Positions 1-64,000 of a stretch of 64,000 nt of DNA are shown here, piece after piece. The position numbers were made by a program, and so were the translations under genes. The notes under the pieces are model-generated. The model did no database searches and was not told the origin of the DNA. It worked only from the letters and a program-made list of their open reading frames with translations. The stretch lies in contig WFSG01000040.1 of the NCBI GenBank assembly GCA_015486075.1, positions 4,647 through 68,646 on the forward strand, in the 5' to 3' direction. This stretch comes from Deltaproteobacteria bacterium. GTDB lineage: Bacteria; Desulfobacterota; Desulfomonilia; UBA1062. How positions within the stretch are numbered: the stretch's first letter is position 1; each line of letters opens with the position of its first letter.

Positions 1-72
1 TACTTGAACTGGTGGAGAAAGCCAAAAAATCAAAGACCTAGAACGTTACCCGGGCAATCCACCACCTTGAAG

Positions 73-1302
73 CTAAGAGACATCAGTACTACTTATAATT
101 GTGGACTCTTTCAAGACAGGGAACAAGACTAGGCCTAGGACCATGAGGCCAATTAGAATTAACATGGATGGCGTCATTGAGCCTGTTGCAGGTGACTTGA
201 ACCTATCCATGGCGAGTATAAATATTATGCCTGATATCTGGCCCATGAGTATGAGTAGCCCGTTTGACGTGCCTTCAGGCGCAGGATAGGTCACCTCGGC
301 CCCGTATTGAAATCCAATTGGTCCGGCACTCATGACAAAGAAACCAAAAATGAACCCGGACACAAGCAAGAGCCAGTAGCTCGTGGCAAAGGTAATCCCA
401 AGTAGCCCTGGTATTGCGCCTACCAGAGCCAAGAGTATAAAGGGCTTCCTTTTCCTGAAAAAGTCGGATAAAGGGGGCATCACAACAGCGCCTATTATGC
501 CCCCTATGATCATCAGTCCACCTAGGTTACCTGCCTGCACAACAGTAAAGCCCCTGGGCCTTATTATGTCCTCGATCCATGTGGTAACACCATTGAAGAT
601 ACCAAGGCCGATAAAGAATACAACCATGAGAATAATAAAGTCCCTCTGCCTTAGCATCTGCTTCAAACCGTCCAGCATCAGCGCCCTTTCCTCCTGGCCT
701 GGCAGGCATGGTGGTGTTGGAGGATTTTCCCTTGCAAGGACAATAAAGGTAAATGCCGATACCATGGCTACCACGCCGTAAATGTAGAGCATACCAGGTA
801 AGCCGTGCTTTATGGTGAGGTAAGGAGTGAGGGCCATTCCAGCTGCAATGCCAAGGTACATTGCAAGGGATCCAAGACCGGCGGCTGTTGCCCTCTCGTT
901 AATGGGAAACCACCTGGCTGCAACCTTTGTAATGGAGTTCAGTACAAATGGCTGGCCAACTGCGATGCCTATCTGTGATAGTAAAACAAGGTCGTAGTCC
1001 GATGCAAATATACCCCTGGTCAACGCGAAAACACCCGTCAGTACCGTGCCAATACCCACGCCTACCCTGAAACCATATGTATCAATGACCCAAGAGGCAG
1101 GGATGGACACGAATACATATACGACCATGAAGCTCATGGAGAATAGGCCTATCTTGAGATCAGATACCCCGTAGAACTGGGCTGCGTCCTTGGTGATAGG
1201 TGCAAAGGTTATCCATAGAAGCTGGGTCATCCCGAGTATGAACATGAATGCAGAAAGCACGACCCATCTGTACCCATAAACCTTTATCTCTGACTCTGCC
1301 AT
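73..1302 (-). CDS. MFS family transporter
   Basis: Twelve-TM-like hydrophobic profile across about 410 aa with MFS-type loops. The start was trimmed to the ATG at 1302 (MAESEIKVYGY), which is preceded by GGAGGT; the ORF track extends further 5' without an RBS. Confidence 0.7.
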   Translation of the reverse strand: MAESEIKVYGYRWVVLSAFMFILGMTQLLWITFAPITKDAAQFYGVSDLKIGLFSMSFMVVYVFVSIPASWVIDTYGFRVGVGIGTVLTGVFALTRGIFASDYDLVLLSQIGIAVGQPFVLNSITKVAARWFPINERATAAGLGSLAMYLGIAAGMALTPYLTIKHGLPGMLYIYGVVAMVSAFTFIVLARENPPTPPCLPGQEERALMLDGLKQMLRQRDFIILMVVFFIGLGIFNGVTTWIEDIIRPRGFTVVQAGNLGGLMIIGGIIGAVVMPPLSDFFRKRKPFILLALVGAIPGLLGITFATSYWLLLVSGFIFGFFVMSAGPIGFQYGAEVTYPAPEGTSNGLLILMGQISGIIFILAMDRFKSPATGSMTPSMLILIGLMVLGLVLFPVLKESTIISSTDVS

Positions 1303-1453
1303 TAAAGTGACCTCCTTCCAAGAAGTTACAATACAGATGACACTTATATATCGCATTCTCTGATAAATCCAGAAAAAACCACTGCAGCCTTGACCCTTGC
1401 CATGCCTATAGAGTAATAATAAGCTTACCACAAAATTGAAAGGAGGTTTATCC

Positions 1454-3097
1454 ATGTCAAAGAGAGTCTATCAACCAGGGGAGGCCTACGACTACCAGCT
1501 TACAATAGGTCAACTATTGGAAACACCAAAGTTCTATGCACCTAACCAGGAAATCGTCTACAGGGATAAGCTTAGGTACACATACAAAGACCTCTTCGTG
1601 AGAATCAACCAGCTTGCTAATGTACTGACAGACCTAGGTATAAAACAAGGGGATACGGTATGCGTTTTCGATTTCGACTCTCACCGATATCTTGAGAGTT
1701 TCTTTGCCATACCCATGATAGGTGCTGTCATGCACACCATGAACTGGAGGCTTTCCCCTGAACAGATAATATACACAATGAACCACGCAGAGGATGATCT
1801 TGTAATCATACACAAGGAATTCCTACCCATACTCGAACAAATAAAGGATAAACTCACCACGCTTAAGAAGATAGTTGTAATAGCCGACGATGGCAAGATG
1901 CCAGAGACCAAGTTAAACATTGAAGGGGAATATGAAGATCTTCTGGGCAAGGCCTCCCCAGACTTTGATTTCCCTGACCTCGACGAGAATACAAAGGCAA
2001 GCACTTTTTACACAACCGGGACAACAGGCCTCCCAAAGGGGGTATATTTTTCCCACAGGCAGCTCGTTTTACACACCCTGGGCCTCATCTCAATAGGTGG
2101 ATGCTATGACTCCCCAACTGGCCTTTCTGTAAGAGACGTCTACATGCCACTTACACCGATGTTCCACGTGCATGCCTGGGGTGTACCTTACGCAGCTACC
2201 ATGCTAGGCATAAAGCAGGTGTACCCAGGCAAATACGAACCTGCCATGCTGCTCAAGCTGTTGCTGGAAGAAAAGGTGACATTCTCCCATTGCGTTCCCA
2301 CTATACTCCAGATGCTTGTAGGCAGCCCTGTTGCAAAGCAGGTTGATCTTTCCCACTGGAAAGTAATAATTGGCGGCGCAAGACTCCCCAAGGGCCTTGC
2401 AAAGGCTGCAACTGAACTTGGGATAACTGTGCAGGCTGCATACGGTATGTCAGAAACCTGTCCACTGGTGAGCATATCTAATTTCAAGCCACACATGTTC
2501 GAATGGGACAAAGAAAAACAGCTCGACATACTGGTAAAAACAGGCATACCTGCACCTATGGTAAAGGTTGAGATTGTGGACCCAAGTGGCAATCCACTAC
2601 CCCACGACGGAAAGGTAACAGGAGAGCTGGTAATAAGAGCACCATGGCTAACGCCAGGATATTTCAAGGATCCAGAGAAATCCAAGGATCTCTGGAGGAA
2701 TGGTTGGTTGCACACAGGCGACGTTGCATACATAGACGAGGAGGGCTATATCCAGATCACGGACAGGATAAAGGACGTGATCAAGAGCGGTGGAGAATGG
2801 GTATCATCCCTTGACCTGGAGAACCTTATGAGTATGCACGAAGCCGTACTCGAGGCGGCTGCAATCGGCATTCCCGACGAGAAATGGGGGGAAAGACCCA
2901 TGATGCTGGTCACACTTAAGCCTGGATTCGAGGACAAGGTAAAGGAAGAGGACTTCAAGGAATACATGAAGAAATGTGCTGAAGATGGCAAGATACCCAA
3001 GTACGGAGTACCTGACAAGTACGTTATTGTAGACCAGATCCCCAAGACAAGTGTAGGCAAGATAGACAAAAAAGAACTCAGAAAGATGTATCACTAG
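1454..3097 (+). CDS. AMP-dependent acyl-CoA synthetase/ligase (fatty-acid--CoA ligase family)
   Basis: Adenylate-forming motifs are present: TTGTTGLPKGV (A3 P-loop-like), YGMSET, and GWLHTGDVAYIDEEGYIQITDRIKDVIKSGGEWVSS (A8), with a C-terminal K. AAAGGAGG lies upstream of the ATG at 1454. Confidence 0.85.
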   Translation: MSKRVYQPGEAYDYQLTIGQLLETPKFYAPNQEIVYRDKLRYTYKDLFVRINQLANVLTDLGIKQGDTVCVFDFDSHRYLESFFAIPMIGAVMHTMNWRLSPEQIIYTMNHAEDDLVIIHKEFLPILEQIKDKLTTLKKIVVIADDGKMPETKLNIEGEYEDLLGKASPDFDFPDLDENTKASTFYTTGTTGLPKGVYFSHRQLVLHTLGLISIGGCYDSPTGLSVRDVYMPLTPMFHVHAWGVPYAATMLGIKQVYPGKYEPAMLLKLLLEEKVTFSHCVPTILQMLVGSPVAKQVDLSHWKVIIGGARLPKGLAKAATELGITVQAAYGMSETCPLVSISNFKPHMFEWDKEKQLDILVKTGIPAPMVKVEIVDPSGNPLPHDGKVTGELVIRAPWLTPGYFKDPEKSKDLWRNGWLHTGDVAYIDEEGYIQITDRIKDVIKSGGEWVSSLDLENLMSMHEAVLEAAAIGIPDEKWGERPMMLVTLKPGFEDKVKEEDFKEYMKKCAEDGKIPKYGVPDKYVIVDQIPKTSVGKIDKKELRKMYH

Positions 3098-3105
3098 AAG
3101 ATAAG

Positions 3106-3155
3106 GGGTCGGGCCTGTTAAGCTAGAGAAGTCCCTGCGAATCAAGGCCCGGCCC
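3106..3155. terminator. candidate bidirectional stem-loop between convergent genes
   Basis: GGGTCGGGCC at 3106-3115 can pair with GGCCCGGCCC at 3146-3155, giving a 10-bp stem with one G-T wobble and a large loop. It sits between the converging acyl-CoA ligase and ADH 3' ends. The T-tract is weak. Confidence 0.25.
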
Positions 3156-3182
3156 TGTTGTAGCTTCCTGGTTACCTAGGCC

Positions 3183-4190
3183 TCATGCTACTCTGATCAC
3201 AGCGTTCTGAGTCTCAAGCTCACCCTTCTTCGCTGCAATAAGCACATCACACAGGTCCTCGAGGGGATATACCTTTATAGAGGGCTTCAGGTTGAGCCTA
3301 TCTGCAATCTCAAGGAAGGCAGTTGCATCCTTCCTGTTCACGTTGTATAGTGTCTTTATATCCTTCCCCCACAGGTTTTTACTGTAATCATTGATAACTA
3401 TTTCAGATGAGCTAACCGGTGCAAGGACTAGAGTGCCACCCCTTTCAATAGATGCCAGGGCCAGCTCAACCAGGTTACCTGCCGGGGGAAAGATTATGGC
3501 GGAATCAAGACTATTTGGCATGGTTTCCTTTGTGGCGTCTGCCACCCATGAGGCCCCTGAAAGCCTCGCAGCCTGGATATTCTTCTCAGACCTTGTACTT
3601 ACGTACACTTCAATACCCAGGTATTTAGCCACCTCGAGCACGTAATAGGCGGTCGGCCCAAATCCAAAGATGCCGAGCCTGTCACCCTTTTTAGCACCTG
3701 TCAACACCAGTGAGCAGTATCCTGCTATACCAGGGCACATGAGTGGAGCAATGATCTCCGGTTCCAGGTGCATGTCTCTTAGGGAAAGAGCAAATTGCTC
3801 TTTTATAACCATATACTCGGCATAACCACCATCCGCGTCCCAGCCCGTTGCCTTAAACTCAGGGCAGTAGTTCTCTCTACCTGATGTACAGTACTTACAC
3901 CTGCCGCAAGTACTGTTTAACCAGCTCACACCCACCATGTCGCCCTTCTTGTGATTCATCACGCCTTCACCCAGCTCGTCTACTATGCCCACAACCTCAT
4001 GACCCAGGATTACAGGTGACCTCTTCAGGTCGAGGTCACCTTCTGCAATGTGCAGATCTGTCCTGCAGACCCCGCAGAACAGGTTTTTTATCCTGATTTC
4101 ACCCCTTGATGCATGTGGCTCAGGAACCTCGGCGAGCCTTAGGGGCCTGTTTTCTATCTTGTCCTGCGACTCAAGTAACCATGCTTTCAT
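3183..4190 (-). CDS. zinc-dependent alcohol dehydrogenase (MDR family)
   Basis: Zn-ligand region GHEVVGIV plus CGVCRTDLH; structural Zn cysteines C..CKYC; GxGxxG Rossmann motif; 335 aa. Confidence 0.85.
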   Translation of the reverse strand: MKAWLLESQDKIENRPLRLAEVPEPHASRGEIRIKNLFCGVCRTDLHIAEGDLDLKRSPVILGHEVVGIVDELGEGVMNHKKGDMVGVSWLNSTCGRCKYCTSGRENYCPEFKATGWDADGGYAEYMVIKEQFALSLRDMHLEPEIIAPLMCPGIAGYCSLVLTGAKKGDRLGIFGFGPTAYYVLEVAKYLGIEVYVSTRSEKNIQAARLSGASWVADATKETMPNSLDSAIIFPPAGNLVELALASIERGGTLVLAPVSSSEIVINDYSKNLWGKDIKTLYNVNRKDATAFLEIADRLNLKPSIKVYPLEDLCDVLIAAKKGELETQNAVIRVA

Positions 4191-4194
4191 AGTT

Positions 4195-4700
4195 CAACTC
4201 CTGTATAGGAACATGGCATAAGGCGTAGGGCACAAGGTATAAGGTGTAGGGTATAAGGTTTATGATTCAGGTTCCAGGTGCCAGGTACCAGGCAAATAAC
4301 CTGAAGGCTGACAGCAGAAAGCTGAAAGTTAATCTAAAACTTTGTGCCTTTGTGCCTCTGTGCCTTTGTCCCTATCTTTTAATCTTTGTCCCTTTTCTAT
4401 GCTTTAGCCTAATGCTTTTTGCCTTCCGCCTTAAACCTTATACCCTATACCTTCTATTATTTTTTACCTGACACCCGGTACCTGATACCTGGCACCCTGT
4501 CTTTCCCTACGCCTTCCGCCTTCCGCCTTCCGCCTTAAACCTTGTACCCTACACCTTGTACCTTAAACCTTTTATTATTATATCTTTTCTTTTACTTGGC
4601 ACCTGATACCTGGCACCCGAGACCTTGTCTTCTTTACCTTAAACCCTATACCTTGTACCTTGTACCCTGTACCCCATACCTTGTACCATCTCTTTATACC
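4195..4700. repeat. intergenic heptamer-repeat palindromic element, copy A
   Basis: A purine-rich heptamer array (GGCATAA/GGTATAA/GGTGTAG...) at about 4215-4260, a conserved core at about 4270-4420 (GGTGCCAGGTACCAGGCAAATAACCTGAAGGCTGA...CTTTGTGCC...), and pyrimidine-rich heptamers (CCTTATA/CCCTATA/CCTTCCG/CCTTGTA) out to 4700. An internal inverted repeat pairs GGTGCCAGGTACCAGG at about 4278 with CCTGATACCTGGCACC at about 4480 and 4600. A second copy lies at 7665-8040. Confidence 0.8.
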
Positions 4701-6280
4701 ATCTCTACCCCATACTTTTTATCATCAACTTGCCCACGTCTTAAAACCTTCATGGCCTCTGGAAGGAAATCCATTATGTCCCTGGCAGTCATGCCGTCTT
4801 CACCTTTCTTGCTTGCAGCAAGGTCGCCTGAGAGGCCGTGCATGAATACACCCATCCTTGCTGCGTCCTCAAGTTTCAGTCCAAGTCCAAACATGGCTGC
4901 AATTGTGCCTGTGAGCACGTCACCTGAACCTGCCGTTGCCATGCCTGGATTCCCGGTCATGTTTATGAACATGCTTCCGTCCGGGTAGCCTACAAGGGAA
5001 TGTGCACCCTTTAGCACTATTATGCTATCAAACCTTGAACACGCATCTTTAAGCACCTGTATCCTGTTACCTGTAACCTCACGTATGCCCAGGCCTACCA
5101 GCCTTGACATCTCGCCTGGATGAGGGGTGAGTATGGTCTTTGCCTTTCTCTGCTTCAGGATCTCTGGCTTACTGGATACGGCTGTTATCCCGTCCCCGTC
5201 AACAAGTATTGGTTTTTCAATCTTTAGGACCAGGTCCCTTACAAGTTGCTGTGTCTCCTCATTTAGAGAAATACCAGGACCTATAACCACCATGTCAACC
5301 TTCTCCGAAAGTTCTAAGAGGAAGCTCATGTTTTCCATGGATATGCTACCAGAAGCTGTCTCCTTCAAGGGGACGAAAACAATTTCGCTACCCCTAGTAG
5401 CAACGGAAGATACCATGGAGGCAGGTAGGGCAAGTCTCGAATATCCTCCCCCTGCTCTTAGAAATGACATGGCAGCAAAATACGGCGCACCAAAATAGGT
5501 TGATGCACCTGCTATAAAAAGCACGTCCCCGAAGTCACCCTTGTGTCCGTCGGTAGCCCTTGAAACAAGGCCTACGGGTTCATTTGTCTCCACCTTAAGG
5601 GAATCAGAGTCGTAGAGCGAGGGCGGGAAGGATATGTGAGACACGTAGAGTCTACCGCATAGTTCGTACCCAGGAAAGAGCATGTTACCTATCTTGGGAA
5701 GTCCAAAGGTAACGGTATGATCTGCCCTTACAGCAGTACCCATGACGCTACCTGTATTGCCGTTTACCCCGGAAGGTATGTCTACGCTAAAGACCTTTTT
5801 TCTGCTCTCGTTTATGAGATCTATGGCATCTCTATATATGCCTTCAACATCTCTTGACAGGCCAGTACCAAATATCGCATCAACGATGGCATCCGAGTGC
5901 ATGGTCTCCTTTCTTGCGTCTTCCATGGTAGACTTAGTGCCAACCCTTACAATGTCGATCGCTAGCCTGGATACGATCTCGAAGTTCCTTTTTGCTGCAC
6001 CCTGGTACTTGCCTGGATCTCCAAGCATGAACACCTTGACCCTGCCGCCAGCCGAGTGTATCTTCCTGGCAACAACCAGGCCATCCCCGCCGTTGTTACC
6101 TATCCCAGAAAAGACAACAAACCTCTTTTCCTTTATACCGAGTTCTCTTAGTATAACAAAGTAGACTGCCTGGCCCGCGTTTTCCATGAGTATCTCGTCA
6201 GGTATGCCTAGGTTTTCAATTGCATGCCTGTCCATGGCCCTCATCTGTTCGACCGTGCTTATTTTCATGTCACCCTCCAA
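4694..6280 (-). CDS. nnr: bifunctional NAD(P)H-hydrate epimerase / ADP-dependent dehydratase (Nnr; YjeF-N + YjeF-C)
   Basis: The N-terminal YjeF_N domain carries GIGNNGGDGLVVAR. The C-terminal carbohydrate-kinase-like domain carries GPGISLNEE and a GSGDVLTG motif; 528 aa. Confidence 0.85.
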   Translation of the reverse strand: MEGDMKISTVEQMRAMDRHAIENLGIPDEILMENAGQAVYFVILRELGIKEKRFVVFSGIGNNGGDGLVVARKIHSAGGRVKVFMLGDPGKYQGAAKRNFEIVSRLAIDIVRVGTKSTMEDARKETMHSDAIVDAIFGTGLSRDVEGIYRDAIDLINESRKKVFSVDIPSGVNGNTGSVMGTAVRADHTVTFGLPKIGNMLFPGYELCGRLYVSHISFPPSLYDSDSLKVETNEPVGLVSRATDGHKGDFGDVLFIAGASTYFGAPYFAAMSFLRAGGGYSRLALPASMVSSVATRGSEIVFVPLKETASGSISMENMSFLLELSEKVDMVVIGPGISLNEETQQLVRDLVLKIEKPILVDGDGITAVSSKPEILKQRKAKTILTPHPGEMSRLVGLGIREVTGNRIQVLKDACSRFDSIIVLKGAHSLVGYPDGSMFINMTGNPGMATAGSGDVLTGTIAAMFGLGLKLEDAARMGVFMHGLSGDLAASKKGEDGMTARDIMDFLPEAMKVLRRGQVDDKKYGVEMV

Positions 6281-6319
6281 GATAAGTACTTCATGAAACC
6301 GAATGCTAGATTAAATACA

Positions 6320-6351
6320 CGTTGCATTCAAGAACTTATACGTATGCAACG
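6320..6351 (-). terminator. candidate hairpin downstream of ycaO
   Basis: CGTTGCAT at 6320-6327 pairs with ATGCAACG at 6344-6351 (8-bp stem, 16-nt loop), 66 nt past the ycaO stop. On the minus-strand RNA it is followed by GUGUAUUUAAUCU, which is only moderately U-rich. Confidence 0.25.
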
Positions 6352-6416
6352 ATGGTGTTGTATTTTCGTATCTTACTATTGTCGTGGCAAAGATAAATCT
6401 TAAAAGCCTTAACCAC

Positions 6417-7655
6417 CTAAGGTGTTGTATCAAATGTAACCACAGGCCTATAAAAAAGGTAGCCGTTTTTCATGCCGGACATGATGACGCGCACCACGGG
6501 TATACCCAGGTCCGGGTGCGTCAGGTCAAAGGCGAACACATCGTGACTTAAAGATAGCCTGTCCAGTATGCTTGTAAGATCACACGGATATGGATCCCCC
6601 GCATCTTTTATGGCCACAGGCCCCTTGCACCTGTTTATCCAGAAGTCTTCAGGCACGTATGCACTGTACCTCTCGGGTGGCACCCTGGTCTTTATGTACC
6701 TTACAATGGGCAAATACTGTCTCCTCGTCCTCCACTCGTAGAAGAAAGTGAATGCCCTTTGCTGGACGAGTTCCAGTATTGCCTGGTTAAGGGCTACTCT
6801 CAGGTCTACATGGGAAGCCGTACCCATGAAGAACGTGCGGCAGTACTCATCCCAGGCAGTTGCAGCAACCGAGTAGAATCCTTCGTCAAGGGAGGTATAA
6901 TAGAAGGCCCTCAGACCAAGCCCCTGGTCTTTGAACAGCTCCAGCCAGGTCTCGAAAAAATCGTCACCTTCTAAAGATAACTCAGTCGGTAGAGGTTCAA
7001 TTCCCCTAGAGATCGTGAACTGGAAATCCCTCTCTATCACCTCGCATATACCAGATATTATGGCATCATCCAGCGTGTTACCAGCTGCAAGCCCGTTGGA
7101 AAAGAAGAAACCCAGCCTCCTAGTCTCAAAGCCTTCAAAGGGATAGGCAGAGTCAGGTATATCCATGAGAACAAAGTCAACGGGTATGAATACCTGCCTT
7201 TCATGAAGGAGATCCGTGGCATAATACCACGTGAGTTCCTTGTCCTTTGAATATTCCACCCCTGGTGGCAGATACAATGTCTCTGGGTCCAGGGCATCTG
7301 GCGCAAATTCATTGTACGTCCCAACCTTGATGCGGCCCTCTAGAGGTGTGTAGGATGCAGTGTACCTCTCTATTGCCTCCATGATACAGGAAAGTCTTGA
7401 CTGGTCAGGGCTAAGCCCTTTACCCGAGTGCACGTAGGAGAAGTCTAGGTTACCCCACTCTTTAAGATTGCTGAAATCTACTGAGCCAAGCATGGAGGGC
7501 CTCAAGGTAAGGTGAACAGGGATACCAAGGCTGTCCACAAAGCTTATATCAATGGGATCCACTGCATTTATAACACCTAAGAGGGGCTCCACCCGGCCAA
7601 GGGTAGTTCCGACATCAGCTTTTCTCCAGTATAGTTTGGAATCGAGATTATTCAT
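6417..7655 (-). CDS. ycaO: YcaO-domain protein (standalone; no TfuA or E1-like partner in the window)
   Basis: YcaO ATP-binding signature region GKGLSPDQSRLSCIMEAIERY and a C-terminal ...GIPVVRVIMSG. The start was set at the ATG at 7655 (MNNLDSKLYWRK); the longer ORF-track N-terminus (MYLKPCTLYLVPWALCL) is an in-frame translation of the heptamer repeats. No clear RBS. Confidence 0.75.
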   Translation of the reverse strand: MNNLDSKLYWRKADVGTTLGRVEPLLGVINAVDPIDISFVDSLGIPVHLTLRPSMLGSVDFSNLKEWGNLDFSYVHSGKGLSPDQSRLSCIMEAIERYTASYTPLEGRIKVGTYNEFAPDALDPETLYLPPGVEYSKDKELTWYYATDLLHERQVFIPVDFVLMDIPDSAYPFEGFETRRLGFFFSNGLAAGNTLDDAIISGICEVIERDFQFTISRGIEPLPTELSLEGDDFFETWLELFKDQGLGLRAFYYTSLDEGFYSVAATAWDEYCRTFFMGTASHVDLRVALNQAILELVQQRAFTFFYEWRTRRQYLPIVRYIKTRVPPERYSAYVPEDFWINRCKGPVAIKDAGDPYPCDLTSILDRLSLSHDVFAFDLTHPDLGIPVVRVIMSGMKNGYLFYRPVVTFDTTP

Positions 7656-7664
7656 ATTATAAAA

Positions 7665-8040
7665 GCAGGACATAAGGCACAGGGCCCAGGGTACAAGGTA
7701 TAAGGTACAGGGTTTAAGGTACAAGGTGCAAGGTGTAAGGTACAGAAGACAAGGTTTCGGGTGCCGGGTATCAGGTACCAGGCAAATGACCTGGAGGCTG
7801 AGAGCTAATCTAACCCTTTGTCCCTTTGTGCCTTTTCTATCCTTGCGCCTTCTGCCCTACGCCTTCCGCCTTAAACCTTATACCTGGAACCCGGCACCTG
7901 AAACCCGATATCTGATACCTGTATCTTTTACCTTAAACCCTATACCTTAAACCCTATACCCTATACCTTAAACCCTATACCCTGTACCTTATACCTTGTA
8001 CCCTATGCCTTCCGCCTTATGCCTTATGCCTCTAACCTTA
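7665..8040. repeat. intergenic heptamer-repeat palindromic element, copy B
   Basis: A purine-rich heptamer array (GTACAAG/GTATAAG/GTTTAAG/GTGCAAG) at about 7690-7750. The core at about 7755-7870 is about 85% identical to the core of copy A (GGTGCCGGGTATCAGGTACCAGGCAAATGACCTGGAGGCTGAGAG...CTTTGTCCCTTTGTGCC...GCCTTCCGCCTTAAACCTTATACC). An inverted segment CCTGGAACCCGGCACC lies at about 7883. More than 15 CCYTRYA heptamers follow at about 7930-8040. Confidence 0.8.
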
Positions 8041-8892
8041 CACCCCAAAGTCCCTTACAGGCTTTAATTCTTCCATGGGATAGACCTGACCCTGCTTTGG
8101 AGGCATGGAGTTGTACACCCATTCAATATCAACACTACTAAGATTTATGCCCAAGTGCTTTTCTTCCTTTCTGTAAACACCCCTTACCAGCACGTCCTCC
8201 ATGTCAAGGCTCAGTGCAAAGATCGCGACCTCTGAACCATCGGGTATCCTGGATAGTTCCTCTGAATAGGCAAGTGGAGAGAAAACAAGTCTCGTGCTAT
8301 CTGCAGCCTGGCACTGGAGAACGGGTATTATGGCAGGGAAACCATCGTCATCCACGTACGATAGGAATTTCAATGCGTTCAGGCGGTTGAAAAGGCCTTC
8401 AGCCCAGGGTTTAAGGATGGTCCCGTTGCCATGGGAAGAGAAGGCGCCCTTTGCTAGTTTTGTCATGAGCAATGACAAGGCTATGCTTCCAAGGGGGAGT
8501 TTTTCTTTTCCATAAGTCTCTACCAGGTCCATGTAGTGTATGGTATGGATACCCATGTAGGCATTGTAGCGAAACATTGGTTTCTTATTAAACATCTCGT
8601 ATTCCTTGCCCTCTTTCTCCTCGTGGGTCCATCTGGCTTTGCCGCGCCACAGGTCACGCTTTAACGTCATTATCAAGAAACCTGTGTTAGGGTTAGTCTT
8701 CACGTTCTTCTTGCTCTGGCCCTCTGTAAACTGCCCCCATACGACTTCTGTTGGGGTCCTTGCCTGTAATGCCGTTATAAGCGTTACATGTGGTAGTCCC
8801 TGGGGATTTATTGTTGCCAACAGTCCTACCTTTACCTCAGGTTCGAATTCCTTCATGTCCTCTGGTTCAAACTCCCTTAGTATCTTTTTCAT
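8038..8892 (-). CDS. pyridoxamine 5'-phosphate oxidase-like FMN-binding split-barrel protein (two PNPOx-like halves)
   Basis: About 284 aa with two repeats of a PNPOx-like core (VGLLATINPQGLPHVTLI... / FLSYVDDDGFPAIIPV...). GGAGGATACC lies upstream of the ATG at 8892. Only the fold family is recognisable. Confidence 0.5.
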   Translation of the reverse strand: MKKILREFEPEDMKEFEPEVKVGLLATINPQGLPHVTLITALQARTPTEVVWGQFTEGQSKKNVKTNPNTGFLIMTLKRDLWRGKARWTHEEKEGKEYEMFNKKPMFRYNAYMGIHTIHYMDLVETYGKEKLPLGSIALSLLMTKLAKGAFSSHGNGTILKPWAEGLFNRLNALKFLSYVDDDGFPAIIPVLQCQAADSTRLVFSPLAYSEELSRIPDGSEVAIFALSLDMEDVLVRGVYRKEEKHLGINLSSVDIEWVYNSMPPKQGQVYPMEELKPVRDFGV

Positions 8893-8920
8893 GGTATCCT
8901 CCTTCGCTCTTTAGGGTATT

Positions 8921-9967
8921 TCAAGGAAGATTGCAGCTCTTCACCAGGCGTAGTTTTGGCCCGCTTTCTTCTTTTTCCTTCTCACCCTCCAGCTTTGTAA
9001 GACCTGTCCATACTATTATCGCAGAATTTACTCCGCTTTGCTTGGCCACATGGGCCATAGAATTCATGAAGTCCTTGGTGAGAAGTTCTTTTCCCTTGAA
9101 TTTCCAGTCAATACCAAGCCTTTCGTACTTGTCAACACACATGTTGTTGAAAGAGCATAGTTCCCAGCGGCTCACAACATCTTCCAGATTACTTTTTATA
9201 AACCTGCCTATGCCCTCTATGTTCTCAGGGGTTGCCGTGGCATCCGGTATTATGGGTGTTCTTATCCACATCTCTGAAGGTCTATCATGGTCTTTCATGT
9301 ATTCCCGTACGTATAGTACGTTCTCTAGGATCCTGGCATTGGAATGGCCCGTAAATTCCTGGTGTTTCTTTTCATCTATCTCCTTTATGTCAAATAGTAC
9401 GAGGTCAGTATAGGGCAGCACCATATCAAGTGCCTGCTTAGAGCACATGCCACATGTATCCAATGTTGTATGGAGACCCTTTTCCTTTAGAGCCCTGAAG
9501 AAAGCTGCCACGAACGGCGCCTGTAAAGTGGGCTCACCACCGGAGGCAGTGATCCCACCGCCAGAGTTATCAAAATATGCACGGTCCTTTATCACCTCGT
9601 CCAGCAGATCATCAAGCTTCCATTCCTTGCCTATCATCTCCATTGCCGTCGAAGGACATTCCTCAGTGCATATACCACATGCATCGCAGAGCTCCCTATC
9701 TATAACCATGCCGTCCTTTGTTAGCGTAAGTGCCTGCCTAGGACAGACATTAACGCATGTCATGCAACCTATGCACCTGTTACCCATCCACTGTATCTGG
9801 GGCATGGGAGAAATGGTCTCAGGGTTATGGCACCAGGTGCACTTCAAGGAGCAACCTTTAAAAAACACAGTTGTCCTTATACCTGGCCCGTCTTCAGTGG
9901 ACATGCGCTGTATGTTTGCGACCAAAGCACTCGGTATTCCAGCACTCTTATCCTTTGCCTTTACCAT
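8921..9967 (-). CDS. glycyl-radical enzyme activating enzyme (radical SAM, with two extra ferredoxin-type 4Fe-4S motifs)
   Basis: DGPGIRTTVFFKGCSLKCTWCHNPE (CxxxCxxC), plus CIGCMTCVNVCP and CDACGICTEECP inserts typical of non-PFL GRE activases. It lies immediately downstream of the GRE. Confidence 0.85.
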   Translation of the reverse strand: MVKAKDKSAGIPSALVANIQRMSTEDGPGIRTTVFFKGCSLKCTWCHNPETISPMPQIQWMGNRCIGCMTCVNVCPRQALTLTKDGMVIDRELCDACGICTEECPSTAMEMIGKEWKLDDLLDEVIKDRAYFDNSGGGITASGGEPTLQAPFVAAFFRALKEKGLHTTLDTCGMCSKQALDMVLPYTDLVLFDIKEIDEKKHQEFTGHSNARILENVLYVREYMKDHDRPSEMWIRTPIIPDATATPENIEGIGRFIKSNLEDVVSRWELCSFNNMCVDKYERLGIDWKFKGKELLTKDFMNSMAHVAKQSGVNSAIIVWTGLTKLEGEKEKEESGPKLRLVKSCNLP

Positions 9968-9980
9968 CTACAGATCTCCT

Positions 9981-12503
9981 TTAAAACTTGCTGTGACTTT
10001 CCCTGGCGATTATCTCGTCCTGGAGTTCGCGGCCTATACTTGTGAAGTATGCGTTGTAACCCGTTACCCTAACGAGGAGATTCCTGTAATTCTGGGGGTG
10101 TTCCTGTGCCTCCTTTAACATGCCTGCATCAACCATGTTTATCTGCAGAGATGAGCCACCGTTCTCAGCATATCCTCTCAGGAAGGCCTTAAATTTCTCC
10201 TTGTGATCCGGATCCCTTATAAGGGATGGGTTGAAGGTAATAGTGTGGCTTGCACCGTTGGGAAGGTTACTCAGGTATTCATTCCAGTCACCCTTGCCAT
10301 CCATGACCTTTCCACCAAGTGCCTTACCTACCGAGTTTGCATTGGCCGTGGGTCCATTTATGTCTGCCCCGTTGGATGGGCATATGGCATTGGATAAAAA
10401 CTCGCCTTTTCTCCTTCCATCTGGACTTGCAGGGAGTATAAAGCTATCTGCTATCCAGTAGTTCCAGCTTAGCATGCCTGGCCTGAACTGCCTGTTATTG
10501 CAGTGCGTCTTGTACTTCCATACCTCTCCTGACCACAGGTCCATTACCTTTGTTGCCATCTCGTCTGCCTCGTCGTCATCCCTTCCGTACTTAGGTGCCC
10601 TGTTCTTTGCCTTGGCCTGAAGTACCTCGTGGCCTTCCCAGTTATCTTTAAGTGCATTGATAAGTTCAGCCATGGTGCACTCTTTCTTGTCAAACACCAG
10701 GTACTTTATGGCAAGGAGAGAATCCACTGTGCTTGCAAATGTTACACCCTCAACCGTGGTAAAGAAGAGCTCCGGGCCTCCGCGAGTTACGTCAAGCGCC
10801 TTTTCAGCACAGCCCTTAACAAGGCAGGAAAGATAGGGAGTAGGCGAAAACTTTGTCCTTGCGGCTTCTGATGCCTCAAACAAATCCACGCATTTCTTTA
10901 CTATATATCTAGTTTGTTCCACGTAAGCATCCCAGAATTCTTCCCATGACCTGAACTTAGTTGCATCACCCGTGTCCGGACCATCCTGCCTTATACGATC
11001 CTTTTTACCAGTTATAGGATCAACAAAGGCCACCAGATCCTTGCCACCTGTCAGCGCAAGTTCAACTGCCTTCAGGAGGTTAAGATTGTTATCAACCGTG
11101 CCTGAGCGGTCATTACCTACCATGGTGTTCTCAAGGCAACCAACAGAGGCGTAGTCGTAAACATTATCCTCGTTTATGAGATCCTCTTTACCTGCCATCC
11201 TTGCCTCGCGTAGCATACCTGCCATAGAGCGCTCATCAAAATTCAATAGGAAAGGTGATCCCTGGCTGGTTGATATCATATCAACAACCTTGTCCAAGAG
11301 TTCGTCGGGACTGTTCCTGTGCAGACGTATATTCGGCTTTGGCTCAAGTATGGGAGAGAGCTCGTCTATTACTTCCAGCATTGCAAACGTAAGCTCATTG
11401 GTCATGTCCTTACCGCCTCTACCCAAGCCGGAAAGGCTTATAAGCTGGCCGTAGCCAGACGTGATTCCCTGGTTACCCCCGAGCTTCATCATGGCATCGT
11501 AGGCGGTATTGGCGTGTATCCAGAAACACTTGAGTATCTCCTTACCGAACTCCCTTGTCATGCCATGCTCTATCGAGTGCCTCCAGTAGGGGAGCAAATA
11601 CTGGTCTATTCTACCAAAGGACACGCCAGGTCCAGGATAGTTCTCGTCGCTCATTATAAGCATGTGGTTGAGCCACAGTGCCTGGACCGCCTCCCAGAAT
11701 GTCTCGGCAGGCTCCCATGGAACTTTATCCAGGTTCTTGGCCATTTGTATGAGTTCTTGCTTTCTTTGTTGATCTGTCTCCTTTTCACTGAGCTCCCTGC
11801 ACAGGTCAGCATACTTCTTTGCAAGGTCCCTTGGCATGGTAGCTGCTGTCATCATTGCCCTTAGCTGCTCACCCTTAGGGCCTCTTTTCTCCTCTTCTGT
11901 CAGATTCTCGTATCTCTCCTTAAGGTCAGCGTATATACCCTTGAATCCTATTTTCAGTGCATTTTCGTGGTCTGGTATAATATGGCCTGAAGTGGCACCT
12001 GCATTTCCGTATCCATGGTTATGAAACCACATCAGCTTTGCTCGGGCACCCTGTTTACCATCATATATCATCCTGTCTCGTTCCTTTGCCTCCTGCTCTG
12101 TCCAGCACCTTGATGCCAAGATGTTAAAGCGTGCACCTGCTATGAGATCACCTGGGAGTATCTCCTGCGGCACGTAGTTAACCATGACCTCTTTTATGAA
12201 CCAGGCCCTTCTCTCAGGAAGACTCCACTTCCAAAAATCTTCGTGGAGCTTTACCGGCCTTGCTGCCTGGTATGAAGACGACCTGAATGTCTGAAAAAAG
12301 GTATATGTCTCGGGAACCACGTACCAGCCAATCTCATCAAATAGTACATCCCAAGGTGTGCCTGTTGTCCACGTGGTGAATTCATTGTTCCACTCGCGCT
12401 CAACACCCTTGAAGTAATAATCCCTGAGCCACTTGATCCTCTCGGATAAAGGTCCTGGCTCCTTTAACTTATACATAGGTCTCTTGGCCGTGCTCGTATC
12501 CAT
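9981..12503 (-). CDS. glycyl radical enzyme, PFL2/glycerol-dehydratase-like family, substrate unknown
   Basis: 840 aa. C-terminal glycine-radical motif LLVRVTGYNAYFT; catalytic cysteine region YASVGCLENTM; N-terminal ...ERIKWLRDYY... typical of the DhaB1/CutC/HypD-class of GREs. Confidence 0.85.
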   Translation of the reverse strand: MDTSTAKRPMYKLKEPGPLSERIKWLRDYYFKGVEREWNNEFTTWTTGTPWDVLFDEIGWYVVPETYTFFQTFRSSSYQAARPVKLHEDFWKWSLPERRAWFIKEVMVNYVPQEILPGDLIAGARFNILASRCWTEQEAKERDRMIYDGKQGARAKLMWFHNHGYGNAGATSGHIIPDHENALKIGFKGIYADLKERYENLTEEEKRGPKGEQLRAMMTAATMPRDLAKKYADLCRELSEKETDQQRKQELIQMAKNLDKVPWEPAETFWEAVQALWLNHMLIMSDENYPGPGVSFGRIDQYLLPYWRHSIEHGMTREFGKEILKCFWIHANTAYDAMMKLGGNQGITSGYGQLISLSGLGRGGKDMTNELTFAMLEVIDELSPILEPKPNIRLHRNSPDELLDKVVDMISTSQGSPFLLNFDERSMAGMLREARMAGKEDLINEDNVYDYASVGCLENTMVGNDRSGTVDNNLNLLKAVELALTGGKDLVAFVDPITGKKDRIRQDGPDTGDATKFRSWEEFWDAYVEQTRYIVKKCVDLFEASEAARTKFSPTPYLSCLVKGCAEKALDVTRGGPELFFTTVEGVTFASTVDSLLAIKYLVFDKKECTMAELINALKDNWEGHEVLQAKAKNRAPKYGRDDDEADEMATKVMDLWSGEVWKYKTHCNNRQFRPGMLSWNYWIADSFILPASPDGRRKGEFLSNAICPSNGADINGPTANANSVGKALGGKVMDGKGDWNEYLSNLPNGASHTITFNPSLIRDPDHKEKFKAFLRGYAENGGSSLQINMVDAGMLKEAQEHPQNYRNLLVRVTGYNAYFTSIGRELQDEIIARESHSKF

Positions 12504-12538
12504 AACCCACCTCCCCTTTTGTTTCTACTTGTATTTTT

Positions 12539-13300
12539 CTAAGGCAAGGCTCGGCCTTGTTCGTGTTGGCCAGCCTTCTGTATCGCCTTCTTTAGATACC
12601 TTCTACCATGCTCGAGAAGTTCCTCCATTATGCCAAGTGCCCCGGGCGTATCCTTACATGCTATGGCCAAGACAATGTCTCTGTGATACCCGAATACCCG
12701 GGGTATAACAGATGAATCCTGAAAGAAGCGCCCGGATAGATTCGTGTACACGGGCTTGAAGGACCTAATAAGAAAAGGATAAACTATATTTCCTGAGGCA
12801 AGTGCGATCAGGTGATGAAACTCAAAGTCTATCTCTGTAACTGAATCCACGTCTGTTTTATCAAGCTCCTTTTCTCTCTCTATGATATCATTTAACGAGA
12901 CCATATCTTTTTTTGTCCGGTTCTGGGTAGCAAGCCTCAGCGTCTCCATCTCTACCAGGTACCTCATGTCCAAGAGACTGTCTAAAAGACCGGGCTCGAG
13001 GTCTCCCCTGTAATAATTAACAAGGGAATTGAGTAGCACGAGGGATCCCTCCATCCTGTAATCATTTACCACTGTACCTACCCTGGGCTTCATGGTGACA
13101 AGTCCCTTTGATGCAAGCTCCAACAGACCCTCGTGCACCACTGGCCTGCTCACCCCGAGTTGCAATGCAAGCTCCCTCTCTGATGGCAGCTTTTGACCTA
13201 TCGAGAGCTTCCCAGATAGTATGAGCTCTTCAAAACGTGTTACAAAGACGTCCTTTAGACTCGACCTCTCAATCGGCCTTAACATGTCTTTCATATGCAT
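12539..13300 (-). CDS. GntR-family transcriptional regulator (FadR-like, wHTH + FCD domain)
   Basis: N-terminal GntR HTH (LPSERELALQLGVSRPVVHEGLLELASKGLV) and a C-terminal FCD-like helical domain. It is the first gene of the minus-strand gntR-GRE-AE block. Confidence 0.8.
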   Translation of the reverse strand: MHMKDMLRPIERSSLKDVFVTRFEELILSGKLSIGQKLPSERELALQLGVSRPVVHEGLLELASKGLVTMKPRVGTVVNDYRMEGSLVLLNSLVNYYRGDLEPGLLDSLLDMRYLVEMETLRLATQNRTKKDMVSLNDIIEREKELDKTDVDSVTEIDFEFHHLIALASGNIVYPFLIRSFKPVYTNLSGRFFQDSSVIPRVFGYHRDIVLAIACKDTPGALGIMEELLEHGRRYLKKAIQKAGQHEQGRALP

Positions 13301-13305
13301 CTCCT

Positions 13306-13334
13306 ACTGGCTGGTGGTATTACCACCAGCCAGT
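13306..13334. promoter_or_regulatory. 29-bp near-perfect palindrome with a TGGT-N3-ACCA core; candidate GntR operator
   Basis: ACTGGCTGGTGGTA-T-TACCACCAGCCAGT is read directly at 13306-13334, 6 nt upstream of the gntR ATG and overlapping its RBS. The core TGGTATTACCA matches the GntR/FadR-type consensus (GT-Nx-AC). Confidence 0.5.
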
Positions 13335-13556
13335 ATGCACAATCAGAATTATTATTGCAAGCAAAAAATTGTGATGAGCCTATAAAAACATTAACGCTTG
13401 GCAGTCTTTATGTGCTATAAATAGTCACACTTACTAACATCAGGAAGACTAGTTGACCAGAATACCGTTCACACCATTAGAAAGAAAGATAGTGGGTCAG
13501 CTTCTGTTGCTACAATGTAATTTATCAAACGCACATTCATGCCTGAGGAATATTAT

Positions 13557-16325
13557 ATGAAGCGTAAAAAGAGCATGGCAGGCACGTTCACCTGGATTAT
13601 GTTCATCATGACCCTGGTTCCGGTTGCTATATTCGGTATCGCCTCGATAAGTGTGGAGTATCTCATGGGAGAACGTGAATGTCATGCACTGAGAGAGAGG
13701 TACATAGACTATCAGGAATCTATTGTCAAAAAAGAAGTTCAAGAGGCGGTAAAATACATAGAGTGGCGCAGGGCAAATTCAAGGATACCTCAAGAAGATC
13801 TCAAGAAAGAGATACTAAGATGGCTTTCCATGAAAAGGTACCGATCCCTTGGTAAAGAGGATGGCATCTTCTTTGTAAGAAATTTTGACGGTATACAGCT
13901 GATGAGTGTAAGCAAGCCAGAGATTGTTGGAAAGGACACGTCCAAGCTCACCGATCCTCACGGTATAAACACGCATAGACTTTTCATGGAGGTGATAAAA
14001 AATCCAGACGGTGGTTTTGCCGACTATTCCTGGTACGACCCGTACGAGAAAAGGATTACCCCTAAAAGGACCTTTGTTATGGCTGTTCCCGAGTGGAGAT
14101 GGTACATAGGCTCGGGATTTTGGTTTAACGACATCAATTCTGTTATCAACAAAGAAAAAAGCCGTATAGCACACACCCTAAGTATACAGGCCCTTGCAGC
14201 AATGGGGATAATACTTTTACTTGTGCCCTTTATATATGCGTTGTCCCGCTACATGGCAAAAAGCATTGACAAGAGCATGGCGAGCTTTACAGGCTTCTTC
14301 GATAGGGCCGCGACAGAGCTCACCCGTATTGACGAAAAAGCCATGGATTTCAGAGAGTTTGAGAGGCTGGCAACAAGTGCAAACCGTATGATAAAAGAAC
14401 TAAAGGTTGCCAGGCAGGGGATGGAAGACCTGCAAAGGATAGTAGACCTTAGTCCAATGGTGGCATTTCTGTGCCGTGCAGAGCAGGGATGGCCTGTAGA
14501 GCTTGTATCTAGGAACATCTCCAGCTTTGGGTACAGTCCTGAAGATTTTTATACCGGTAAACTCAACTACGCATCAATCATTCACCCTGACGATCTGGAC
14601 CGTGTCAATGACGAGGTCTCAAGGTTCAGCTCAGAAAAAGGCCGAAAGAGTTTCAGCCACGAATACAGGATACTTACTTCGTCAGGTGAGACACGCTGGG
14701 TGGATGATAGGACGCGTATAAGGAGAGATGCCACTGGCAAGGTTACCCATTACCAGGGCATAATACTGGACGTAACAGAGAGCAGGACAGCACAGCAAAG
14801 GCTGGTGGAAAGCGAGGAAAGGTACCGTACAGTGGTAGAAAACACGCACGATGGCTTGCTCATTGCAGATAATGAGTACCATATAACCTTTGCTAACAAA
14901 CAGCTCCTGAAAATCCTCGGCCGTACCGAAGAAGAGGTAATCGGCCATGACTTCAGGGACTTCTTGGACGAAGAAAGTGTTGGTATAGTTGCAGACCACT
15001 ACATGAGAAGGCAGATGGGTGAGAAAGTAGAGCCAAGGTACGAGTTCAATGTTGAAAGGAAAGATGGAGAGAGAAGGCGGGTCGAGATAAGCTCATCCAT
15101 TGTCCGGGATACGCAGGGTCATATTACGACCGTTGCCCAGCTAATAGACATAACTGACAAAAAACGGCTGGAGGAACAGCTGTTACTGGCACAGAAGATG
15201 GAGGCCGTTGGTACACTTGCAGGCGGTATTGCCCACGATTTTAACAACCTGCTTATGGGTATACTGGGCAATACCTCGCTCATGCTCATGGACATGGATC
15301 CCGACGATCCCCGTTACCAGAGGCTTAAGAACATCGAGCAGGCTGTGCACAGCGGGGCAGAGCTCACCAAGCAGCTCCTTGGCTATGCGAGAGGCGGAAA
15401 GTACGAGGTGAAATCAGCCGATCCTAACGATCTTGTAAAGGGCGCCCTTAACATGTTCGGCAGGACAAAGAAAGAGATAAGCATACATACCATGCTCCAA
15501 GAAGACGTGTGGAATATCGAGGTTGACAAATCGCAGATTGAACAGGTGTTGTTAAATATCTGTGTGAATGCCTGGCAGGCCATGCCAGAGGGCGGCGACC
15601 TCTACATACAGACACAAAACACGGTACTCGACGAGAACTACACCCGGGCCTACAACACGCAAGCAGGTAGATACGTGAAGATATCCTTTACCGATACAGG
15701 CCATGGCATGGATGACGAGACAAGAAAAAGGATCTTCGAACCCTTCTTCACCACAAAGCCAAAGGGGACAGGTACTGGCCTTGGCTTGGCCTCTGCTTAT
15801 GGGATTGTAAAGAATCATGGGGGCATTATAAACGTGTACAGCGAAAAAGGTAAGGGCTCTACATTCAACATATACCTACCTGCCTCGCAAAAGAAGGCAG
15901 TCAAGGAAAGGCTTATTGGAGATGCTATCACGACCATGGGATCAGCTACAATACTCATGGTAGACGACGAGGAGATGATACTAAAGGTTGGTTCTGATCT
16001 ACTCGCCAAGCTCGGCTACAAGGTACTTACAGCAACCAGCGGAGAGCAGGCAATAAACATATACAAGGGCAGGATGAACGAAATAGACCTGGTTATACTG
16101 GACATGATCATGCCCGGAATGAGCGGGCGGGATACATACAAGCGCCTCAAGAAGTTAAATGAAAATGTCAAGGTGCTACTTTCCAGCGGATATAGCGTAA
16201 ACGGCGAGGCAGAGGAATTATTGAGACTCGGCTGCAATGGTTTTATCCAGAAACCCTTCAGTGTAAGGGAGTTGCATGCAAAGACAAGCGAGCTAATAAA
16301 GGGAAAGAAAACCACCAAACCTTAG
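13557..16325 (+). CDS. hybrid sensor histidine kinase / response regulator with periplasmic sensor and PAS domains
   Basis: N-terminal TM segment, a Cache-like extracytoplasmic region and a second TM. Two PAS segments (...HPDDLDRV..., ...[19 protein letters not shown]...). HisKA H-box [13 protein letters not shown]; HATPase N/G boxes ([24 protein letters not shown]). A C-terminal REC domain ([10 protein letters not shown]...[14 protein letters not shown]). The alternative ATG at 13539 lacks an RBS. Confidence 0.85.
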
Positions 16326-16608
16326 CACACATGAGAGATGCATAGTAACAACCATGATATTGCCTCTATCCTGCCCAATCATCCCACCATCTACCAGTCA
16401 TATTTACCATTTATAAGTCAAAGTTTTGACTAAGAATACCCATATCTTGGTCTAATGTATTGATATCACTAGTCCTTCATTCAGGCACGCATATTGCTGT
16501 TTCCTGCAAGTAGGATAGTTGATTGGCATGTACTACATTAACCATTGCTGCTTTTAGCTTAGGGGTAAACATTTCACCCCAATGGGCGGAGCCTAATCTG
16601 TTATCAAT

Positions 16609-17580
16609 ATGCTAGATAATAAAACAGGAAGGATATTTTACATATGCCCTGACTTTGCACCACCATCAGGCGGTGTAAAGAGATTATACACGCATGTCCA
16701 GATACTAAGGGATAACGGTTATGAGGCGTATATAGTGCATTTTAACAAGGGCTTCAGGCCGAACTGGTTCGAGCACTCGGTTCCCATTATATATTTCTCT
16801 GATAACCCGAGCTTTTCTTCAACCGATGTCCTGGTAATCCCCGAGGTGTTCCCCGGATTGATGAAGACACTCAAGGATGTACCCAAAAAGGTAGTAATAG
16901 CGCTAAATCCCCATTCCATATTTCAGAACATGGACACGGGTGAAAACTGGAAAGACTACGGTGTCAGCTGGGTCATGACAAATTCCAGCACCATAAAAAG
17001 GTTTATAGAATGGAGCATGGGCATTGAGAACGTGCTTTTAATAGACACGGCCATTGACCGCCGCATGTTCTACTATTCTCCCGGGTTAAAGGAACTGAGG
17101 GTATCCTACATAAAGAGAAAGGATTCACTCTCTCCAGTTGTTGTGAAGATACTGAGTTCAAGAAAAGATGGTATGCCTCCCGTGGAATACATTAAGATAG
17201 AGAACCTAAGAGTCGAGGACTATGCAGCAATTCTCAGGCAGTCCGAGATATACCTTACCACATCAAGCTTTGAGGGATTCCCCAGGGCCATCATGGAGGC
17301 CATGGCATGTGGATGTATATGTATTGGCTCGGATGGCATATGCGGCAAAGACTATATCATTCCCTCAGGCGACACACAGAACTTCATAAAGGTGGAGTCC
17401 ATGAATTTCATTGAACTCGCAGAACGCATGGAGGAGCTGATCAAGAGAATAGCTAGAAAAGACCCTCTTGTGGAAAGAATCAGGAAAAACGCCATTATTA
17501 CTTCATCAAGGTTCACCGAAGAGGCCGAGAAAGAAAGCGTGCTCAGGTTCTGGAAAACATACTTTGAAGCCATTCAATAA
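16609..17580 (+). CDS. glycosyltransferase (GT4-like retaining fold)
   Basis: C-terminal EX7E-type region SSFEGFPRAIMEAMACGCICIGSDG; 323 aa; first gene of the glycan operon. Confidence 0.65.
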   Translation: MLDNKTGRIFYICPDFAPPSGGVKRLYTHVQILRDNGYEAYIVHFNKGFRPNWFEHSVPIIYFSDNPSFSSTDVLVIPEVFPGLMKTLKDVPKKVVIALNPHSIFQNMDTGENWKDYGVSWVMTNSSTIKRFIEWSMGIENVLLIDTAIDRRMFYYSPGLKELRVSYIKRKDSLSPVVVKILSSRKDGMPPVEYIKIENLRVEDYAAILRQSEIYLTTSSFEGFPRAIMEAMACGCICIGSDGICGKDYIIPSGDTQNFIKVESMNFIELAERMEELIKRIARKDPLVERIRKNAIITSSRFTEEAEKESVLRFWKTYFEAIQ

Positions 17581-17590
17581 GGAGGAAAAA

Positions 17591-18373
17591 ATGAAGGTAG
17601 TGATCCTTTGCGGCGGCATGGGAACAAGGCTCAAGGAAGAGACAAACTACCGTCCCAAGCCAATGGTAAACATAGGAAGCCGCCCTATCCTCTGGCACAT
17701 AATGAAGATATACGCCCATTATGGATTTAAACAATTTGTACTAAGCCTGGGATACAAGGGGGAAATGATCAAGGAATTCTTCTATAACTACGATCTCTTA
17801 AACAATGATGCAACCCTCAAGCTAGGCCATCCCGAAGAGACGCACATTCACCGAAACCAGGACAACGAAGACGGCTGGGAGATAACACTGGCCGACACAG
17901 GAGAAAAGGCGTTAAAAGGTGCCCGCCTGAAAAGGATTGAGAAATACATTGATGATGTTGAATTCATGGCGACCTATGGGGACGGCGTTGCAAACATCGA
18001 TATAAGAAGCCTCTTATCGTTCCACCACAGCCACGGCAAGCTAGCCACTGTCACGGGTATCAACCCGGCTTCACGTTTTGGAGAGCTGAAGATAAGTGGC
18101 GACAAGGTGGAATCTTTCAACGAAAAACCCAATAACGGTTCGGGCCTGATAAACGGCGGTTTCTTTGTCTTTAACAGGGCCATATTCAACTACCTCTATG
18201 ATGGGGATGACTGCGATCTCGAAGTCGGTGCCCTGGAACAGATTGCACGTGAGGGCCAGCTAATGGTCTATAAACACAGGGGATTCTGGGCTTGCATGGA
18301 TACAATAAGGGATATGGACTATCTGAATAAACTCTGGGCTGAAGGCAAGGCCCTATGGAAGGTATGGGATTAG
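17591..18373 (+). CDS. rfbF: glucose-1-phosphate cytidylyltransferase
   Basis: N-terminal MKVVILCGGMGTRL nucleotidyltransferase motif with CDP-glucose pyrophosphorylase-type architecture. The start was trimmed to the ATG at 17591, which is preceded by GGAGGAAAAA. Confidence 0.85.
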   Translation: MKVVILCGGMGTRLKEETNYRPKPMVNIGSRPILWHIMKIYAHYGFKQFVLSLGYKGEMIKEFFYNYDLLNNDATLKLGHPEETHIHRNQDNEDGWEITLADTGEKALKGARLKRIEKYIDDVEFMATYGDGVANIDIRSLLSFHHSHGKLATVTGINPASRFGELKISGDKVESFNEKPNNGSGLINGGFFVFNRAIFNYLYDGDDCDLEVGALEQIAREGQLMVYKHRGFWACMDTIRDMDYLNKLWAEGKALWKVWD

Positions 18374-18442
18374 CTTAGACTCTAGTTATAACCTGGGTAT
18401 GACATCCTAATCTAGAAATCTAGAATCAAATTAATAGCAGAT

Positions 18443-19540
18443 ATGTTCGGCAATATTTACAGAGGCAAGAGAGTACTCGTCACAGGTGATACCGGGTTCA
18501 AGGGGTCATGGCTTGCCCTCTGGCTTCTAGACCAGGGGGCAGATATTGTGGGTTATTCAAAAGACATCCCAACACATCCTTCCCATCACCATATTCTAGC
18601 CCTAGATTACGAGACAGTCTCGGGTGATATATGTGACCTAGAGAAACTCCAAAAGGTTATCAAATCTTTTAACCCGGACATTGTATTCCATCTGGCGGCC
18701 CAATCCATAGTTCGGAAATCCTACATAAGGCCCGTAGAGACGTTTGAAACCAATGTCATTGGTACTGTTAATGTCCTTGAGGCCTGTAGGGATACAGAAT
18801 CTGTAAGGGCTATTGTGAACGTCACGAGCGATAAATGTTACGAAAACAGGGAGTGGCCCTGGGGTTACAGGGAAAACGACAGGCTAGGTGGACATGATCC
18901 ATACAGCGCATCAAAAGGGTGCGCTGAGTTGGTAACAACATGCTTTCAAAAGTCGTTCTTTCCCCTTGAAGAGTACCAGAAAAGCCACCAGACACTTGTT
19001 GCAAGCGTTAGGGCCGGGAATGTTATAGGAGGCGGAGACTGGGCTGAAGACCGGCTTGTCCCGGATATCATGCGTGCCGCTAGCCAGAATAAAAGGGTTC
19101 AAATTCGCAACCCCCATGCAGTAAGACCATGGCAACATGTCCTTGAGCCCCTATCAGGATATCTGCTCCTAGGACAACTACTGCTCGAAGGAAACAAAGA
19201 GTTTTCCGGGGCATGGAATTTCGGTCCAATCGATTACGGGCATAGAGAGGTGCTTTCAGTTATCAGAGAGTTACAAGAACATTGGCCAGATATAGATTAC
19301 AATATAAAGGCAGATGAAGAAGATCTGCACGAAGCAAACCTATTAAAACTTGACTGCTCAAAGGCATATACAAGGCTAAAATGGAAACCGGTGTGGGATA
19401 GCTCCACAACATTTGCCAAGACCGCACAATGGTACAGGGCATACTATGAATCGGGGCTTGTTTTGAGCGAGGAACAATTGGCAGAGTATATAACTGAAGC
19501 CAAGCAGAGACAGGTATCGTGGTCTTCCGATGAGGGTTAA
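18443..19540 (+). CDS. rfbG: CDP-glucose 4,6-dehydratase
   Basis: Extended SDR: VLVTGDTGFKGSWL; catalytic YSASK; 365 aa. Typical RfbG length, located next to rfbF. Confidence 0.85.
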   Translation: MFGNIYRGKRVLVTGDTGFKGSWLALWLLDQGADIVGYSKDIPTHPSHHHILALDYETVSGDICDLEKLQKVIKSFNPDIVFHLAAQSIVRKSYIRPVETFETNVIGTVNVLEACRDTESVRAIVNVTSDKCYENREWPWGYRENDRLGGHDPYSASKGCAELVTTCFQKSFFPLEEYQKSHQTLVASVRAGNVIGGGDWAEDRLVPDIMRAASQNKRVQIRNPHAVRPWQHVLEPLSGYLLLGQLLLEGNKEFSGAWNFGPIDYGHREVLSVIRELQEHWPDIDYNIKADEEDLHEANLLKLDCSKAYTRLKWKPVWDSSTTFAKTAQWYRAYYESGLVLSEEQLAEYITEAKQRQVSWSSDEG

Positions 19541-20081
19541 ACTAGTCTCCATCCGGGATGCTTTTGTCATTGAACCGGAACCAATTGAGGATGACCGCGG
19601 ATTATTCACCCGCGTATTCTGCCAGAACGAGCTGAACGACATCCTTCATGGTGAAAACATAGTTCAGATAAACCACTCTGTTACCTGGCAGAAAGGGGCC
19701 ATACGCGGGATGCACTTTCAATATCCACCCAGAGCAGAGATCAAGATAGTCAAGTGCCTGCGCGGTAGCATATTTGATGTCATGATTGACCTGCGCAAGA
19801 AATCTCCCACCTTTCTGAAGTGGCATGGGGAGGTCTTAACCTCGGAAAACATGAAGATGATGTATATACCTGAAGGATTTGCGCATGGTTTCCAGACATT
19901 GGAAAAAGACTGCGAGATACTTTATCTTCATACCGAGTTTTATAGCCCAGAATACGAGGGAGGTGTACGTTACGACGATCCCATGATCGAGATCTCTTGG
20001 CCTCTCGCTGTAACGGATATATCGAAGAAAGACCAGAACTATCCTTTACTATCCCCGGCCTTCGAGGGCATCTCCTTATGA
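19530..20081 (+). CDS. NDP-4-keto-6-deoxyhexose 3,5-epimerase (RmlC/cupin family)
   Basis: RmlC-like cupin of 183 aa (IRGMHFQ..., ...HGFQTL...). It overlaps the rfbG stop by 11 nt. Confidence 0.75.
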   Translation: MRVKLVSIRDAFVIEPEPIEDDRGLFTRVFCQNELNDILHGENIVQINHSVTWQKGAIRGMHFQYPPRAEIKIVKCLRGSIFDVMIDLRKKSPTFLKWHGEVLTSENMKMMYIPEGFAHGFQTLEKDCEILYLHTEFYSPEYEGGVRYDDPMIEISWPLAVTDISKKDQNYPLLSPAFEGISL

Positions 20082-21304
20082 AATGCAGGTTCTGCGGCAA
20101 TTATCTTAAACATCAATTCATCGATATGGTTAGCGCTCCACCATCCAATTCATTCTTAACAAAAGAACAACTAGATAAGCCCGAAGTCTTTTACCCCTTA
20201 AGACTAATGGTCTGCGAGAAATGTTGGCTTGTACAGATCGATGAATACAAGAAGTCGGAAGAAATCTTTAATAAGGATTATACCTACTTTTCCTCATACT
20301 CAAAGACATGGCTCAGGCATGCAAAGAAATATGTGGACATGATCATCTCCAGGTTAAGTCTTAATGCCACCTCCCTGGTTATGGAGATCGCATCCAATGA
20401 TGGATACCTACTGCAATATTTTAAAGAAAAAGGGATCCCATGCATGGGCATTGAACCTAGCGTCAGTACCGCCCAAGAAGCAAGAAAGAAAGGGATTGAG
20501 ACATTGGAGGAATTCTTTGGCGTAGGACTCGCGGAGAAACTTTCCAATGAGGGCAGAAAGCCGGACCTGATCATAGGCAACAATGTACTTGCCCATGTCC
20601 CAAATATAAATGACTTCGTCAAGGGGCTAAAGATTATCCTGAAACCTGGTGGTGTTATAACCATGGAATTTCCTCACTTAATGCGCCTAGTTGAGGGAAA
20701 CCAGTTCGATACAATCTACCACGAGCACTTCTCGTATTTCTCATTACACACGGTAAACCGGATATTCTCAAGTCACGACCTTGTTATCTTCGATGTGGAG
20801 GAGCTCCCAACGCATGGCGGGTCCTTGAGGATCTATGCCAGGCATGTTGAAGACAACTCAAAACCTGTAGAGCAAAGAGTTGCTGCACTATTGGAAAAAG
20901 AGAAAACACGAGGGATGCTTGCGATAGATTATTATCTTGGTTTTCAGCATAAGGCGGACAAAGTGAAATATGCGTTTCTTTCATTTCTGGTGGAGCAGAA
21001 AAAACGTGGGAAGAAAGTGGTTGCTTACGGGGCTGCGGCTAAAGGCAACACCTTGCTAAATTACTGCGGGGTTAAAAAAGACTTGATAGAGTTTGTTGTG
21101 GATGCATCTCCTTATAAACAGGGCAAATATCTGCCTGGTAGCCACATACCAGTGGTTGCAGAAAAAGAGATCAAAAGGACAAAGCCGGATTATGTACTTA
21201 TCCTACCTTGGAATATCAAGGATGAGATCATGGAACAGCTAGGTTATATCCACGAATGGGACGGAAGGTTTGTGGTACCTATTCCAGAAATCGAGATATC
21301 TTGA
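20078..21304 (+). CDS. NDP-hexose C-methyltransferase (TylCIII-like; N-terminal Zn ribbon + class I SAM MTase + C-MT C-terminal domain)
   Basis: N-terminal CRFCGN...CEKC zinc ribbon; methyltransferase motif I VMEIASNDGYLL; C-terminal C-methyltransferase domain (VAYGAAAKGNTLLNYCG). The ATG at 20078 overlaps the preceding stop (ATGA). Confidence 0.8.
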   Translation: MKCRFCGNYLKHQFIDMVSAPPSNSFLTKEQLDKPEVFYPLRLMVCEKCWLVQIDEYKKSEEIFNKDYTYFSSYSKTWLRHAKKYVDMIISRLSLNATSLVMEIASNDGYLLQYFKEKGIPCMGIEPSVSTAQEARKKGIETLEEFFGVGLAEKLSNEGRKPDLIIGNNVLAHVPNINDFVKGLKIILKPGGVITMEFPHLMRLVEGNQFDTIYHEHFSYFSLHTVNRIFSSHDLVIFDVEELPTHGGSLRIYARHVEDNSKPVEQRVAALLEKEKTRGMLAIDYYLGFQHKADKVKYAFLSFLVEQKKRGKKVVAYGAAAKGNTLLNYCGVKKDLIEFVVDASPYKQGKYLPGSHIPVVAEKEIKRTKPDYVLILPWNIKDEIMEQLGYIHEWDGRFVVPIPEIEIS

Positions 21305-21321
21305 TTAAGGAAGGCGATGAT

Positions 21322-22215
21322 ATGAAGGTATTGGTTACTGGAGCAACTGGTTTTATTGGAGGTTATGTTGTTCGACAATTAATTAATCAAGGATATCGAG
21401 TTGTTGCAACTTCAAGAAATCCTGAAAAGGCAAAGGCCTTCGAATGGATTTCTCAGGTACAATACATTCCCTGTGATCTCAATGTGATGCGGAATGACTT
21501 CTTCCAATTTTTTCATCAACCTGATTTACTGATTCATTTGGCATGGGAAGGTTTGCCAAATTACGAAGACTTGTTTCATTTTGAGAAGAACCTGTTTTCC
21601 AATTACTCGTTTCTGAAAAACATAATCGAACATGGACTAAAACGCTTGGTGGTAACAGGTACATGCCTTGAATATGGAATGCAAAACGGAGCTTTAAGTG
21701 AGGACATGGAGGCTAGACCTGATAATCCTTATGGTTTGGCAAAGGATACCTTGCGAAGGTTCCTGGAACAACTGCAGAAAAAGATCAATTTTGATCTAAA
21801 ATGGATACGTCTATTTTATATGTATGGAAAAGGTCAGAGTCCCAATTCAATCCTATCTCAACTTGATAGATCGTTGGAAAATGGAGAAACCAACTTTAAC
21901 ATGTCGGGCGGAGAACAATTAAGAGATTATTTGCCGGTTGAAAGGGCTGCTACATACATAATTAGAATCGCGATGCAAGATAAGGTAAACGGAATTATCA
22001 ACTGTTGCAGCGGTAAACCTATCTCTATTAGAAAACTCGTGGAAAATTATTTAGAGAGGAAGCAAAAAAGTATCCATCTGAATTTAGGGTTTTATTCATA
22101 CACCGACTATGAACCAATGGCTTTTTGGGGAGATGCAACAAAGCTTAACATTGCTTTATCCAGTTTTGATCTTGATAAAGGTGATAGATCTTATGAACCA
22201 GATAGAACAATTTAA
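21322..22215 (+). CDS. NAD-dependent sugar epimerase/reductase (extended SDR; likely NDP-4-ketohexose reductase)
   Basis: MKVLVTGATGFIGGYV Rossmann motif; catalytic Y in YGLAKD; 298 aa. The start was trimmed to the ATG at 21322. Confidence 0.75.
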   Translation: MKVLVTGATGFIGGYVVRQLINQGYRVVATSRNPEKAKAFEWISQVQYIPCDLNVMRNDFFQFFHQPDLLIHLAWEGLPNYEDLFHFEKNLFSNYSFLKNIIEHGLKRLVVTGTCLEYGMQNGALSEDMEARPDNPYGLAKDTLRRFLEQLQKKINFDLKWIRLFYMYGKGQSPNSILSQLDRSLENGETNFNMSGGEQLRDYLPVERAATYIIRIAMQDKVNGIINCCSGKPISIRKLVENYLERKQKSIHLNLGFYSYTDYEPMAFWGDATKLNIALSSFDLDKGDRSYEPDRTI

Positions 22216-22927
22216 ACGTGAATGTATGAGGCGTATCAGGCAGTATGGAAAGAACAAGAAATTACTAGATGCGGCGAGACTTTTTGTACAAGAATCTACC
22301 ATACCCAAATACTCCTACAACTTCACCTGGCTTGGCCGTCCAATAATTCAGTATCCACAGGACATCATCGCAATGCAGGAGATTATATGGCAGGTAAAAC
22401 CCAACCTTATTATAGAAACAGGGATTGCACATGGTGGAGGACTTATCTTCTACGCGTCCATGCTTGAACTTCTGGGTGGAGATGGCCAGGTGCTTGGTAT
22501 CGACATTGATATCAGGGAACACAACAGGGTTGAGATAGAAAGACACCCCATGTTCAAACGAATTACAATGATAGAAGGTTCGTCTATTGATGAAGATGTT
22601 GTCCAGAAGGTCCGTGACTTTGCAAAGGATAAAAAGAGGGTTCTAGTTGCACTTGATTCCATGCATACACACGAACACGTGCTAAAAGAGCTTGAACTTT
22701 ATTCTCCCCTGGTAACAAAAGGTAGCTACCTTGTTGTCTTTGACACCATCATTGAAGACATGCCAGATGGCTTCTTTCCCGACCGACCATGGGGAAAGGG
22801 TAACAATCCCAAGACAGCGGTATGGGAATTCATGAAAAACAATGACCGTTTTGAGATCGACAAGGAGATTGAGAATAAATTGCTGATCACCGTTGCACCC
22901 GATGGATATCTAAGATGCATTAAGTAA
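22193..22927 (+). CDS. CmcI/cephalosporin-hydroxylase-family sugar O-methyltransferase
   Basis: CmcI-family motif IIETGIAHGGGLIFYA, of the rhamnosyl-O-methyltransferase-like family. The start at 22193 overlaps the preceding gene's 3' end. Confidence 0.7.
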   Translation: MNQIEQFKRECMRRIRQYGKNKKLLDAARLFVQESTIPKYSYNFTWLGRPIIQYPQDIIAMQEIIWQVKPNLIIETGIAHGGGLIFYASMLELLGGDGQVLGIDIDIREHNRVEIERHPMFKRITMIEGSSIDEDVVQKVRDFAKDKKRVLVALDSMHTHEHVLKELELYSPLVTKGSYLVVFDTIIEDMPDGFFPDRPWGKGNNPKTAVWEFMKNNDRFEIDKEIENKLLITVAPDGYLRCIK

Positions 22928-22958
22928 TGCCTATACTAAAATACAAAGGGGATAATCA

Positions 22959-25900
22959 ATGAGAACAAACAAGACACCATTTGTCAGCATAGGTATGCCT
23001 GTATACAATGGCGAGCGTTACATAAAGCAGGCACTGGATTCTTTACTATCCCAGGACTACGACAACTTTGAGTTAATAATCTCTGATAATGCTTCTACCG
23101 ATAGTTCGCCAGATATCTGTCTTGAGTATAAAAATAAGGATGGCCGTGTCAAGTTTTACCGCAATGATAAGAATATTGGACCTAATGATAACTTCAATCG
23201 TGTCTTTGAACTATCATCAGGCCAATATTTCATGTGGGCAGCGTGTGATGACCTATGGACACCTAATTACATATCATCACTTGTAAAAGCTTTAGCCTCT
23301 GATAAAAATGCAGTTCTAGCATTTTCACAACTGAACAATATTGACGAAAACGGTAATATATGCCGTGAATACCCGAACCTCCATCTTCTATCATCAAAGG
23401 CCCCCCTGCCTGACAGGCTAAATAATATAATATGGTTCAGGGAAGAGGATGGGAAGGCAAACCTAGTATACGGCCTCATCAGGAGTGATATCTTAAAGAA
23501 GATTGACATATTCAAATCTTACGGTTTTGGAAACTGGGGTGTTGATTATCTTTTAGTATTTAGACTGGCGTTGTTCGGCAAATTTTTATTTGTAAATGAT
23601 TCTTGTTTTTACAAGAGACTGACAGAAGAAAACATCTCGAGATGGGCAAACACTTCTCCTGAAGAGTACTGCCACCTTATTCAGGGTTACTTCCAGGGCT
23701 ACAGAACCATTATCAAAGAAAGCAATCTACGAGACATTGAGAAAGATACACTACTGATGTCCATCTCTGCAAGGGAAGGCCATTGGTACTCCCGCATCCT
23801 AGGTTCGAATACTATTGAAGATACAGCTTCCAAAATAAGATCCATGGTTGAGAAAACTCACGATTATACAGCTCCATCCATCATAAATAATAAACAACAT
23901 CAGCACACACCCAACATGGACAGGCAGGATACCAACACAAATAAGCCTTCCCAGATAATAGATAAGACAATACTATTTCTGAGTGTTGGTAGTATCAATT
24001 ACGATTGTAATATCAACTTTTATGAACCCCTAAAGGCCATCTTCAAGAAAGCAATAAACTACAACTACATGGAAAGGCTAGAAATCTTAGGTAAAAAAGC
24101 GATGAATGAAGAGATTATCCACATAGTAAAAAGCAAAAAGCCCGACTATGTATTCATTCACACCTATCAGGATCAAATAGAACTATCCACTTTGGACAAG
24201 ATAAACATGCTTGGTGTAAAAACAATTGCATGGTTTTCAGATGATCACTGGCGCTTTGATGATTATTCAAGATTCCTGGCACCGCATGTCTTTTGCTCAA
24301 TAACAACCGACAAATACGCGGTGGATAAATATAAGAGTCTGGGATTTAACGTCATAAAATCACAATGGGCCTCAAATCAACACCATTATAGAAAGACCAA
24401 TACTCCTCTATTGTATGACGTTACCTTTGTGGGACAAAACTATGGCAAAAGAAAAGATAACTTATTTTATCTAAAAACCAAGAATGTCCCACTTAGCGTA
24501 TTTGGAAGAGGTTTTGGGACATTCCTTGAGTTCGATGAGATCATCAAGATATTCAATGCCAGCAAGATCAATCTTAACTTTAGCGGCAGCTCCCGGGACG
24601 ATAACATCAAGCAAATAAAGGGAAGGATTTTTGAAGTCCCTATGTGTAAAGGCTTCCTGTTAACCGAGTACGCCGAAGGCATAGAGGAGTATTTCGAAAT
24701 AGGCAAGGAAATAGAGTGTTTTGATGATATAAAGGATGCCCTTGATAAGATCCAATACTACCTAAAACACGAAGACAGGCGTCTAGAGATAGCCGAGAAA
24801 GGCCATATACGTGCACTAAGGGATCACACATGGGAAAAGAGATTAAGGGATTTGTTCCTCGAAGTGGAAAGACTTGAGAAAAGCTCAAGCGTGCCTCACG
24901 GGCATGACTGGATAACTACCCAGAAAGACATGCAAAAAGAAATCAGCGATCACAAGAAACATAATATCCCTTACAGGAAAAAGTATGAGATGGGTTTTCA
25001 TGGCGACAGTTACCTGCTTACGCTCATAGACCATGTGCTTACAAGGTGTGATGCATTTATAGAAACAGGGACATACATGGGTGATTCCCTTGAATATGTA
25101 GCTCGAAACTTCAGCCATCTCCATATATTCTCATGCGAACCAAAGACAGAACACATAACAGTTGCCAGAAACAAACTCCGTCCTTACCTACATAATATTA
25201 CACTCGACCAGGTTAAGTCACCAGATTTCTTATATAAAATAGTGGAAGATCACCCCGATCTTGTCAACAAGGATGTGGCCTTCTGGCTTGATGCTCACTC
25301 ATTTGGATATAAATGGCCATTGAAAGATGAGATAAGGTTTATAACAGGGACATTCAAGAAGGCATACATCTTTATAGATGACTTCAAGATACCAGGCAGG
25401 CCTGAATTTCAGTATGACATCTACGATGGTCAAGAGTGTTCCTGGGAATTTATCCATGATGAGATGTGTACGGATAAGGAATATTTAATATATCTACCCA
25501 AATACAAAGAGAAAACATCCAGGCATCATCCCCTTGTAGGGTGGGCCCTTATAGAATTTGGCCACGCAACTATGCAAATACCAGACTCACTAAAAGATCA
25601 CCTCATCCAAACATCTGCCTATAGACTGCCAGCCGAGGGCAAGTTTGATGAAGAACATCATGATCATGATGTATACAATGAATCAGTGTCATACGGGGAG
25701 AACTCCAACAGTTATATGGCAGATCACTGGTCAGATAAATCCGTCCACCCTGGTAGCGAAAAGAATAAGAACGCTAAACACCCGATTCGTCCATCAGGGG
25801 GTAAAAAGTATGTGTCAAGAGAGCATATAAAGCATGTTCTTCTAACTACCTCGGCTGCACCTAACCAGTCTCCTTTCTCAACGACAGAGAAAAGACCTCC

Positions 25901-28900
25901 CATAGGTTTAGGCTTCCTCATATCGGTGTTAAGAAACGCCGGGCACAAAGTATTCTTCATAGACAATTACCTCAGGCCAGACAATTTCCTTGAAACAGAT
26001 TTTCTCCAGAGAAACAGGATTGATTACGTGGGGATATATGCAAACACCATCTGCTATAGGGATACGCTGAGGATGCTTTACAGGCTTGAATACCTCAGGC
26101 GCACCGGCAGATGGGGAGGTAAAATCATCGTGGGTGGCCCTCATACAACCGTTGCCTTGGATACAATACCTGATTTTGTAGATTACATAGTCCAGGGTGA
26201 AGGAGAGAAGGCCATCCTTGATATTGTGGAAGAAAGGATATCTGAACGTATTGTAAAGTACCCACGTATTAAAGACCTGGATAAACTTCCCATGCCTGCC
26301 TGGGATTACTTTGTCAGAATGCCGTATAACTGGGGGGTAGACTGGTTTCGGGAACAACCTGTGTTCACTATGAATACGAGTAGAGGTTGTCCATTCAGAT
26401 GCACTTTCTGCTCAGTTGGCTCTATCTGGGGAAAACAGTATACCTATTTCAGTGCTGAACGCATCGTCTCTGATATCGAATACCTAACCAGGGAATACGG
26501 TGCAAAGGGGATATATTTCAGGGAAGACAACTTTACCCTAAACAAAAAAAGACTCGTAGAGTTCTGCGAGTTGTTGCTCAAGAAAGGAATAAACATACCA
26601 TGGGCATGCGAGACAAGGGTCTCCAACCTCAACAAGGACATCGTTGAACTAATGTCTCGTGCAGGGGCATGTGGTTTTTATTTTGGCGTGGAGAGCGGTT
26701 CTCAAAGGATACTGGATTTCCTGAAAAAGGATATCAAGGTGGATCAAACAAGAAAGACCTTTGAGCTATGCCACAGGTTTGGTATCAATACAGCCGCAAG
26801 TGTGATAGTTGGAGTCCCAACTGAGACAGAGGATGACCTAAGGCAGACTTACTCACTGTTGAATGACATAAAACCAACAGTTACCTGGTTCAACGTTTTT
26901 GTAGGTATACCGAACAGCGAGCTGTACAAGTATACTATAAAGAATAGGCTTTATGAGTTCATCGATGATAGAGGCCTAGTCTACTTAAAAGGTCACAATG
27001 AACGGGTTAAAAGATTCTATGGTGGGCATATCAATGCAAGTATACCAGCAATACTGGACAATAACGAAAAAACGGCAAATCCAGAGATCACTGTTGTCAT
27101 GCCTGTGTACAACGCTGAGAGATACATAGATAAGGCCATAAAGAGTGTGCTGGCACAAACATATCAAGATTTCGAATTTATAATCATAGATGACGCATCA
27201 ACGGACAACACTAGTGAGATCCTAAAAAGATTTGACGATCCAAGGATTAGGACAATTAAGAACCCTAATAATCTTGGGTTAACAAAATCCCTCAACAAAG
27301 CCATACGTGAAGCAAAAGGTACGTACATAGCTAGAATGGATGCAGATGATATCTCTATACCGCACAGGCTTGAAACCCAGCTCAACTTCCTAAAAAAGAA
27401 CACGGATCATGCACTTGTTGGAAGTTCTTATTACCAGATAGATGATACTGGAAGGATAATCTCCCTGGTCAGGGTACTAAGCGATGATAACGAAATACGT
27501 GCTGGTTTAAAAAAACAGAACTGGTTTGGCCATGGTAGCATAATGATGCTGAAAAGCGCGTTCCTCCAATGCGGAGGTTATGATGAATCTTTTAAATACG
27601 CACAGGATTATGACCTCTGGCTAAGGATCTCAGAGAAGTACAAGGTGGCCAATATAGGAGAGCCTCTTTATCAGTGGAGATCTACTGCTGGAAATATCTC
27701 AAATGCGAGGATTCAAGAGCAGAAATATTTTGCCAGCCTCGCTGTCAAGAAAGCAGAGGAAAGGAAAAAGGCACGTATTATAGACAAAACAGATAAACCC
27801 TTGGTCTCTGTTATTGTCCCTACGTATAACCGTCCTGACATGCTTAGAGAGGCCTTAACGAGCATATTGAACCAGAGCTATCAGAACTATGAGATCATAG
27901 TGGTAAACGATGGAGGTATAAACATAGAAAGCATTATACACCAGCTAAACAGCAAAGGTAATATCACATATGTCAAACATAACATAAACAAGGGTCTTGC
28001 TGCATCAAGGAACAGTGGAATCAGCCTTGCAAAAGGCAAGTATATTGCTTACCTGGATGACGATGATGTGTTCTATCCCGATCACCTGGAGACCTTGGTA
28101 AACCTCCTGGAAGAAACCGACTACAAGGTAGCCTACACTGATGCCTACAGGGCTCACCAGGTATTGTATGACAATTCATATAAGATAACTGCAAGGGATA
28201 TCCCGTACTCGGTGGATTTCTCCAAGGACCTAATACTAATACGTAACCTCTCTCCTGTAAACTGCTTCATGCATGAAAAAAAATGCCTTGAAAAGGTTGG
28301 CCTTTTTGACGAGGCACTCACAACCCACGAGGACTGGGATCTCTGGATCAGGCTATCCAGGAGTTATGACTTCAAACATATAAAAAAGGTTACCACAGAG
28401 TTCAGGGACAGGAGAGACGGTTCAACAATGACAAGTTCCAAACTCCCAGACTTCCTTAGAACAACGCGTATCATATATAAAAGATACAGCAGCTATACAA
28501 TGGGTAGGCAAGATATTCAAAGGGCACAAGAACAAAATATCCATCTACTAGAAAACGAGATATCAAAATATAGTATTTCAGTCTCAATGAAATGCTCCAT
28601 CATCATCCCTGTTTTCAACCAGGTTGAATACACGAAGAAATGCCTCGAGGCACTCGTGGAAAACACGCCAGATGATCTCTACGAAGTGATTATCGTGGAT
28701 AACGGTTCAACCGACGGCACAAAAGAGTTTCTTAAATGCCTTGAAGGCGATGTAAAAATCATCACCAATCAAGAAAACCTAGGTTTTGCAAAGGCATGTA
28801 ACCAGGGCGCAAGAGAGGCAAGCGGCAAATACCTGGTCTTTCTGAATAATGATACCATACCCCAAAAAGGATGGCTGGAAGAGCTGGTCAGGGTAGCCGA

Positions 28901-31268
28901 TGCGGATGAAGACATTGCAGTGGTAGGCAGCAAGTTAATGTTCCCGGATGGTACCATCCAGCATGCAGGCGTTGGAATCGCTGATAGCAAGTTATTAGCT
29001 GGACACCTCTACAGGGGATATCCTTCTGACTTTCCTCCTGCAAACAAGCCAAGGGATTTCCAGGTAGTAACCGGTGCATGCATGCTCGTAAAAAAAGACA
29101 TATTCTTTAGCATAGGTGGCTTTGACGAAGCATACGTAAACGGGTGCGAGGACATCGACCTCTGCTTCAAGATTAGAGAGGAAGGCAAAAGGGTCTTCTA
29201 CAACCCCAGGAGTGTACTCACCCATTTCGAGGGAAAGACCGAGGGCAGACAGAATAAGATGGATGATAATGCAAAGATCCTGTTTGAGAGATGGGGAGGC
29301 AGGGTAAAACCTGACTACGAGAGATATCTTATGGATGATGGGTTCAGGATCGAGGAGACACCCGAAGGAGAGAAAAAATGGGTATACCACGAAGAACTAT
29401 CCAAGCCTGTGCTTAGTGTCGTGATAGTAACCTACAATTCCCTTGGCTATATTGGAAAGTGTCTTGACAGCATAAAGACTCAAACCCCTATTCCATACGA
29501 AGTCGTAGTAATAGACAACAACTCAAGTGACGGGACAAGGGACTTTCTTAAGGGCATGAAAGGTATAAAAATTATACTGAACGATGAGAACAGGGGCTTC
29601 TCAAAGGCCACGAACCAGGGAATTAAAGCAGCAAGAGGCGAACACATAGTGTTCTTGAACCCAGATACCGTCGTCACCTGGGACTGGGCATGGCACATGA
29701 TGCTCCACCTCAAAAAGGGTGTTGGGGCAGTGGGACCCGTGTCCAACTACGCGGCAGGCCTGCAGAGGTACGAGCTTTACATGAAGGAGAAAAACATGGG
29801 CAATATCGATGTAAACAAGCTCGCTGAAAAGCTGTACACCTGGAACATGGGTAAGGCCATGGATACAAGGCTACTCACGGGCTTTTGCATGATGACAAAG
29901 AAAGAGATAATAGACGAGGTGGGCATGCTCGATGAAGACCTGTTCCTAGGGAGCGACGACCTGGAATTCTCCTGGAGGCTAAAGGAGAAGGGATATAGGC
30001 TTGTTGTAGCCACTGATACCTTCATATACCACAAGGCACAGGCGAGCTTTGCCACCGAGCCCGAGGAAAAGATGAAGAGACTCACCCAGGAAAGCCAGGA
30101 CACGCTTTACCTGAAGCTAGAGAAGTACTACGGCAAGGGCAGGGTACCTTCCAGCAAGGAGCTATGGGGCATGGACTGGTTCAGGCCTTCCAGAAAATTA
30201 ACGCGTCCATCCCTTCCCCTCACGTCCATTATCATGCTCACGTTCAACCAGCTTGACTACACCAGGAAATGCCTGGAGAGCATAGAGAAACACACCAAGG
30301 CAAGGTACGAGCTCATAATCGTGGACAACGGGTCAACGGATGGCACGGTTGAGTTCTTAAAGGATTATGCAAAAACCCGCGCGAATGCAGAGCTCATTCT
30401 CAATAAAGAGAACCTGGGCTTTGCAAGAGGTAATAACCAGGGCATTGAGAAGTCAAAGGGCGACTACATAGTCCTTTTAAACAACGACGTTGTGGTGACT
30501 AAAGGCTGGCTGGATAAAATGGTCTCGTACATGGAGGAGAACCCTGATATCGGCATGGCAGGACCTGTATCAAACAATGTCTCTGGACCACAGAAGGTAG
30601 AGGATGCACCATCGGGCGAGGACATGGACAAGATACATGCCTTTGCAAGGCATATCTCAGAAGAGAATGCAGGTAAGGTCGAGGATGTCTTGAGGCTCGT
30701 TGGTTTTTGCCTGCTTATCAGAAAAGAAGTAATAGACCTCATAGGTCCCCTGGACGAGAACTACGGCAGCGGTAACTTTGAAGACGACGACCTGTGCCTT
30801 AGGTCTTCCATAGCAGGCTTCAGGCATGTAATCTTAAAAGACGTATTCGTACACCACTTTGGCAGCAAGACCTTTGAAGGGAACAACATAGATTACAACT
30901 CAAGCCTTGACAAAAACAGGGAATACTTTGCCAGGAAATGGGACGGCATAGTAGAGATGCAAGAAGGCAGCTACAAGGTAAGGCTCGAGCCCAAGGACAG
31001 GTTAAATGCACTCGTACGGATGGGAGAGATGGAACACGAAAAGGGTAGGATCAATACAGCTGTAAACATATTCAAGAAGGCACTCATGCTCGAACCCTTA
31101 AACAGCCGCGTTATGAATGATCTTGGTGCAATACAATGGGAACTGGGAGAAAGGGAGTCTGCTATCAGGACCTTCCAGAAGGCACTTAGTATAAACCCGG
31201 ACGACGAGGATGCGAGGTTCAACCTTGAGCAGGCACTTTCAACCGGCAAAAGGCCAGGGGCCATCTGA
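22959..31268 (+). CDS. 2769-aa multi-domain glycan-assembly mega-enzyme: GT2 - CgeB-like GT - MTase-like - B12-binding radical SAM - five further GT2 domains - TPR
   Basis: A single uninterrupted ORF with RBS AAAGGGGA. Approximate domain positions by nucleotide are as follows. GT2 #1, about 22990-23700 (MPVYNGERYI...ISDNASTDSS). CgeB-like glycosyltransferase domain, about 23965-24880 (...VTFVGQNYGKRKDNL...DHTWEKRL). Class I methyltransferase-like domain, about 24982-25510 (FIETGTYMGDSLEY). B12-binding radical SAM domain, about 25810-27000, with RGCPFRCTFCS at 26388-26412. GT2 #2, 27085-27760. GT2 #3, 27795-28560. GT2 #4, 28587-29390. GT2 #5, 29406-30200. GT2 #6, 30214-30960. TPR repeats, 30990-31268. 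Each GT2 domain carries D..DD/DxD-type motifs (e.g. IIVDNGSTDGT). Confidence 0.8.
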   Translation: MRTNKTPFVSIGMPVYNGERYIKQALDSLLSQDYDNFELIISDNASTDSSPDICLEYKNKDGRVKFYRNDKNIGPNDNFNRVFELSSGQYFMWAACDDLWTPNYISSLVKALASDKNAVLAFSQLNNIDENGNICREYPNLHLLSSKAPLPDRLNNIIWFREEDGKANLVYGLIRSDILKKIDIFKSYGFGNWGVDYLLVFRLALFGKFLFVNDSCFYKRLTEENISRWANTSPEEYCHLIQGYFQGYRTIIKESNLRDIEKDTLLMSISAREGHWYSRILGSNTIEDTASKIRSMVEKTHDYTAPSIINNKQHQHTPNMDRQDTNTNKPSQIIDKTILFLSVGSINYDCNINFYEPLKAIFKKAINYNYMERLEILGKKAMNEEIIHIVKSKKPDYVFIHTYQDQIELSTLDKINMLGVKTIAWFSDDHWRFDDYSRFLAPHVFCSITTDKYAVDKYKSLGFNVIKSQWASNQHHYRKTNTPLLYDVTFVGQNYGKRKDNLFYLKTKNVPLSVFGRGFGTFLEFDEIIKIFNASKINLNFSGSSRDDNIKQIKGRIFEVPMCKGFLLTEYAEGIEEYFEIGKEIECFDDIKDALDKIQYYLKHEDRRLEIAEKGHIRALRDHTWEKRLRDLFLEVERLEKSSSVPHGHDWITTQKDMQKEISDHKKHNIPYRKKYEMGFHGDSYLLTLIDHVLTRCDAFIETGTYMGDSLEYVARNFSHLHIFSCEPKTEHITVARNKLRPYLHNITLDQVKSPDFLYKIVEDHPDLVNKDVAFWLDAHSFGYKWPLKDEIRFITGTFKKAYIFIDDFKIPGRPEFQYDIYDGQECSWEFIHDEMCTDKEYLIYLPKYKEKTSRHHPLVGWALIEFGHATMQIPDSLKDHLIQTSAYRLPAEGKFDEEHHDHDVYNESVSYGENSNSYMADHWSDKSVHPGSEKNKNAKHPIRPSGGKKYVSREHIKHVLLTTSAAPNQSPFSTTEKRPPIGLGFLISVLRNAGHKVFFIDNYLRPDNFLETDFLQRNRIDYVGIYANTICYRDTLRMLYRLEYLRRTGRWGGKIIVGGPHTTVALDTIPDFVDYIVQGEGEKAILDIVEERISERIVKYPRIKDLDKLPMPAWDYFVRMPYNWGVDWFREQPVFTMNTSRGCPFRCTFCSVGSIWGKQYTYFSAERIVSDIEYLTREYGAKGIYFREDNFTLNKKRLVEFCELLLKKGINIPWACETRVSNLNKDIVELMSRAGACGFYFGVESGSQRILDFLKKDIKVDQTRKTFELCHRFGINTAASVIVGVPTETEDDLRQTYSLLNDIKPTVTWFNVFVGIPNSELYKYTIKNRLYEFIDDRGLVYLKGHNERVKRFYGGHINASIPAILDNNEKTANPEITVVMPVYNAERYIDKAIKSVLAQTYQDFEFIIIDDASTDNTSEILKRFDDPRIRTIKNPNNLGLTKSLNKAIREAKGTYIARMDADDISIPHRLETQLNFLKKNTDHALVGSSYYQIDDTGRIISLVRVLSDDNEIRAGLKKQNWFGHGSIMMLKSAFLQCGGYDESFKYAQDYDLWLRISEKYKVANIGEPLYQWRSTAGNISNARIQEQKYFASLAVKKAEERKKARIIDKTDKPLVSVIVPTYNRPDMLREALTSILNQSYQNYEIIVVNDGGINIESIIHQLNSKGNITYVKHNINKGLAASRNSGISLAKGKYIAYLDDDDVFYPDHLETLVNLLEETDYKVAYTDAYRAHQVLYDNSYKITARDIPYSVDFSKDLILIRNLSPVNCFMHEKKCLEKVGLFDEALTTHEDWDLWIRLSRSYDFKHIKKVTTEFRDRRDGSTMTSSKLPDFLRTTRIIYKRYSSYTMGRQDIQRAQEQNIHLLENEISKYSISVSMKCSIIIPVFNQVEYTKKCLEALVENTPDDLYEVIIVDNGSTDGTKEFLKCLEGDVKIITNQENLGFAKACNQGAREASGKYLVFLNNDTIPQKGWLEELVRVADADEDIAVVGSKLMFPDGTIQHAGVGIADSKLLAGHLYRGYPSDFPPANKPRDFQVVTGACMLVKKDIFFSIGGFDEAYVNGCEDIDLCFKIREEGKRVFYNPRSVLTHFEGKTEGRQNKMDDNAKILFERWGGRVKPDYERYLMDDGFRIEETPEGEKKWVYHEELSKPVLSVVIVTYNSLGYIGKCLDSIKTQTPIPYEVVVIDNNSSDGTRDFLKGMKGIKIILNDENRGFSKATNQGIKAARGEHIVFLNPDTVVTWDWAWHMMLHLKKGVGAVGPVSNYAAGLQRYELYMKEKNMGNIDVNKLAEKLYTWNMGKAMDTRLLTGFCMMTKKEIIDEVGMLDEDLFLGSDDLEFSWRLKEKGYRLVVATDTFIYHKAQASFATEPEEKMKRLTQESQDTLYLKLEKYYGKGRVPSSKELWGMDWFRPSRKLTRPSLPLTSIIMLTFNQLDYTRKCLESIEKHTKARYELIIVDNGSTDGTVEFLKDYAKTRANAELILNKENLGFARGNNQGIEKSKGDYIVLLNNDVVVTKGWLDKMVSYMEENPDIGMAGPVSNNVSGPQKVEDAPSGEDMDKIHAFARHISEENAGKVEDVLRLVGFCLLIRKEVIDLIGPLDENYGSGNFEDDDLCLRSSIAGFRHVILKDVFVHHFGSKTFEGNNIDYNSSLDKNREYFARKWDGIVEMQEGSYKVRLEPKDRLNALVRMGEMEHEKGRINTAVNIFKKALMLEPLNSRVMNDLGAIQWELGERESAIRTFQKALSINPDDEDARFNLEQALSTGKRPGAI

Positions 31269-31282
31269 CCCTGCCCCATTGC

Positions 31283-32590
31283 ATGGAGCCAGGATATACT
31301 TTCCCTGATCAAATGAAGTTTCTTACAGCAAAGGACAATATTGTGCTTACCTTTTTTGGCCAGGACTATGCACTTGGGCCCATATCCTACCCGGACGTGG
31401 ATATATCGAGGATACTCGTTGTGACAGATGACCTTGCAAAGGCCTTGTACAGGATATACCCCGAGTTCCTAGAGCCCGTGAGTTTCGATGCAACGAGGAT
31501 CCCATCTTTTCCCGAGCCACTGGTGGGTTCTCCATCAGGCATACCCGAAGGCAAGAGACTCATGATCATAAGGGATGCAGGCATAGGGGACATGATCATG
31601 CTGATACCTGCACTTAGAAAACTTAAGCAAATGGTAGGGCATAAGGTCGAGATAGGACTATCCACCTTGAAAGACAGGCACCCGCTGGTTGAAGGCCTTG
31701 GATACGTGGACAGGTTATATCCCCTCCCCTTGAGGCTCTCCGAGCTGGTCAGTGAGACAGATTACTTCGTGGGTTTCCCTGACATAAAGGGCATATACAA
31801 TAGGGTAAACATGACTGACTTCTACTTGGATTCAATGTGCATGGATCCAGGTTCCATACCTTCTGCAGACAAGTTACCCAAGATACCGGAAAGCCTACTG
31901 TTGCATGAGGATACAATCAGGAAGATAAGAAAACTCGCTGGCTATAGGTCTCTTAAGGTCTTTTATTCGCCGGGAGCAAGCGATCCCATAAGGCGACTGC
32001 CACCCTGTATACTATTGACACTTGCCACGTCTTTTACCGACATGATCTTCCTCACGCCCGAGAAGATCCCTGAAGAGGCAAAGGGGCTTGATAATGTTAC
32101 TGGTATAGATACGTCATCAGGCCTTGCATCCTTTGCAACAGCAATAAGTGAATGTGACATCCTGGTCTCATCGGATAGCGGTGCATACCACATAGCCGCT
32201 GCAATAGGTAAACCTTCCCTTGTATTCTTCGGGCCCATACCATCCATGCTCAGGTCAACCTATTATCCATATGTGATCAGCCTGGACCCCTTTGATTACA
32301 TGGGCGAGACATGCGTGCCACCCTGCGGTATACATGCCAGGACGCAGATGGCATCCTTAAAGCCCATTGGTGCGAACATGGTAAGGGATTTGAGGCAGGG
32401 CACCGAGATAATCACCTTCTCGGGCCAGATGTTCACTTACGATCCCTCACTGGGTTGTCCTGAGGCACAGGCCAAGGGCACTAGGTTTAGCCCTTGCCTG
32501 GAATCATTTTCTGATGAATCCATTTTACAAGGTTTTGAGAGGGTCTTAGAACTAAGCAATCAAATAGCACCCATAACGCACGCTAGCTGA
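31283..32590 (+). CDS. GT9-family glycosyltransferase (heptosyltransferase-like), paralog 1
   Basis: ADP-heptose:LPS heptosyltransferase-like fold (RLMIIRDAGIGDMIMLIPAL..., ...SSDSGAYHIAAAIGKPSLVFFGP). About 45% identical to the downstream paralog. The alternative start is at 31313. Confidence 0.65.
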   Translation: MEPGYTFPDQMKFLTAKDNIVLTFFGQDYALGPISYPDVDISRILVVTDDLAKALYRIYPEFLEPVSFDATRIPSFPEPLVGSPSGIPEGKRLMIIRDAGIGDMIMLIPALRKLKQMVGHKVEIGLSTLKDRHPLVEGLGYVDRLYPLPLRLSELVSETDYFVGFPDIKGIYNRVNMTDFYLDSMCMDPGSIPSADKLPKIPESLLLHEDTIRKIRKLAGYRSLKVFYSPGASDPIRRLPPCILLTLATSFTDMIFLTPEKIPEEAKGLDNVTGIDTSSGLASFATAISECDILVSSDSGAYHIAAAIGKPSLVFFGPIPSMLRSTYYPYVISLDPFDYMGETCVPPCGIHARTQMASLKPIGANMVRDLRQGTEIITFSGQMFTYDPSLGCPEAQAKGTRFSPCLESFSDESILQGFERVLELSNQIAPITHAS

Positions 32591-32615
32591 TACCTTCTGT
32601 AATTATGGATAAAAG

Positions 32616-33905
32616 ATGACATTAGCATACCTTGCATCAACAGCTGAGGGCCGTTTTTTCTACCACGGCCATTCATACAAGCTCTCCCCCATTACCTATC
32701 CAGACGTAAATATCCATAACATACTTGTTATGGGAGGCCCTAGCCTGGCAAGGTCAATATGCAAGGAAAACAGTGGGCTCATGACCGGTCTGAATTTCGA
32801 TGCCTCCTTGATTCCAGGTTTCCCCGAGCCACTTGGCATGGCCGTGTCCGAGATACCATGCGGGAAAAGGCTCATGCTTCTGAGGGCAGGAGGCATAGGG
32901 GACCTGATAATGCTCACCCCTGCATTGAGGCAGCTCAGATCAAGGTGCAGATCAGGGGTAAAGATAGCGCTTTCAACTCTCCAGGACAGAAAGGCATTGT
33001 TCGAGGACCTGGGCTTTGTAGATGATTTTTATCCACATCCCATAAGGCTATCAGACCTCGTGGACTCGGCTGATTTCTACGTTGACTTCTCAGACAAAAG
33101 GGGCATCTTCAACCACGTTGACATGATAGACTTCCACCTTGACTGCCTGGGTATAGACCCATCAAGTGTGCCCAAAGAACAGAAAATACCCGAGATATCC
33201 AAGGGACTTTCAAGAAACCATGCAATAAGGGAAGAGATGAAAAGGCTATCAAGGCATGGCCGCCCGCTTGTGATCTATTCACCTGGCGCAAGCGACAGGA
33301 TAAGGTACCTACCAGACGACATACTCGGGCTTCTTGCAACAAGTTTCAAGGGCATCGACTACGTTGTACCCGGTAGCATGCCTAAGACCTGTGAGGGCAT
33401 GGAGAACGTATTCAGTATTGATACGTCTTCTGGCCTGGATGCCTTTGTGACCGCAATCGCAGCATCACACGCTGTCATCACCACGGACAGCTCTGCTTAC
33501 CACATAGCATCGGCACTAAGCAAGCCATGCCTTGTTTTCTTTGGCCCTATCTCGTCGAGTATACGGAGCAAATACTATCCAACGATCGTGGCACTTGATG
33601 CTTGCTATTTCGGCAAGACATGTGCAAGTCCGTGCGGGATAAGTGCACTTACAGAGACACCACCTGTGATACCCATTGGAGCAAACAGGGTAAGGGCACT
33701 TGAAAAAGGGGTAAAGATAACTACTTACTCGGGCGAGTCATTCACCTTTGATCCTGGTAAAGGATGTCCCGAGGCACAGTACCTGGGCAGTAGCACAAGC
33801 CCTTGCCTCATGTCATTTAGCCCGGAAGACATAATAAAGGGATTCGAGAGAGTGATGGATATGGTGGAAAGCCCGGAGAGGGAAAGAAAGAGAGAATCGC
33901 TGTGA
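32616..33905 (+). CDS. GT9-family glycosyltransferase (heptosyltransferase-like), paralog 2
   Basis: Same architecture as 31283-32590 (RLMLLRAGGIGDLIMLTPAL, TTDSSAYHIASALSKPCLVFFGP). Tandem duplicate. Confidence 0.65.
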   Translation: MTLAYLASTAEGRFFYHGHSYKLSPITYPDVNIHNILVMGGPSLARSICKENSGLMTGLNFDASLIPGFPEPLGMAVSEIPCGKRLMLLRAGGIGDLIMLTPALRQLRSRCRSGVKIALSTLQDRKALFEDLGFVDDFYPHPIRLSDLVDSADFYVDFSDKRGIFNHVDMIDFHLDCLGIDPSSVPKEQKIPEISKGLSRNHAIREEMKRLSRHGRPLVIYSPGASDRIRYLPDDILGLLATSFKGIDYVVPGSMPKTCEGMENVFSIDTSSGLDAFVTAIAASHAVITTDSSAYHIASALSKPCLVFFGPISSSIRSKYYPTIVALDACYFGKTCASPCGISALTETPPVIPIGANRVRALEKGVKITTYSGESFTFDPGKGCPEAQYLGSSTSPCLMSFSPEDIIKGFERVMDMVESPERERKRESL

Positions 33906-36433
33906 GTACCATATCGTTCTGCATGATCGTAAAGAATGCCCAGGATGATCTGGGTGAAATCCTTCCTATAATGGCAAAGGTCTCGGACGAGGTCATAGTT
34001 GTAGACACCGGGTCAACAGATAACACCCCTGATGTTGCCAGGACACTCGGTGCAAGCGTTATTGAAATAACATGGAAGGATTCCTTTGCTGAGGCCAGGA
34101 ACACTTACATAGATGCTGCAAGGGGAGACTGGATCATATCCATAGACGCGGACGAGAGGATTGCAGAGAAAGACCTTCACCACATAGCAGAAGCAAAGCA
34201 AAAGCCCCCCCATGGTTTCCTTATGACTACGAGGAATTATGGCAATGATCATGGGGTTGAAGGCTTCAGGCCCTGCACTGGCGAATATCCTGAGTTTGAA
34301 AATGGCTTCAAGGGATGGAGCCCATCCACAAAGGTAAGGATGTTTCCCAGGGTAAAAGGGCTCTACTACACCGGGGAGGTGAGGGAGCTCATAGAGCCCG
34401 GGCTTAAAAGGCTTGGCATACCCTTGGGTGAGGTGCTCACGCCAATACACCATTTTGGAACGCAATCCAGATCAAAGCGCCTATACTACAGGCAACTACT
34501 AGAGAAAAAGGTGCGATCCACGCCCAAGGACCCCAGGGCCATGATAGAGCTCGCAGTTGAGGATTTTCACCTGGGGAGACTGGACAAGGCCATAAGCGAG
34601 GCGGAAAGAGCCATATCCCTCCATGAGGAGGGATATAGAGGCCTTTACTTTGACCTGGCAAGTGCCTATAACCTCCTGGGCGCTGCATACATGAAGGTAG
34701 GGAAGAAGGATAAAGCACTTGAGGCATTCGACGCAGGCATAAAGTCAGGCGGTAGAAACAAGGACGTGCTTAAAAAAAATAAAGGTATATTGCTCTCACA
34801 AGGTATGCGCCCCTCTCTGGGCGTGGTGATGATAGTAAAGGACGAGGAGAAAGACCTGCCGAATATACTGGGCGATATAAAAGATGTGGTAGACGAGATA
34901 GTGGTCGTTGACACGGGTTCCAAAGACCACACGGTAGACGTGGCAAAAGATTTCGGGGCAAAGGTGGGTTACTTCGAGTGGTGTGACGACTTTTCAAAGG
35001 CAAGGAATGCATCCATAGACATGGCTGACTCAGACTATTTACTTTGGCTGGATGCAGACGACAGGATACCTCCAGAGGAGGCGGCCAAGCTACTGAGATT
35101 AAAGAAGAGCCTAAAACCAGGCAAAGATGCTGCATGGATGCTAAAGATAGTCAACACGGACAGGCAAGGTGGAGATACAGTAAGCTACCAGCTGAGGATA
35201 TTCCCGAGAAGGGATGACATGAGGTTTGTAAACAGGGTGCACGAGCAGATATTAGAAGTGGTCCAGAAGGCCGGGATTAAGATAGAATCAGCGGATATCA
35301 CCATAAGGCACACAGGCTACGATGATGAGGCGTCAAGGCTCTTAAAGGCAAGGAGAAACCTAAGGATATTACTCGACGAGGTAGGCCAGGGTAATGTCTC
35401 AAGCTCCAGGTATTTCTTCATAGCTTCATCGTACTTTGCCCTGCACGAATACGAGAGATCCCTTGAATACATCGGGAAGGCAAGGAAGAATTCATTTGGA
35501 AGCGAAAACTGGCTAAAGTACAGTTACTCTCTTGCCGCTGACTGTTACCTGAGGCTGGGCAACAAAGAAAGGGCAGTCCAGGAGTTTGGAGAGGCCACCA
35601 GTATCTACGAAAAGAGCGGGCTCATGCATTATTTCCTAGCAATGACATGCCTTAATGCAGGAATGTTCGAGGATGCTGTAAAGGCCTTTGAAAAAACTGC
35701 ATCCCTTGGCATAGAGATAGAGACATACCCTGTTCCACCAGACATACAGGAGAGTGCACCCTATTACTATGGTGTTGCCTTGGAAAGGCTTGGCAGGACC
35801 AATGAGGCCATGAAGGCATTCAGGACAGCCATAAAGATAAATCCATCACACTTTTTGGCCACCAGGGATCTTGGACTCAGCCTTCTCAAGGCAGGAGATA
35901 TGGACCAATCCCTTTCCTTCCTCGAGAAGGCAAAGAGGCTTGCCCAGGGATACGACCGCGTGCTCTGGCTTAGCATGGCAAAGATATACGATAGGCTTGG
36001 GATGACATCAAGGGCACTTGAAATCTACAGGGAGTCCGTGGGAATAGACCCCTATGACACGGATGCCCTTACTGGCCTGGTGGAGGCAAGCATGAAGGTG
36101 GACGACGTGGAGAGCCTTGTCCTCGGCATGGAGGGTCTCATGAATAACCTTGGAATGGATACGAACATGGTACTAGAGACCGTGGAGGACATAGCAGGTA
36201 CATGCTCTGACATAGCCAGGCGTCTCTTTGAGTCCCAAGATACCTTTAATGCCGAGAAACTCGTCAACTGCGCTTTGAAGCTGGACAAGAAATGTGCCAA
36301 GGCATACCTACTCGCGGCCGATATAAAGATCGCATCAGGGCAAAGAGAAGCAGGTGCCGACTGGCTCGAGAAGGCATTAAGGGCGGGAACACCTACCGAC
36401 GAGATAAAAAAAAGGATGCAGGGACTTTCCTAG
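33902..36433 (+). CDS. tandem GT2 glycosyltransferase with TPR repeat regions (GT2-TPR-GT2-TPR)
   Basis: Two GT2 cores (FCMIVKNAQDDL...VDTGSTDNT at about 33902-34560; GVVMIVKDEEKDL...VDTGSKDHT at about 34810-35330). Each is followed by TPR-like helical repeats, with a long TPR region at 35330-36433. Its start overlaps the preceding stop. Confidence 0.75.
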   Translation: MSTISFCMIVKNAQDDLGEILPIMAKVSDEVIVVDTGSTDNTPDVARTLGASVIEITWKDSFAEARNTYIDAARGDWIISIDADERIAEKDLHHIAEAKQKPPHGFLMTTRNYGNDHGVEGFRPCTGEYPEFENGFKGWSPSTKVRMFPRVKGLYYTGEVRELIEPGLKRLGIPLGEVLTPIHHFGTQSRSKRLYYRQLLEKKVRSTPKDPRAMIELAVEDFHLGRLDKAISEAERAISLHEEGYRGLYFDLASAYNLLGAAYMKVGKKDKALEAFDAGIKSGGRNKDVLKKNKGILLSQGMRPSLGVVMIVKDEEKDLPNILGDIKDVVDEIVVVDTGSKDHTVDVAKDFGAKVGYFEWCDDFSKARNASIDMADSDYLLWLDADDRIPPEEAAKLLRLKKSLKPGKDAAWMLKIVNTDRQGGDTVSYQLRIFPRRDDMRFVNRVHEQILEVVQKAGIKIESADITIRHTGYDDEASRLLKARRNLRILLDEVGQGNVSSSRYFFIASSYFALHEYERSLEYIGKARKNSFGSENWLKYSYSLAADCYLRLGNKERAVQEFGEATSIYEKSGLMHYFLAMTCLNAGMFEDAVKAFEKTASLGIEIETYPVPPDIQESAPYYYGVALERLGRTNEAMKAFRTAIKINPSHFLATRDLGLSLLKAGDMDQSLSFLEKAKRLAQGYDRVLWLSMAKIYDRLGMTSRALEIYRESVGIDPYDTDALTGLVEASMKVDDVESLVLGMEGLMNNLGMDTNMVLETVEDIAGTCSDIARRLFESQDTFNAEKLVNCALKLDKKCAKAYLLAADIKIASGQREAGADWLEKALRAGTPTDEIKKRMQGLS

Positions 36434-38857
36434 ATGAGGATACTGTACTTCAGGTTTGACCTGACCCTGGTGGATGACGACATCATGGAGGGATTCAAGT
36501 CCCTTGGTGCATCCGTAGAGACGGTTGACGTAATAACCCGCGGCAAGAGCAAGTCAAGCCCCATCTACCTGGACGAGCTTGTGCACAGGGTGCATAGGTT
36601 TAGGCCGGATATCATCATGTGCTCAAACGAGAATGCCTTGGACGACGAGGGCCTGTTCTCCAGGGTATTCGCATATTACCACGTGCCCCTTGTCACCTGG
36701 TTCGTGGACAGGCCAGTGGTCTCGCCTGCCGCAAGGCAGAAGAAATTCCTTAAGCATGCAAGTATCATATTCGTTATAGACAGATCCCACATGCAAGGCC
36801 TGAAAAATGAAGGCTTCGACAATGTGCACCTTTTGCCACTTGCTGCAAACCCGAGGAGATCAAGGGAACCTATAGAGAAATGGAGCATGCCACCAGTGTT
36901 TGTTGGAAAGCTTGACCTGGCCAGGTCAAGAGAGGCACTATCAAGGCTCAGGGAAGAGTGGCCCAGCATGAACAGGCTGGACATGGAATTTATAGAGGGT
37001 GCCATTGAATACTACAGGCTCAAGTATTCAATGCATGTAGCAGCCGCAATAAAAGAGCTTATAGAAGAAACTGGCTTCAGGCCTGGCATACCCCCTGGTG
37101 CCATGAATGAGCTAGAGAGGTTCATGGAATACGAGGCAGGGCTCAGGAACAGGGTTGAGATTATATCAGGCATAAAGGACCTAGGCGTGACAACCGTAGG
37201 AGAGAGGGACTGGAGGCTTGTGGTGGGAGAGAACAACGCCCGGGGATACGTGGCCTACGGTTCAGACGAGCTTACAGACATATACAACAGGAGTCTTGCA
37301 ACCATAAACATAACCAGGCCACAGCTTAAAGACGCTGTTAACCAGAGGGCCTTTGACGTGCCCCTTGCTGGTGGCCTTCTACTAACCGATGCAAGGGAGC
37401 AGGTCTTCGAACTATTCGATGTGCCAGAAGAAATGGAGGTCTACACATCCATACAGGACTTGAGGCAGAAGATAATGCACTTCAAGGATAATCCTGGTGA
37501 GCGCCTGGCCAGGATAACAAGGGGCAAGAAAAGGATCATGGGAGAGCACCTCTACAGGCACAGGCTTGAAGACATGCTGGATATCATAGGTGCTACCAGG
37601 CTAAGCTTTGACATCCCGGAACATGACATGGCCTTTAAGAGGATAGAGCCCTACCTGCCGGGACCTGCCATGGAGATCCACGTGAACGAAAGACATGGAT
37701 GCATACTCTTTACGAGGCCCGGAGACCTGGTGTGCGAGGACATAGCCTGGGGCATGAGAAAGGCTGGCATTGCCTGCTCCCTGTACAACACATCCTTAAC
37801 AGACGGGCCAGGCGGGAGAACAGTCACCTTTGACATGGAAAAAATAAAGGCCATGCTGGAAGAACTCAAGCCTGACTTTGTTATATCCAATAATGGCCTC
37901 GGCGCTGATGCAAATGGGGCCATACAGGAATTACTGGCCATAATGGGTATACCCTTTGTAACGTGGTACACGGACGAGCCTAGCCTGGTGGAATCCGAAG
38001 GCATATTACCTTACCATGCGAAAAATACCATTGTCTTCAGCGTCGAGGGCACATATATCCCCATGCTCGAGAAAAGAGGGTTTGTACACGTGGGCCAGCT
38101 AGACCTGGCCGTGAACACGGATAGGTTCTACCCTCTAGAAGGAGAGGCCCCTATATCTGACATCGTGTTTGTCGGGTCCTCGGGCAAGAAACAGATAGAT
38201 GCAATAAAGGCAAGTCTAAAACGCATGGATGTAGATGTAGACAGCCTATCCTCCCACATTGAGCGCATTGTGCCTATTTACATGGCCAATTGGCAATCCC
38301 CGGTAGAAGAAGTGTTTGAACAGGCATGGGAAGGTGAAACATTGGAAGAAACCATAAGACGACCTGTACTTGCATGGATAGAGCACAGGGCCGGCCAGGA
38401 GCTGAGGCTTAAGGTGCTAAACAGCATAAGAGGACTGGACCTCAAGGTCATAGGCGAAGAACACTGGGCAGTACTCATTGGCCATGAGTACTATGGAGGG
38501 GAAATTGTTTATACAAAAGACAACCTTGCAAGGATCTACTCGACCACCCCGATAATTTTAAACATCTCGAGGCCACAGTTGAAGACCGCACTGAACCAGA
38601 GGATATACGATGTACCTGCATGCAATGGTTTCCTTGTGACTGATAAAAGGGAAAGATTACAACAGGTGTTCGGCGAGGACGAGATGGCAAGCTACGAGTA
38701 TTCATCCAACATATCCTCCCTGCTAAGGTACTACCTTGAGAGGCCTGGGCTCAGAAAGGAAATGGCCCAGAGTGCAAGGAAGAGAGTTCTAGATAGCCAC
38801 ACCTATGTCCACAGGGCAAAAGAAATACTCGACGTAGTAATCAGGATTATATCTTAG
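36434..38857 (+). CDS. internally duplicated CgeB-like (DUF3880 + Glyco_trans_1_2) glycosyltransferase
   Basis: Two homologous halves (about 36434-37625 and 37630-38857), e.g. ...VPLVTWFVDRP / ...IPFVTWYTDEP and ...NITRPQLKDAVNQRAFDVPLAGGLLLTD / ...NISRPQLKTALNQRIYDVPACNGFLVTD. The same family as the CgeB-like domain inside the 2769-aa protein. Confidence 0.7.
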   Translation: MRILYFRFDLTLVDDDIMEGFKSLGASVETVDVITRGKSKSSPIYLDELVHRVHRFRPDIIMCSNENALDDEGLFSRVFAYYHVPLVTWFVDRPVVSPAARQKKFLKHASIIFVIDRSHMQGLKNEGFDNVHLLPLAANPRRSREPIEKWSMPPVFVGKLDLARSREALSRLREEWPSMNRLDMEFIEGAIEYYRLKYSMHVAAAIKELIEETGFRPGIPPGAMNELERFMEYEAGLRNRVEIISGIKDLGVTTVGERDWRLVVGENNARGYVAYGSDELTDIYNRSLATINITRPQLKDAVNQRAFDVPLAGGLLLTDAREQVFELFDVPEEMEVYTSIQDLRQKIMHFKDNPGERLARITRGKKRIMGEHLYRHRLEDMLDIIGATRLSFDIPEHDMAFKRIEPYLPGPAMEIHVNERHGCILFTRPGDLVCEDIAWGMRKAGIACSLYNTSLTDGPGGRTVTFDMEKIKAMLEELKPDFVISNNGLGADANGAIQELLAIMGIPFVTWYTDEPSLVESEGILPYHAKNTIVFSVEGTYIPMLEKRGFVHVGQLDLAVNTDRFYPLEGEAPISDIVFVGSSGKKQIDAIKASLKRMDVDVDSLSSHIERIVPIYMANWQSPVEEVFEQAWEGETLEETIRRPVLAWIEHRAGQELRLKVLNSIRGLDLKVIGEEHWAVLIGHEYYGGEIVYTKDNLARIYSTTPIILNISRPQLKTALNQRIYDVPACNGFLVTDKRERLQQVFGEDEMASYEYSSNISSLLRYYLERPGLRKEMAQSARKRVLDSHTYVHRAKEILDVVIRIIS

Positions 38858-39077
38858 ATATCTAGGTTATTTCTATCCACCTATCATACCATCTTCTCAC
38901 CACTCGTAACACTCCATCCCTTACCTCGTTGTCTAAAAAGATCTAAAAAATCCATTGTATGTCATATAGTAACAGCTGAGCCTAGTGTCCCACCAAAGAA
39001 CTTAGCGACCTACCCTAGTTAGGTGTGCTAGGAATACGACTTTTTCACATCTTTGGTGAATTCCCTTTAAATGGTTA

Positions 39078-40433
39078 CTATTTAAGATATGACCCTGATG
39101 CAACGAGGACAAGATGTATGTCCATCACGTTTGTAAGAGTTGGACCTGTTTTTACGAGGTCTCCAGTAGTAGAAAGATAATGGTACGAATCATTAGTATC
39201 GAGGTAATGGTTAAGATCCAATCCTCTCTTCCTACCCCTTGATTCAGTAAGGGGATCCACTATGCCACCTGCGGCATCTGTTGGACCATCCGTACCATCT
39301 GTACCCAAACTTGCAATAACGACATCATCCTCAAGTCCAGATATTAAGCCTGCACTATAAAGGGCAAATTCCTGGTTCCTTCCCCCAAGTCCGTCACCTC
39401 TCACAACCACTGTGGTTTCACCACCACTTATAATACAGGCAGGTGCCTCCACAGGCATTGATGACCTGATAATTTCCCTTGCAATGGCAACATGTACTCC
39501 TGCCACGTCTACTGTATTCCCCTCTATCATGGAAGACAAAACAAGGGTATTGTAACCCATATCCTTTGCCTTTTCCAAGGCTGCCCTGCATGCAGTAATA
39601 TTACTGGCTATCACCATGTTTACCACGCGGTCAAAGACGGGATCTCCCAGCCCAGGTGTCTCCTCGATAGCGCCATCGGTACCCATCTCCAAATGTTTTA
39701 TAACGACTTCAGGCATGTCTTGCTCTATGTTGTACCTTTCTATTACCTTGAGAGCATCTGCAAATGTTGACCTATCTGGCACAAACGGTCCTGATGCTAT
39801 CACGTCAATGTCATCTCCAACCACGTCAGAAAGCATAAGGTTTACAACCGTTGCAGGGTAGGCAGCACGGGCAAGAAGCCCTCCCTTTGTCTTGGACAGG
39901 TGCTTCCTTACTGCGTTCATCTCGTGTATGTCTGCTCCACATGCAAGTAGTATTCTTGAAACCTTCTGCTTCTCTTCTAGGCTTATACCATTCGCAGGCA
40001 TAGGTAACAGTGCCGAGCCCCCGCCGGATATAAGCGATATAACCAGGTCTCCCTCTCCACAACCATCAAGCATGGATAGCACTTCCTCGGCCCCTTTAAG
40101 TCCTTCAATGTCAGGCACAGGGTGACCCGCCTCTTTTATCCTTACCTTCTTTAGATCCACTGAGTGGCCGTATTTAACCACAACAAGACCGTCAGAGATC
40201 CTGTCACCTAGTTCATGCTCAACCGCCCTTGCCATTGCAGCGGAGGCCTTACCCGCTCCCACGACTACTATCCTCCTGAAACGGGTAATATCCAGCTCGT
40301 GTTCACCGGCACACAGGATGTTTTTCTTAAGCCGTAGATTCCTTTTTACCGCGCTTTCCGGGGCAACCGCTGATATAGCCGCATCCATTATCTCCAGTGC
40401 ATGCCTTCTTAATCTTTGTATTGATCGCAACAT
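39078..40433 (-). CDS. glycerate kinase (MOFRL / glycerate 2-kinase family)
   Basis: 451 aa; VVVGAGKASAAMARAVE; C-terminal MOFRL-type domain. Confidence 0.8.
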   Translation of the reverse strand: MLRSIQRLRRHALEIMDAAISAVAPESAVKRNLRLKKNILCAGEHELDITRFRRIVVVGAGKASAAMARAVEHELGDRISDGLVVVKYGHSVDLKKVRIKEAGHPVPDIEGLKGAEEVLSMLDGCGEGDLVISLISGGGSALLPMPANGISLEEKQKVSRILLACGADIHEMNAVRKHLSKTKGGLLARAAYPATVVNLMLSDVVGDDIDVIASGPFVPDRSTFADALKVIERYNIEQDMPEVVIKHLEMGTDGAIEETPGLGDPVFDRVVNMVIASNITACRAALEKAKDMGYNTLVLSSMIEGNTVDVAGVHVAIAREIIRSSMPVEAPACIISGGETTVVVRGDGLGGRNQEFALYSAGLISGLEDDVVIASLGTDGTDGPTDAAGGIVDPLTESRGRKRGLDLNHYLDTNDSYHYLSTTGDLVKTGPTLTNVMDIHLVLVASGSYLK

Positions 40434-40600
40434 CGTTATCCTCCTCCTGAGATAACGCTCTGTAACAAGATCTACAACCTAGAACTGACAATACATAAAT
40501 AGCACCTACCACTAAACACCTAGAAAATATTGATTATATGGTCCCATCATCTTTAGATACCAATACAAAATCTCGTAGCATTAAGCCACCATGTTTTTAT

Positions 40601-40627
40601 CTAAAGAAAAAAAATCCATCTCCGATA
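40601..40627 (+). promoter_or_regulatory. sigma28 (FliA)-like promoter upstream of fliS
   Basis: TAAA at 40601-40604, then 15 nt, then TCCGATAA at 40620-40627, against the consensus TAAA-N15-GCCGATAA. It lies 35 nt upstream of the fliS ATG. Confidence 0.5.
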
Positions 40628-40661
40628 AATAACTTAAGTATCAAGTCGGGGGTATCTAAGA

Positions 40662-41033
40662 ATGAACACTACCGGGTATCAAGCGTACAAGAAGGCTCAG
40701 ATTCAAACCGCAGACCAGGGAAGACTTATAATCATGTGTTACGAAGGAACCATTGCGTTTCTTAAGCAGGGGAAGATGGCCATGCTGAACAAAGACGTAA
40801 AGGCATCTTCCGAGCTCTTCACAAAGGCACAGAACGTGCTGTGGGAACTCACCAACAGCCTCAACTTTGAAGCAGGAGAAATAGCCTATAACCTAGAAGC
40901 ACTTTATAACTACATGATAAGACGTATCATAGAGGCCCATTATCACAGCAAGTCAGAGCTAATAGACGAAGTCGTTAATTTTCTAGAGGAATTGAAGGAA
41001 TCATGGGAGAAGATCGTATACAAGAGCAGGTGA
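40662..41033 (+). CDS. fliS: flagellar export chaperone FliS
   Basis: 123 aa with an N-terminus typical of FliS (YQAYKKAQIQTADQGRLIIMCYEGTIAFLKQG) and a four-helix-bundle-type sequence. Confidence 0.75.
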   Translation: MNTTGYQAYKKAQIQTADQGRLIIMCYEGTIAFLKQGKMAMLNKDVKASSELFTKAQNVLWELTNSLNFEAGEIAYNLEALYNYMIRRIIEAHYHSKSELIDEVVNFLEELKESWEKIVYKSR

Positions 41034-41374
41034 TGCGTGATCTCGTGTCCTGGAGGTCTACCCTCAAGGAAGGTATAAAGGCACTTTCCCAGGGAAACAG
41101 CCAGGAACTGGAGAAAATAATCGAGAGAACTGGTATTATCCAGGCTCGCCTTGACATATCCTTACCACTAGCAAGAAAAGAATCAACGACCAAGGATTAC
41201 AGAAAGATTATGCTAGAGATAAAGGGCATAGAGGATACCCTGATACAGGAGCTAACAAAGGCTAAAGGCATTGTAAAACAAAAGCTGGACACATTGGCAA
41301 AGAACAAATCCCTCCTACAGGGTTACAGAAATTCGAGCAAGACCTTGCCCAGGTTCTTGAACAGGCTCACTTGA
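41033..41374 (+). CDS. hypothetical coiled-coil protein, FliT-like by position
   Basis: Start is translationally coupled to the fliS stop (TGATG); about 113 aa, helical and charged. A gene at this position after fliS is commonly fliT, but no sequence motif was recognised. Confidence 0.35.
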   Translation: MRDLVSWRSTLKEGIKALSQGNSQELEKIIERTGIIQARLDISLPLARKESTTKDYRKIMLEIKGIEDTLIQELTKAKGIVKQKLDTLAKNKSLLQGYRNSSKTLPRFLNRLT

Positions 41375-41565
41375 GATCTCCTGAACATTGCTTTGCCCCT
41401 TCCTTTCCATGCATGTAATTACACAGACCCTACCGTAGCATCATGCCCCCTGTGAATATCAGAACTTGCTTAATAGGGAAGATCTTTTTGCTTAGACTTA
41501 CCCTAAAGCCTTGTTATAGACTCATTGCAATAATCAACTATTTCTACAAAAAGGAGGTTCTGAAG

Positions 41566-41886
41566 ATGAGGCGCAGGCCACATGCTTTAAGGTGTATCAT
41601 GGTAATCCTAATAGCCATAACCATGTACTTCCCATCATCCTTGTTTGGCTTCGACAATACAGCTCCACAGGTGGCAAGCCTGGATCCAAAGACAATTGTC
41701 ATAGCAAAGGAGTGGGCAAGCGAGATAAGAGTATACCTGATCAAGGTGGAGAACAACAAGATGGTATTAAAAGATTCATACTCTATAGATTACATGACAC
41801 TCAAGACCAGGCATACAGGGAGCATCAATAAACACGAAAACAACGGCCCACTCGAGACATCCCCCATAATAGAGAAGACTAAATAG
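41566..41886 (+). CDS. hypothetical small exported/membrane-anchored protein
   Basis: AAGGAGG RBS 8 nt upstream of the ATG at 41566. N-terminal basic stretch plus a hydrophobic segment (MRRRPHALRCIMVILIAITMYFPSSLFG); 106 aa. No recognisable family. Confidence 0.45.
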   Translation: MRRRPHALRCIMVILIAITMYFPSSLFGFDNTAPQVASLDPKTIVIAKEWASEIRVYLIKVENNKMVLKDSYSIDYMTLKTRHTGSINKHENNGPLETSPIIEKTK

Positions 41887-41968
41887 GATTTGCGAATTAA
41901 ATTCAAACCAGAACAACATGCCCGGGCAGTGTTGACATGTGATATTATTTACCTTAATCATATCTACC

Positions 41969-42577
41969 ATGCAGATAATACTCGCCTCCTCATCGCCAAG
42001 GCGAAGGGAATTGCTTTCCCTCACTGGGCTGCAGTTTGACACCAGGGAACCGGATATCGATGAAATACCTCTAGAAGGTGAGAGCCCCCCTACATTTTGC
42101 CGTCGGGCAAGCCATGCAAAGGCCATGGCAATCGCCCCTGTCTTCAAGGATGCGCTCGTCATAGCCGCGGACACGATAGTGTCTATAAGAAACCAAATCC
42201 TGGGCAAACCAGAGGATAGCAGACAGGCATACAGGTATATAGAGTTCCTCAGGGGCAAGACACACAATGTATACAGCTCTTACACAATAGTACACCTTAC
42301 AGAAGGCATCGATATTACGCGTCTAGTGCAAACAAGAGTGCACTTCAAGGACATATCAGATTCCGAGATATCGTGGTACGTATCAACTGGAGAGCCCATG
42401 GGCAAGGCAGGGGGCTATGCCGTACAGGGCAAGGCATCTGTCTTCATAGACAGGATTGATGGATCTTATACAAATGTGATAGGCTTACCGCTTGCTGAGT
42501 TGTACGAAGACTTGCTTAGACTTGGGATTATCCACCTAACTGGACCGGGTAGAATGGAGGAAAGAAATGAATCGTAG
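41969..42577 (+). CDS. maf: Maf-like nucleoside triphosphate pyrophosphatase
   Basis: MQIILASSSPRRRELL N-terminus; Maf fold of about 200 aa. The alternative upstream ATG at 41939 would add a hydrophobic extension. Confidence 0.8.
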   Translation: MQIILASSSPRRRELLSLTGLQFDTREPDIDEIPLEGESPPTFCRRASHAKAMAIAPVFKDALVIAADTIVSIRNQILGKPEDSRQAYRYIEFLRGKTHNVYSSYTIVHLTEGIDITRLVQTRVHFKDISDSEISWYVSTGEPMGKAGGYAVQGKASVFIDRIDGSYTNVIGLPLAELYEDLLRLGIIHLTGPGRMEERNES

Positions 42578-44063
42578 ATACATTTTGGCAATAGACCAAG
42601 GTACCACGGGAAGCAGGGCAATGATAGTCGATGCCAAGGGAAAGATCTTATCAAGTGCATACAAGGAATTTCCACAGATATACCCCATGCCTGGATGGGT
42701 GGAACATGATCCGGACGTAATATGGGATACCACGCTAGATGTAATGAAACAGGCCATGGACAAGGCTGGTACAGGTGGCGATAACATAAAAGCCATAGGG
42801 ATAACAAACCAGAGAGAGACCACCGTGCTATGGGACAGGAACACCTTAAGGCCAATTGGCAATGCCATTGTGTGGCAATGCAGGAGGAGTTCCAGCATAT
42901 GTGATGACCTAAAGAGGCAAGGTCTTAGCCCCCTATTCCAGGAAAAGACAGGGCTCGTGATAGATGCCTATTTCTCTGCAACAAAGATAAAATGGATGCT
43001 GGATAACATCCCTGGTGCAAGAAAAAGGGCAAGGACCGGAGAGATAGCATTTGGCACTATAGACTCATGGCTCATAACGAAACTTACACGGGGCAAGGTA
43101 CATGTGACCGACTACACGAATGCATCAAGAACACTTATTTTTAATATACACGAAAAGCAATGGGATTCGGAACTGTTGAGGGTCTTCGACATACCCATTG
43201 AGATGCTGCCTAGGGTGGTGCCCTCGTCAGGTGTGGTCGGGCAGACTGACCCGGGTTTACTTGGTTCTGCAATACCCATTGCGGGTATTGCCGGGGATCA
43301 GCAGGCAGCCTTGTTTGGTCAGGCCTGCTTTGACCAAGGACAGGTTAAAAATACTTACGGTACAGGCTGTTTCATGCTACTAAACCTAGGAGACAAAAAG
43401 GTAGTCCCCAAGAATGGCCTGTTGTTGACACTTGCCTGTAACATAGAGGGAAAACCCTGCTATGCCCTCGAAGGATCGGTGTTTATAGCTGGGGCAGTGG
43501 TACAATGGCTAAGAGACGCCCTGGGACTGATCGAGTCTGCACCACAGAGCCAGGAAATAGCCATGCTTGTAGAAGACACCGGGGGAGTCTACCTTGTTCC
43601 CGCGTTTGCAGGACTCGGTGCACCTTACTGGGACATGTATGCAAGGGGCGCAATAACAGGCATAACAAGGAGCACAACAAAGGCCCACATAGTAAGGGCA
43701 GCACTTGAAGGCATAGCATACCAAGTAAAGGATCTGGTACAGGCATTCGAAGAGACAACAGGGGATACACTCACCGAGCTCAGGGTAGACGGGGGTGCAT
43801 CCAGGAATAATCTGCTCATGCAGTTTCAGTCTGACATACTGGGAATCCCCGTTGAGAGGTCAAGCTACATAGAATCAACGGGTATGGGCGCTGCGTTTCT
43901 GGCTGGCCTAGCCACTGGTATGTGGGAATCTGGCTATGACATAAATGCGCTGAGGACTGCAGAGAGCAGGTTTGAGCCATCGATAACCCAGGGTAAAAGA
44001 GATCAACTGTACGCAGGCTGGCTAGACGCCGTGGAAAGGGTTAGATCGGGCAGGGATATCTGA
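42567..44063 (+). CDS. glpK: glycerol kinase
   Basis: FGGY kinase: ILAIDQGTTGSRA, ...GTGCFML..., C-terminal ...LRVDGGASRNNLLMQFQSDILG; 498 aa. The start overlaps the maf 3' end. Confidence 0.9.
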   Translation: MNRRYILAIDQGTTGSRAMIVDAKGKILSSAYKEFPQIYPMPGWVEHDPDVIWDTTLDVMKQAMDKAGTGGDNIKAIGITNQRETTVLWDRNTLRPIGNAIVWQCRRSSSICDDLKRQGLSPLFQEKTGLVIDAYFSATKIKWMLDNIPGARKRARTGEIAFGTIDSWLITKLTRGKVHVTDYTNASRTLIFNIHEKQWDSELLRVFDIPIEMLPRVVPSSGVVGQTDPGLLGSAIPIAGIAGDQQAALFGQACFDQGQVKNTYGTGCFMLLNLGDKKVVPKNGLLLTLACNIEGKPCYALEGSVFIAGAVVQWLRDALGLIESAPQSQEIAMLVEDTGGVYLVPAFAGLGAPYWDMYARGAITGITRSTTKAHIVRAALEGIAYQVKDLVQAFEETTGDTLTELRVDGGASRNNLLMQFQSDILGIPVERSSYIESTGMGAAFLAGLATGMWESGYDINALRTAESRFEPSITQGKRDQLYAGWLDAVERVRSGRDI

Positions 44064-44065
44064 CA

Positions 44066-44833
44066 ATGGAATTCTTCGAGTATATAGGTACGGAGACCGT
44101 AAAGTTCTTTGAAGCACTAGGCACCATGACTGTCTTCGTGGTCAAAACCATGTACTGGTCTGTGAGAAGACCGGTATTTATCAAGGAAACGGTCAAGCAA
44201 ATGGACATAATAGGCGTGAAGTCGAGCCTGGTGATAGTCCTTACCGGAATGTTTACCGGCATGGTTACCGCCTTGCAGGCAGATTACGGTTTCAGGATGT
44301 TCAGCGCCGAGTCCATGGTAGGATCTGTAACCGCGCTGGGGCTTCTAAGGGAACTAGGGCCTGTTCTTGCCTCCCTCATGGTCACCGCAAGGGCTGGCTC
44401 TGCAATGACAGCAGAGCTAGGCACAATGCGCGTTACAGAACAGATAGACGCACTCACTGTCATGGGTGTGAACCCATACCAGTACTTGATATTACCCAGG
44501 ATTGTAGGCACCACAATAATGATGCCTCTTCTAACCCTGGTCTTTTGTGGTCTTGGAATGTTGGGATCTTACATAGTGGGAGTCGACCTCCTTGGAATAG
44601 ACAAGGGCCTGTTTATGTCCAGGATTGCCCAGTACGTGGACTACTCCGACCTCAATTCAGGACTTATAAAGGCGGTTTGCTTTGGTATCATACTATCCTT
44701 CGTGGGGTGTTTCAAGGGCTTCACAACAACTGGAGGTGCCGAGGGGGTTGGTAAGGCCACCACGTACTCGGTAGTAATCTCGTCGGTGAGTATACTGGTC
44801 GCAGACTACGTGCTTACGGCCATAATGTTTTAA
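44066..44833 (+). CDS. mlaE: MlaE-family ABC transporter permease
   Basis: 255 aa with a YrbE/MlaE profile (LGPVLASLMVTARAGSAMTAELGTMRVTEQIDAL). No adjacent mlaF or mlaD. Confidence 0.75.
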   Translation: MEFFEYIGTETVKFFEALGTMTVFVVKTMYWSVRRPVFIKETVKQMDIIGVKSSLVIVLTGMFTGMVTALQADYGFRMFSAESMVGSVTALGLLRELGPVLASLMVTARAGSAMTAELGTMRVTEQIDALTVMGVNPYQYLILPRIVGTTIMMPLLTLVFCGLGMLGSYIVGVDLLGIDKGLFMSRIAQYVDYSDLNSGLIKAVCFGIILSFVGCFKGFTTTGGAEGVGKATTYSVVISSVSILVADYVLTAIMF

Positions 44834-45096
44834 GCCGGGCCTCGGGCAACAAGTCAAAAACGCAATACCTTATGCCTTGTCTACTAGCTGACCACTAAGA
44901 GTCGAAAGCTAGTTAATAAAGACTTGATTTTCTCAACCCGGGGATTAAACTTACTATATTGATATCCTGGTTGAATAGGGTTTATAATAGCCAGACTTTG
45001 TAGGGCTTTTGTATTGGATTTTTGTTACATGTATGTTTAAGTGGCAATAAAAATGGGTAATATCTATTATACACATTAGCTGAAAAGGAGGGTTAT

Positions 45097-47061
45097 ATGG
45101 GTAAGGGTTACATGGGTAAAATCCTGTTCGTGGACCTGGGCAAAGGCACGTTCCAGGAAGAGGTCGTACCCGACGAGGTTTACGAGAAATACCTTTCAGG
45201 GCAAGGTCTTGGAGCCTACATCCTATACGACAGAATCCCAAAGGATGCCGATCCACTGGGCCCGGATAATATACTGGGCTTTGTCTCGGGGCTTCTCACA
45301 GGGACGGGGAGTCTTTTCACTGGCAGGTGGATGGTTGTAGGCAAGTCTCCCATTACGGGCGGCTGGGGAGATGCCAACTGCGGTGGAACTCTCTCCCCCG
45401 CAATAAAACGATGCGGATACGATGGCATATTCATAAAGGGCGTAAGCAAAAAGCCGGTATACCTCTTCGTTGACAATGGCAAGCCAGAGATCAGGGATGC
45501 ATCCCATCTTTGGGGCAAGGACACGGTTGAAACAGAAGAACTGCTGATAAAGGAGATTGGCAAGAAGAATACCCGCGTTGCATGCATAGGCCCAGCAGGC
45601 GAACGCCTATCACTGATAGCCGGTATAGCAAACGACAAGGGTAGGATTGCAGCGCGCTCTGGCCTAGGGGCTGTCATGGGTTCAAAGAAACTGAAGGCAA
45701 TAGTCCTGTCAGGGGCCAAGCGAATAACGCCAAGAAACAGGGATGAAATAAAGAGGTTAAGCTCAAAGCTCAACAAGATCGTCCAGTTGAAGCTCCCGTT
45801 CCCATCTGGTCCAATGACTGCGTACGTCGGAACCCTCATTGGAAAGATGCCAACACAAATGGTACAGGATGGCCTACTCTACAAGTCATTGTTACAGAAA
45901 TGGGGTACGGGGAGTATGAACCAGATGTCCATAGAGATGGGTGATTCACCAATAAAGAACTGGAAGGGAAGCAACGAGGACTTTGGGCTAAGCATCTCAA
46001 AGGCCACGAACCCGGACGTATTCAAAGAGAGAGAGATGGTGAAATACCACTGCTATTCATGCCCGCTAGGTTGCGGAGGCATATGTACCATGCCGAGCAA
46101 GTACGACAGTTATGAAGAGACTCACAAGCCCGAATACGAGACAGTACTTGTATTCGGAGGGCTTGTCATGAACAAGGACGCGGACAGCATCTTTTACCTT
46201 AACGAGCTTATGAACAGGGCAGGCATGGATAGTATATCAGCGGGTGGTAGCATTGCATTTGCAATCGAGTGCTTCGAAAACGGCATACTCACAAAGGATG
46301 ACACAGATGGACTTGAACTCACTTGGGGTAATACAGAGGCCATAATAGCACTTGCAAAAAAGATCATTGCAAGGGAGGGGATCGGTGACCTGCTTGCCGA
46401 CGGCCCAAAGGTAGCAGCAGAAAAAATAGGCAAGGATTCAATCAATTACGCAATACAGGCAGGCGGACAGGCACTTCCTATGCACGACGGCAGGAACGAC
46501 CCAGGCTTTGCACTTCATTATAGTGTGGAACCCACGCCCGGTAGACATACCATAGGTGCACAGCTCTACTACGAGATGTACCAGCTGTGGAAGAAGGTAA
46601 AGAGCCTGCCAAAGCCAAAGTTTATCTACCACAAGGATACCAAGTACGTGGCTGACAAGCAGAAAGCCATCATGGCGGCTGCGTGCAGCAAGTATAATCA
46701 ACTATACAACGGGGCTGGCCTGTGTCTATTTGGGGCATTTATCGGTGCGTCCAGGTTACCCATATTTGAGTGGCTGAATGCGGCAACTGGCTGGAGCAAG
46801 TCACCAGAGGAATACATGGAGATAGGGGAACGCATACAGACATTAAGGCAGGCATTCAACATAAAACATGGTGTTGACCCGAAGAACTTCAAGGCAAGCG
46901 AACGTGCCTTGGGAAGACCGCCTCTGGAAAAGGGTGTCAACAAGGGTAGATCGGTAGACATTGAGAAAATGATGGCTGACTACTGGGAGACCTTTGGCTG
47001 GGACGCGGAATCTGGGAAACCCACAAAGGAAACAATGGATAGGCTTGGCCTTAACCAATAA
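45097..47061 (+). CDS. aldehyde:ferredoxin oxidoreductase (tungsten/molybdopterin AOR family)
   Basis: 654 aa; N-terminal AFOR_N (ILFVDLGKGTF...); C-terminal AFOR_C with conserved cysteines (CYSCPLGCGGIC). Confidence 0.85.
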   Translation: MGKGYMGKILFVDLGKGTFQEEVVPDEVYEKYLSGQGLGAYILYDRIPKDADPLGPDNILGFVSGLLTGTGSLFTGRWMVVGKSPITGGWGDANCGGTLSPAIKRCGYDGIFIKGVSKKPVYLFVDNGKPEIRDASHLWGKDTVETEELLIKEIGKKNTRVACIGPAGERLSLIAGIANDKGRIAARSGLGAVMGSKKLKAIVLSGAKRITPRNRDEIKRLSSKLNKIVQLKLPFPSGPMTAYVGTLIGKMPTQMVQDGLLYKSLLQKWGTGSMNQMSIEMGDSPIKNWKGSNEDFGLSISKATNPDVFKEREMVKYHCYSCPLGCGGICTMPSKYDSYEETHKPEYETVLVFGGLVMNKDADSIFYLNELMNRAGMDSISAGGSIAFAIECFENGILTKDDTDGLELTWGNTEAIIALAKKIIAREGIGDLLADGPKVAAEKIGKDSINYAIQAGGQALPMHDGRNDPGFALHYSVEPTPGRHTIGAQLYYEMYQLWKKVKSLPKPKFIYHKDTKYVADKQKAIMAAACSKYNQLYNGAGLCLFGAFIGASRLPIFEWLNAATGWSKSPEEYMEIGERIQTLRQAFNIKHGVDPKNFKASERALGRPPLEKGVNKGRSVDIEKMMADYWETFGWDAESGKPTKETMDRLGLNQ

Positions 47062-47093
47062 CAAACTGATAAACATATGCGTGGAGGAGAAAC

Positions 47094-47519
47094 ATGCCAT
47101 ATACTATAACCGATGCCTGCACAGGCTGCACCGCCTGCGTGAGAAAATGCCCCGTAGGGGCAATCACTGGGGAAAGAAAAAAGGTACACAAGATAGACCC
47201 GGACCTTTGCATAGAATGTGGTGTATGCGGCAGGACATGCCCTGTAAACGGTGCTATCCTAGACCAGCTGGGTAATGCATGTACATTTGTCAAACCTGCA
47301 CTATGGCCAAAACCCATGATAAGCATAAAGGACTGCATGTCCTGCAACATTTGCATAGATGCATGCCCTGTGGGATGTCTTTCCCTTTCCAAGGGAGCTG
47401 GTCCTGGAAACAATCATGGCTACCCTTACCTCAGCGATGAAAAGGCATGTATAGGATGTAGTTTCTGTGCCGTTGAATGTCCTGTTGATGCAATAACCAT
47501 GACAGCTCCAATGGAATAG
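47094..47519 (+). CDS. polyferredoxin (four CxxCxxCxxxCP motifs; up to four 4Fe-4S clusters)
   Basis: CTGCTACVRKCP, CIECGVCGRTCP, CMSCNICIDACP, CIGCSFCAVECP. It sits immediately downstream of AOR, its likely electron acceptor. Confidence 0.85.
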   Translation: MPYTITDACTGCTACVRKCPVGAITGERKKVHKIDPDLCIECGVCGRTCPVNGAILDQLGNACTFVKPALWPKPMISIKDCMSCNICIDACPVGCLSLSKGAGPGNNHGYPYLSDEKACIGCSFCAVECPVDAITMTAPME

Positions 47520-47662
47520 TTCTATACACGGGCATCTAGTTTAAACACAAATGTCAGGTGCCAAAGAGGCCTTACAGGGGCGCCACTTGTTCCCATGTGC
47601 AAGTCTCAGGGTATAAGGCTATAACCCTGGTAACCAGTAAGGTAGGCAAGGGAGAGATATCT

Positions 47663-48871
47663 ATGAAGGCTATCTACTTTGACAACAACATACTAAAGAT
47701 AGCCATGTTGAACCTTACTTCTAAATTCAACAGGTATGCCGCACTAGGGAGTTTCTCTCCTACCAGGTATACTGACGTACCTGAGCCAGAGATTCCTAAT
47801 CCAAGGTGGATCAAGGTAAAGAATAAGAGCTGCGGTATTTGCGGGACTGACATACATTTCATATTCATGGAGATGGACCCAAGGTGTTTTCCGGCAGGCG
47901 TGCCAGGGATAGCAAGAAAGTACCTTGGACATGAGATGGTGGGTGAGGTTATCCAGGCGGGATCAGAGGTAGAGAACGTAAGACCTGGGGACAGGGTTGC
48001 ACTCAGGATTGACTGGCCTTCCTGCTTCCAGATGGAAATAGATCCCCCATGTGACCAGTGCAAGAAAGGGAACTACATGCTGTGCGAAAACCTAGGCAAG
48101 GGGCAGCTACCTATACTGGACACGGGTGGCGGGTTTTCGCCGTTCATGGTAATGCACAAAACCCAGCCTTATAAGATTCCTGACACAATAGATGATGATG
48201 ATGCCCTATTACTCGAGCCAACTGCATGTGCCGTGCACGGGGTATTCAAGCATAAACCAGAAAGAGGGGACAGGGTTCTGGTTATAGGCTGTGGCACCAT
48301 CGGGCTTATAACCATAGCAGTGGCAAGGGTAGAGCAAGAGGATGCCAAGATATTTGCACTGGCGCGCTATCCATTCCAGGGAGAGATGGCCAAAAGGCTG
48401 GGTGCAGACGAGGTACTTTTCGAAAATAAAAACATATACAGGGACATAGCAACCAAGACCAATGCAAGCTACTGGAAGGGACATCTTGGAAACGAGATAT
48501 TGCTGGGTGGTTTCGATGTAATATATGACAGCATAGGCAATGACAGGACAATAAATAATTCTCTCAGGTGGACAAAGGCTGGAGGCAATATAGTTATAGT
48601 AGGCATAAACTTTAAACCTGGCCGTATTGACTATACCCCTGTGTGGTATCAGGAAGTCAAGCTTACAGGTATGAATTGTCATGCCAACGAATTTGACGGT
48701 GAAACATCCTTTGACATTGCGGCAAGGCTTATCTCGGAGAAGAAAATAAACCTGAAGGGGCTTATAACCCATAGGTTCCCCCTATCAGAATACAAGGAGG
48801 CAATAAAAACCTTTCTCAACAAAGGGAATACTAAGGCTATTAAGGTGGTGCTTGACCATACAGCACCATGA
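47663..48871 (+). CDS. zinc-dependent alcohol/polyol dehydrogenase (MDR family)
   Basis: CGICGTDIH, GHEMVGEV, a CDQCKKGNYMLC structural Zn site, and VLVIGCGTIGL Rossmann motif. The start was trimmed to the ATG at 47663, which is preceded by GGGAGAG. Confidence 0.8.
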   Translation: MKAIYFDNNILKIAMLNLTSKFNRYAALGSFSPTRYTDVPEPEIPNPRWIKVKNKSCGICGTDIHFIFMEMDPRCFPAGVPGIARKYLGHEMVGEVIQAGSEVENVRPGDRVALRIDWPSCFQMEIDPPCDQCKKGNYMLCENLGKGQLPILDTGGGFSPFMVMHKTQPYKIPDTIDDDDALLLEPTACAVHGVFKHKPERGDRVLVIGCGTIGLITIAVARVEQEDAKIFALARYPFQGEMAKRLGADEVLFENKNIYRDIATKTNASYWKGHLGNEILLGGFDVIYDSIGNDRTINNSLRWTKAGGNIVIVGINFKPGRIDYTPVWYQEVKLTGMNCHANEFDGETSFDIAARLISEKKINLKGLITHRFPLSEYKEAIKTFLNKGNTKAIKVVLDHTAP

Positions 48872-48886
48872 TGATAGACCTTTTCC

Positions 48887-50164
48887 ATGCTTGATATTAA
48901 GACCATAAGACAGAACCCTGCCAAGGTGGAACTGGCACTTAAGACCAGGGGCGAGGTTATAGACATAAGGGGATTACTCAGTCTCGACAAGAAAAGAAGA
49001 GAACTCATCCAAAAGGCAGATGTCCTAAAGGCAAAAAGAAATACCTTCTCCCAGAAAATAGCAAGGTCCAAGGCAGAAGGCAAGGACTACCCCACTATGG
49101 ATACCAAACAAATGAGAGAAATATCCGAGACCATAAAGGATATCGATAGTGAAATACGACAACTCGAGGAAAAAATTAAACTGGTTCTTCTTGAAATACC
49201 TAACATACCACACGAAAGCGTACCCATAGGTGAAAATGAGGAACAGAACAAGATAAAAAGACACTGGGGCGATAAACCAGGGTTTGACTTTATACCAAGA
49301 CCACACTGGGAAATCGGCGAATCACTGGGTATGCTCGATTTTAAAAGGGCTGCAAAGCTATCTGGAGCCAGGTTTTGCCTTTACTGGGGCACTGGCGCAA
49401 GGCTTGAGAGGGCGCTCATAAGCTTCATGTTGGACGTGCATACGAGGGAACACGGCTATACAGAAGTGCTTCCCCCTTTTATGGTAAGTAAGGAGACCAT
49501 GACTGCAACTGGTCAACTCCCCAAGTTCGAGGATGACCTCTTCTCAACCAGAGACCAGTATTACCTAATACCAACAGCTGAGGTGCCGGTGACAAATATT
49601 TACAGAGCCGAGACCATCGACGAAGAGGACCTACCAGTAAAGCTGGTGGCCTACACGCCCTGTTTCAGGAGGGAGGCAGGATCCTACGGCAAAGATACCA
49701 GGGGGCTGACGCGACAACACCAGTTCAACAAGGTAGAGCTAGTGCGCTTTGCACATCCGTCGCACTCCTACGAAGACCTAGAGGAATTAACCTCTGAGGC
49801 AGAGGAGATACTCAGGAGGCTTGGCCTTCATTACAGGGTTGTTACACTATGCACTGGAGACCTCGGCTTCTCAGCGTCCAAAACCTATGACCTCGAGGTA
49901 TGGATGCCAGGTCAGAACAGGTACGTGGAGATATCATCGTGCTCTAACTTCGAGGACTTCCAGGCAAGAAGGGCAAGGATAAGGTATACATCGAGGAAGG
50001 CCAAGAAAAACGGGCTTTGTCATACCCTCAACGGCAGTGGCCTTGCGGTTGGTAGGACCCTTGCGGCCATACTTGAGAACTACCAGTTATCGGACGGCTC
50101 CGTGGAGGTTCCGGATGTGCTTAAGGGTTACATGGGTCTTGACCGAATAGAGGCTATAAGCTAG
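48887..50164 (+). CDS. serS: seryl-tRNA synthetase
   Basis: N-terminal coiled-coil arm plus a class II aaRS core (...FRREAGS..., ...[18 protein letters not shown]); 425 aa. Confidence 0.9.
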
Positions 50165-50182
50165 TTTATAGCACTAGTACTG

Positions 50183-50270
50183 GGAGGGATGGCCGAGTGG
50201 CTTAAGGCGGCGGTCTTGAAAACCGCTGTACCGTAAGGTACCGTGGGTTCGAATCCTACTCCCTCCGCCA
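50183..50270 (+). tRNA. tRNA-Ser (anticodon TGA)
   Basis: GGAGGGATGGCCGAGTGG...CTTGAAA anticodon loop...long variable arm...GGTTCGAATCC...TCCCTCC-G-CCA. The 7-bp acceptor stem is complementary, and the long extra arm is typical of tRNA-Ser. Confidence 0.85.
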
Positions 50271-50277
50271 ATATCAT

Positions 50278-50369
50278 GGAGAGATGGCCGAGTGGCTTAA
50301 GGCGCTCGCCTGCTAAGCGAGTGTGGGGCGAAAGCTCCACCGAGGGTTCAAATCCCTCTCTCTCCGCCA
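50278..50369 (+). tRNA. tRNA-Ser (anticodon GCT)
   Basis: GGAGAGATGGCCGAGTGG...CTGCTAA anticodon loop...long variable arm...GGTTCAAATCC...TCTCTCC-G-CCA. Confidence 0.85.
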
Positions 50370-50453
50370 GCAGAGAAGAACCGGGGTTATCTTCTGACTT
50401 AGTATAATAGACCAGAAATAATCCCGGTTTATCGTTATTGAAAGGAAGGATAG

Positions 50454-51530
50454 ATGAAGCTAGGAATAGTGGGACTGCCACTATCAGGTAAAACCACCAT
50501 ATTTAGAGCCCTCTCAGGCAAATCAAAACTGGCAAATACAGACGCGGGCAAAAAAGGGGTTGACATTGCATCTGTGGAAGTAATGGACCAAAGGGTGGAC
50601 AGGCTTTCTTCCATATATGAGCCCCACAAGGTGACTCGTGCCAGGTTCGAGGTGGTTGACTTCCCAGCCGTTGAAACAAAGAAAGACAAAAAAGAACTAT
50701 TCACTCCATCGGAGTTGGGCCTCATAAGAACCATTGATGCGTTGTGCATTGTTGTCAGGAACTTCAGGGATCCTCTAGTAGAAGGCTTGTACGGGATACC
50801 AAGGCCCGTTGACGACCTTGAGAGTCTGTACTCGGAGATCGTGCTATCCGACCTGGTTGTTATAGAAAACAGGCTATCTAGCCTTAATAATAAGAGGGAC
50901 AGGGGCAAGAACCAGCCGGACAGGACTACGGAGATGGAGTTACTTGAAAGGATAAGGCATAGCCTTGAGCTGGGCTTGGACCTAAATAACCTCGGACTCC
51001 AGGAAAAAGAAAGAAAAATCGTTTCAGGCTACCAGTTCCTGACCCTGAAGCCCACCATGGTCTTACTTAACTCGGACGAGGCCAACTTTGGCACTAACAG
51101 TGACCTTATAAAGGAAATAGAAAAGAGGTTCAGGACCATGGAGATAGCCGGAAGGTTCGAGATGGAGCTCTCAGACCTGGACAGTGATGATATCTCAGAG
51201 TTAATGGAAGAGTTGGGCCTTGATTTCTCTGCACTGGACAGGCTTACCACCCTGGCGTACGAGGTGCTGGGCTACATAAGCTTCTTCACCGTTGGAAAGG
51301 ACGAGGTAAGGGCATGGACAATAAAGAAAGGTGCCACTGCAGTAGATGCAGCAGGAGTGATACACTCGGACATCGCAAAGGGATTCATAAGGGCTGAGTG
51401 CTTCAGTTACGATGACCTAGTGGCAGCAGGATCGGAGAAAGAGTTGAGAAGAAAAGGTCTCATCCGGTTGGAGGGAAAGGATTACAAGGTAAAAGACGGG
51501 GACATTCTGAATATAAGGTTCAATGTATAG
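50454..51530 (+). CDS. Obg/YchF-family P-loop GTPase/ATPase with C-terminal TGS domain
   Basis: Walker A GLPLSGKTT at the N-terminus and a C-terminal TGS-like beta-grasp (GKDYKVKDGDILNIRFNV). Divergent from canonical YchF (GLPNVGKST). Confidence 0.6.
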   Translation: MKLGIVGLPLSGKTTIFRALSGKSKLANTDAGKKGVDIASVEVMDQRVDRLSSIYEPHKVTRARFEVVDFPAVETKKDKKELFTPSELGLIRTIDALCIVVRNFRDPLVEGLYGIPRPVDDLESLYSEIVLSDLVVIENRLSSLNNKRDRGKNQPDRTTEMELLERIRHSLELGLDLNNLGLQEKERKIVSGYQFLTLKPTMVLLNSDEANFGTNSDLIKEIEKRFRTMEIAGRFEMELSDLDSDDISELMEELGLDFSALDRLTTLAYEVLGYISFFTVGKDEVRAWTIKKGATAVDAAGVIHSDIAKGFIRAECFSYDDLVAAGSEKELRRKGLIRLEGKDYKVKDGDILNIRFNV

Positions 51531-51559
51531 ACCATTTAATAGAGTACTAACCTAGCTTC

Positions 51560-54109
51560 CTAGTGGGCATGGTACCAGCTCCCACCCATACCCATGTCTA
51601 CCTTGATAGGAACAGATAGTGGATATGCCCCCTCCATCTCCTCTTTTACCATGGAGGAAACTCTTTCTACCTCGCTTTCCTCTACTTCAAACACGAGTTC
51701 ATCGTGCACTTGGATTATCATCTTGCTCTTTAGCCCCTTAAGCCTGGAATGTATCCTTACCATAGCCATTTTTATTATATCGGCTGCACTACCCTGTACC
51801 GGGGTATTCACGGCTATCCTCTTGGCCGCTTCTCTCTCGTTGAAGTTCACGGAGTTTATACCGGGTATAGAGCGTCTCCTCCCTGCTATGGTGGTGACAA
51901 AACCCTCTTTCTTAGCTGTATCAACTATGCCATCTATATAGGATCTGACCCCTGGATACTTGTCGAGGTAGTTTTCTATGTAGCGCCTTGCCATGTCTCT
52001 TGGTATGCCGAGTTCTCCGGCCAGCCTGTGTGCACTCATTCCGTATATAATGCCAAAGTTTATCGTCTTTGCCTTTCTCCTCTCGTCCTCGTTTACCTGG
52101 TCCAGCGAGACGCCAAATATCTCTGATGCTGTCCTTGCATGAATATCAATATCATTTAGAAAAGAGTCCACTAGTGCCTTATCACCTGTTATATGGGCAA
52201 GCACCCTCAGCTCTATCTGTGAGTAATCAGCACTCAGTATCCTGAACCCAGCAGGTGCAACAAAGGCTTTCCTTATACGCTTACCTGTCTCTGTTCTCAC
52301 CGGGATGTTCTGAAGGTTGGGTTCAGACGATGATATGCGTCCTGTTGCCGTTACACACTGGTTGAATTTTGCATGAATCCTTCCTGTACGCGGGTTAACC
52401 ATACCGGCAAGCGCATCTATATAGGTATTCTTAAACTTCGTCAGCATCCTGTAATCAAGCACCAGTCCGGGTAATTCATGCCTATACCTTAAGGCCTCCA
52501 GCACTCCGCTATCCGTGGAATAGCCGGTCTTCGTCTTCTTCACGGCTGGAAGGCCCAGTTCTTCAAACAGGATATGTCCAAGCTGACGTGTCGAATTTAT
52601 GTTGAACTTTCTACCGCACATGGAATAGATTTCCTGCTCCAGCCGCTCTATGTCAGCCCTTGTCTCCTCGGATAGACGTGCAAGGATCTCTCTATCAACA
52701 AGTACGCCCCTTGTCTCCATAGCAGCTAGCACGTGCACCAGTGGCATCTCTATGTCCCTGTACACCTTCTCCACACCGAGCCTTTGCATGCATTCTTCAA
52801 GCCTTGACCTCAGAGGTAGCAGTACCTCGGCATGTGATGCAAGGAACACGGCAACATCTTCATTGGAGAGGTCCCTCAAGGAACGTGCGTCTCTCCCACT
52901 GCCCAATATGTCCCTTTTACTGTCGAGGCCAATGCCTAGGTATGCCTTGGATAGGTCTTCAATCTTTGTAACGTTCGAGGTCGCATCGCAGCAGTAAGAA
53001 CTTATCATTGTATCAAAAAACCTCGCCCTTGATTCAATGCCTGAACTCTTTGCCTCGACAATAGCCTGTTTTGCATCGTGGATGGTTATCTCCATGCCTT
53101 CTTCCCCGAGCAGGGCCAAGTACTTGCTAGCATCCAAGCATACAACGTTCTCTTGCCCGTTGTTCAGGGCCGATCCAAGCCCAGACACCACGTACATGCC
53201 TGCAGGCTTGGACACGTCCCACTGGCAATCGTATCTAAAGGTTGTCTCAATGCTTTCAGGCCGGTAGACAGATTTTAACTCCCTGAGTAATTCCTTGAAC
53301 TCGAGCTCCCTGAAAACATCTGCAAGTACATTCTCATCTCTCTTTCCCACCTGTAAATCATCAAGCCCAACATCAAGTTCAATGTCTCTATCAAGCCTTA
53401 CAAGCTCCAGCCCGGAGAGTGCCTTTTCTGCGCCTGCCTTCATCAATTCCCTGAGCCTGTCCTGTTTTATATTGTCAACACTATTCAGGATTTCGTCAAG
53501 GTGTCCAATCCCGTTTATAAGGGTTATAGCGCCCTTGGCACCTACACCGCTTACGCCAGGTATATTATCCGAGCTGTCTCCCATGATGGCTAGAAGGTCG
53601 GGTATGTACTCTGGATACACTCCGAACTTCTCCTTTACGGCATCGGCATCGTAGAACCTGTTCTTCAGCGTGTCCCACACCTTCACCCCATCTCCAACGA
53701 GCTGCATCAGATCCTTGTCCCCTGATACGATTATTATTTCAGCCCTATGCCTGAATCTCCTCGCAAGCGTGGCTATTATATCGTCTGCCTCGTACCCTTC
53801 TTTCTGTATGATAGGTATACCAAGGGCGCCGACGATCTTGAGTATAAAGGAAAATTGAGCCTCAAGATCTTCGGGCATCTTGTGTCTCGTTGCCTTGTAT
53901 TCCTTGTATACAAGGTGCCTAAGTGTGGGGCCCACGGAGTCAAGGACAAACGCCATGTGTGATGGATTCCTCTCCCTTTGTATCTTTAAAAGCATGCGAG
54001 TCAGGATATAGATGGCATTGGTGGGCAACCCACTAGAGGTGCTAAGCCCCCTCATGGCATAGAAAGCCCTGTATATGTAGGAACTACCATCCAGCAGATA
54101 TATTTCCAT
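51560..54109 (-). CDS. polA: DNA polymerase I
   Basis: 849 aa. N-terminal 5'-3' exonuclease (MEIYLLDGSSYIYRAFYA), a central 3'-5' exo-like region, and polymerase motifs (...RRRSIPGINSVN..., ...IIQVHDELVFEV). Confidence 0.9.
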   Translation of the reverse strand: MEIYLLDGSSYIYRAFYAMRGLSTSSGLPTNAIYILTRMLLKIQRERNPSHMAFVLDSVGPTLRHLVYKEYKATRHKMPEDLEAQFSFILKIVGALGIPIIQKEGYEADDIIATLARRFRHRAEIIIVSGDKDLMQLVGDGVKVWDTLKNRFYDADAVKEKFGVYPEYIPDLLAIMGDSSDNIPGVSGVGAKGAITLINGIGHLDEILNSVDNIKQDRLRELMKAGAEKALSGLELVRLDRDIELDVGLDDLQVGKRDENVLADVFRELEFKELLRELKSVYRPESIETTFRYDCQWDVSKPAGMYVVSGLGSALNNGQENVVCLDASKYLALLGEEGMEITIHDAKQAIVEAKSSGIESRARFFDTMISSYCCDATSNVTKIEDLSKAYLGIGLDSKRDILGSGRDARSLRDLSNEDVAVFLASHAEVLLPLRSRLEECMQRLGVEKVYRDIEMPLVHVLAAMETRGVLVDREILARLSEETRADIERLEQEIYSMCGRKFNINSTRQLGHILFEELGLPAVKKTKTGYSTDSGVLEALRYRHELPGLVLDYRMLTKFKNTYIDALAGMVNPRTGRIHAKFNQCVTATGRISSSEPNLQNIPVRTETGKRIRKAFVAPAGFRILSADYSQIELRVLAHITGDKALVDSFLNDIDIHARTASEIFGVSLDQVNEDERRKAKTINFGIIYGMSAHRLAGELGIPRDMARRYIENYLDKYPGVRSYIDGIVDTAKKEGFVTTIAGRRRSIPGINSVNFNEREAAKRIAVNTPVQGSAADIIKMAMVRIHSRLKGLKSKMIIQVHDELVFEVEESEVERVSSMVKEEMEGAYPLSVPIKVDMGMGGSWYHAH

Positions 54110-54120
54110 GTCAGACTATC

Positions 54121-54591
54121 TCATTTGTACAGGAGGCCCTTGTCCTCACCCTTTCTCCAACTAGAATAATCACCTATTATAATCGCATGGTCAAAGGCTA
54201 CATCCTGTGGAAGATTGTCCAAGGAAAAGATCCCTGCATTTGCAGCATCGTCACCTGCCGCTAGCCTACCCCGGCCCTGGGCCACGAATACGGTAGTAAT
54301 GGTATGTCCCCTCGGGTCCCTGTCCGGTGATGAATACACATGAAACATGCGCAAGTTCTCAAGCCTAAGTCCTGTCTCTTCCCTTGCCTCACGGATTGCT
54401 GCATGTTCAACGCTCTCACCGTAATCCACGAATCCCCCTGGAAGTGCCCAGCCCGCGGGTGGATTCTTCCTATATACCATAACGATGCCACCTTTGTACT
54501 CTATTATTATGTCAACCGTTGGTACAGGGTTACTGTAAACTACTATGCCATGCCCGCAATTCGGGCAAGTGATGGTCTTTGTCGCTGACAT
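54121..54591 (-). CDS. NUDIX hydrolase with N-terminal zinc ribbon
   Basis: CPNCGH N-terminus and Nudix box [24 protein letters not shown]; 156 aa. Confidence 0.8.
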
Positions 54592-55244
54592 CAGCCTTCA
54601 CTCATCCGAATGGACACGGAGATACCCTGGGAGTCATCTACGTATACATCTGCAATGGAGGCCAGGTCTCTGAAAATATTACCCAGTGCATCCTTGATCC
54701 TGGTTTCAGTCCCTGCATCAGGACACGTTATCTTCACGGTACACCCATCCAGGATAATCCTTATCACCCTACCCTTGTCCGTATTGTCTATTATAGTCTC
54801 TATCGCCTCCACAACAGCGGATGAGAGTACATTGTAATCTATCTTTACATAGCATGAACCCTGGGTGTCTATCTGTAGCTCCATCTTTGTATCGTGCTTG
54901 AACCTCATATCGGACATCAGGAAATCGGTCTCCATCCTTAGATATTCCCTCAGGTCTATTGCATCAATATCGCCCTGTGCCATCTGGATCTTGTAGCTAA
55001 TCGCCTTCAATATAGAGTTTATCCTCTCGGCCCCTTCAAGTATGGATGCCAGATCCTCGCTGTTCTTTTTTACTATCTTCTTTATCTCCTGGGCTTGCAT
55101 GCCGTCCATCTCCCCAAGCATGTCATTCCTTGCCTCTATGAGCTGCGACCTGCCCATTATCCACATGAGGGGTGTATTGAGGTTGTGTACCATCCCACCG
55201 AGAAGTGAGCCAGCCTGGTTGAGCACCCTCTGTTTCGGGTTCAT
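54591..55244 (-). CDS. histidine-kinase-like protein (HisKA-like H-box with short/degenerate ATPase domain)
   Basis: H-box-like [20 protein letters not shown], followed by an about 150-aa region with N-box-like ([18 protein letters not shown]) and D-box-like (VKITCPDAG) elements but no recognisable G2 box. The start overlaps the aminopeptidase stop. Confidence 0.4.
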
Positions 55245-56596
55245 TTCTCCTCCATGAATGCACGGTAAGCCAGGTATGTAGAGTATAGATCAACCTTTGA
55301 CGCTACCTCGAAGGGCGCATGCATGGATAGCAGCGCAGGACCCATGTCCACTATCTCCATGCCGTACTCAGCAAGGTACTTTGCAACCGTACCACCACCT
55401 CCCTCGTCAACCTTACCCAGCTCCCCTGTCTGCCAGGGTATGCTTCTCCTGTTAAGAATGGATCTAATCCAGGCCATGTACTCGGCCCTTGCCTCGCTTG
55501 AACCTGACTTACCCCTAGAGCCTGTGAACTTGGTAACGCAGACCCCATAACCAAGCTTGGCCGCATTTGTCTTCTCGTGCACTTCTGGATAATCAGGATC
55601 AAGGGCACCGTTCACGTCGGCCGAGATGGCAAGGCTCTTGAATAATACCCTGGAGGGCACAATATTCGACCCTAGTCGCTCCCCTATATCCCAGACAACC
55701 TCTTCCAAGAACCTGCTCTTTGCACCAGTGTTGCCCTCACTACCTATCTCTTCCTTGTCCACGAGCAGGACCACTGTGGTGTAAGGCAGATCCTTTGCCT
55801 CAATCAATGCCTTAAGCGCAGCCCATGCACATGACCTGTCATCATGACCGTAGGCCCCTATCATGGAAGAATCCAGACCTACCTCCCTGGCAGGTCCAGC
55901 AGGTACGATCTCCAGGTCAGCAGACACAAAGTCTTCTTCCACCATGTTGTACTTCCTTTTCAACAGATCCAATATTGCTTTTTTTACCTTGTCTTCCTTT
56001 GCGCCGGTATCTGGCCTGGACCCCACAATAAGGTTGAGCCTCTCCCCCTCAAAGGCATCGCTTACCTTTTTGTTGTACTGCTTCTGGGCAAGGTGCGGAA
56101 GCAGGTCTTCTATGGTAAAACATACATCTTTATCTCTCTCTCCTATAACAAGGTCTACAACGCTGCCATCTTCTTTGGCAATCCTACCATGCATCGCCAG
56201 TGGTCTTGCGAGCCACTGGTACTTTTTTATGCCACCGTAATAATGGGTCTTTAGCATAGCGATCTCTGTGTCCTCATATAGAGGGTTTACCTTAAGGTCA
56301 AGCCTGGGAGAATCAATGTGCGCAACCACTATACGTATGCCATCCATTGGGGTTATCTTGCCCTCTTTCCAGAGTGCTATGGCCTTTCCTCTGTTCTCAA
56401 GGTACACAATACCCTCCAAGGTATCCACCACCTTCTTGACGTAATCAACGGCCTCTCTCTCTGTCTTAACACCTGAGATAAATTTCATATACTCCTTGCA
56501 ATAGGCATCTATCTCTTTATACTTACCCTTGAGTTTCTCCCAGCCAGACATCTTCTCTTGCTTGGCTTTACTCTTGCTTGTCCTTTTCTCCACCAT
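55241..56596 (-). CDS. M18-family aminopeptidase (aspartyl/peptidase M18-like)
   Basis: VVAHIDSPRLDLK metal-binding motif; 451 aa; M18/M42-type dinuclear zinc aminopeptidase architecture. Confidence 0.7.
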   Translation of the reverse strand: MVEKRTSKSKAKQEKMSGWEKLKGKYKEIDAYCKEYMKFISGVKTEREAVDYVKKVVDTLEGIVYLENRGKAIALWKEGKITPMDGIRIVVAHIDSPRLDLKVNPLYEDTEIAMLKTHYYGGIKKYQWLARPLAMHGRIAKEDGSVVDLVIGERDKDVCFTIEDLLPHLAQKQYNKKVSDAFEGERLNLIVGSRPDTGAKEDKVKKAILDLLKRKYNMVEEDFVSADLEIVPAGPAREVGLDSSMIGAYGHDDRSCAWAALKALIEAKDLPYTTVVLLVDKEEIGSEGNTGAKSRFLEEVVWDIGERLGSNIVPSRVLFKSLAISADVNGALDPDYPEVHEKTNAAKLGYGVCVTKFTGSRGKSGSSEARAEYMAWIRSILNRRSIPWQTGELGKVDEGGGGTVAKYLAEYGMEIVDMGPALLSMHAPFEVASKVDLYSTYLAYRAFMEEK

Positions 56597-56726
56597 GCTC
56601 TTCCCCTATCTTCTCTGAGTAAACCTCGGTTATGGCCCTTACCTGTATGCCGGCAGCCTTGAGGGCTTTCCGCACATCTGCCTTGCTTGCATCGCTCACT
56701 TTAAGGATAAAACTCGAGTTCTTCAT
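56568..56726 (-). CDS. 52-aa small ORF translationally coupled to the radical SAM gene
   Basis: Hand-translated as MKNSSFILKVSDASKADVRKALKAAGIQVRAITEVYSEKIGEEHGGEKDKQE. Its ATG overlaps the upstream stop as ATGA, it is preceded by GGAGGT, and it overlaps the aminopeptidase start by 29 nt. Below the ORF-track size cutoff. Confidence 0.35.
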   Translation of the reverse strand: MKNSSFILKVSDASKADVRKALKAAGIQVRAITEVYSEKIGEEHGGEKDKQE

Positions 56727-57751
56727 AGAAACCTCCCTGGTATTAGCTTGTTACACTTGGTACACCTACCCTCTGTTATATTGTTTTGCCTTACAAAAAA
56801 ACCATTCCTTGAGATAAGAAGCGCCCCGCATTCAGGACAGTACGTGTCTTCACCCTTGCTTGACGCAATATTACCCGTATACACGAATTTAAGCCCTTCA
56901 GAAAGACCTATCTCGCGTGCCATCTCCACGGTTGACAAGGGTGTGGGTGGTGCCTTGTCATAGAGATATCTCGGGAAGTACCTGCTCACATGCCAGGGAA
57001 TGTCAGGGCTTACGGAGTATATGAACCTGGCGATATCCTTTAGTTCCTCCTTGGAGTCGTTCTCTCCAGGTATCACAAGGGTCGTTATTTCCAGCCAGAC
57101 ACCGCTATCATGGTATGCCTTTATTGAATCAAGAACGTGTTGCAGCCGACCAGCACATAGCCTTCTATAAAAACGATCAGAGAACGACTTGAGATCAATG
57201 TTTGCCGCATCTATAAGACCTTTCAGGTCTTTCCTTATGATGTCCGTGCTTACGTAGCCGTTTGTCACGAGTAGATTGAGCATGTGCTCCCTTGCTGCCA
57301 GCCTTGCCGTATCAATGACATACTCCATGAAAATAGTGGGTTCGGTATAGGTGTAAGCAATGCTTGAACAGCCACTTTCCCTTGCCAGCCTTACCACCTC
57401 CTTGGGTGGTAAGTCATCTCCCACTATCCTGCCCGTCAGTATGGGGTATTGCGATATGTCACTGTTCTGGCAGAACCTGCACCTGAAGTTGCACCCGACC
57501 GTTGCAATAGAATAGGCAAGGGTGCCGGGTAGGACGTGAAAAAATGGTTTTTTCTCTATGGGATCCACGTTTGCGGCAACTGCCTTGGGCCATACAAGGG
57601 TATAGAGTTCACCTCCAATGTTCTTCCTAACGCCACAAACGCCCACGCCACCTTCCTTGATTATGCACCTGTGGGGACACAGCTCGCACCTTACATCATT
57701 ACCCTTAAGCCTTCTCCAATAGCTTGCCTTCTTCACGCGTAGACCCCGCAA
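56723..57751 (-). CDS. AmmeMemoRadiSam-system radical SAM enzyme (PflA-like)
   Basis: CNFRCRFCQN CxxxCxxC motif after an N-terminal cysteine-rich CELCPHRC...GVCGVR region and a C-terminal CPECG...C..C zinc ribbon. These match the radical SAM member of the AMMECR1/MEMO1/radical-SAM triad. Confidence 0.75.
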   Translation of the reverse strand: MRGLRVKKASYWRRLKGNDVRCELCPHRCIIKEGGVGVCGVRKNIGGELYTLVWPKAVAANVDPIEKKPFFHVLPGTLAYSIATVGCNFRCRFCQNSDISQYPILTGRIVGDDLPPKEVVRLARESGCSSIAYTYTEPTIFMEYVIDTARLAAREHMLNLLVTNGYVSTDIIRKDLKGLIDAANIDLKSFSDRFYRRLCAGRLQHVLDSIKAYHDSGVWLEITTLVIPGENDSKEELKDIARFIYSVSPDIPWHVSRYFPRYLYDKAPPTPLSTVEMAREIGLSEGLKFVYTGNIASSKGEDTYCPECGALLISRNGFFVRQNNITEGRCTKCNKLIPGRFL

Positions 57752-57766
57752 ACCCTTAACATGTCC

Positions 57767-59425
57767 TTAGTCCCTGTACCTTGCCCCCTTGTCCGCAGAG
57801 AGACTCATACTTGCATATCTTTTTAGAACACCAGTGAGCGTTCTCTCCGGTTGCCTCCAGTTCTCACTCCTCTTCTGTATCTCTTCATCGCTCACCAGCA
57901 GATCTATTCTCCTCCCTGGGATATCTATCTCTATCACGTCACCTTCCTTTACAAGGGCTATGGGCCCACCCTCTGCTGCCTCTGGCGAGCAATGGCCAAC
58001 CGCTGCTCCTCTTGTTCCACCGCTGAACCTGCCGTCCGTTATAAGCGCAACATCAGTATCCAGCCCCATGCCAGCTATGGCAGAGGTAGGGGTAAGCATT
58101 TCCCTCATGCCAGGACCGCCCTTTGGTCCCTCGTAACGTATTACCACTGCATCTCCCTTCTCTATCTTGCCAGACATTATGGCCTCGGTTGCATCTTCTT
58201 CCGAGTCAAATACCCTTGCCCTTGCCTTTACCTTCATCATCTCCGGAAGTACGCCAGACTGCTTGACAACTGCACCGTCCGGGGCAAGACTACCCCTAAG
58301 GATGGCAATGCCACCCTCTTCGTGGTACGGGGAGGTGGTAGGCCTTATCACCTCTGAATTTGTTATCCTAGCTTGTTCAAGGTTTTTCTCAAGCCTTGAT
58401 CCTGTTACTGTCATGACCGAAGTGTCAAGCACTCCCAGACCTGAGAGGCGTTTCATGACGCCCATTACCCCACCCGCATAGTACAGGTCCTCTATGTGAT
58501 AGGGTCCAGCCGGTGACATGTTGCACAGGTGAGGGACCTTCCGACTCATGCGGTCAAAGTCATCAAGTTCGAGCTCAATACCAGCTTCGTATGCTATGGC
58601 AGGAACGTGAAGCACCGTGTTGGTGGAACAGCCGAGTGCCATGTCCACGGCTATGGCATTCATGAAGGACTCCTTCGTTGCTATGTCTCTCGGCCTTATA
58701 TCCTTTTCTAGCAGTTCCATGACCTTCATACCAGCGTGTTTTGCAAGCCTCAACCTTATAGATAACGGGGCAGGAATGGTACCGTTTCCTGGCAGGCCCA
58801 GACCAAGTGCCTCGGTTAGGCAGTTCATAGAGTTGGCAGTGAACATGCCAGAGCATGAACCACATGATGGACACGCTGCATCTTCCAGTTCCTTCAGGTC
58901 TTGCTCGGTTATTTTTCCCGCCTTGAGCTCGCCAACACCCTCGAAAACGCTTATAAGATCAACTGTCCTCCCATCAAGCCTGCCAGCGAGCATTGGACCA
59001 CCAGACACAACTATGGATGGTATGTTGAGCCTGAGACATGCCATGAGCATACCCGGGACTATCTTGTCGCAGTTTGGCACGAACACCATTGCGTCAAAGG
59101 CATGGCCCATTGCTATAAGCTCTATGGAATCCGCTATGATTTCCCTCGTGGGCAAGGAATACTTCATTCCCTCGTGGTTCATGGCGATACCATCACACAT
59201 GCCTATGACCGAGAATTCCATGGGCGTCCCCCCTGCGAGTCTCACTCCTGCCTTTACAGCAGATACTACCTGGTTCAGGTGCATGTGCCCTGGTATCAGT
59301 TCGTTTGCCGAGTTCACTATACCCACGAAAGGCCTAGCTATCTCCTCATCCGTAAGGCCCAACGCCTTCATTAAAGACCTGTGCGGTGCCTTTTCTACTG
59401 ATTTCTTGGTTTTGTCACTCCTCAT
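57767..59425 (-). CDS. ilvD: dihydroxy-acid dehydratase
   Basis: ILVD/EDD motifs ([47 protein letters not shown]); 552 aa. Confidence 0.9.
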
Positions 59426-59510
59426 CTAATATCACCTCTCAACTTGTGTTTTAGGCCGAAGTATTGCACCAAACATCTCTGTTTTCAAGGCCAGGTTGTC
59501 CTAACAAGGA

Positions 59511-59936
59511 TTACACGATGGTTATCACCACTTCTCTCTTTGACCTCGGGCCGTCGAACTCACAAAAAAATATGTTCTGCCACGTGCTGAGCAGTAGCTC
59601 ACCATTCCTTATGGGTATAACCTCGGAAGGACCAACTATCCCTGCCTTTATGTGGGCATCGGCATTGCCATCGACCCTATCGTGTAACCACTTACCTCTA
59701 GGTGCAATATTTCTAAGGCAGTTCAACACGTCAGTCTGTATGTTAGGATCCCAGTTTTCCTGTATCATGATGGCAGCTGTTGCACCCCTAGCGTAAAGAG
59801 CACACAGATCTTTCCCTTGTCCATGTTCTCTAACAATTCCCCTTATCTTTTCGGTGATATCAACCAGTTCCTCTCTGTGGGTTGTGGAAAACGTTATGGT
59901 TAACTGCATGGTATATCCATATAACACCTGGGGCAC
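59511..59936 (-). CDS. yjbQ: YjbQ/UPF0047-family secondary thiamine-phosphate synthase
   Basis: 141 aa; conserved DGNADAH...IPI..G.L.LGTWQ motif (DRVDGNADAHIKAGIVGPSEVIPIRNGELLLSTWQNIFFCEFDGPR). Confidence 0.8.
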   Translation of the reverse strand: MPQVLYGYTMQLTITFSTTHREELVDITEKIRGIVREHGQGKDLCALYARGATAAIMIQENWDPNIQTDVLNCLRNIAPRGKWLHDRVDGNADAHIKAGIVGPSEVIPIRNGELLLSTWQNIFFCEFDGPRSKREVVITIV

Positions 59937-60072
59937 ACCTGTATCAATATCTCAGTAACCTCTGCCATGTAGCCACGAGAGCGTGACACCTCGATATTAC
60001 TGGATTGCAACAAGATTATTAGGCTAACGATTAATCTTGCCTTGCCTTGAAAGATTCAGATGAGATAGATAC

Positions 60073-60708
60073 TTGAGAATGACGTTGACCTTGTTTTTCC
60101 TTAGTGCTGCATTGATAAGCCTTTCCGGGGTAATGGCACCCGGCCCTCTCACTGCTGCCACGGTTGCATACGGTAACAGAAACCCTAGCGCAGGTGCACT
60201 TGTTGCATTGGGTCACGGCATAGCGGAATTTCCCATCATGGCAATCATAGCACTCGGCCTTGGCAATATACTTAAAAACCCTGGAACGAGCATCTTGATA
60301 GGCTTAGCAGGAGGCATTCTCCTTATCTACATGGGTCTCAACATGCTGAGAAGTCATGCCAACAAAGACATTACACACGTAAAGGAGCCATCTAGAAATC
60401 CTGTCGTTGGTGGTATTGTACTAAGCCTTGGTAATCCATATTTCCTCGTCTGGTGGGCAACGGTAGGTGCCGCCTTGATAGCGACTTCCCTAAAGTTCGG
60501 CATCTTGGTCTTTTTCCTGTTTGCCGTCGTGCATTGGTCAATGGATCTATTCTGGTGTTACATCCTCTCTTTTACAACCTTCAGGGCAGGTAATATCTGG
60601 GGGGATAAGTTCTCAAGGGCCATTATCGCTTTCTGTAGTATCACCCTGGTATTCTTTGGAGGAATGTTTGTCTATCTTGCATTCAAGTCTATAATCTTTA
60701 ATACATAG
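60073..60708 (+). CDS. LysE/RhtB-family amino-acid exporter
   Basis: Six-TM protein of 211 aa with LysE-type N-terminal GPxxxxxxG (MAPGPLTAATVAYG) and NPYFLVWW motifs. Confidence 0.65.
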   Translation: MRMTLTLFFLSAALISLSGVMAPGPLTAATVAYGNRNPSAGALVALGHGIAEFPIMAIIALGLGNILKNPGTSILIGLAGGILLIYMGLNMLRSHANKDITHVKEPSRNPVVGGIVLSLGNPYFLVWWATVGAALIATSLKFGILVFFLFAVVHWSMDLFWCYILSFTTFRAGNIWGDKFSRAIIAFCSITLVFFGGMFVYLAFKSIIFNT

Positions 60709-60714
60709 TGGACA

Positions 60715-61548
60715 TCACCATGCATGTAGCATCACAGGTTCGCCTCTTTGGTCTTCAATACCCTTCATCCTGAAGTGGTATCCAGGGTTGAGATCTTTCA
60801 GCATTTGCATCAGGGCAGTAGCATCGCCTGGTTTGTGGTAAGTTGTAATAGCAATCCTTGGTTTTAATCTACTTATCGTATCCCTTGCACCTTCCAAAAG
60901 CTTCATCTCATACCCCTCCAGGTCTGCCTTTATATAAGAAGGCCTTGTTCTGGTCCTGCTACAGAAGTTATCAATGGTATCCAGCTCTATCTTGTAAGGG
61001 GTCTTTTCTTCTGTCACAGCCGAGACAATTCCGTCTTCCTTGAGGTACGCAATGCCAGTGCTGTTTCCCAGTGCACTTGCTATTATGGTAACATTGTCCA
61101 CGTTTCCGAATGTTTTCTCAAGGCAGGGGTGGAAATCTACCAGGGGCTCGAAACAGTATACATGTCTTGCCCTTTTGTAGACAAGGTATGCGAACAAGCC
61201 CTCGGCAGCACCGCAATCAAGAACAACGTCGCCATTTACCCTTGTCTGCTCTACCTCGTAGTAGTGCCATGTCCAAGGATAGAACTGCTCGGCAATTATC
61301 TGGTGCAGCATTAGCATGTCCATTTTAGAGGGAAAGAAGAAAGGCTCTGTGTATCCCTTGAAAAATATCTTGTGGCAGTCGCCTTCCTTGTTCATACCTT
61401 CTATGCGTCTTGAAGCCAGCACGCTGCACGTTGGGGCAAAAACGTTCATTATAAAATCAAAAAAGGAACCACCTAGTGTCTTTTTCGTCACGGCATGAGC
61501 AAGTATCCTTGTTCTTCTGTTGTTAAGGAGATTTACCATGACGCACAT
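60715..61548 (-). CDS. FkbM-family SAM-dependent methyltransferase
   Basis: VVLDCGAAEGLFAYLV motif I; about 270-aa FkbM-type fold. Confidence 0.65.
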   Translation of the reverse strand: MCVMVNLLNNRRTRILAHAVTKKTLGGSFFDFIMNVFAPTCSVLASRRIEGMNKEGDCHKIFFKGYTEPFFFPSKMDMLMLHQIIAEQFYPWTWHYYEVEQTRVNGDVVLDCGAAEGLFAYLVYKRARHVYCFEPLVDFHPCLEKTFGNVDNVTIIASALGNSTGIAYLKEDGIVSAVTEEKTPYKIELDTIDNFCSRTRTRPSYIKADLEGYEMKLLEGARDTISRLKPRIAITTYHKPGDATALMQMLKDLNPGYHFRMKGIEDQRGEPVMLHAW

Positions 61549-61609
61549 GTTACAACACTAGTCAGCTAACTACCACAGGAAATTCTTACTCCTAGGACGT
61601 CTCCAGGAT

Positions 61610-62500
61610 TTACACCTCGTGCTTGAGGCCCAGCCTCCTCCATAGGAACATTACTATCCAGTCACGCATGCGTTCCGGGGCAAACTTTGCTATCATGTAA
61701 GTGAGTTTTGCATCCCAGCCTACTATGTAATGATACCTTGGCCTCTCTGATGTAAGTGCATGTTCCACTGCCCTCGCAACCTTGGCTGCAGGGGTTGCGA
61801 CCCTCTCGATCCTTCGCGGATGATCAAGTACATTGAGCACAGCCCTTATGGCAGGACCGTAAAGGTCATGGGCATCCCTGGGAAAGTTCTCCACTGTCCT
61901 ATGGGCAGCATCCCTTGCCTTGTCCCACATGGGTGTCTTGACTATGCTTGGTTCTATTATGGATACCGAGATGTCCCACGGCCGAAGTTCCAGCCGAAGG
62001 GAATCAGTTATTGCCTCAAGGCCTGCCTTGGATGCCGAGTATAAACTTAAGAAAGGCTGAGGCATGACACCCGTTATCGAGCCCATAAACACTATACGGC
62101 CCCTACCCTCCCTTATCATGGGGAGAAATGTCTGCGTAACCCTTGTATGTCCAATAACATTCACTTCAAGCTGCCTGCGCACATCCCCCACGGTAAGAAA
62201 CTCGAAGAGCCCTCCAACACTTATACCTGCATTGTTTACAAGCCCCTGTATGCCTGCACCTCCAACCTTGGCACTTATCTCCCTTGAAGCTGACTTTATT
62301 GATCTCCCATTTGTTATATCGATGTGTATAGGTATCAGATTCCCAGACGATTCCTTTTCAAGTGCCAGGGCATCTGATTCCTTACGTACACCGGCAAAGA
62401 CCCTGAACCCCATCCTATCGAGGTGCAGGGCACAAACCCTTCCTATACCCGTTGACGAGCCTGTTATGAAGACGGCTCTTGAATCGCTGAAGTCATTCAT
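61610..62500 (-). CDS. short-chain dehydrogenase/reductase (classical SDR)
   Basis: VFITGSSTGIGR Rossmann motif, NNAG, and catalytic YSASKAGLE; 296 aa. Confidence 0.85.
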   Translation of the reverse strand: MNDFSDSRAVFITGSSTGIGRVCALHLDRMGFRVFAGVRKESDALALEKESSGNLIPIHIDITNGRSIKSASREISAKVGGAGIQGLVNNAGISVGGLFEFLTVGDVRRQLEVNVIGHTRVTQTFLPMIREGRGRIVFMGSITGVMPQPFLSLYSASKAGLEAITDSLRLELRPWDISVSIIEPSIVKTPMWDKARDAAHRTVENFPRDAHDLYGPAIRAVLNVLDHPRRIERVATPAAKVARAVEHALTSERPRYHYIVGWDAKLTYMIAKFAPERMRDWIVMFLWRRLGLKHEV

Positions 62501-62982
62501 GCTTACCTAGCTAACCTCCTTCTGCTTGATACATCAGGCATATATTTAATATACGGCATTATTATTAATAAATCATAACACACGTTAAGGGTATCTTTAT
62601 TACCACAGGTATCTTGTAATTTTAAACATCTCTCTATCCAGCCAGTCAATCTCCCGTCTCATAGGTATCGTCCATATGAACAAATTTAGACACTGTATGA
62701 AAAACTTTTCAGATAAATGGTAAATCTTTTCATACCCAGAAAACTATGCAAATTATTTCATAAATATTAACTAATTAATTATATTAATTATCTCCTCAGA
62801 AATACTAGATTATTAACTGGTAGTCTGCTCGTATTTATCCCGTGCTTTAGGCAACATTATCTGGCACAAATTGTGAAATGTCCATTTATCGTGTTTGGAC
62901 AGGGTATATTTCGTTCCATTTGGGCTAGGGACAAAACAATTTACCTACTTAACATTGAGACTAAAGGATGGAGGAGAGCATC

Positions 62983-64000
62983 ATGGTAAGAGGTTCAGTT
63001 ATTGAGAGTCTAGGCGTGTACATACCAGAGGGCAGGCTTACAACCAAGGAGTTACTCGAGGGTTGCAGGAACAAGCCTAATATAGACCTTGAGGGCATAA
63101 CAGGTATCAAGGAAAGGCCAGTGGTCGGCGAGAACGAGTATGTCCTCGATCTATCCAGGAAGGCTGTCTCAAAGTGCTTCGAGATATCTAGGTACTCTCC
63201 TGAAGACATGGATATGGTTATCTGTGCCAACATTTCAAGATATAATGGTCCAGATTACAAGGCCAACTTCGAGCCTTCAAACGCGGCGATCCTTGCAAAA
63301 GACTTTGATTTTTCCAATGCCATACTCTTTGACGAGCCGAATGCGTGCGCAGGCATGTTTACTGCCATATACGTGATGGACTCCTTCATCAGGGCTGGCA
63401 TAATAAGGAGGGGAATAATAATAAGCGGTGAGTACCTGACCTGCCTTTCACGCACGGCACAGAAAGAGATCAGCCAACCAATAGATCCGCAGTTTGCTAG
63501 CATGACGGTCGGTGATTCCGGTGCAGCACTCATACTTGATGGGACAAATAGCAAGGATATCGGTTTCCACGATCTTGACGTGTTCACCATTGCAAAGCAC
63601 TGCGACCTGTGCATAGGAACATGGAGCAAGCAGGAACACGGTGGTTTTGTCATGTATACTGATTCGGTTCGTATCCACTCGGTAGCTATTGGTCTTACTG
63701 CAGAGCACGTGGCCAGAAATGTTAAGGGGACAAAGTGGGAGCAGAGTAGCAATCACCATTACATCATGCACCAGACCGCTGTCAGAGCAATAGAGACCAC
63801 TACAAATAGCATAAACTCCAGTGCCGGAACCGAGGTATGCTCACCTGATAATACTATAGTCAACGTGATCCATAGGGGAAACAGTGCATCAACTGCTCAT
63901 TTCGTTGCACTCTGGGATCACATAAAGAACAGGACAATAAGAAAGGGCGAGAACATACTCTTTGCTGTACAATCGTCAGGGATAAACCTAGGTGTTGCAA
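62983..64000 (+). CDS. FabH-like 3-oxoacyl-ACP synthase III (KAS III) homolog, 3' end outside window
   Basis: Hand-translated from the ATG at 62983 (GGAGGAGAGCATC upstream). Cys in DEPNACAGMFTAIYVMD, His in IMHQTAVRAIE, and Asn in IHRGNSASTAHFVAL give a FabH-type triad. The ORF runs off the window end. Confidence 0.65.
   Translation, partial: MVRGSVIESLGVYIPEGRLTTKELLEGCRNKPNIDLEGITGIKERPVVGENEYVLDLSRKAVSKCFEISRYSPEDMDMVICANISRYNGPDYKANFEPSNAAILAKDFDFSNAILFDEPNACAGMFTAIYVMDSFIRAGIIRRGIIISGEYLTCLSRTAQKEISQPIDPQFASMTVGDSGAALILDGTNSKDIGFHDLDVFTIAKHCDLCIGTWSKQEHGGFVMYTDSVRIHSVAIGLTAEHVARNVKGTKWEQSSNHHYIMHQTAVRAIETTTNSINSSAGTEVCSPDNTIVNVIHRGNSASTAHFVALWDHIKNRTIRKGENILFAVQSSGINLGVA

Follow-up and report, generated by a model that had tools for sequence, protein, structure and literature searches.

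A candidate cytoplasmic protein O-glycosylation island, with flagellin as its most likely acceptor, built from CDP-sugar enzymes and giant soluble glycosyltransferases

Introduction

GmaR, the flagellin O-GlcNAc transferase of Listeria monocytogenes (22ao), is a soluble, cytoplasmic enzyme in which a GT2 domain is followed by TPR, and it alone adds a single GlcNAc. In Pseudomonas, the flagellin glycosylation islands (P. aeruginosa a-type; P. syringae fgt1/fgt2 with the viosamine island) lie between flgL and fliC, use dTDP-sugars and combine genes for deoxyhexoses or methylated sugars with large soluble glycosyltransferases (GTs). According to PMC3927599 and PMC3958885, and otherwise to general background, such sugar genes and large soluble GTs produce a flagellin oligosaccharide without lipid-carrier machinery. 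The FlmG/Maf-type GTs of Caulobacter, Shewanella, Campylobacter and Aeromonas are modular, with TPR that bind flagellin and a catalytic domain that transfers the sugar in the cytoplasm. PMC7591256 and bioRxiv 10.1101/2023.12.03.569772 present TPR as the acceptor-binding module of the flagellin GTs Maf-1 and FlmG and indicate that small helical specificity factors (GlfM) can help in these systems.

Cobalamin-dependent (class B) radical-SAM enzymes that tailor sugars contain a B12-binding and a radical-SAM domain with a CxxxCxxC motif; AprD4 is an aminoglycoside sugar diol-dehydratase. The CDP-cereose/cillose and CDP-vinelose (Azotobacter) pathways employ CDP-glucose, a 4,6-dehydratase, a 3-C-methyltransferase and a reductase to yield a CDP-3-C-methyl-6-deoxyhexose, with which a surface glycoprotein is decorated, and vinelose carries an extra O-methyl group. 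PMC7725333 names the CDP-cereose/cillose pathway, which belongs to Bacillus cereus spores.

Here we analyze a gene island within a 64-kb stretch of DNA (the window). An earlier note, made from the sequence of the window, had proposed that the island glycosylates flagellin or another protein and does not build LPS or capsule. Functions were assigned by homology and genomic context.

Results

ORF listing and inspection of start codons yield 12 genes at 16609-38857, all on the plus strand, in agreement with the co-directional run of short gaps and overlaps described in the earlier note. The island spans about 22 kb, is operon-like, and encodes only soluble sugar-making or sugar-transferring enzymes. 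Its junctions (stop/start) fall at 17580/17591, 18373/18443, 19540/19530, 20081/20078, 21304/21322 and 22215/22226 for genes 1-7 and at 22927/22959, 31268/31283, 32590/32616, 33905/33902 and 36433/36434 for the remainder, the extremes being a 69-nt gap and an 11-nt overlap. The host is an uncultured bacterium of the sulfate-reducer type.

Pfam and NCBIfam profile searches, which provided the domain assignments, reveal 14 GT domains across the island and TPR arrays in three of its proteins, and they recover the TPR-containing multi-GT proteins, CgeB-like domains and methylated deoxysugar biosynthesis previously read from the sequence. None of the 12 island proteins carries a transmembrane-like segment, and flippase, polymerase, exporter and priming phosphotransferase are thus absent from the island. 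The predicted absence of Wzx, Wzy, Wzz, ABC and PGT genes holds for the entire 64-kb window. Pilin, S-layer and OTase genes are lacking in and near the island, as are, within the island, a precursor-peptide gene, a protease/exporter and a lanthipeptide-type partner. In contrast to FlmG/Maf-type systems, the window encodes neither a MAF_flag10/MptE-like domain nor a pseudaminic or legionaminic acid pathway.

Six consecutive genes constitute a CDP-sugar cassette. A glucose-1-phosphate cytidylyltransferase forming CDP-glucose (17591..18373; TIGR02623, 341 bits, cut-off 300), whose ATG at 17591 is preceded by an AAGGAGG ribosome-binding site, is followed by a CDP-glucose 4,6-dehydratase (18443..19540; TIGR02622, 490 bits against 278) and an RmlC-type NDP-4-keto-6-deoxyhexose 3,5-epimerase (19530..20081; PF00908, 5e-62; TIGR01221, 176.7 against 155.75), all three exceeding curated NCBIfam cut-offs. 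The next product is an NDP-hexose 3-C-methyltransferase (20078..21304; Pfam Methyltransf_13 and Methyltransf_14) that matches the solved MtmC (4rv9, 2e-77), KijD1 and TcaB9 over its full length. The last two members were assigned by Pfam only: an SDR that is a probable 4-ketoreductase (21322..22215; Epimerase, 3e-30), and a CmcI/rhamnosyl-type O-methyltransferase (22226..22927, with the start codon at either 22193 or 22226; PF04989, 1.5e-97) that scores 104 bits against the NCBIfam rhamnosyl O-methyltransferase model, under its cut-off of 400. The SDR gene (GC 37%, GC3 0.33) is a swappable cassette member, its place being taken by DegT and N-formyltransferase genes in the sister locus L016.

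These families point to a CDP-glucose route to an O-methylated 6-deoxy-3-C-methyl hexose, the exact sugar being a prediction from them. The cassette shares the CDP-glucose, 4,6-dehydratase, 3-C-methyltransferase and reductase series with the cereose/cillose/vinelose pathways, but adds the RmlC-type 3,5-epimerase and the CmcI-type O-methyltransferase and differs in organism and target. It likewise departs from the Pseudomonas islands, which it resembles in joining deoxyhexose/methylated-sugar genes to large soluble GTs, in being CDP-based with a 3-C-methyl branch. CDP-3-C-methyl cassettes adjoin radical-SAM GTs again in L016, L024, L027, L061 and L077.

The largest product is a fusion enzyme of 2769 residues (22959..31268). 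Pfam searches of the whole protein and of segments, together with structure prediction, give the order GT2 (aa 10-134; nt 22986-23360), CgeB-like GT-B (aa ~336-645; nt 23964-24893), class-I SAM methyltransferase (aa ~680-890; nt 24993-25625), B12-binding plus radical SAM (aa ~958-1370; nt 25830-27068), five GT2 modules (aa 1378-2680; nt 27090-30998) and TPR (aa 2681-2756; nt 30999-31226). Pairwise identity among the GT2 modules is 23-37%. The methyltransferase domain has no Pfam match; its AF2 core has a pLDDT of ~90, and Foldseek against the PDB returns COMT/MnmM/YtqB at probability 1.0. An orthologue of 2765 residues from an independent metagenome is 87% identical, and giant GTs from elsewhere incorporate GT9-like, CmcI-like (PF13578) and CgeB-like domains (Rosetta-stone fusions).

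The radical-SAM domain is 65-79% identical across phyla. Its closest solved relative is AprD4 (7e-26), then TokK, OxsB and TsrM; no NCBIfam model reaches its cut-off, the top match below it being the RiPP enzyme ApyD. The domain resembles class B sugar-tailoring enzymes in its B12-binding and radical-SAM parts and intact CxxxCxxC (aa 1144), and differs from them and from AprD4 in being embedded within a multi-GT protein. To our knowledge, no characterised radical-SAM enzyme has a multi-GT fusion architecture or functions in a protein-glycosylation context. The B12/radical-SAM domain and the 1.5-3.7-kaa fusion GTs also set these loci apart from the Pseudomonas islands.

Five further GT genes complete the island. 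The first gene encodes a GT4-type (GT-B) enzyme of 323 aa (16609..17580; Glycos_transf_1, 3e-13; no transmembrane segment). Downstream of the fusion enzyme lie two GT9-like proteins: one of 435 aa with the heptosyltransferase fold (31283..32590; PF01075, a 29-bit match confined to a short stretch, cut-off 22; best PDB match the GT9 structure 3tov, E 1e-3), and one of 429 aa (32616..33905; PF01075, 21 bits, just below 22; weak RfaF matches in NCBIfam). Both matches span about 40 residues and fall far under NCBIfam cut-offs; fusions of such GT9-like domains occur with Maf+TPR in L026 and with the giant GTs P0012, P0018, P0024 and P0047. The last gene encodes an 807-aa CgeB/YkvP-like GT-B protein (36434..38857; DUF3880/YkvP_N plus two Glyco_trans_1_2 domains; 3e-50, 9e-14), for which a sequence search of the PDB found no relative.

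Between these lies the gene for an 843-aa GT2-TPR-GT2-TPR protein (33902..36433; two GT2 and many TPR by Pfam). Both GT2 domains have GmaR as best PDB match (E 3.5e-25 and 4.8e-17) and the peptide glycosyltransferase SunS as second best, and the top NCBIfam match is the SunS peptide S-GT family, below cut-off. Homologues adjoin giant GTs in five flagellin loci (L011, L020, L029, L040, L049). The protein shares with GmaR the order of GT2 and TPR and its soluble, cytoplasmic nature; it differs in that the unit is tandemly duplicated, belongs to an island of 14 GT domains, and is seen without a MogR-type partner. It is a candidate acceptor-recognising (priming) protein glycosyltransferase formed from a tandem GmaR-like unit.

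Of eight giant-GT homologues looked up directly, five sit within flagellar filament loci. The order flgK-flgL-...-FliT-like-MT-giantGT-fliD-flhB/A recurs in L008, L012, L013 and L105, and giantGT-GT2/TPR-flaF-flbT-flagellin occurs in L011. The Nitrospiraceae loci L023 and L026 read flgK-flgL-fliW-fliC-flaG-fliD-fliS-[MT/rSAM/GT2]-[Maf+TPR+GT9-like]-second fliS, and the Maf+TPR+GT9-like fusion adjoining the radical-SAM GT homologue in L026 provides a link to Maf systems. Among close radical-SAM-domain loci from other species, 21 of 44 are linked to flagellar genes, and in the distant clade 1 of 33 (Fisher p = 8e-6). Roughly half of the loci in the close clade have no flagellar gene within 10 kb, and some of these belong to usually non-flagellated taxa, for example Fibrobacter and Anaerolineae MAGs. 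A chemotaxis cluster adjoins the 87%-identical sister island. One homologue, from Syntrophorhabdus (L035), neighbours a PilY1-like protein, a Wzy_C protein and an ABC-2 transporter, and another sits in a phage-like region; the family of enzymes is thus not restricted to flagellar systems.

A convergent, minus-strand DUF4147/MOFRL glycerate-kinase-family gene (39078-40433) stands between the island and fliS, as the earlier note had it, and fliS, the FliT-like ORF and the sigma28-like site are found 1.8 kb beyond the island. The flagellin export chaperone gene fliS (40662..41033, plus strand) passes both Pfam (PF02561, 1e-35) and TIGR00208 (92 against 54) cut-offs, upholding its first identification. 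It overlaps by TGATG, and is translationally coupled to, the ORF for a FliT-like helical protein of 113 aa (41033..41374, plus strand), as had been supposed. That ORF has no direct Pfam match. Its family of 17 members, marked by the C-terminal motif RKNxxSLxGYKQ...PRFxNxRT, aligns with FliT-like proteins of flagellar loci at an hhalign probability of 85% (E 6.5e-6), these targets themselves matching FliT only weakly; the AF2 model is all-helical (pLDDT 67), and in relatives the ORF invariably comes after fliS.

A promoter-like site of the sigma28 (FliA) type, TAAAG-N14-TCCGATAA, lies 34 nt upstream of the fliS ATG on the plus strand, at 40602..40628, shifted one base rightward from where it had been placed. 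It is the sole match with at most one mismatch to TAAAG-N14-GCCGATAA in the 64 kb. Because the looser pattern TAAA-N14-16-CCGATA (chance expectation 0.26) arises at least once in 24 of 100 shuffles, the motif by itself is only suggestive; its position before fliS, and the recurrence of the pattern ahead of flagellin genes in L011, L020, L023 and L026, add weight to it. No such site was found upstream of the island itself.

The adjacency of the island to flagellar chaperone genes, on which the earlier note drew, is real, and unlike the Pseudomonas islands this one adjoins an orphan fliS. However, fliS/FliT-like/maf/FGGY-kinase/mlaE forms a conserved backbone unit across relatives. Three of the four distant relatives with a readable upstream flank (L096, L098, L099) carry the fliS block among housekeeping genes without the island; the island is also absent from L102/L103, where what adjoins the block upstream was not identified. 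Since the block occurs without the island, the adjacency is lineage-specific and weak evidence alone, and it may be incidental.

Discussion

The GmaR matches, the homologues in flagellar loci and the absence of any membrane protein from the island favor protein glycosylation over LPS or capsule synthesis, as originally proposed. We consider the island to be probably a self-contained cytoplasmic protein O-glycosylation system; flagellin, glycosylated ahead of its export with the FliS chaperone, is the most likely acceptor. The comparative context of homologues is stronger evidence here than local adjacency to fliS. Flagellin and fliD genes are absent from the window, as noted earlier, as is flaG, and none of the three occurs in the 10 kb to its right; because the window lacks a flagellin gene, we infer the acceptor.

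Under the favored flagellin reading, six enzymes would convert glucose-1-phosphate to a CDP-activated 6-deoxy-3-C-methyl hexose by way of CDP-glucose, 4,6-dehydration, 3,5-epimerisation, 3-C-methylation and 4-keto reduction, with CmcI-type O-methylation occurring on the nucleotide sugar or else after transfer. The TPR arrays of the GmaR-like protein would bind the acceptor, and the first sugar or sugars would be placed on Ser/Thr, a priming role suggested by the GmaR/SunS homology and by the TPR domains with which Maf-1 and FlmG bind flagellin. The 2769-aa enzyme and the GT4, two GT9-like and CgeB-like GTs could bring up to ~12 further GT domains to an extension that is presumably cytoplasmic and independent of a lipid carrier. 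Together, the embedded class-I methyltransferase and B12/radical-SAM domains may modify the glycan as it grows, with O-methylation and, on an unactivated carbon, C-methylation or deoxygenation as conceivable reactions. Flagellin so modified would then leave the cytoplasm through the flagellar type III system with FliS.

The same cytoplasmic machinery might instead act on a different protein (a pilin, say, or a surface protein of an S-layer or other kind) or on more than one, an arrangement that we regard as unlikely. It would accommodate a window without a flagellin gene, the PilY1-like and Wzy_C (O-antigen-ligase/pilin-OTase-type) neighbors of the L035 homologue, the naming of CgeB/YkvP-like domains after spore-surface proteins, the close-clade loci in MAGs of usually non-flagellated lineages, and the action of SunS, second-best relative of the 843-aa GT, on a peptide. 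Yet the best solved relative is a flagellin enzyme, GmaR, the flagellar filament locus is the dominant identifiable homologue context, and no pilin, S-layer or OTase gene accompanies the island in its vicinity.

Synthesis of a polysaccharide, whether lipid-linked or free (O-antigen, capsule or EPS), with a priming transferase and exporter encoded elsewhere in the genome is quite improbable, given 0 of 12 island proteins with a transmembrane segment, no Wzx, Wzy, Wzz, ABC or PGT gene in the 64-kb window, TPR arrays typical of protein-directed GTs in three proteins, the GmaR/SunS homology and the flagellar context of homologues. O-antigens commonly contain methylated 6-deoxyhexoses, the Syntrophorhabdus homologue adjoins Wzy_C and an ABC-2 transporter, and the MAG is incomplete, so export genes could lie at a distance; the weak resemblance of the two GT9-like proteins to LPS heptosyltransferases, however, covers those ~40 residues at scores far under NCBIfam cut-offs. 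We give very little credence to an intracellular or secreted small glycoconjugate, for example a polymethylated oligosaccharide of the cytoplasm or a RiPP-type peptide that carries sugars. Soluble GTs, together with methyltransferases and a radical-SAM enzyme, build products of this kind; all island enzymes are soluble, several are methyltransferases, and ApyD (for the radical-SAM domain) and SunS (for the 843-aa protein) are the top NCBIfam matches, both below cut-off; but the island lacks a precursor-peptide gene, a protease/exporter and a lanthipeptide-type partner, its 14 GT domains far exceed any glycocin system (we know of none near that number), and the homologue context is flagellar, not RiPP-like.

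Returning to protein O-glycosylation, the product is most likely a filament protein that carries a long glycan with methyl groups. The island, which is modular, varies in composition among close relatives, as expected of a surface-exposed glycan under diversifying selection.

Results

A co-directional island encodes a methylated deoxysugar pathway and 14 glycosyltransferase domains

The twelve genes between 16609 and 38857 all lie on the plus strand, neighbors overlapping by up to 11 nt or being separated by at most 69 nt. The co-directional island described in the earlier note thus stands in its layout, although some start codons differ from those proposed there. Pfam and NCBIfam searches place six sugar-pathway genes and 14 glycosyltransferase (GT) domains within these genes. 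The GT domains are carried by a GT4-type protein, a fusion protein of 2769 aa (the giant GT, 22959..31268), two GT9-like proteins, an 843-aa protein of the order GT2-TPR-GT2-TPR (33902..36433) and an 807-aa protein (36434..38857) comprising DUF3880/YkvP_N and two Glyco_trans_1_2 (CgeB-like) domains.

The sugar cassette consists of a glucose-1-phosphate cytidylyltransferase (TIGR02623, 341 bits against a cut-off of 300), a CDP-glucose 4,6-dehydratase (TIGR02622, 490 against 278), an RmlC-type 3,5-epimerase (TIGR01221, 177 against 156), a C-methyltransferase that aligns over its full length to the solved sugar 3-C-methyltransferases MtmC, KijD1 and TcaB9 (E 2e-77 to 3e-65), an SDR of low GC (37%) that is a probable 4-ketoreductase, and a CmcI/rhamnosyl-type O-methyltransferase (PF04989, 1.5e-97). 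The core set for the CDP-3-C-methyl-6-deoxyhexose pathway, namely cytidylyltransferase, 4,6-dehydratase and 3-C-methyltransferase, is therefore present. By established deoxysugar logic, the predicted product is a CDP-activated 6-deoxy-3-C-methyl hexose that would additionally be O-methylated. This sugar would presumably be akin to vinelose or to CDP-cereose, the latter named in PMC7725333. The same CDP-3-C-methyl cassette recurs beside radical-SAM GTs in five other species.

The surrounding window (GC ~47%) carries the housekeeping genes of an anaerobe, including PolA, SerRS, YchF, MlaE, two aldehyde:ferredoxin oxidoreductase (AOR)-type genes and a glycyl-radical enzyme with its activase. The organism is represented solely by metagenome-assembled genomes (MAGs), and identical genes were found in GCA_015486675.1, GCA_027007985.1 and GCA_027007525.1 as well as on an 89-kb contig. 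The closest named relatives of its PolA, from Thermodesulfobacteriota, Desulfomonilia and Syntrophaceae MAGs, share only 58-61% identity, and the DNA is accordingly assigned to a lineage of Desulfobacterota that is uncultured. Directly downstream of serS lie two tRNA-Ser genes (anticodons TGA and GCT, 50183-50369). A minus-strand cluster (6417-13300) combines genes for YcaO-domain and PNPOx-like proteins with those for a radical-SAM/ferredoxin activase, a PFL-like glycyl-radical enzyme and a GntR/FadR regulator. In relatives the glycyl-radical enzyme sits on the opposite side of the fliS block, so a rearrangement has taken place here.

The giant GT embeds methyltransferase and cobalamin/radical-SAM domains

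Segment-wise Pfam searches resolve the giant GT into a GT2 domain, a CgeB-like GT-B domain, a B12-binding and radical-SAM unit, five further GT2 modules and a C-terminal TPR region. Both the B12-binding domain (PF02310, 44.6 against a cut-off of 32.1) and the radical-SAM domain (PF04055, 88 against 29.5) score above threshold, and the CxxxCxxC motif of the latter reads CPFRCTFC at aa 1144. Identity among the six GT2 modules is only 23-37%, and a 2765-aa orthologue encoded in an independent metagenome shows 87% identity and the same architecture. The open reading frame is therefore real, and an assembly or repeat-collapse artefact is ruled out.

Pfam has no match in the 300 aa that separate the CgeB-like from the radical-SAM domain. 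The AF2 model of this stretch has a core pLDDT of ~90, and a Foldseek search of this model against the PDB returned COMT, MnmM and YtqB (probability 1.0, E ~1e-6). As modeled, residues ~680-890 (window 24993-25625) are predicted to fold as a COMT-like class-I SAM methyltransferase. This domain is kept at 54-90% identity in the homologous proteins P0002, P0003, P0006 and the phage-like P0008.

The structure closest to the radical-SAM domain (25830-27068) is that of the sugar diol-dehydratase AprD4 (7e-26, core only). Every NCBIfam model of a characterized radical-SAM subfamily falls far below its cut-off, the best being ApyD (156 against 750). Related loci (L017-L056) in Planctomycetota (including Kuenenia), Nitrospirota, Bacteriovoracaceae and Fibrobacterota MAGs encode domains 65-79% identical to it. 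Set against the ~60% identity of PolA to its closest named relatives, this conservation across phyla points to strong constraint and suggests that the module spread horizontally.

The 843-aa glycosyltransferase resembles a flagellin O-GlcNAc transferase, and export machinery is missing from the island

For both GT2 domains of the 843-aa protein the best PDB match is GmaR, the flagellin O-GlcNAc transferase of Listeria (E 3.5e-25 and 4.8e-17), followed by the peptide glycosyltransferase SunS. GmaR and the 843-aa protein also share the order GT2-then-TPR. Two published reports describe Maf-1 and FlmG as binding flagellin through TPR domains (bioRxiv 10.1101/2023.12.03.569772; PMC7591256). In five flagellin loci, giant GTs have homologues of the 843-aa protein as neighbors.

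Several other assignments do not fit. The two GT9-like proteins match Pfam weakly and partially (29 and 21 bits, cut-off 22); an identity as GT9 LPS heptosyltransferases is not supported, with a match of only ~40 residues and NCBIfam scores of 19-27 bits against cut-offs of 135-569. Nor does the island fit a Maf/FlmG nonulosonic-acid system, having no PF01973 (MAF_flag10/MptE-like) match and no Pse/Leg enzymes. The 'Maf' encoded downstream of fliS (41939-42577) is a PF02545 nucleotide pyrophosphatase and not a motility accessory factor.

The earlier note reported that Wzx/Wzy/Wzz, a polyprenyl-phosphate transferase and an ABC exporter are all absent. Our searches agree for both island and window, and none of the twelve island proteins has a TM-like segment. 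Pfam families for a flippase, a lipid-carrier priming enzyme, an oligosaccharyltransferase or an exporter are likewise not found in the island. The hallmarks of an LPS O-antigen or capsule locus, namely Wzx/Wzy or an ABC-2 exporter, a chain-length regulator and an initiating phosphoglycosyltransferase, are missing from island and window alike.

Many homologous loci lie among flagellar filament genes

Eight homologues of the giant GT could be located on contigs, five of them in flagellar filament loci. Four (L008, L012, L013 and L105) share the order flgN-flgK-flgL-TPR/GT-GT2-TPR-FliT-like-MT-giantGT-fliD-flhB/A...motAB, and the fifth (L011) reads giantGT-GT2/TPR-flaF-flbT-flagellin. The other three comprise the 87% identical sister, which lies beside a cheA/cheR/cheB/MCP cluster, one homologue in a phage-like region and one at a contig end.

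A scan with the radical-SAM-domain alignment, taking one genome per species, retrieved 77 loci from many phyla (best match 79% identity). A locus was scored as linked when iterated HMMs for flagellar proteins detected a flagellar gene within 10 kb. Such genes accompany 21 of the 44 close-clade loci (identity of at least 65%) versus one of the 33 in the distant clade (Fisher p = 8e-6); when only close-clade loci spanning 15 kb or more are counted, 15/28 are linked. The window itself would score negative under this rule because its fliS lies ~14 kb from the radical-SAM domain. About half of the close-clade loci have no flagellar gene within 10 kb, and some derive from lineages usually considered non-flagellated.

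In two Nitrospiraceae loci (L023 and L026), flgK-flgL-fliW-fliC-flaG-fliD-fliS is followed by an MT/B12-radical-SAM/3xGT2 fusion, a Maf+TPR+GT9-like fusion, one minus-strand gene and a second fliS. Flagellin glycosylation islands classically occupy this position, and fliS follows the island as it does in the window. Here a GT9-like domain is fused to a bona fide Maf-type flagellin-GT domain; elsewhere giant GTs incorporate GT9-like, CmcI-like and CgeB-like domains as fusions. Together with co-occurrence, these Rosetta-stone fusions tie the separate genes of the window into one system. The Maf (PF01973) + TPR + GT9-like fusion of L026 (13854-16892, Nitrospiraceae SURF_66) measures 1012 aa and lies beside the radical-SAM GT, an arrangement similar in L023.

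A different setting is seen in Syntrophorhabdus sp. PtaU1.Bin153 (L035, 231-16405), where a radical-SAM-GT2 homologue is flanked by a PilY1-like protein, a Wzy_C membrane protein of O-antigen-ligase/OTase type and an ABC-2 transporter pair. The module is used here in a non-flagellar and probably lipid-linked way. Taken with the unlinked loci, it indicates that the radical-SAM-GT2 module is a general glycan-building unit found mostly, but not solely, in flagellar loci.

Cassettes are exchanged between close relatives

DNA homology between the window and the sister locus L016 extends over 17455-21273 (80%) and 22308-31266 (86%), ending exactly at the stop codon of the giant GT. Between these segments (window 21273-22308, L016 4307-6478) the window encodes the SDR where L016 encodes a DegT aminotransferase and an N-formyltransferase. 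The four GT genes downstream of the giant GT are missing from L016, which runs on into its chemotaxis cluster. Such cassette exchange is what one expects for a surface glycan under diversifying selection.

The homologue in phage-like surroundings, P0008 (1760 aa; L009 10001-15283 and L010, the 94.9-kb ENA ERZ23499063 scaffold_15), is a CgeB-like/MT/B12-radical-SAM/GT2 protein whose radical-SAM domain is interrupted by an intein. Its neighbors include an S78_2 prohead protease, an HTH_17 protein and dozens of small ORFs, and a phage may therefore carry this glycan-tailoring module. A tblastn search of the catalogued phages in INPHARED returned no match to the radical-SAM domain.

The adjacent fliS module is conserved without the island

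Downstream of the island, across a convergent gene of the DUF4147/MOFRL glycerate-kinase family, fliS (40662..41033; PF02561, 122.8 against 26.7; TIGR00208, 92.2 against 53.75) and a 113-aa ORF (41033..41374) begin 1.8 kb from the island end. Physical linkage to filament genes is limited to these two. Flagellin (fliC) and fliD had been stated to lie outside the window, and indeed neither occurs in it; the 10-kb right flank contains neither of these nor any other flagellar gene.

A sigma28-like site does precede fliS, one base to the right of the coordinates first reported: TAAAG-N14-TCCGATAA at 40602-40628, 34 nt upstream of the ATG. It agrees with TAAAG-N14/15-GCCGATAA at 12 of 13 specified bases and is the sole match to that consensus with at most one mismatch in the 64-kb window. 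As a looser form of the pattern is expected 0.26 times by chance, the motif by itself is only suggestive of a candidate sigma28 (FliA) class III promoter. Flagellin genes of L011, L020, L023 and L026 are preceded by the same pattern. No sigma28-like site was found upstream of the island. The second fliS copy after the L026 island (18150-18678) is preceded by a sigma54-like GGCACGGAGCTTGCT and not by a sigma28 site, and L023 is similar.

The 113-aa ORF had been called FliT-like. Direct searches returned no Pfam match at E up to 10 (PF05400, FliT, included) and nothing in NCBIfam; a word-based homologue search recovered only the query, single-sequence hhalign against FliT-like proteins was weak (probability 4%), and the AF2 model is all-helical and of low confidence. 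The usable link came from an exhaustive phmmer search followed by profile-profile comparison. The resulting family of 17 members (~122 aa) aligns over 96 columns with small proteins of Planctomycetota flagellar/glycosylation loci (hhalign probability 85%, E 6.5e-6), which themselves match PF05400 only weakly (1.4e-4 and 3e-3). Throughout L094-L103, translation of the family gene is coupled to that of fliS, and maf, an FGGY kinase and mlaE come next. Profile alignment and this constant position thus lend the FliT-like assignment moderate support, although a direct Pfam match is lacking. The family also displays an invariant C-terminal motif, GY(K/R)Q...PRFxNxRT. The FliT-like gene and maf are 565 nt apart, and the interval holds a 106-aa ORF (41566-41886) with a signal-peptide-like N-terminus. 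This ORF has no family match and is missing from L094 and L095, where the interval is ~50 nt.

In relatives the conserved backbone comprises fliS, the FliT-like gene, maf, the FGGY kinase, mlaE and AOR. Upstream of it lie a glycerate kinase in L094 and L095, and an aminotransferase, pyrF, gmk, yicC, pfkB and ftsY in L099; L096 and L098 have an ORF layout similar to that of L099 and no island seed match. In L102/L103 the flank yields only two identified genes, for a DUF6119 protein and an M78 peptidase. They lie 6-9 kb before fliS and are followed by ~6 kb (3700-9630) that contains no ORF of at least 200 aa. No glycosylation island lies within 10 kb of the fliS block in these four loci with a readable upstream flank (L096, L098, L099 and L102/L103). 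On these four loci a conserved island-fliS linkage is rejected, and the adjacency is specific to this lineage. The fliS module does adjoin the island, but as a flagellar argument this adjacency is weak evidence.

Discussion

We judge it somewhat probable that the island encodes an exporter-less, cytoplasmic flagellin O-glycosylation system, whose product would be a long, methylated glycan with a CDP-derived 3-C-methyl-6-deoxyhexose among its sugars. The candidate role in flagellin or other protein glycosylation put forward in the earlier note is supported by relatedness to GmaR, homologues in filament loci, domain fusions with co-occurrence, and missing export machinery. Its observation as a whole is borne out with three corrections, to the promoter position, to some starts and to the standing of the FliT-like ORF. 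Because the fliS adjacency is lineage-specific, the flagellar tie rests more on GmaR relatedness, homologue contexts and fusions than on that adjacency.

The glycan might instead be attached to another protein, form a polysaccharide whose export genes are encoded elsewhere, or belong to a small glycoconjugate. Against flagellin as the acceptor stand the absence of flagellin and fliD from the window and the 10 kb to its right, the lack of a sigma28-like site before the island, the half of the close clade with no flagellar gene within 10 kb, the lineages usually non-flagellated, and the pilus/Wzy_C/ABC-2 setting of L035. For flagellin speak the GmaR-like GT2-TPR protein, the five filament loci, the excess of flagellar linkage in the close clade and the fusion to a Maf-type flagellin-GT domain; the island itself holds no export genes. 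We accordingly continue to favor flagellin O-glycosylation.

As a flagellin glycosylation island, the system is of a known kind; what makes it an undescribed form is that methyltransferase and B12/radical-SAM domains are embedded in its giant fusion GTs. Our literature search found no earlier description of such fusions, nor of CgeB or radical SAM in flagellin glycosylation. A broader proposal, which we regard as possible but on balance doubtful, is that these loci represent a class of flagellar-filament glycosylation machinery that has not been described before, moves horizontally and is spread over Desulfobacterota, Nitrospirota, Planctomycetota (anammox bacteria among them) and further phyla. 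In such machinery an assembly-line-like giant multi-GT core would act in the cytoplasm, with cobalamin/radical-SAM domains (65-79% identical across phyla) and methyltransferase domains tailoring the protein-bound glycan, and this would be the first radical-SAM step in bacterial protein glycosylation.

To our knowledge, flagellin glycosylation has been studied almost solely in a few pathogens, where it involves nonulosonic acids or short dTDP-sugar-derived glycans. If the proposal is true, many anaerobic environmental lineages, among them sulfate reducers, Nitrospirota, anammox and other Planctomycetota, would decorate their flagella with glycans that are long and heavily methylated, using a distinct toolkit in which fusion GTs of 1.5-3.7 kaa are combined with a cobalamin/radical-SAM tailoring domain and with CDP-activated branched-chain sugars. 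It would give glycobiology a new enzyme family performing radical chemistry on a protein-linked glycan, and would account for the giant 'hypothetical glycosyltransferase' genes that recur in metagenomes. Surface-glycan diversification, possibly driven by flagellotropic phages, would then have a model in the cassette swap between close relatives; one homologue itself resides in a phage-like region.

Follow-up and report, generated by a model that had tools for sequence, protein, structure and literature searches.

The DNA analyzed here, a window of 64 kb from the genome of an uncultured Thermodesulfobacteriota bacterium, carries six co-directional, closely packed open reading frames on the plus strand that span positions 17591 to 22927:

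17591-18373, plus strand: glucose-1-phosphate cytidylyltransferase RfbF/DdhA, forming CDP-D-glucose (TIGR02623, 1TZF)
18443-19540, plus strand: CDP-glucose 4,6-dehydratase RfbG/DdhB, forming CDP-4-keto-6-deoxy-D-glucose (TIGR02622, 1WVG, 1RKX)
19530-20081, plus strand: RmlC-type cupin epimerase (PF00908, E = 5e-62; TIGR01221; 1DZR)
20078-21304, plus strand: SAM-dependent NDP-hexose C-methyltransferase of the TylC3/TcaB9/MtmC family (PF08421, PF13489, and PF08484, E = 4e-67)
21322-22215, plus strand: extended SDR, putatively of the Tll (6-deoxy-L-talose-forming) type (PF01370, E = 2e-30)
22193-22927, plus strand: SAM methyltransferase of the CmcI/rhamnosyl-O-methyltransferase family (PF04989, 326 bits, E = 1e-97)

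The gaps between these genes are, in order, 69, -11, -4, 17, and -23 nt; that is, the epimerase gene overlaps rfbG by 11 nt, the C-methyltransferase start overlaps the epimerase stop (ATGA), and the O-methyltransferase gene overlaps the SDR gene by 23 nt. The genes lie where the earlier note had placed them, and family profiles and structure matches bear out the functions that it had assigned to all six. The two CDP-sugar entry steps are supported by strict family membership: the predicted RfbF scores 341.7 bits against TIGR02623 (cutoff, 300) and matches 1TZF from S. typhi over its full length (E = 8.5e-82), and the predicted RfbG scores 490.1 bits against TIGR02622 (cutoff, 278), matches 1WVG (E = 5e-119) and 1RKX (E = 6e-116), and conserves T128-S-D130-K131 and Y154/K158. 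The cupin protein likewise exceeds the cutoff of TIGR01221, the dTDP-4-dehydrorhamnose 3,5-epimerase equivalog (176.7 versus 156 bits), and its residues H62, K72, Y132, and D168 align with H63, K73, Y133, and D170 of RmlC (1DZR, E = 2e-41). It probably acts as a 5- or 3,5-epimerase on a CDP-4-keto sugar.

The C-methyltransferase matches solved structures with high significance (4RV9, E = 2e-77; 5T64, E = 5.5e-69; 3NDI, E = 3e-65), and the solved relatives MtmC, KijD1, and TcaB9 are matched over the full length. The possibility, raised in the earlier note, that this protein is inactive for want of SAM-binding residues finds no backing in its sequence, as the zinc cysteines (C3, C6, C46, and C49), the SAM motif (E103-I-A-S-N-D-G109), and the equivalents of the TcaB9 active-site residues (Y68, H173, Y214, E216, and H217) are all present. 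The active-site equivalents are invariant in the clade, as are the zinc cysteines, the SAM motif, and the Y-x-E-H motif in the alignment of this family; replacement of the first glycine of SAM motif I by alanine is a conservative change seen in the whole clade. We infer that the enzyme methylates C-3.

The SDR carries GATGFIG at positions 7 to 13 together with T114, Y137, and K141. The 4-reductase Rmd (2PK3) shares its T30-S-R-N33 stretch after β2, a feature that favors NADP(H) and a reductase role. The protein is likely to be a Tll-type 4-ketoreductase that uses NAD(P)H. Homologues at 70 to 83% identity bear the JGI name "dTDP-6-deoxy-L-talose 4-dehydrogenase (NAD+)," an automatic annotation that points to CDP-6-deoxy-3-C-methyl-2-O-methyl-L-talose, that is, CDP-vinelose. 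The stereochemistry of Tll is summarized in PMC11549994. The last protein of the cassette, presumably a sugar O-methyltransferase, is related to CmcI (2BM8, E = 4e-11) and scores 104.5 bits against the rhamnosyl O-methyltransferase equivalog NF045824, far below the cutoff of 400; it keeps the SAM motif and only part of the metal site, the metal-site acid E186 facing F in the CmcI alignment.

The cassette is flanked by further co-directional genes:

16609-17580, plus strand: GT4-family glycosyltransferase without a TM helix, first gene of the array (PF00534, E = 3e-13), 10 nt upstream of rfbF
22959-31268, plus strand: soluble fusion protein of 2,769 aa that combines six GT2 domains, Glyco_trans_1_2, B12-binding/radical SAM, and C-terminal TPR (Pfam) and has a single borderline hydrophobic segment
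31283-32590 and 32616-33905, plus strand: two weakly GT9-like proteins (PF01075, E = 8e-7 and 2e-4), after gaps of 14 and 25 nt
33902-36433, plus strand: protein with two GT2 domains and TPR (PF00535, E = 1e-38; TPR families), its gene overlapping the preceding one by 4 nt
36434-38857, plus strand: DUF3880/Glyco_trans_1_2 (CgeB-like) protein, last of the array (PF13524, E = 3e-50; PF12996), at a gap of 0 nt

This arrangement suggests that positions 16609 to 38857 form a glycosylation operon of ∼22 kb, with the six-gene cassette at its front supplying the sugar. The 2,769-aa fusion protein, whose gene likewise comes next in the MAG copies of the cassette, is a candidate user of that sugar. A Pfam scan of the open reading frames of at least 150 aa in the window's nonoverlapping set found neither a DegT-type PMP enzyme nor a ferredoxin-NADP-reductase-type protein, in agreement with the earlier statement that the E1/E3 pair of 3-deoxygenation is missing; rmlA/rmlB and gmd are also absent from the 64-kb window.

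Such cassettes are common to hundreds of bacterial and archaeal species. The C-methyltransferase occurs in at least 600 species-level genomes, and clustering its homologues at E ≤ 1e-30 to 50% identity leaves 4,848 representatives; the enzyme is thus widespread beyond antibiotic clusters, against the earlier note's argument from the rarity of C-branched sugars. Nor is CDP an uncommon carrier for them, as the earlier note had it: CDP is the usual context of the C-methyltransferase, with rfbF nearby in 67 of the 80 loci closest to the window's C-methyltransferase, and CDP-linked branched sugars have chemical precedent in CDP-vinelose and CDP-yersiniose. Of 74 evaluable species genomes, 44 have rfbF-rfbG-epimerase immediately upstream of the C-methyltransferase, and 22 of 70 have a Tll-like SDR immediately downstream of it. 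Among 68 loci that could be evaluated, 8 reproduce the six-gene array exactly; these come from Bacteroidota, Gammaproteobacteria, Lentisphaerae, Fibrobacteres, and Planctomycetes. An rfbF gene also adjoins the C-methyltransferase in Desulfolutivibrio, Brachyspira, S. meliloti, Leisingera, Tsukamurella, and Legionella plasmids; the cassette core is likewise present on metagenome contigs and annotated plasmids, and in other genomes pilin or flagellin genes adjoin the cassette. The six-gene set described here is a real but ordinary representative of an already known cassette type. To our knowledge, no enzyme of the CDP-linked clade has been characterized biochemically.

Taken together, the six adjacent genes make up a plausible and complete pathway that would turn glucose-1-phosphate into a C- and O-methylated 6-deoxyhexose, CDP-activated and probably vinelose-like, and the product class proposed earlier, a CDP-6-deoxy-C-methyl-O-methyl-hexose, is reasonable. 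RfbF would join glucose-1-phosphate and CTP to CDP-D-glucose, which RfbG would dehydrate to CDP-4-keto-6-deoxy-D-glucose. Judging from family chemistry and synteny, the TcaB9/TylC3-type enzyme would remove the proton beside the 4-keto group and place the SAM methyl group on C-3, and the RmlC-type cupin would invert C-5, and C-3 as well if it acted before methylation; whether or not C-3 is also inverted, the sugar would join the L-series. Using NAD(P)H, the Tll-like SDR would then reduce the 4-keto group, probably giving the talo configuration, and the CmcI/Rv2959c-family enzyme would O-methylate a hydroxyl, most likely O-2 if it resembles the family's rhamnosyl 2-O-methyltransferase, before the soluble multidomain glycosyltransferases encoded downstream attach the sugar to an acceptor, possibly a protein. 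This pathway is supported by RfbF, RfbG, and RmlC scores above curated cutoffs with concurring structure matches, by the intact catalytic motifs of the first five enzymes (bar the Gly-to-Ala change in the C-methyltransferase), by the close or overlapping gene spacing (-23 to 69 nt) and conserved synteny, and by the lack of E1/E3, and hence of a competing route, in the window. We therefore regard the cassette as a predicted sugar-supply module of the glycosylation operon, its likeliest product, on balance, being CDP-vinelose or a C-4/C-3 stereoisomer.

The timing of O-methylation is the part of this scheme most open to another reading, in which the nucleotide sugar is C-methylated only (CDP-6-deoxy-3-C-methyl-L-hexose). 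Here the CmcI-family enzyme could act after transfer to the acceptor glycan, on that sugar or on another residue, much as Rv2959c, the characterized sugar-modifying PF04989 member, methylates rhamnose on a lipid/phenolic acceptor. Within the cassette, the CmcI gene has the loosest linkage: 33 of the 80 loci have it, often at a distance of several genes from the SDR, and 22 loci have it but no Tll-like SDR. However, CDP-vinelose was reportedly isolated already bearing its 2-O-methyl group, and in 8 of 68 loci the O-methyltransferase gene comes right after that of the reductase, as it does in the window, where the two overlap; we consider methylation after transfer a tentative and somewhat unlikely alternative.

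Methylation at C-5 after the RmlC-like step, as by NovU or SgcA3, would instead give a noviose-like CDP-6-deoxy-5-C-methyl (gem-dimethyl) L-hexose that is then 4-reduced and O-methylated. The set of dehydratase, epimerase, C-methyltransferase, 4-ketoreductase, and O-methyltransferase parallels NovT/W/U/S plus NovP, and the window's C-methyltransferase is 36% identical to that of the C-1027 cluster, which we take to be a 5-C-methylating enzyme, comparable to its identity with the 3-C-methyltransferases MtmC (34%) and TcaB9 (32%). NovW is among the structure matches of the epimerase (2C0Z, E = 1.5e-28), but true RmlC is the nearer match, and all five presumed catalytic residues of TcaB9 are conserved, although 5-C enzymes may share them. 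Moreover, the C-methyl deoxyhexoses of bacterial glycans in the literature examined, namely, virenose, Rha3CMe (evalose), and Man3CMe, are 3-C-methyl sugars, as is vinelose, the one known CDP-linked example, and we find C-5 methylation doubtful. It is very improbable that RfbF and RfbG feed another CDP-sugar (e.g., a 3,6-dideoxyhexose with E1/E3 encoded elsewhere) while the epimerase, C-methyltransferase, and SDR use a dTDP- or GDP-4-keto sugar from enzymes encoded outside the window, since, even though the epimerase passes a dTDP-sugar equivalog cutoff, the solved C-methyltransferase relatives all use dTDP-sugars, and our view is limited to 64 kb of the genome, rfbF accompanies most of the closest loci, the rfbF-rfbG-epimerase-C-methyltransferase order is fixed in 44 of 74 genomes, translationally coupled overlaps join rfbG, epimerase, and C-methyltransferase, and the window is devoid of rmlA/rmlB, gmd, and, among scanned frames, E1/E3.

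The closest chemical counterpart of the favored product is the CDP-vinelose of Azotobacter vinelandii, reportedly isolated by Okuda, Suzuki, and Suzuki (J Biol Chem, 1967/68). Its features, i.e., CDP activation, 6-deoxygenation, a C-methyl branch, O-methylation, and the L-talo configuration, each have a matching enzyme in the window (RfbF/RfbG, C-methyltransferase, RmlC-like epimerase, Tll-like reductase, and PF04989 O-methyltransferase), whereas the stereochemistry and O-methyl position of the window's product are predicted. We know of no genes ever assigned to vinelose. An rfbG gene of A. vinelandii is on record (Gavini 1997, cited in PMC5335844).

The CDP-3,6-dideoxyhexose pathways of Salmonella and Yersinia (DdhA-D/AscA-D) begin with two enzymes functionally identical to those of the window. 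In ascarylose formation, AscE (5-epimerase) and then AscF (4-reductase) act on a CDP-4-keto sugar, a precedent for the epimerase-then-4-reductase sequence proposed here. Unlike these pathways, the window lacks E1 (PMP dehydrase) and E3 (reductase), and has a C-methyltransferase and an O-methyltransferase instead, so that the C-3 oxygen would be kept. On pSymB of Sinorhizobium meliloti, SMb21416-21418 are annotated as ddhA, ddhB, and "NDP-hexose 3-C-methyltransferase" in a 2013 comparative genomics study (PMC4053727); this rfbF-rfbG-C-methyltransferase trio, whose C-methyltransferase is 49% identical to ours, adjoins neither an RmlC-like epimerase nor a Tll-like SDR nor a CmcI methyltransferase. 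The virenose (6-deoxy-3-C-methyl-gulose) locus of Coxiella burnetii also makes a sugar for a surface glycan, not for an antibiotic, and employs a TylCIII-family C-methyltransferase (CBU_0691) on an NDP-4-keto-6-deoxyhexose, but the routes proposed are GDP- or dTDP-based, and virenose has another configuration and no O-methylation (PMC3539893). The same logic and enzyme families, namely, a 4-keto-6-deoxy intermediate, a Methyltransf_13/14 C-methyltransferase, an RmlC-type epimerase, a 4-ketoreductase, and a late O-methyltransferase, are shared with the pathways to dTDP-L-mycarose (TylC3/TylK/TylC2, EryBIII/BVII/BIV) and dTDP-L-noviose (NovW/NovU/NovS plus NovP). Yet these use dTDP rather than CDP, show only ∼32 to 36% identity, in the case of mycarose also need a 2-deoxygenation, and lie in secondary-metabolite loci, whereas the window's cassette sits in a glycosyltransferase operon.

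Gene calling in the 64-kb window recovers six plus-strand ORFs at exactly the positions claimed in an earlier note made from the sequence alone, an observation that is thereby confirmed in full. They stand between a GT4 gene and a very long fusion gene:

16609-17580, + strand, GT4 gene, 10-nt gap before rfbF
17591-18373, + strand, rfbF (ORF call)
18443-19540, + strand, rfbG (ORF call)
19530-20081, + strand, RmlC-like epimerase (ORF call)
20078-21304, + strand, C-methyltransferase (ORF call)
21322-22215, + strand, extended SDR (ORF call)
22193-22927, + strand, CmcI-family methyltransferase (ORF call)
22959-31268, + strand, 2,769-aa fusion ORF directly after the cassette, with six GT2 domains, Glyco_trans_1_2, B12-binding/radical SAM and C-terminal TPR

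The gaps between the six cassette genes are, in order, 69, -11, -4, 17, and -23 nt. The functions that the note had given to rfbF, rfbG, and the epimerase gene hold, as all three products pass their equivalog cutoffs and the matches to solved structures agree. The product of 17591-18373 is a predicted glucose-1-phosphate cytidylyltransferase (RfbF/DdhA; TIGR02623, 341.7 bits against a cutoff of 300.25), which in a structure-sequence search matched the solved Salmonella typhi enzyme 1TZF over residues 2-260 (E = 8.5e-82). That of 18443-19540, judged by its equivalog score, by the SDR triad, and by an Asp-Lys pair that characterizes the CDP-specific enzyme, is a predicted CDP-glucose 4,6-dehydratase (RfbG/DdhB), scoring 490.1 bits with TIGR02622 (cutoff, 278) and matching 1WVG (E = 5e-119) and 1RKX (E = 6e-116), with which its T128-S-D130-K131, Y154, and K158 align. 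The product of 19530-20081 is a putative RmlC-type NDP-4-keto-6-deoxyhexose epimerase (PF00908/TIGR01221; 176.7 bits, cutoff 155.75) that matches RmlC 1DZR (E = 2e-41) and whose H62, K72, Y132, and D168 align with RmlC H63, K73, Y133, and D170; synteny with rfbF and rfbG is the one argument for its putative CDP specificity.

By domain architecture and residues, the product of 20078-21304 is a predicted TylC3/TcaB9-type NDP-hexose C-methyltransferase. Methyltransf_13 (PF08421), a class I methyltransferase domain, and Methyltransf_14 (PF08484) are all present, the C-terminal domain match has E = 4e-67, and the closest structures are 4RV9 (MtmC), 5T64 (KijD1), and 3NDI (TcaB9), with E values from 2e-77 to 3e-65. 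The zinc cysteines (C3, C6, C46, and C49), the SAM motif (E103-I-A-S-N-D-G109), and the active-site residues (Y68, H173, Y214, E216, and H217) are conserved relative to TcaB9, KijD1, and MtmC and do not vary when 23 sequences of the clade are aligned; the only deviation, an Ala in place of the first Gly in motif I, is common to the whole clade. The active-site set aligns with TcaB9 Tyr76, His181, Tyr222, Glu224, and His225 (PDB index offset by 2), reportedly the residues mutated in mechanistic studies. An inactive homolog lacking the SAM-binding residues, the outcome that the earlier note had set against its own pathway, is thus not what we find, because the SAM motif and catalytic residues are retained.

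The extended SDR (PF01370, E = 2e-30) matches the structures of MoeE5 (6KV9, E = 1.5e-22) and the 4-reductase Rmd (2PK3, E = 8e-16), and it has a GATGFIG (GxxGxxG) motif, a T114/Y137/K141 triad, and T30-S-R-N33 after beta-2. This T-S-R-N is identical to that of Rmd, an NDP-4-keto-6-deoxyhexose reductase, which favors a putative NADP(H)-dependent reductase over an epimerase that keeps NAD+ tightly bound. Of the 120 SDR homologues nearest to it, nine (70-83% identity) have been named "dTDP-6-deoxy-L-talose 4-dehydrogenase (NAD+)" by JGI, and the name Tll, that of the 4-reductase type forming 6-deoxy-L-talose, comes solely from these labels; no curated NCBIfam model matched the SDR above cutoff. 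The Tll type reduces the 4-keto-L-rhamnose intermediate to the talo, not the manno, configuration (PMC11549994). The product of 22193-22927 is a predicted member of the CmcI/rhamnosyl O-methyltransferase family (PF04989, 326 bits, E = 1e-97). It matches CmcI 2BM8 (E = 4e-11), with which ETGIAHGG and the Asp of LDSMH and FDTI align, and one CmcI metal-site Glu has no counterpart. Its score with the rhamnosyl O-methyltransferase equivalog NF045824 (104.5 bits, cutoff 400) marks it as a member of the same superfamily and not an orthologue; PF04989 itself includes the mycobacterial rhamnosyl 2-O-methyltransferase. Because the CmcI gene is the element of loosest linkage in the cassette, it is quite possible that O-methylation takes place after glycosyl transfer and not on the nucleotide sugar.

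In the pathway that we propose, the RfbF and RfbG steps would come first and can be called secure, whereas the later ones follow from the established chemistry of the enzyme families: the C-methyltransferase would act on the enolisable 4-keto sugar, the RmlC-type enzyme would invert C-5 (and C-3 too, if acting first), the SDR would reduce C-4, and the PF04989 enzyme would O-methylate. We consider this overall route to a CDP-6-deoxy-C-methyl-O-methyl-hexose probable on balance, and the functional reading of the note stands to that extent, the gene set being real and the logic of the product class sound. Its statement that the E1/E3 pair of 3-deoxygenation is missing is also borne out: neither a DegT-type PMP enzyme (E1) nor a flavodoxin-reductase-type protein (E3) was found among the ORFs of at least 150 aa in the window's non-overlapping gene set, which were scanned against Pfam (all but some short ones at a distance from the cluster), and the classical CDP-3,6-dideoxyhexose pathway, which needs both, is not seen in these ORFs of the 64 kb. 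From the Tll labels on the SDR homologues and the rhamnosyl 2-O-methyltransferase in PF04989, we predict CDP-6-deoxy-3-C-methyl-2-O-methyl-L-talose (CDP-vinelose), an exact identity that we offer tentatively, as plausible but short of probable.

Placing the C-methyl group at C-3 or C-5 by similarity was indecisive: identity is 34% to MtmC and 32% to TcaB9, both 3-C-methyltransferases, against 36% to the enzyme of the C-1027 cluster, which makes a 5,5-dimethyl sugar, and these values do not separate the two sites. The alternative would be C-5 methylation, as in noviose, but the precedents found in bacterial glycans (virenose, Rha3CMe, and Man3CMe) are all 3-C-methyl, and we hold methylation at C-5 to be improbable. 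A split of the cassette between CDP and dTDP pathways is unlikely, because the synteny is fixed and the genes overlap.

The operon extends well beyond the cassette. In the 2,769-aa protein, the B12-binding and radical SAM domain occupies residues ∼980-1301, and a cobalamin radical SAM module at this place could point to additional C-methylation, or to some other radical chemistry, on the glycan. Two weakly GT9-like genes, a GT2x2-TPR gene, and a DUF3880/Glyco_trans_1_2 gene follow, so that the genes after the cassette, all of + orientation and spaced by -4 to 31 nt, end at 38857. None of the 12 operon proteins has a predicted transmembrane helix (the adjoining histidine kinase, our control, has two), and the window holds no flippase, polymerase, ABC exporter, or initiating phosphoglycosyltransferase. 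Scans for sigma-70 promoters and terminators around the operon gave no more matches than shuffled sequence (for promoters, fewer). Upstream, across a 283-nt gap, lies a histidine kinase gene (13539-16325, + strand) whose product, of the hybrid Cache/PAS type, has two transmembrane helices as well as a receiver domain. The gene keeps its place in the MAG copies, and its product may be a regulator of the glycosylation operon. It adjoins, on its own upstream side, a region unrelated to the sugar operon (8921-13300, - strand) that encodes a PFL-like glycyl-radical enzyme of 840 aa together with its radical SAM activase and a regulator of the GntR/FadR type. The genes at 60715-62500 (- strand), for an FkbM-family methyltransferase and a classical SDR, are distant from the operon, with no evident link to the sugar pathway.

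The G+C content falls to 0.40-0.42 at 20-28 kb (20000-28000 of the window) compared to 0.45-0.51 in the flanks, which suggests that the cassette was acquired laterally, and the window array recurs on several MAG contigs. Many metagenomic proteins share 76-83% identity with the C-methyltransferase, while the SerRS of the same genome is at ∼70% beyond its ten closest relatives; together with the G+C dip, this contrast is consistent with lateral transfer. By its SerRS homologues, the organism belongs with uncultured Thermodesulfobacteriota, Desulfomonilia being the nearest class that has a name (∼70% identity).

Database searches returned more than 8,000 relatives of the C-methyltransferase at E ≤ 1e-30, the best 120 of which are all 69-83% identical to it; when a 50%-identity clustered library was scanned exhaustively with HMMER, 4,848 representatives passed this threshold and 21,587 passed E ≤ 1e-3. 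Scanning genomes, one per species, for the exact motifs FDTIYHEH or YGAAAKGN located the C-methyltransferase in at least 600 of them. The best 80 of these come from Acidobacteriota, Campylobacterota, Bacteroidota, Planctomycetota, Cyanobacteria, Beta- and Gammaproteobacteria, Nitrospirota, and Fibrobacteres and include an Asgard archaeon and a methanogen; Azotobacter is not among these best 80. The protein is unusually conserved, at 55-83% identity across phyla. With so many species and phyla represented, the genes do not bear out the note's view that C-branched sugars are rare outside antibiotic pathways.

The neighboring genes were counted by tblastn of the window proteins against the same best 80 loci. 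At 40% identity or more, rfbF is found in 67/80 and rfbG in 52/80, and the epimerase is found in 72/80. The order rfbF-rfbG-epimerase immediately upstream of the C-methyltransferase occurs in 44 of 74 evaluable loci, a Tll-like SDR immediately downstream in 22 of 70, and the exact contiguous six-gene array in 8 of 68, namely, in Gillisia, Ferruginibacter, a Saprospiraceae genome, a Rhodanobacteraceae genome, a Lentisphaerae genome, the cultured Exilibacterium tricleocarpae, a Fibrobacteres genome, and Fuerstiella. On metagenome contigs, this core recurs while the tailoring genes differ from one to the next; radical SAM/SPASM proteins are among their products, as are methyltransferases of the TylF and CmcI types. 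Among cultured bacteria, an annotated Desulfolutivibrio plasmid carries rfbF-rfbG-"rmlC family"-methyltransferase-acyltransferase-SDR, plasmids of Brachyspira hyodysenteriae have a related core, and even the distant C-methyltransferases (31-43% identity) of Leisingera, Tsukamurella, and Legionella adelaidensis have rfbF nearby. Because rfbF lies near the C-methyltransferase gene in most loci and on the plasmids, CDP is the normal context of this methyltransferase family outside the Streptomyces antibiotic clusters (e.g., C-1027), and not an uncommon one as the note had it. The cassette is therefore a common, horizontally shared module that pipelines have already annotated gene by gene.

The RfbG position varies. 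In 15 of the 80 loci, it is taken by another extended SDR of ∼350 aa (ITGNMGYIGP...SSCSVYG...YAKSK), lying between rfbF and the epimerase gene (loci L014, L016, L021, L036, L039, L055, L056, and others), and on the B. hyodysenteriae plasmids a "radical SAM protein" is found there (locus L093, 7334-8437). Radical SAM replacement as the general explanation for a missing RfbG match was rejected, as it is confined to the Brachyspira plasmids, with the extended SDR in those 15 loci. Either protein may provide another route to the 4-keto intermediate or a different intermediate. On a Leisingera aquaemixtae plasmid (locus L097, 4900-7242), a single 780-aa "NAD-dependent epimerase/dehydratase family protein" spans the dehydratase position and the C-methyltransferase match and may be a natural fusion of the two; its gene adjoins rfbF, and two more class I methyltransferases follow.

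Elsewhere, four loci from Burkholderiales (L040, L072, L079, and L081) have flagellin genes, and three from gammaproteobacteria (L046, L047, and L052) have type IV pilin genes, no more than 8 kb from the cassette. In E. tricleocarpae (L047, 5601-16210), two GT2 genes, a TPR protein gene, and a pilin gene come after the exact six-gene array. In Caldimonas mangrovi and Curvibacter sp., the neighbors of the cassette include flagellin genes. This proximity suggests that the cassette sugar decorates filament proteins in those lineages and supports the earlier proposal to examine surface glycoproteins; it concerns these other loci and is no evidence for the window itself, whose 64 kb hold no flagellin or type IV pilin gene.

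Taken alone, the window carries little weight, since it adds only a further example of a sugar-supply module that is widespread. Literature searches on branched sugars with CDP-glucose and a C-methyltransferase found nothing, and those on CDP-4-keto-6-deoxy sugars with a methyltransferase led to flagellin glycosylation islands or Salmonella genomics rather than to the cassette pathway; some of these sources mention the CDP-4-keto-6-deoxy sugar only as a precursor of CDP-paratose. No biochemical characterization of any enzyme of the CDP-linked C-methyltransferase clade was found in the literature searched. 3-C-Methyl sugars are described as uncommon in structural glycobiology (PMC9912281, PMC7203242), which is at odds with genes for CDP-linked C-methyl deoxyhexoses in hundreds of species of many phyla. 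With no characterized enzyme found for the clade and the sugars called uncommon, the modest point to be made is that 3-C-methyl sugars are probably underdetected. A bolder reading, which we think conceivable without expecting it to prevail, is that the cassette is the never-assigned genetic basis of CDP-vinelose-type sugars and that 3-C-methyl, O-methyl 6-deoxyhexoses are common but overlooked on surface proteins and glycans of environmental prokaryotes; the presence of the C-methyltransferase in at least 600 species, Asgard and methanogen archaea included, its frequent location in pilin/flagellin glycosylation islands, and its conservation across phyla point this way. A characterized cassette would (i) connect genes with a nucleotide sugar that was first described in the 1960s; (ii) give glycoproteomics a mass signature for pilins, flagellins, and other surface proteins, to which each C-methyl, O-methyl deoxyhexose residue would add 174 Da; and (iii) supply CDP-specific C-methyltransferases for glycoengineering.

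The product class has a precedent that is ∼60 years old. CDP-vinelose is a nucleotide sugar whose isolation from Azotobacter vinelandii was reportedly published in 1967-68, and we hypothesize that the cassette is linked to this compound. An rfbG gene of A. vinelandii is documented (Gavini 1997, cited in PMC5335844). A similar arrangement is found on pSymB of Sinorhizobium meliloti, where rfbF, rfbG, and a methyltransferase gene stand in a row as SMb21416-18, named ddhA, ddhB, and "NDP-hexose 3-C-methyltransferase" (PMC4053727).

Follow-up and report, generated by a model that had tools for sequence, protein, structure and literature searches.

The gene at 22959-31268 (+ strand) encodes a 2769-residue protein that we read, with a probability of roughly 0.58, as a cytoplasmic enzyme building and tailoring an O-linked methylated oligosaccharide directly on flagellin, before the flagellin is bound by FliS and exported. 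Gene fusion has joined in this protein enzymes that are specified by separate genes in the glycan operons of other bacteria. From the N-terminus, it comprises a GT2 glycosyltransferase, a CgeB-like GT-B glycosyltransferase, a class-I methyltransferase fold, a B12-binding-like domain with a radical SAM core, five further GT2 domains, and a short TPR region. The gene lies in a tightly packed cluster of 12 genes on the + strand (16609-38857), within a window of 64 kb, which is the whole stretch of DNA analysed here.

As the earlier note had stated, the gene is a single uninterrupted open reading frame. It begins with ATG, runs for 2769 codons without an internal stop, and is preceded, about 7 nt upstream of the start, by a GGGGA Shine-Dalgarno sequence. 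Its source is an uncultured sulfate-reducer-type bacterium known from a metagenome assembly, and GC content and dS form a mosaic along the gene, two features that would fit an assembly or sequencing artefact fusing distinct genes. Against this stands an ortholog of 2765 residues from an independent metagenome (P0002; P0001 is the identical protein), 87% identical over 100% of the query, which aligns collinearly with 4 gap columns, all in frame. The search for orthologs with the same domain order that had been proposed has thus returned one. With respect to this ortholog, dN/dS is 0.115 for the whole frame and 0.08-0.14 for the catalytic modules, and purifying selection acts on every one of them. 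Moreover, the same cassette of modules is present in dozens more giant fusions. The artefact explanation is therefore already largely refuted, and we consider it highly improbable. The protein is predicted to be soluble, with no convincing transmembrane segment: hydropathy in a 19-residue window reaches its maximum (1.61) at aa 194, a peak that we discounted as a membrane anchor because it lies inside a GT-A core, beside a catalytic Asp.

Domain annotation with Pfam recovered all the families that had been proposed for the protein (PF00535, PF13524, PF02310, PF04055 and TPR), each above its cut-off. Six separate PF00535 matches were obtained, at 101-136 bits against a cut-off of 23.3. The first GT2 module (22977..23828, aa ~7-290; ISDNASTD, ACDD, GVDY; 106 bits) stands at the N-terminus. 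The other five follow the radical SAM core without interruption, namely GT2-2 (27075..27788, aa 1373-1610; IIDDASTD, DADD, QDYD; 136 bits), GT2-3 (27789..28598, aa 1611-1880; VVNDGG, DDDD, EDWD; 126 bits), GT2-4 (28599..29402, aa 1881-2148; VDNGSTD, NND, EDID; 119 bits), GT2-5 (29403..30248, aa 2149-2430; IDNNSSD, NPD, DDLE; 101 bits) and GT2-6 (30249..30983, aa 2431-2675; VDNGSTD, NND, EDDD; 103 bits). The count of seven GT2 domains given in the earlier note, whose own list of motifs has six entries, thus has to be lowered to six: Pfam profiles revealed no seventh, and every unassigned stretch is too short to hide one. The claim that the copies retain their catalytic aspartates and look active fared better. 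In an alignment of the six domains, D97 (the Asp of the DxD/NxD motif) and D196 (in the (E/D)D base motif; GT2-1 numbering) are invariant, and by homology they are predicted to serve in metal binding and as catalytic base, respectively. In modules 4-6, the DxD motif takes its NxD form. Among the six first D(D/N) motifs, only that of GT2-3 departs from the canonical form, reading N-D. Modules were compared by module-wise BLAST, the whole-protein self-BLAST being uninformative on repeats; GT2-4 is 36-38% identical to GT2-5 and GT2-6. The top family scores of the GT2 modules, all far under the cut-offs, are to polysaccharide glycosyltransferases such as EpsE, TuaG, WcaA and EpsD.

Between GT2-1 and the radical SAM module lie two other enzymes and a linker. 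The CgeB-like GT-B module (23961..24878, aa ~335-640) agrees with the earlier assignment (PF13524, 98.9-103 bits against a cut-off of 25) and has no NCBIfam match; its counterparts in the relatives P0003-P0012 are 60-68% identical. CgeB/YkvP-type proteins (PF13524, DUF3880) act in spore-surface maturation, whereas the setting here is Gram-negative, non-sporulating and flagellar. The similarity is well above cut-offs both for this module and for an 807-aa neighbour, which matches DUF3880 as well. The methyltransferase-like domain (24972..25652, aa ~672-898; FIETGTYMGD, FSCEP, FWLDAH) is upheld by fold prediction, which gives a Rossmann-like class-I methyltransferase fold for aa 672-898; searches of Pfam, NCBIfam and the PDB, by sequence or by profile, returned nothing for this region, even at E up to 0.1-10. 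A low-complexity linker follows (25653..25823, aa 899-955), which contains three of the four gap columns and is less conserved with respect to the ortholog (69% identity, dN/dS 0.41). At the other end of the protein, about 2-3 TPR repeats (30984..31265, aa 2676-2769; TPR_11, TPR_8, TPR_2, TPR_1 and TPR_19 above cut-offs; dN/dS 0.20) come directly after GT2-6.

The B12-binding-like Rossmann domain and radical SAM core (25824..27074, aa 956-1372) score 43-45 bits against 32.1 for PF02310 and 88-91 bits against 29.5 for PF04055. The CxxxCxxC motif, CPFRCTFC at aa 1144-1151, places the three cysteines at C1144, C1148 and C1151 (nt 26388-26411); they are invariant among 48 homologs (C189, C193 and C196 in module numbering). 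A predicted model of the module aligns with TsrM, CysS and OxsB over ~375 residues. However, its best match in both structure and sequence is AprD4, and cobalamin-dependent methylases rank next. AprD4 is a sugar-modifying diol dehydratase that is independent of cobalamin, so 'B12-binding' is to be taken here as a domain-family label. The domain families and cysteine motif behind the earlier designation as a class B radical SAM enzyme hold, whereas membership of the cobalamin class is not established. No NCBIfam equivalog came near its cut-off (best, 156 bits against 750). AprD4 (6fd2), MgmA (9ccb), TsrM (6wte), CysS (9n1b) and TokK (7kdx) are only 17-24% identical in sequence to the module and, unlike it, are stand-alone enzymes of antibiotic or of cofactor/protein modification pathways, none being fused to a glycosyltransferase.

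The genes around the giant frame, all on the + strand, are predicted to specify an activated sugar and further glycosyltransferases. The cluster opens with a GT1-type glycosyltransferase (16609-17580), followed by a glucose-1-phosphate cytidylyltransferase (~17564-18373; TIGR02623, 341 vs 300), a CDP-glucose 4,6-dehydratase (18443-19540; TIGR02622, 490 vs 278), an RmlC-type epimerase (19530-20081; TIGR01221, 177 vs 156), a sugar C-methyltransferase (~20078-21304; PF08421 and PF08484), an SDR reductase/epimerase (21256-22215) and a CmcI/rhamnosyl O-methyltransferase-like enzyme (~22166-22927; PF04989, 326 bits). Downstream of the giant gene are two GT9-like proteins (31283-32590 and 32616-33905), an 843-aa protein of GT2-TPR-GT2-TPR architecture (33902-36433) and the 807-aa protein with DUF3880 and two CgeB-like domains (36434-38857). 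The predicted product of the sugar pathway is a CDP-activated 6-deoxy-3-C-methylhexose, probably O-methylated. In total, the cluster holds 14 glycosyltransferase domains, seven of them in the giant protein and seven elsewhere, and its methylation capacity includes the C-methyltransferase, the CmcI-like enzyme, the methyltransferase-fold module and the radical SAM module. All 12 proteins of the cluster lack transmembrane segments. A survey of the ORFs of 150 aa or more in the 64 kb found neither a priming transferase nor a flippase, polymerase, ABC exporter or oligosaccharyltransferase, and the window has no match to Wzm, Wzt, Wzx, Wza or Wzc; a priming transferase or exporter could be encoded outside it. 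A Maf-type or oligosaccharyltransferase-dependent system was rejected because the corresponding domains are absent: no Pfam match to a Maf/MptE-like domain or to a nonulosonic acid pathway was found in the giant frame or its neighbours, and the sugar pathway is of the CDP-6-deoxyhexose type.

The cluster is a putative sigma-54-type operon. A -24/-12 element of this type (GGCACG-N4-TTGCT, 16484..16498, + strand) lies in the 284-nt gap before the first gene; the pattern, defined after seeing the site, has this one exact match in the window against 0.03 expected, and in related loci the cassette strand is enriched in similar elements. Past the cluster end by 1.8 kb, a sigma-28-type promoter (TAAA-N15-TCCGATAA, 40602-40628, + strand; one exact match with 0.00 expected, the pattern again being defined after seeing the site) precedes fliS (40662-41033, + strand; FliS PF02561, 122.8 bits). 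A scan for generic sigma-70 promoters and terminators gave fewer sites than in shuffled sequence. fliS is the only flagellar gene in the window, which contains no flagellin gene, and one glycerate-kinase-like gene on the opposite strand sets it apart from the cluster; both observations count against flagellin as the acceptor. The cluster of the ortholog adjoins a chemotaxis operon.

The architecture, of which the earlier note knew no characterised example, is not a one-off. Dozens of fusions share its conserved cassette in shuffled arrangements, and some are larger. The cassette, [CgeB-like]-(MT-like)-radical SAM-GT2-2-GT2-3, recurs in giant proteins with shuffled modules at 55-79% identity, in frames of up to 4064 aa. 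Its core (radical SAM-GT2-GT2, 50-70% identity) occurs in ~59 species-level MAGs from many anaerobic phyla, including Thermodesulfobacteriota, Nitrospirota, Planctomycetota (anammox bacteria among them), Fibrobacterota and others; all these relatives are MAGs, with no cultured organism among them. GT2-2 is the conserved partner of the radical SAM module, which it follows in fusions as well as in stand-alone operons (51% and 44% identity), and GT2-3 is the third member of the cassette. To our knowledge, nobody has studied this widespread family. A literature search for radical SAM/cobalamin fusions with glycosyltransferase or flagellin found no paper. The S-layer glycan of Kuenenia (PMC5088730) was considered as a link between methylated O-glycans and the cassette in anammox bacteria, and was dropped, as the paper discusses no genes.

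The loci of these relatives make flagellin a plausible protein substrate. P0003 adjoins FlaF, FlbT and flagellin, P0004 lies between FliT and FliD-FlhA-FlhB-FliRQPO-MotAB, and the radical SAM-GT2 fusion P0054 is found in a rod/FlaF/FlbT locus. Filament genes are present within 10 kb at 24 of the 59 cassette loci, and at 19 of the 38 loci that span at least 15 kb. The fused and stand-alone forms differ in context: 22/40 fused loci are beside flagellin, FlaF/FlbT, FliD, FliS or FliT and only one (L019) is beside Wzm/Wzt, whereas none of the 12 stand-alone radical SAM orthologs is flagellar and five are beside Wzm/Wzt (Fisher p 5e-4, with loci counted without correction for phylogeny or horizontal co-transfer). 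The flagellar genes concerned are specifically those of the filament stage (flagellin, FliD, FliS, FliT, FlaF, FlbT), and the linkage extends over several phyla. At 17 of the 40 fused loci, neither flagellar nor export genes lie within the available flanks, an observation unfavourable to flagellin. The modules themselves are not specific to the flagellum, since lipid-linked polysaccharide pathways also employ the same radical SAM clade, followed by a GT2-2-type glycosyltransferase, in clusters of the Wza/Wzc/Wzx and Wzm/Wzt kinds. This shared context, together with the sugar-modifying AprD4 as nearest structure, suggests that the substrate of the radical SAM module is probably a sugar rather than a protein. 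A RiPP- or MCR-like methylation of flagellin itself was also considered (the matches include ApyD and MgmA), but seems less probable, given that this clade operates with the same GT2 partner in polysaccharide clusters free of flagellin. By analogy, a cobalamin-dependent enzyme could carry out a C-methylation, and a cobalamin-independent one a radical dehydration like that of AprD4 or some other rearrangement.

Known flagellin glycosyltransferases offer a precedent for such an acceptor. In FlmG, the flagellin O-glycosyltransferase of Caulobacter crescentus, a TPR domain binds flagellins (PMC7591256). By architecture and context, FlmG is similarly a soluble, cytoplasmic, modular combination of TPR and glycosyltransferase, and it is encoded with the filament-stage FlaF/FlbT that also neighbour relatives of the giant protein; unlike the latter, it has 596 aa, a single GT-B and an N-terminal TPR, transfers pseudaminic acid, and lacks methyltransferase and radical SAM domains. 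In GmaR, the flagellin O-GlcNAc transferase of Listeria monocytogenes, the glycosyltransferase precedes the TPR and flagellin binding has been proposed (PMC9638930). This cytoplasmic glycosyltransferase-TPR arrangement acting on flagellin resembles the final GT2-TPR unit and the 843-aa neighbour, but GmaR has 637 aa, one glycosyltransferase and an extra antirepressor domain, and adds only a monosaccharide. The giant protein, with its C-terminal TPR right after GT2-6, has the soluble TPR plus glycosyltransferase combination of the FlmG/GmaR type. The earlier suggestion that the TPR recognises a protein substrate thus gains a candidate in flagellin, by analogy with these enzymes and from the loci of relatives.

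A lipid-linked surface polysaccharide (O-antigen, capsule or EPS), assembled at the inner membrane face with the priming transferase and exporter encoded elsewhere in the genome, seems to us an unlikely product, although several features would fit it. Fused glycosyltransferases, with or without a methyltransferase, are known to build whole glycans in the cytoplasm in ABC-transporter-dependent systems, as do WbdA/WbdD, WbbB and WsaE of the Geobacillus S-layer glycan; these have 2-3 catalytic modules and undecaprenyl-linked acceptors, and lack TPR and radical SAM domains. The stand-alone radical SAM orthologs and their GT2-2-type partners reside in polysaccharide clusters, Wzm/Wzt clusters among them, and the fused form L019 adjoins Wzm/Wzt. 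The best, if far sub-threshold, family scores of the GT2 modules point the same way, as do the GT9-like neighbours, GT9 enzymes being classically those of the LPS core. Fourteen glycosyltransferase domains likewise suit a polymer, and are many for a glycan that has to pass the flagellar export channel; this number and the GT9-like genes both weigh against flagellin. On the other hand, neither the cluster nor the 64 kb contains the priming transferase, flippase, polymerase or ABC exporter of such a pathway, all 12 cluster proteins are soluble, the fused forms accompany flagellar genes and not exporters, and the TPR modules and nearby fliS point to a protein acceptor.

That acceptor might instead be some other protein glycosylated in the cytoplasm (an S-layer protein, a pilin or an adhesin), in which case relatives would owe their flagellar linkage to the co-transfer of islands. 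Protein heptosyltransferases are found among the GT9-fold enzymes, the 17 fused loci devoid of flagellar genes would be accounted for, and TPR-glycosyltransferases also modify pilins and other proteins, e.g. cyanobacterial Ogt (PMC9306852). Yet the cluster contains no candidate acceptor gene, and co-transfer would have to explain a linkage confined to filament-stage genes across several phyla; we regard this as quite improbable. Slimmer still is the chance of a small-molecule glycoconjugate or one that is not exported, such as a methylated polysaccharide inside the cell, a glycolipid or a natural product. It would agree with the soluble enzymes, the absence of an exporter, the heavy methylation capacity and the antibiotic pathways from which the nearest radical SAM structures (AprD4, TsrM, CysS, TokK) come, but genes building an aglycone (PKS, NRPS, lipid) are absent from the cluster, and the flagellar context of relatives and the TPR modules would be left unexplained.

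If the giant protein does glycosylate flagellin, its TPR elements and those of the neighbouring GT2-TPR protein would hold the flagellin while the glycosyltransferase modules add sugars in succession. The methyltransferase-fold and radical SAM modules would alter a sugar within the chain as it is extended, the latter acting jointly with the GT2 that always follows it, and the glycan would be completed in the cytoplasm before FliS binding and then export. The proposal that one polypeptide assembles and modifies an oligosaccharide is consistent with the genuine reading frame, the selection acting on it, the retained aspartates and the flagellar loci of relatives, once the GT2 count and the class B label are amended and the architecture is placed among its relatives. 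A more tentative idea, which we hold at well below even odds, is that the radical SAM and GT2 pair carries out an undescribed radical tailoring of sugars (C-methylation or deoxygenation at an unactivated carbon of an in-chain residue), encoded as separate genes in O-antigen/EPS pathways and welded into TPR-bearing flagellin megaenzymes, where fusion may replace the membrane scaffold in holding together a soluble protein acceptor and ~10 enzymes.

Flagellin glycosylation is known mainly from pathogens, which rely on one small enzyme, or a handful of them, to attach nonulosonic acids or short glycans. The giant protein suggests another kind of system, one that is widespread among anaerobic phyla of the environment and in which up to ten or more catalytic modules are carried by one protein of 1-4 thousand residues. 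We know of no characterised relative of its radical SAM module. If true, this would add radical chemistry to the tailoring of protein glycans, and would provide a natural case of enzyme fusion in place of membrane scaffolding as well as compact single-gene toolkits for glyco-engineering. The radical SAM/GT2 pair also marks an unstudied step of O-antigen-type clusters.

The giant reading frame occupies window positions 22959..31268 on the + strand, exactly where the earlier note had placed it as one uninterrupted ORF, and runs from an ATG with a Shine-Dalgarno sequence (GGGGA) ~7 nt upstream through 2769 codons with no internal stop and no ambiguous base. An identical protein (P0001) is present in public collections (NCBI, ENA), and a separate metagenome (JGI 3300033148) contains a collinear ortholog of 2765 aa (87% identity, 100% coverage). 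Aligned by codon, the two genes are interrupted by only four gap columns. Every catalytic module has a dN/dS of 0.08-0.14, compared with 0.20 for the TPR and 0.41 for one linker of low complexity. These results rule out an assembly artefact as the source of the giant frame and give no sign of decay in any module. A comparison of window 20001-28000 with 28001-38000 gives a GC content of 0.40-0.42 for the sugar-pathway genes together with the 5' half of the giant ORF, and of 0.46-0.51 for the later part of the cluster and the flanks. Relative to the ortholog (locus L001), dS is 0.25-0.30 in the three N-terminal modules and 0.9-1.5 in GT2_2, GT2_3 and GT2_6, and this mosaic of GC and dS suggests recombination or module exchange inside the ORF.

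Pfam and NCBIfam profiles were applied to the whole protein and to ten pieces of it. From the N-terminus, the modules are a GT2 domain (GT2-1, aa ~7-290, PF00535), a CgeB-like GT-B domain (aa ~335-640, PF13524, 103 bits), a methyltransferase-fold segment (aa 672-898), a low-complexity linker (aa 899-955), a B12-binding-like domain with a radical SAM (rSAM) core (aa 956-1372, PF02310 and PF04055; CPFRCTFC at 1144-1151), five consecutive GT2 domains (GT2-2 to GT2-6, aa 1373-2675, PF00535) and two to three TPR repeats (aa 2676-2769, several TPR families); no convincing transmembrane segment was found in the protein. The earlier note largely holds as an observation, but where it claimed seven GT2 domains, PF00535 finds six, the number of entries in the earlier note's own motif list. 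When the six are aligned, each keeps both the DxD (or NxD) Asp and the Asp of the (E/D)D base motif, and GT2-4, GT2-5 and GT2-6 are paralogs with 36-38% mutual identity. The proposed methyltransferase-like domain (window 24972-25652) holds as a predicted fold, with no sequence match in Pfam, NCBIfam or the PDB. Among the sequences gathered here, it occurs in five giant proteins only (P0001, the ortholog P0002, and the relatives P0003, P0006 and P0008), in all of them between the CgeB-like and rSAM modules.

The predicted model of the rSAM module (pLDDT 93) lies near MgmA (27.5), TsrM (27.4) and CysS (26.3), all cobalamin-dependent, and further near RimO (25) and MiaB (24); given these neighbours, the class B/B12 label is a statement of predicted fold only. 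In P0008, an intein with an HNH endonuclease (aa ~743-1022; PF14890, 53.8 bits; PF13392) sits exactly within the radical SAM cluster motif, between SRGCPFR and CSYCSV (intein CLTGN...VHN), its +1 splice nucleophile being the second Cys of CxxxCxxC.

Module-wise BLAST delineated a conserved cassette, [CgeB-like]-(MT-like)-rSAM-GT2_2-GT2_3, to which some proteins add a GT2_4- or GT2_6-type domain. It recurs at 55-79% identity in proteins of 1.5-3.7 thousand residues whose other modules are shuffled, and rSAM is its best conserved module. An rSAM-GT2-GT2 alignment, searched against one genome per GTDB species, recovered ~59 cassette loci at 50-70% identity, all from MAGs, in Thermodesulfobacteriota, Nitrospirota, Planctomycetota (including Kuenenia), Fibrobacterota, Omnitrophota, Anaerolineae and others. 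Among 48 complete rSAM-bearing ORFs, 30 encode at least 1000 aa and 10 at least 2000 aa (largest 4064 aa). In a representative library of 1.8 billion proteins, the closest 28 rSAM domains (65-79% identity) all reside in proteins of 812-3088 aa; next, at 58-70% identity, come many stand-alone ~450-aa proteins and rSAM-GT2 didomain proteins. The giant architecture thus belongs to a sizeable family that has been neither annotated nor studied; a literature search found no paper on such a radical SAM-glycosyltransferase fusion family. A distant rSAM homolog (30% identity; L066:1459-3383) from a gammaproteobacterial MAG likewise has two flagellin genes in tandem no more than 10 kb away.

The source organism is an uncultured Thermodesulfobacteriota ('Deltaproteobacteria') MAG, whose SerRS shares 88% identity with proteins from other MAGs and about 68-70% with those of Desulfomonilia. 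The giant ORF belongs to a tightly packed cluster of twelve + strand genes (window 16609 to 38857). It is preceded by genes for a GT1-type glycosyltransferase, a glucose-1-phosphate cytidylyltransferase and a CDP-glucose 4,6-dehydratase (both exceeding NCBIfam equivalog cut-offs), an RmlC-type epimerase, a sugar C-methyltransferase (PF08421/PF08484), an SDR and a CmcI/rhamnosyl-O-methyltransferase-like enzyme, and is followed by two GT9-like proteins, an 843-aa GT2-TPR-GT2-TPR protein and an 807-aa DUF3880 protein with two CgeB-like domains. From these enzyme identities we infer a CDP-activated 6-deoxy-3-C-methylhexose as the product. In the ortholog cluster (L001:4371-6365), a DegT-type aminotransferase and an N-formyltransferase replace the SDR reductase (window 21256-22215), so the sugars of the two strains probably differ (4-formamido-3-C-methyl-4,6-dideoxyhexose versus 3-C-methyl-6-deoxyhexose), and the same megaenzyme would use both. 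Elsewhere in the window, an apparently unrelated - strand stretch (6417-13300) is probably a glycyl-radical operon for anaerobic catabolism. Its products are YcaO (6417-7724), a PNPOx-like protein, a radical SAM activase that has ferredoxin motifs (8921-9967), a PFL-like glycyl radical enzyme (9981-12503) and a regulator of the GntR/FadR type (12539-13300). Both the window's second, unrelated radical SAM gene and an FkbM-type methyltransferase gene (56723-57751 and 60715-61548, both -) are distant from the cluster.

Downstream of the cluster, one opposite-strand glycerate-kinase-like gene is followed by fliS (PF02561, 122.8 bits). Exact matches to a sigma-28-type promoter pattern and to a sigma-54-type -24/-12 element occur once each in the window, the former 5' of fliS and the latter (16484-16498) in the gap before the first cluster gene; both patterns were set post hoc. 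Across loci L001-L073, the sigma-54-type pattern [TA]GGCA[CT]-N5-TTGC[AT] occurs 23 times against ~5.6 expected from base composition, 20 of the 23 on the cassette strand and several close upstream of giant ORFs, which fits RpoN-dependent flagellar regulation, but the choice of pattern came after sight of the first site. A 123-aa ORF (41003-41374, +) overlapping the end of fliS, with no Pfam or NCBIfam match, may encode a partner of the FliT or FlgN type; a 147-aa ORF with an internal hydrophobic stretch follows (41443-41886, +).

Flagellar genes also neighbour relatives of the giant protein. P0003 is followed by a GT2-TPR protein, then FlaF, FlbT and flagellin; P0004 is flanked by FliT and FliD-FlhA-FlhB-FliRQPO-MotAB; and P0054, an rSAM-GT2 didomain protein, lies between a rod gene and FlaF/FlbT, amid TPR-glycosyltransferases. 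Profile searches of six-frame ORFs place filament-stage genes within 10 kb of 24 of 59 cassette loci (19/38 among loci of at least 15 kb). Flagellar genes accompany 22 of 40 fused loci versus none of 12 stand-alone rSAM loci (Fisher p 5e-4, uncorrected for phylogeny), and Wzm/Wzt one and five, respectively; nearly half of the fused loci have no informative neighbour within the available flanks. On this evidence of gene neighbourhood, fusion into TPR-bearing giants accompanies a flagellar setting, and the window's protein falls in that class.

The main rival, assembly of a lipid-linked polysaccharide with its export genes elsewhere in the genome, is unlikely. The modules are also used in polysaccharide pathways. 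Stand-alone rSAM orthologs (58-70% identity) are common in Wzm/Wzt and Wzx-type clusters (L050, L052, L054, L056, L057, L087, L088). Of the two inspected, L087 and L088, one is a Wza/Wzc/Wzx cluster and one a Wzm/Wzt(Wzt_C) cluster, and in both, rSAM or an intervening methyltransferase is followed by a transferase of the GT2_2 type, with 51% and 44% identity to GT2_2. Because rSAM and GT2_2 occur together in polysaccharide clusters, they are probably a functional pair acting on sugar, not on the flagellin protein. The L088 Wzt bears the glycan-cap-binding domain Wzt_C, a hint of involvement in a terminal modification. Transmembrane segments are absent from all 12 cluster proteins, and the ORFs of 150 aa or more in the 64-kb window yielded no priming transferase, flippase, polymerase, ABC exporter or oligosaccharyltransferase. 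The flagellin reading has weak points too: the window holds no flagellin gene, the cluster's 14 glycosyltransferase domains are many for a glycan passing the flagellar channel, and the relatives are all MAGs.

Glycan assembly on a protein substrate by one polypeptide, as first suggested, is partly supported, and can be sharpened to a proposed flagellin glycan assembly megaenzyme. The upstream enzymes would supply CDP-6-deoxy-3-C-methylhexose, and the TPR elements would hold newly made flagellin, a role modelled on FlmG, which binds flagellins through its TPR domain (PMC7591256), and on GmaR (PMC9638930). The first sugar would be attached to Ser or Thr by an initiating transferase, for which the neighbouring GT2-TPR protein and the TPR-proximal GT2-6 are candidates, and the remaining glycosyltransferase modules would extend the chain. 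The predicted methyltransferase-fold module would O-methylate a chain residue, rSAM jointly with GT2_2 would carry out a radical modification, and the modified flagellin would pass to FliS and then to export. Fusion may compensate for the missing membrane-anchored acceptor. The giant protein is not categorically new, joining TPR-glycosyltransferase flagellin glycosylation with multi-domain glycan synthases; what is notable in it is the embedded, uncharacterised radical SAM-GT2 unit.
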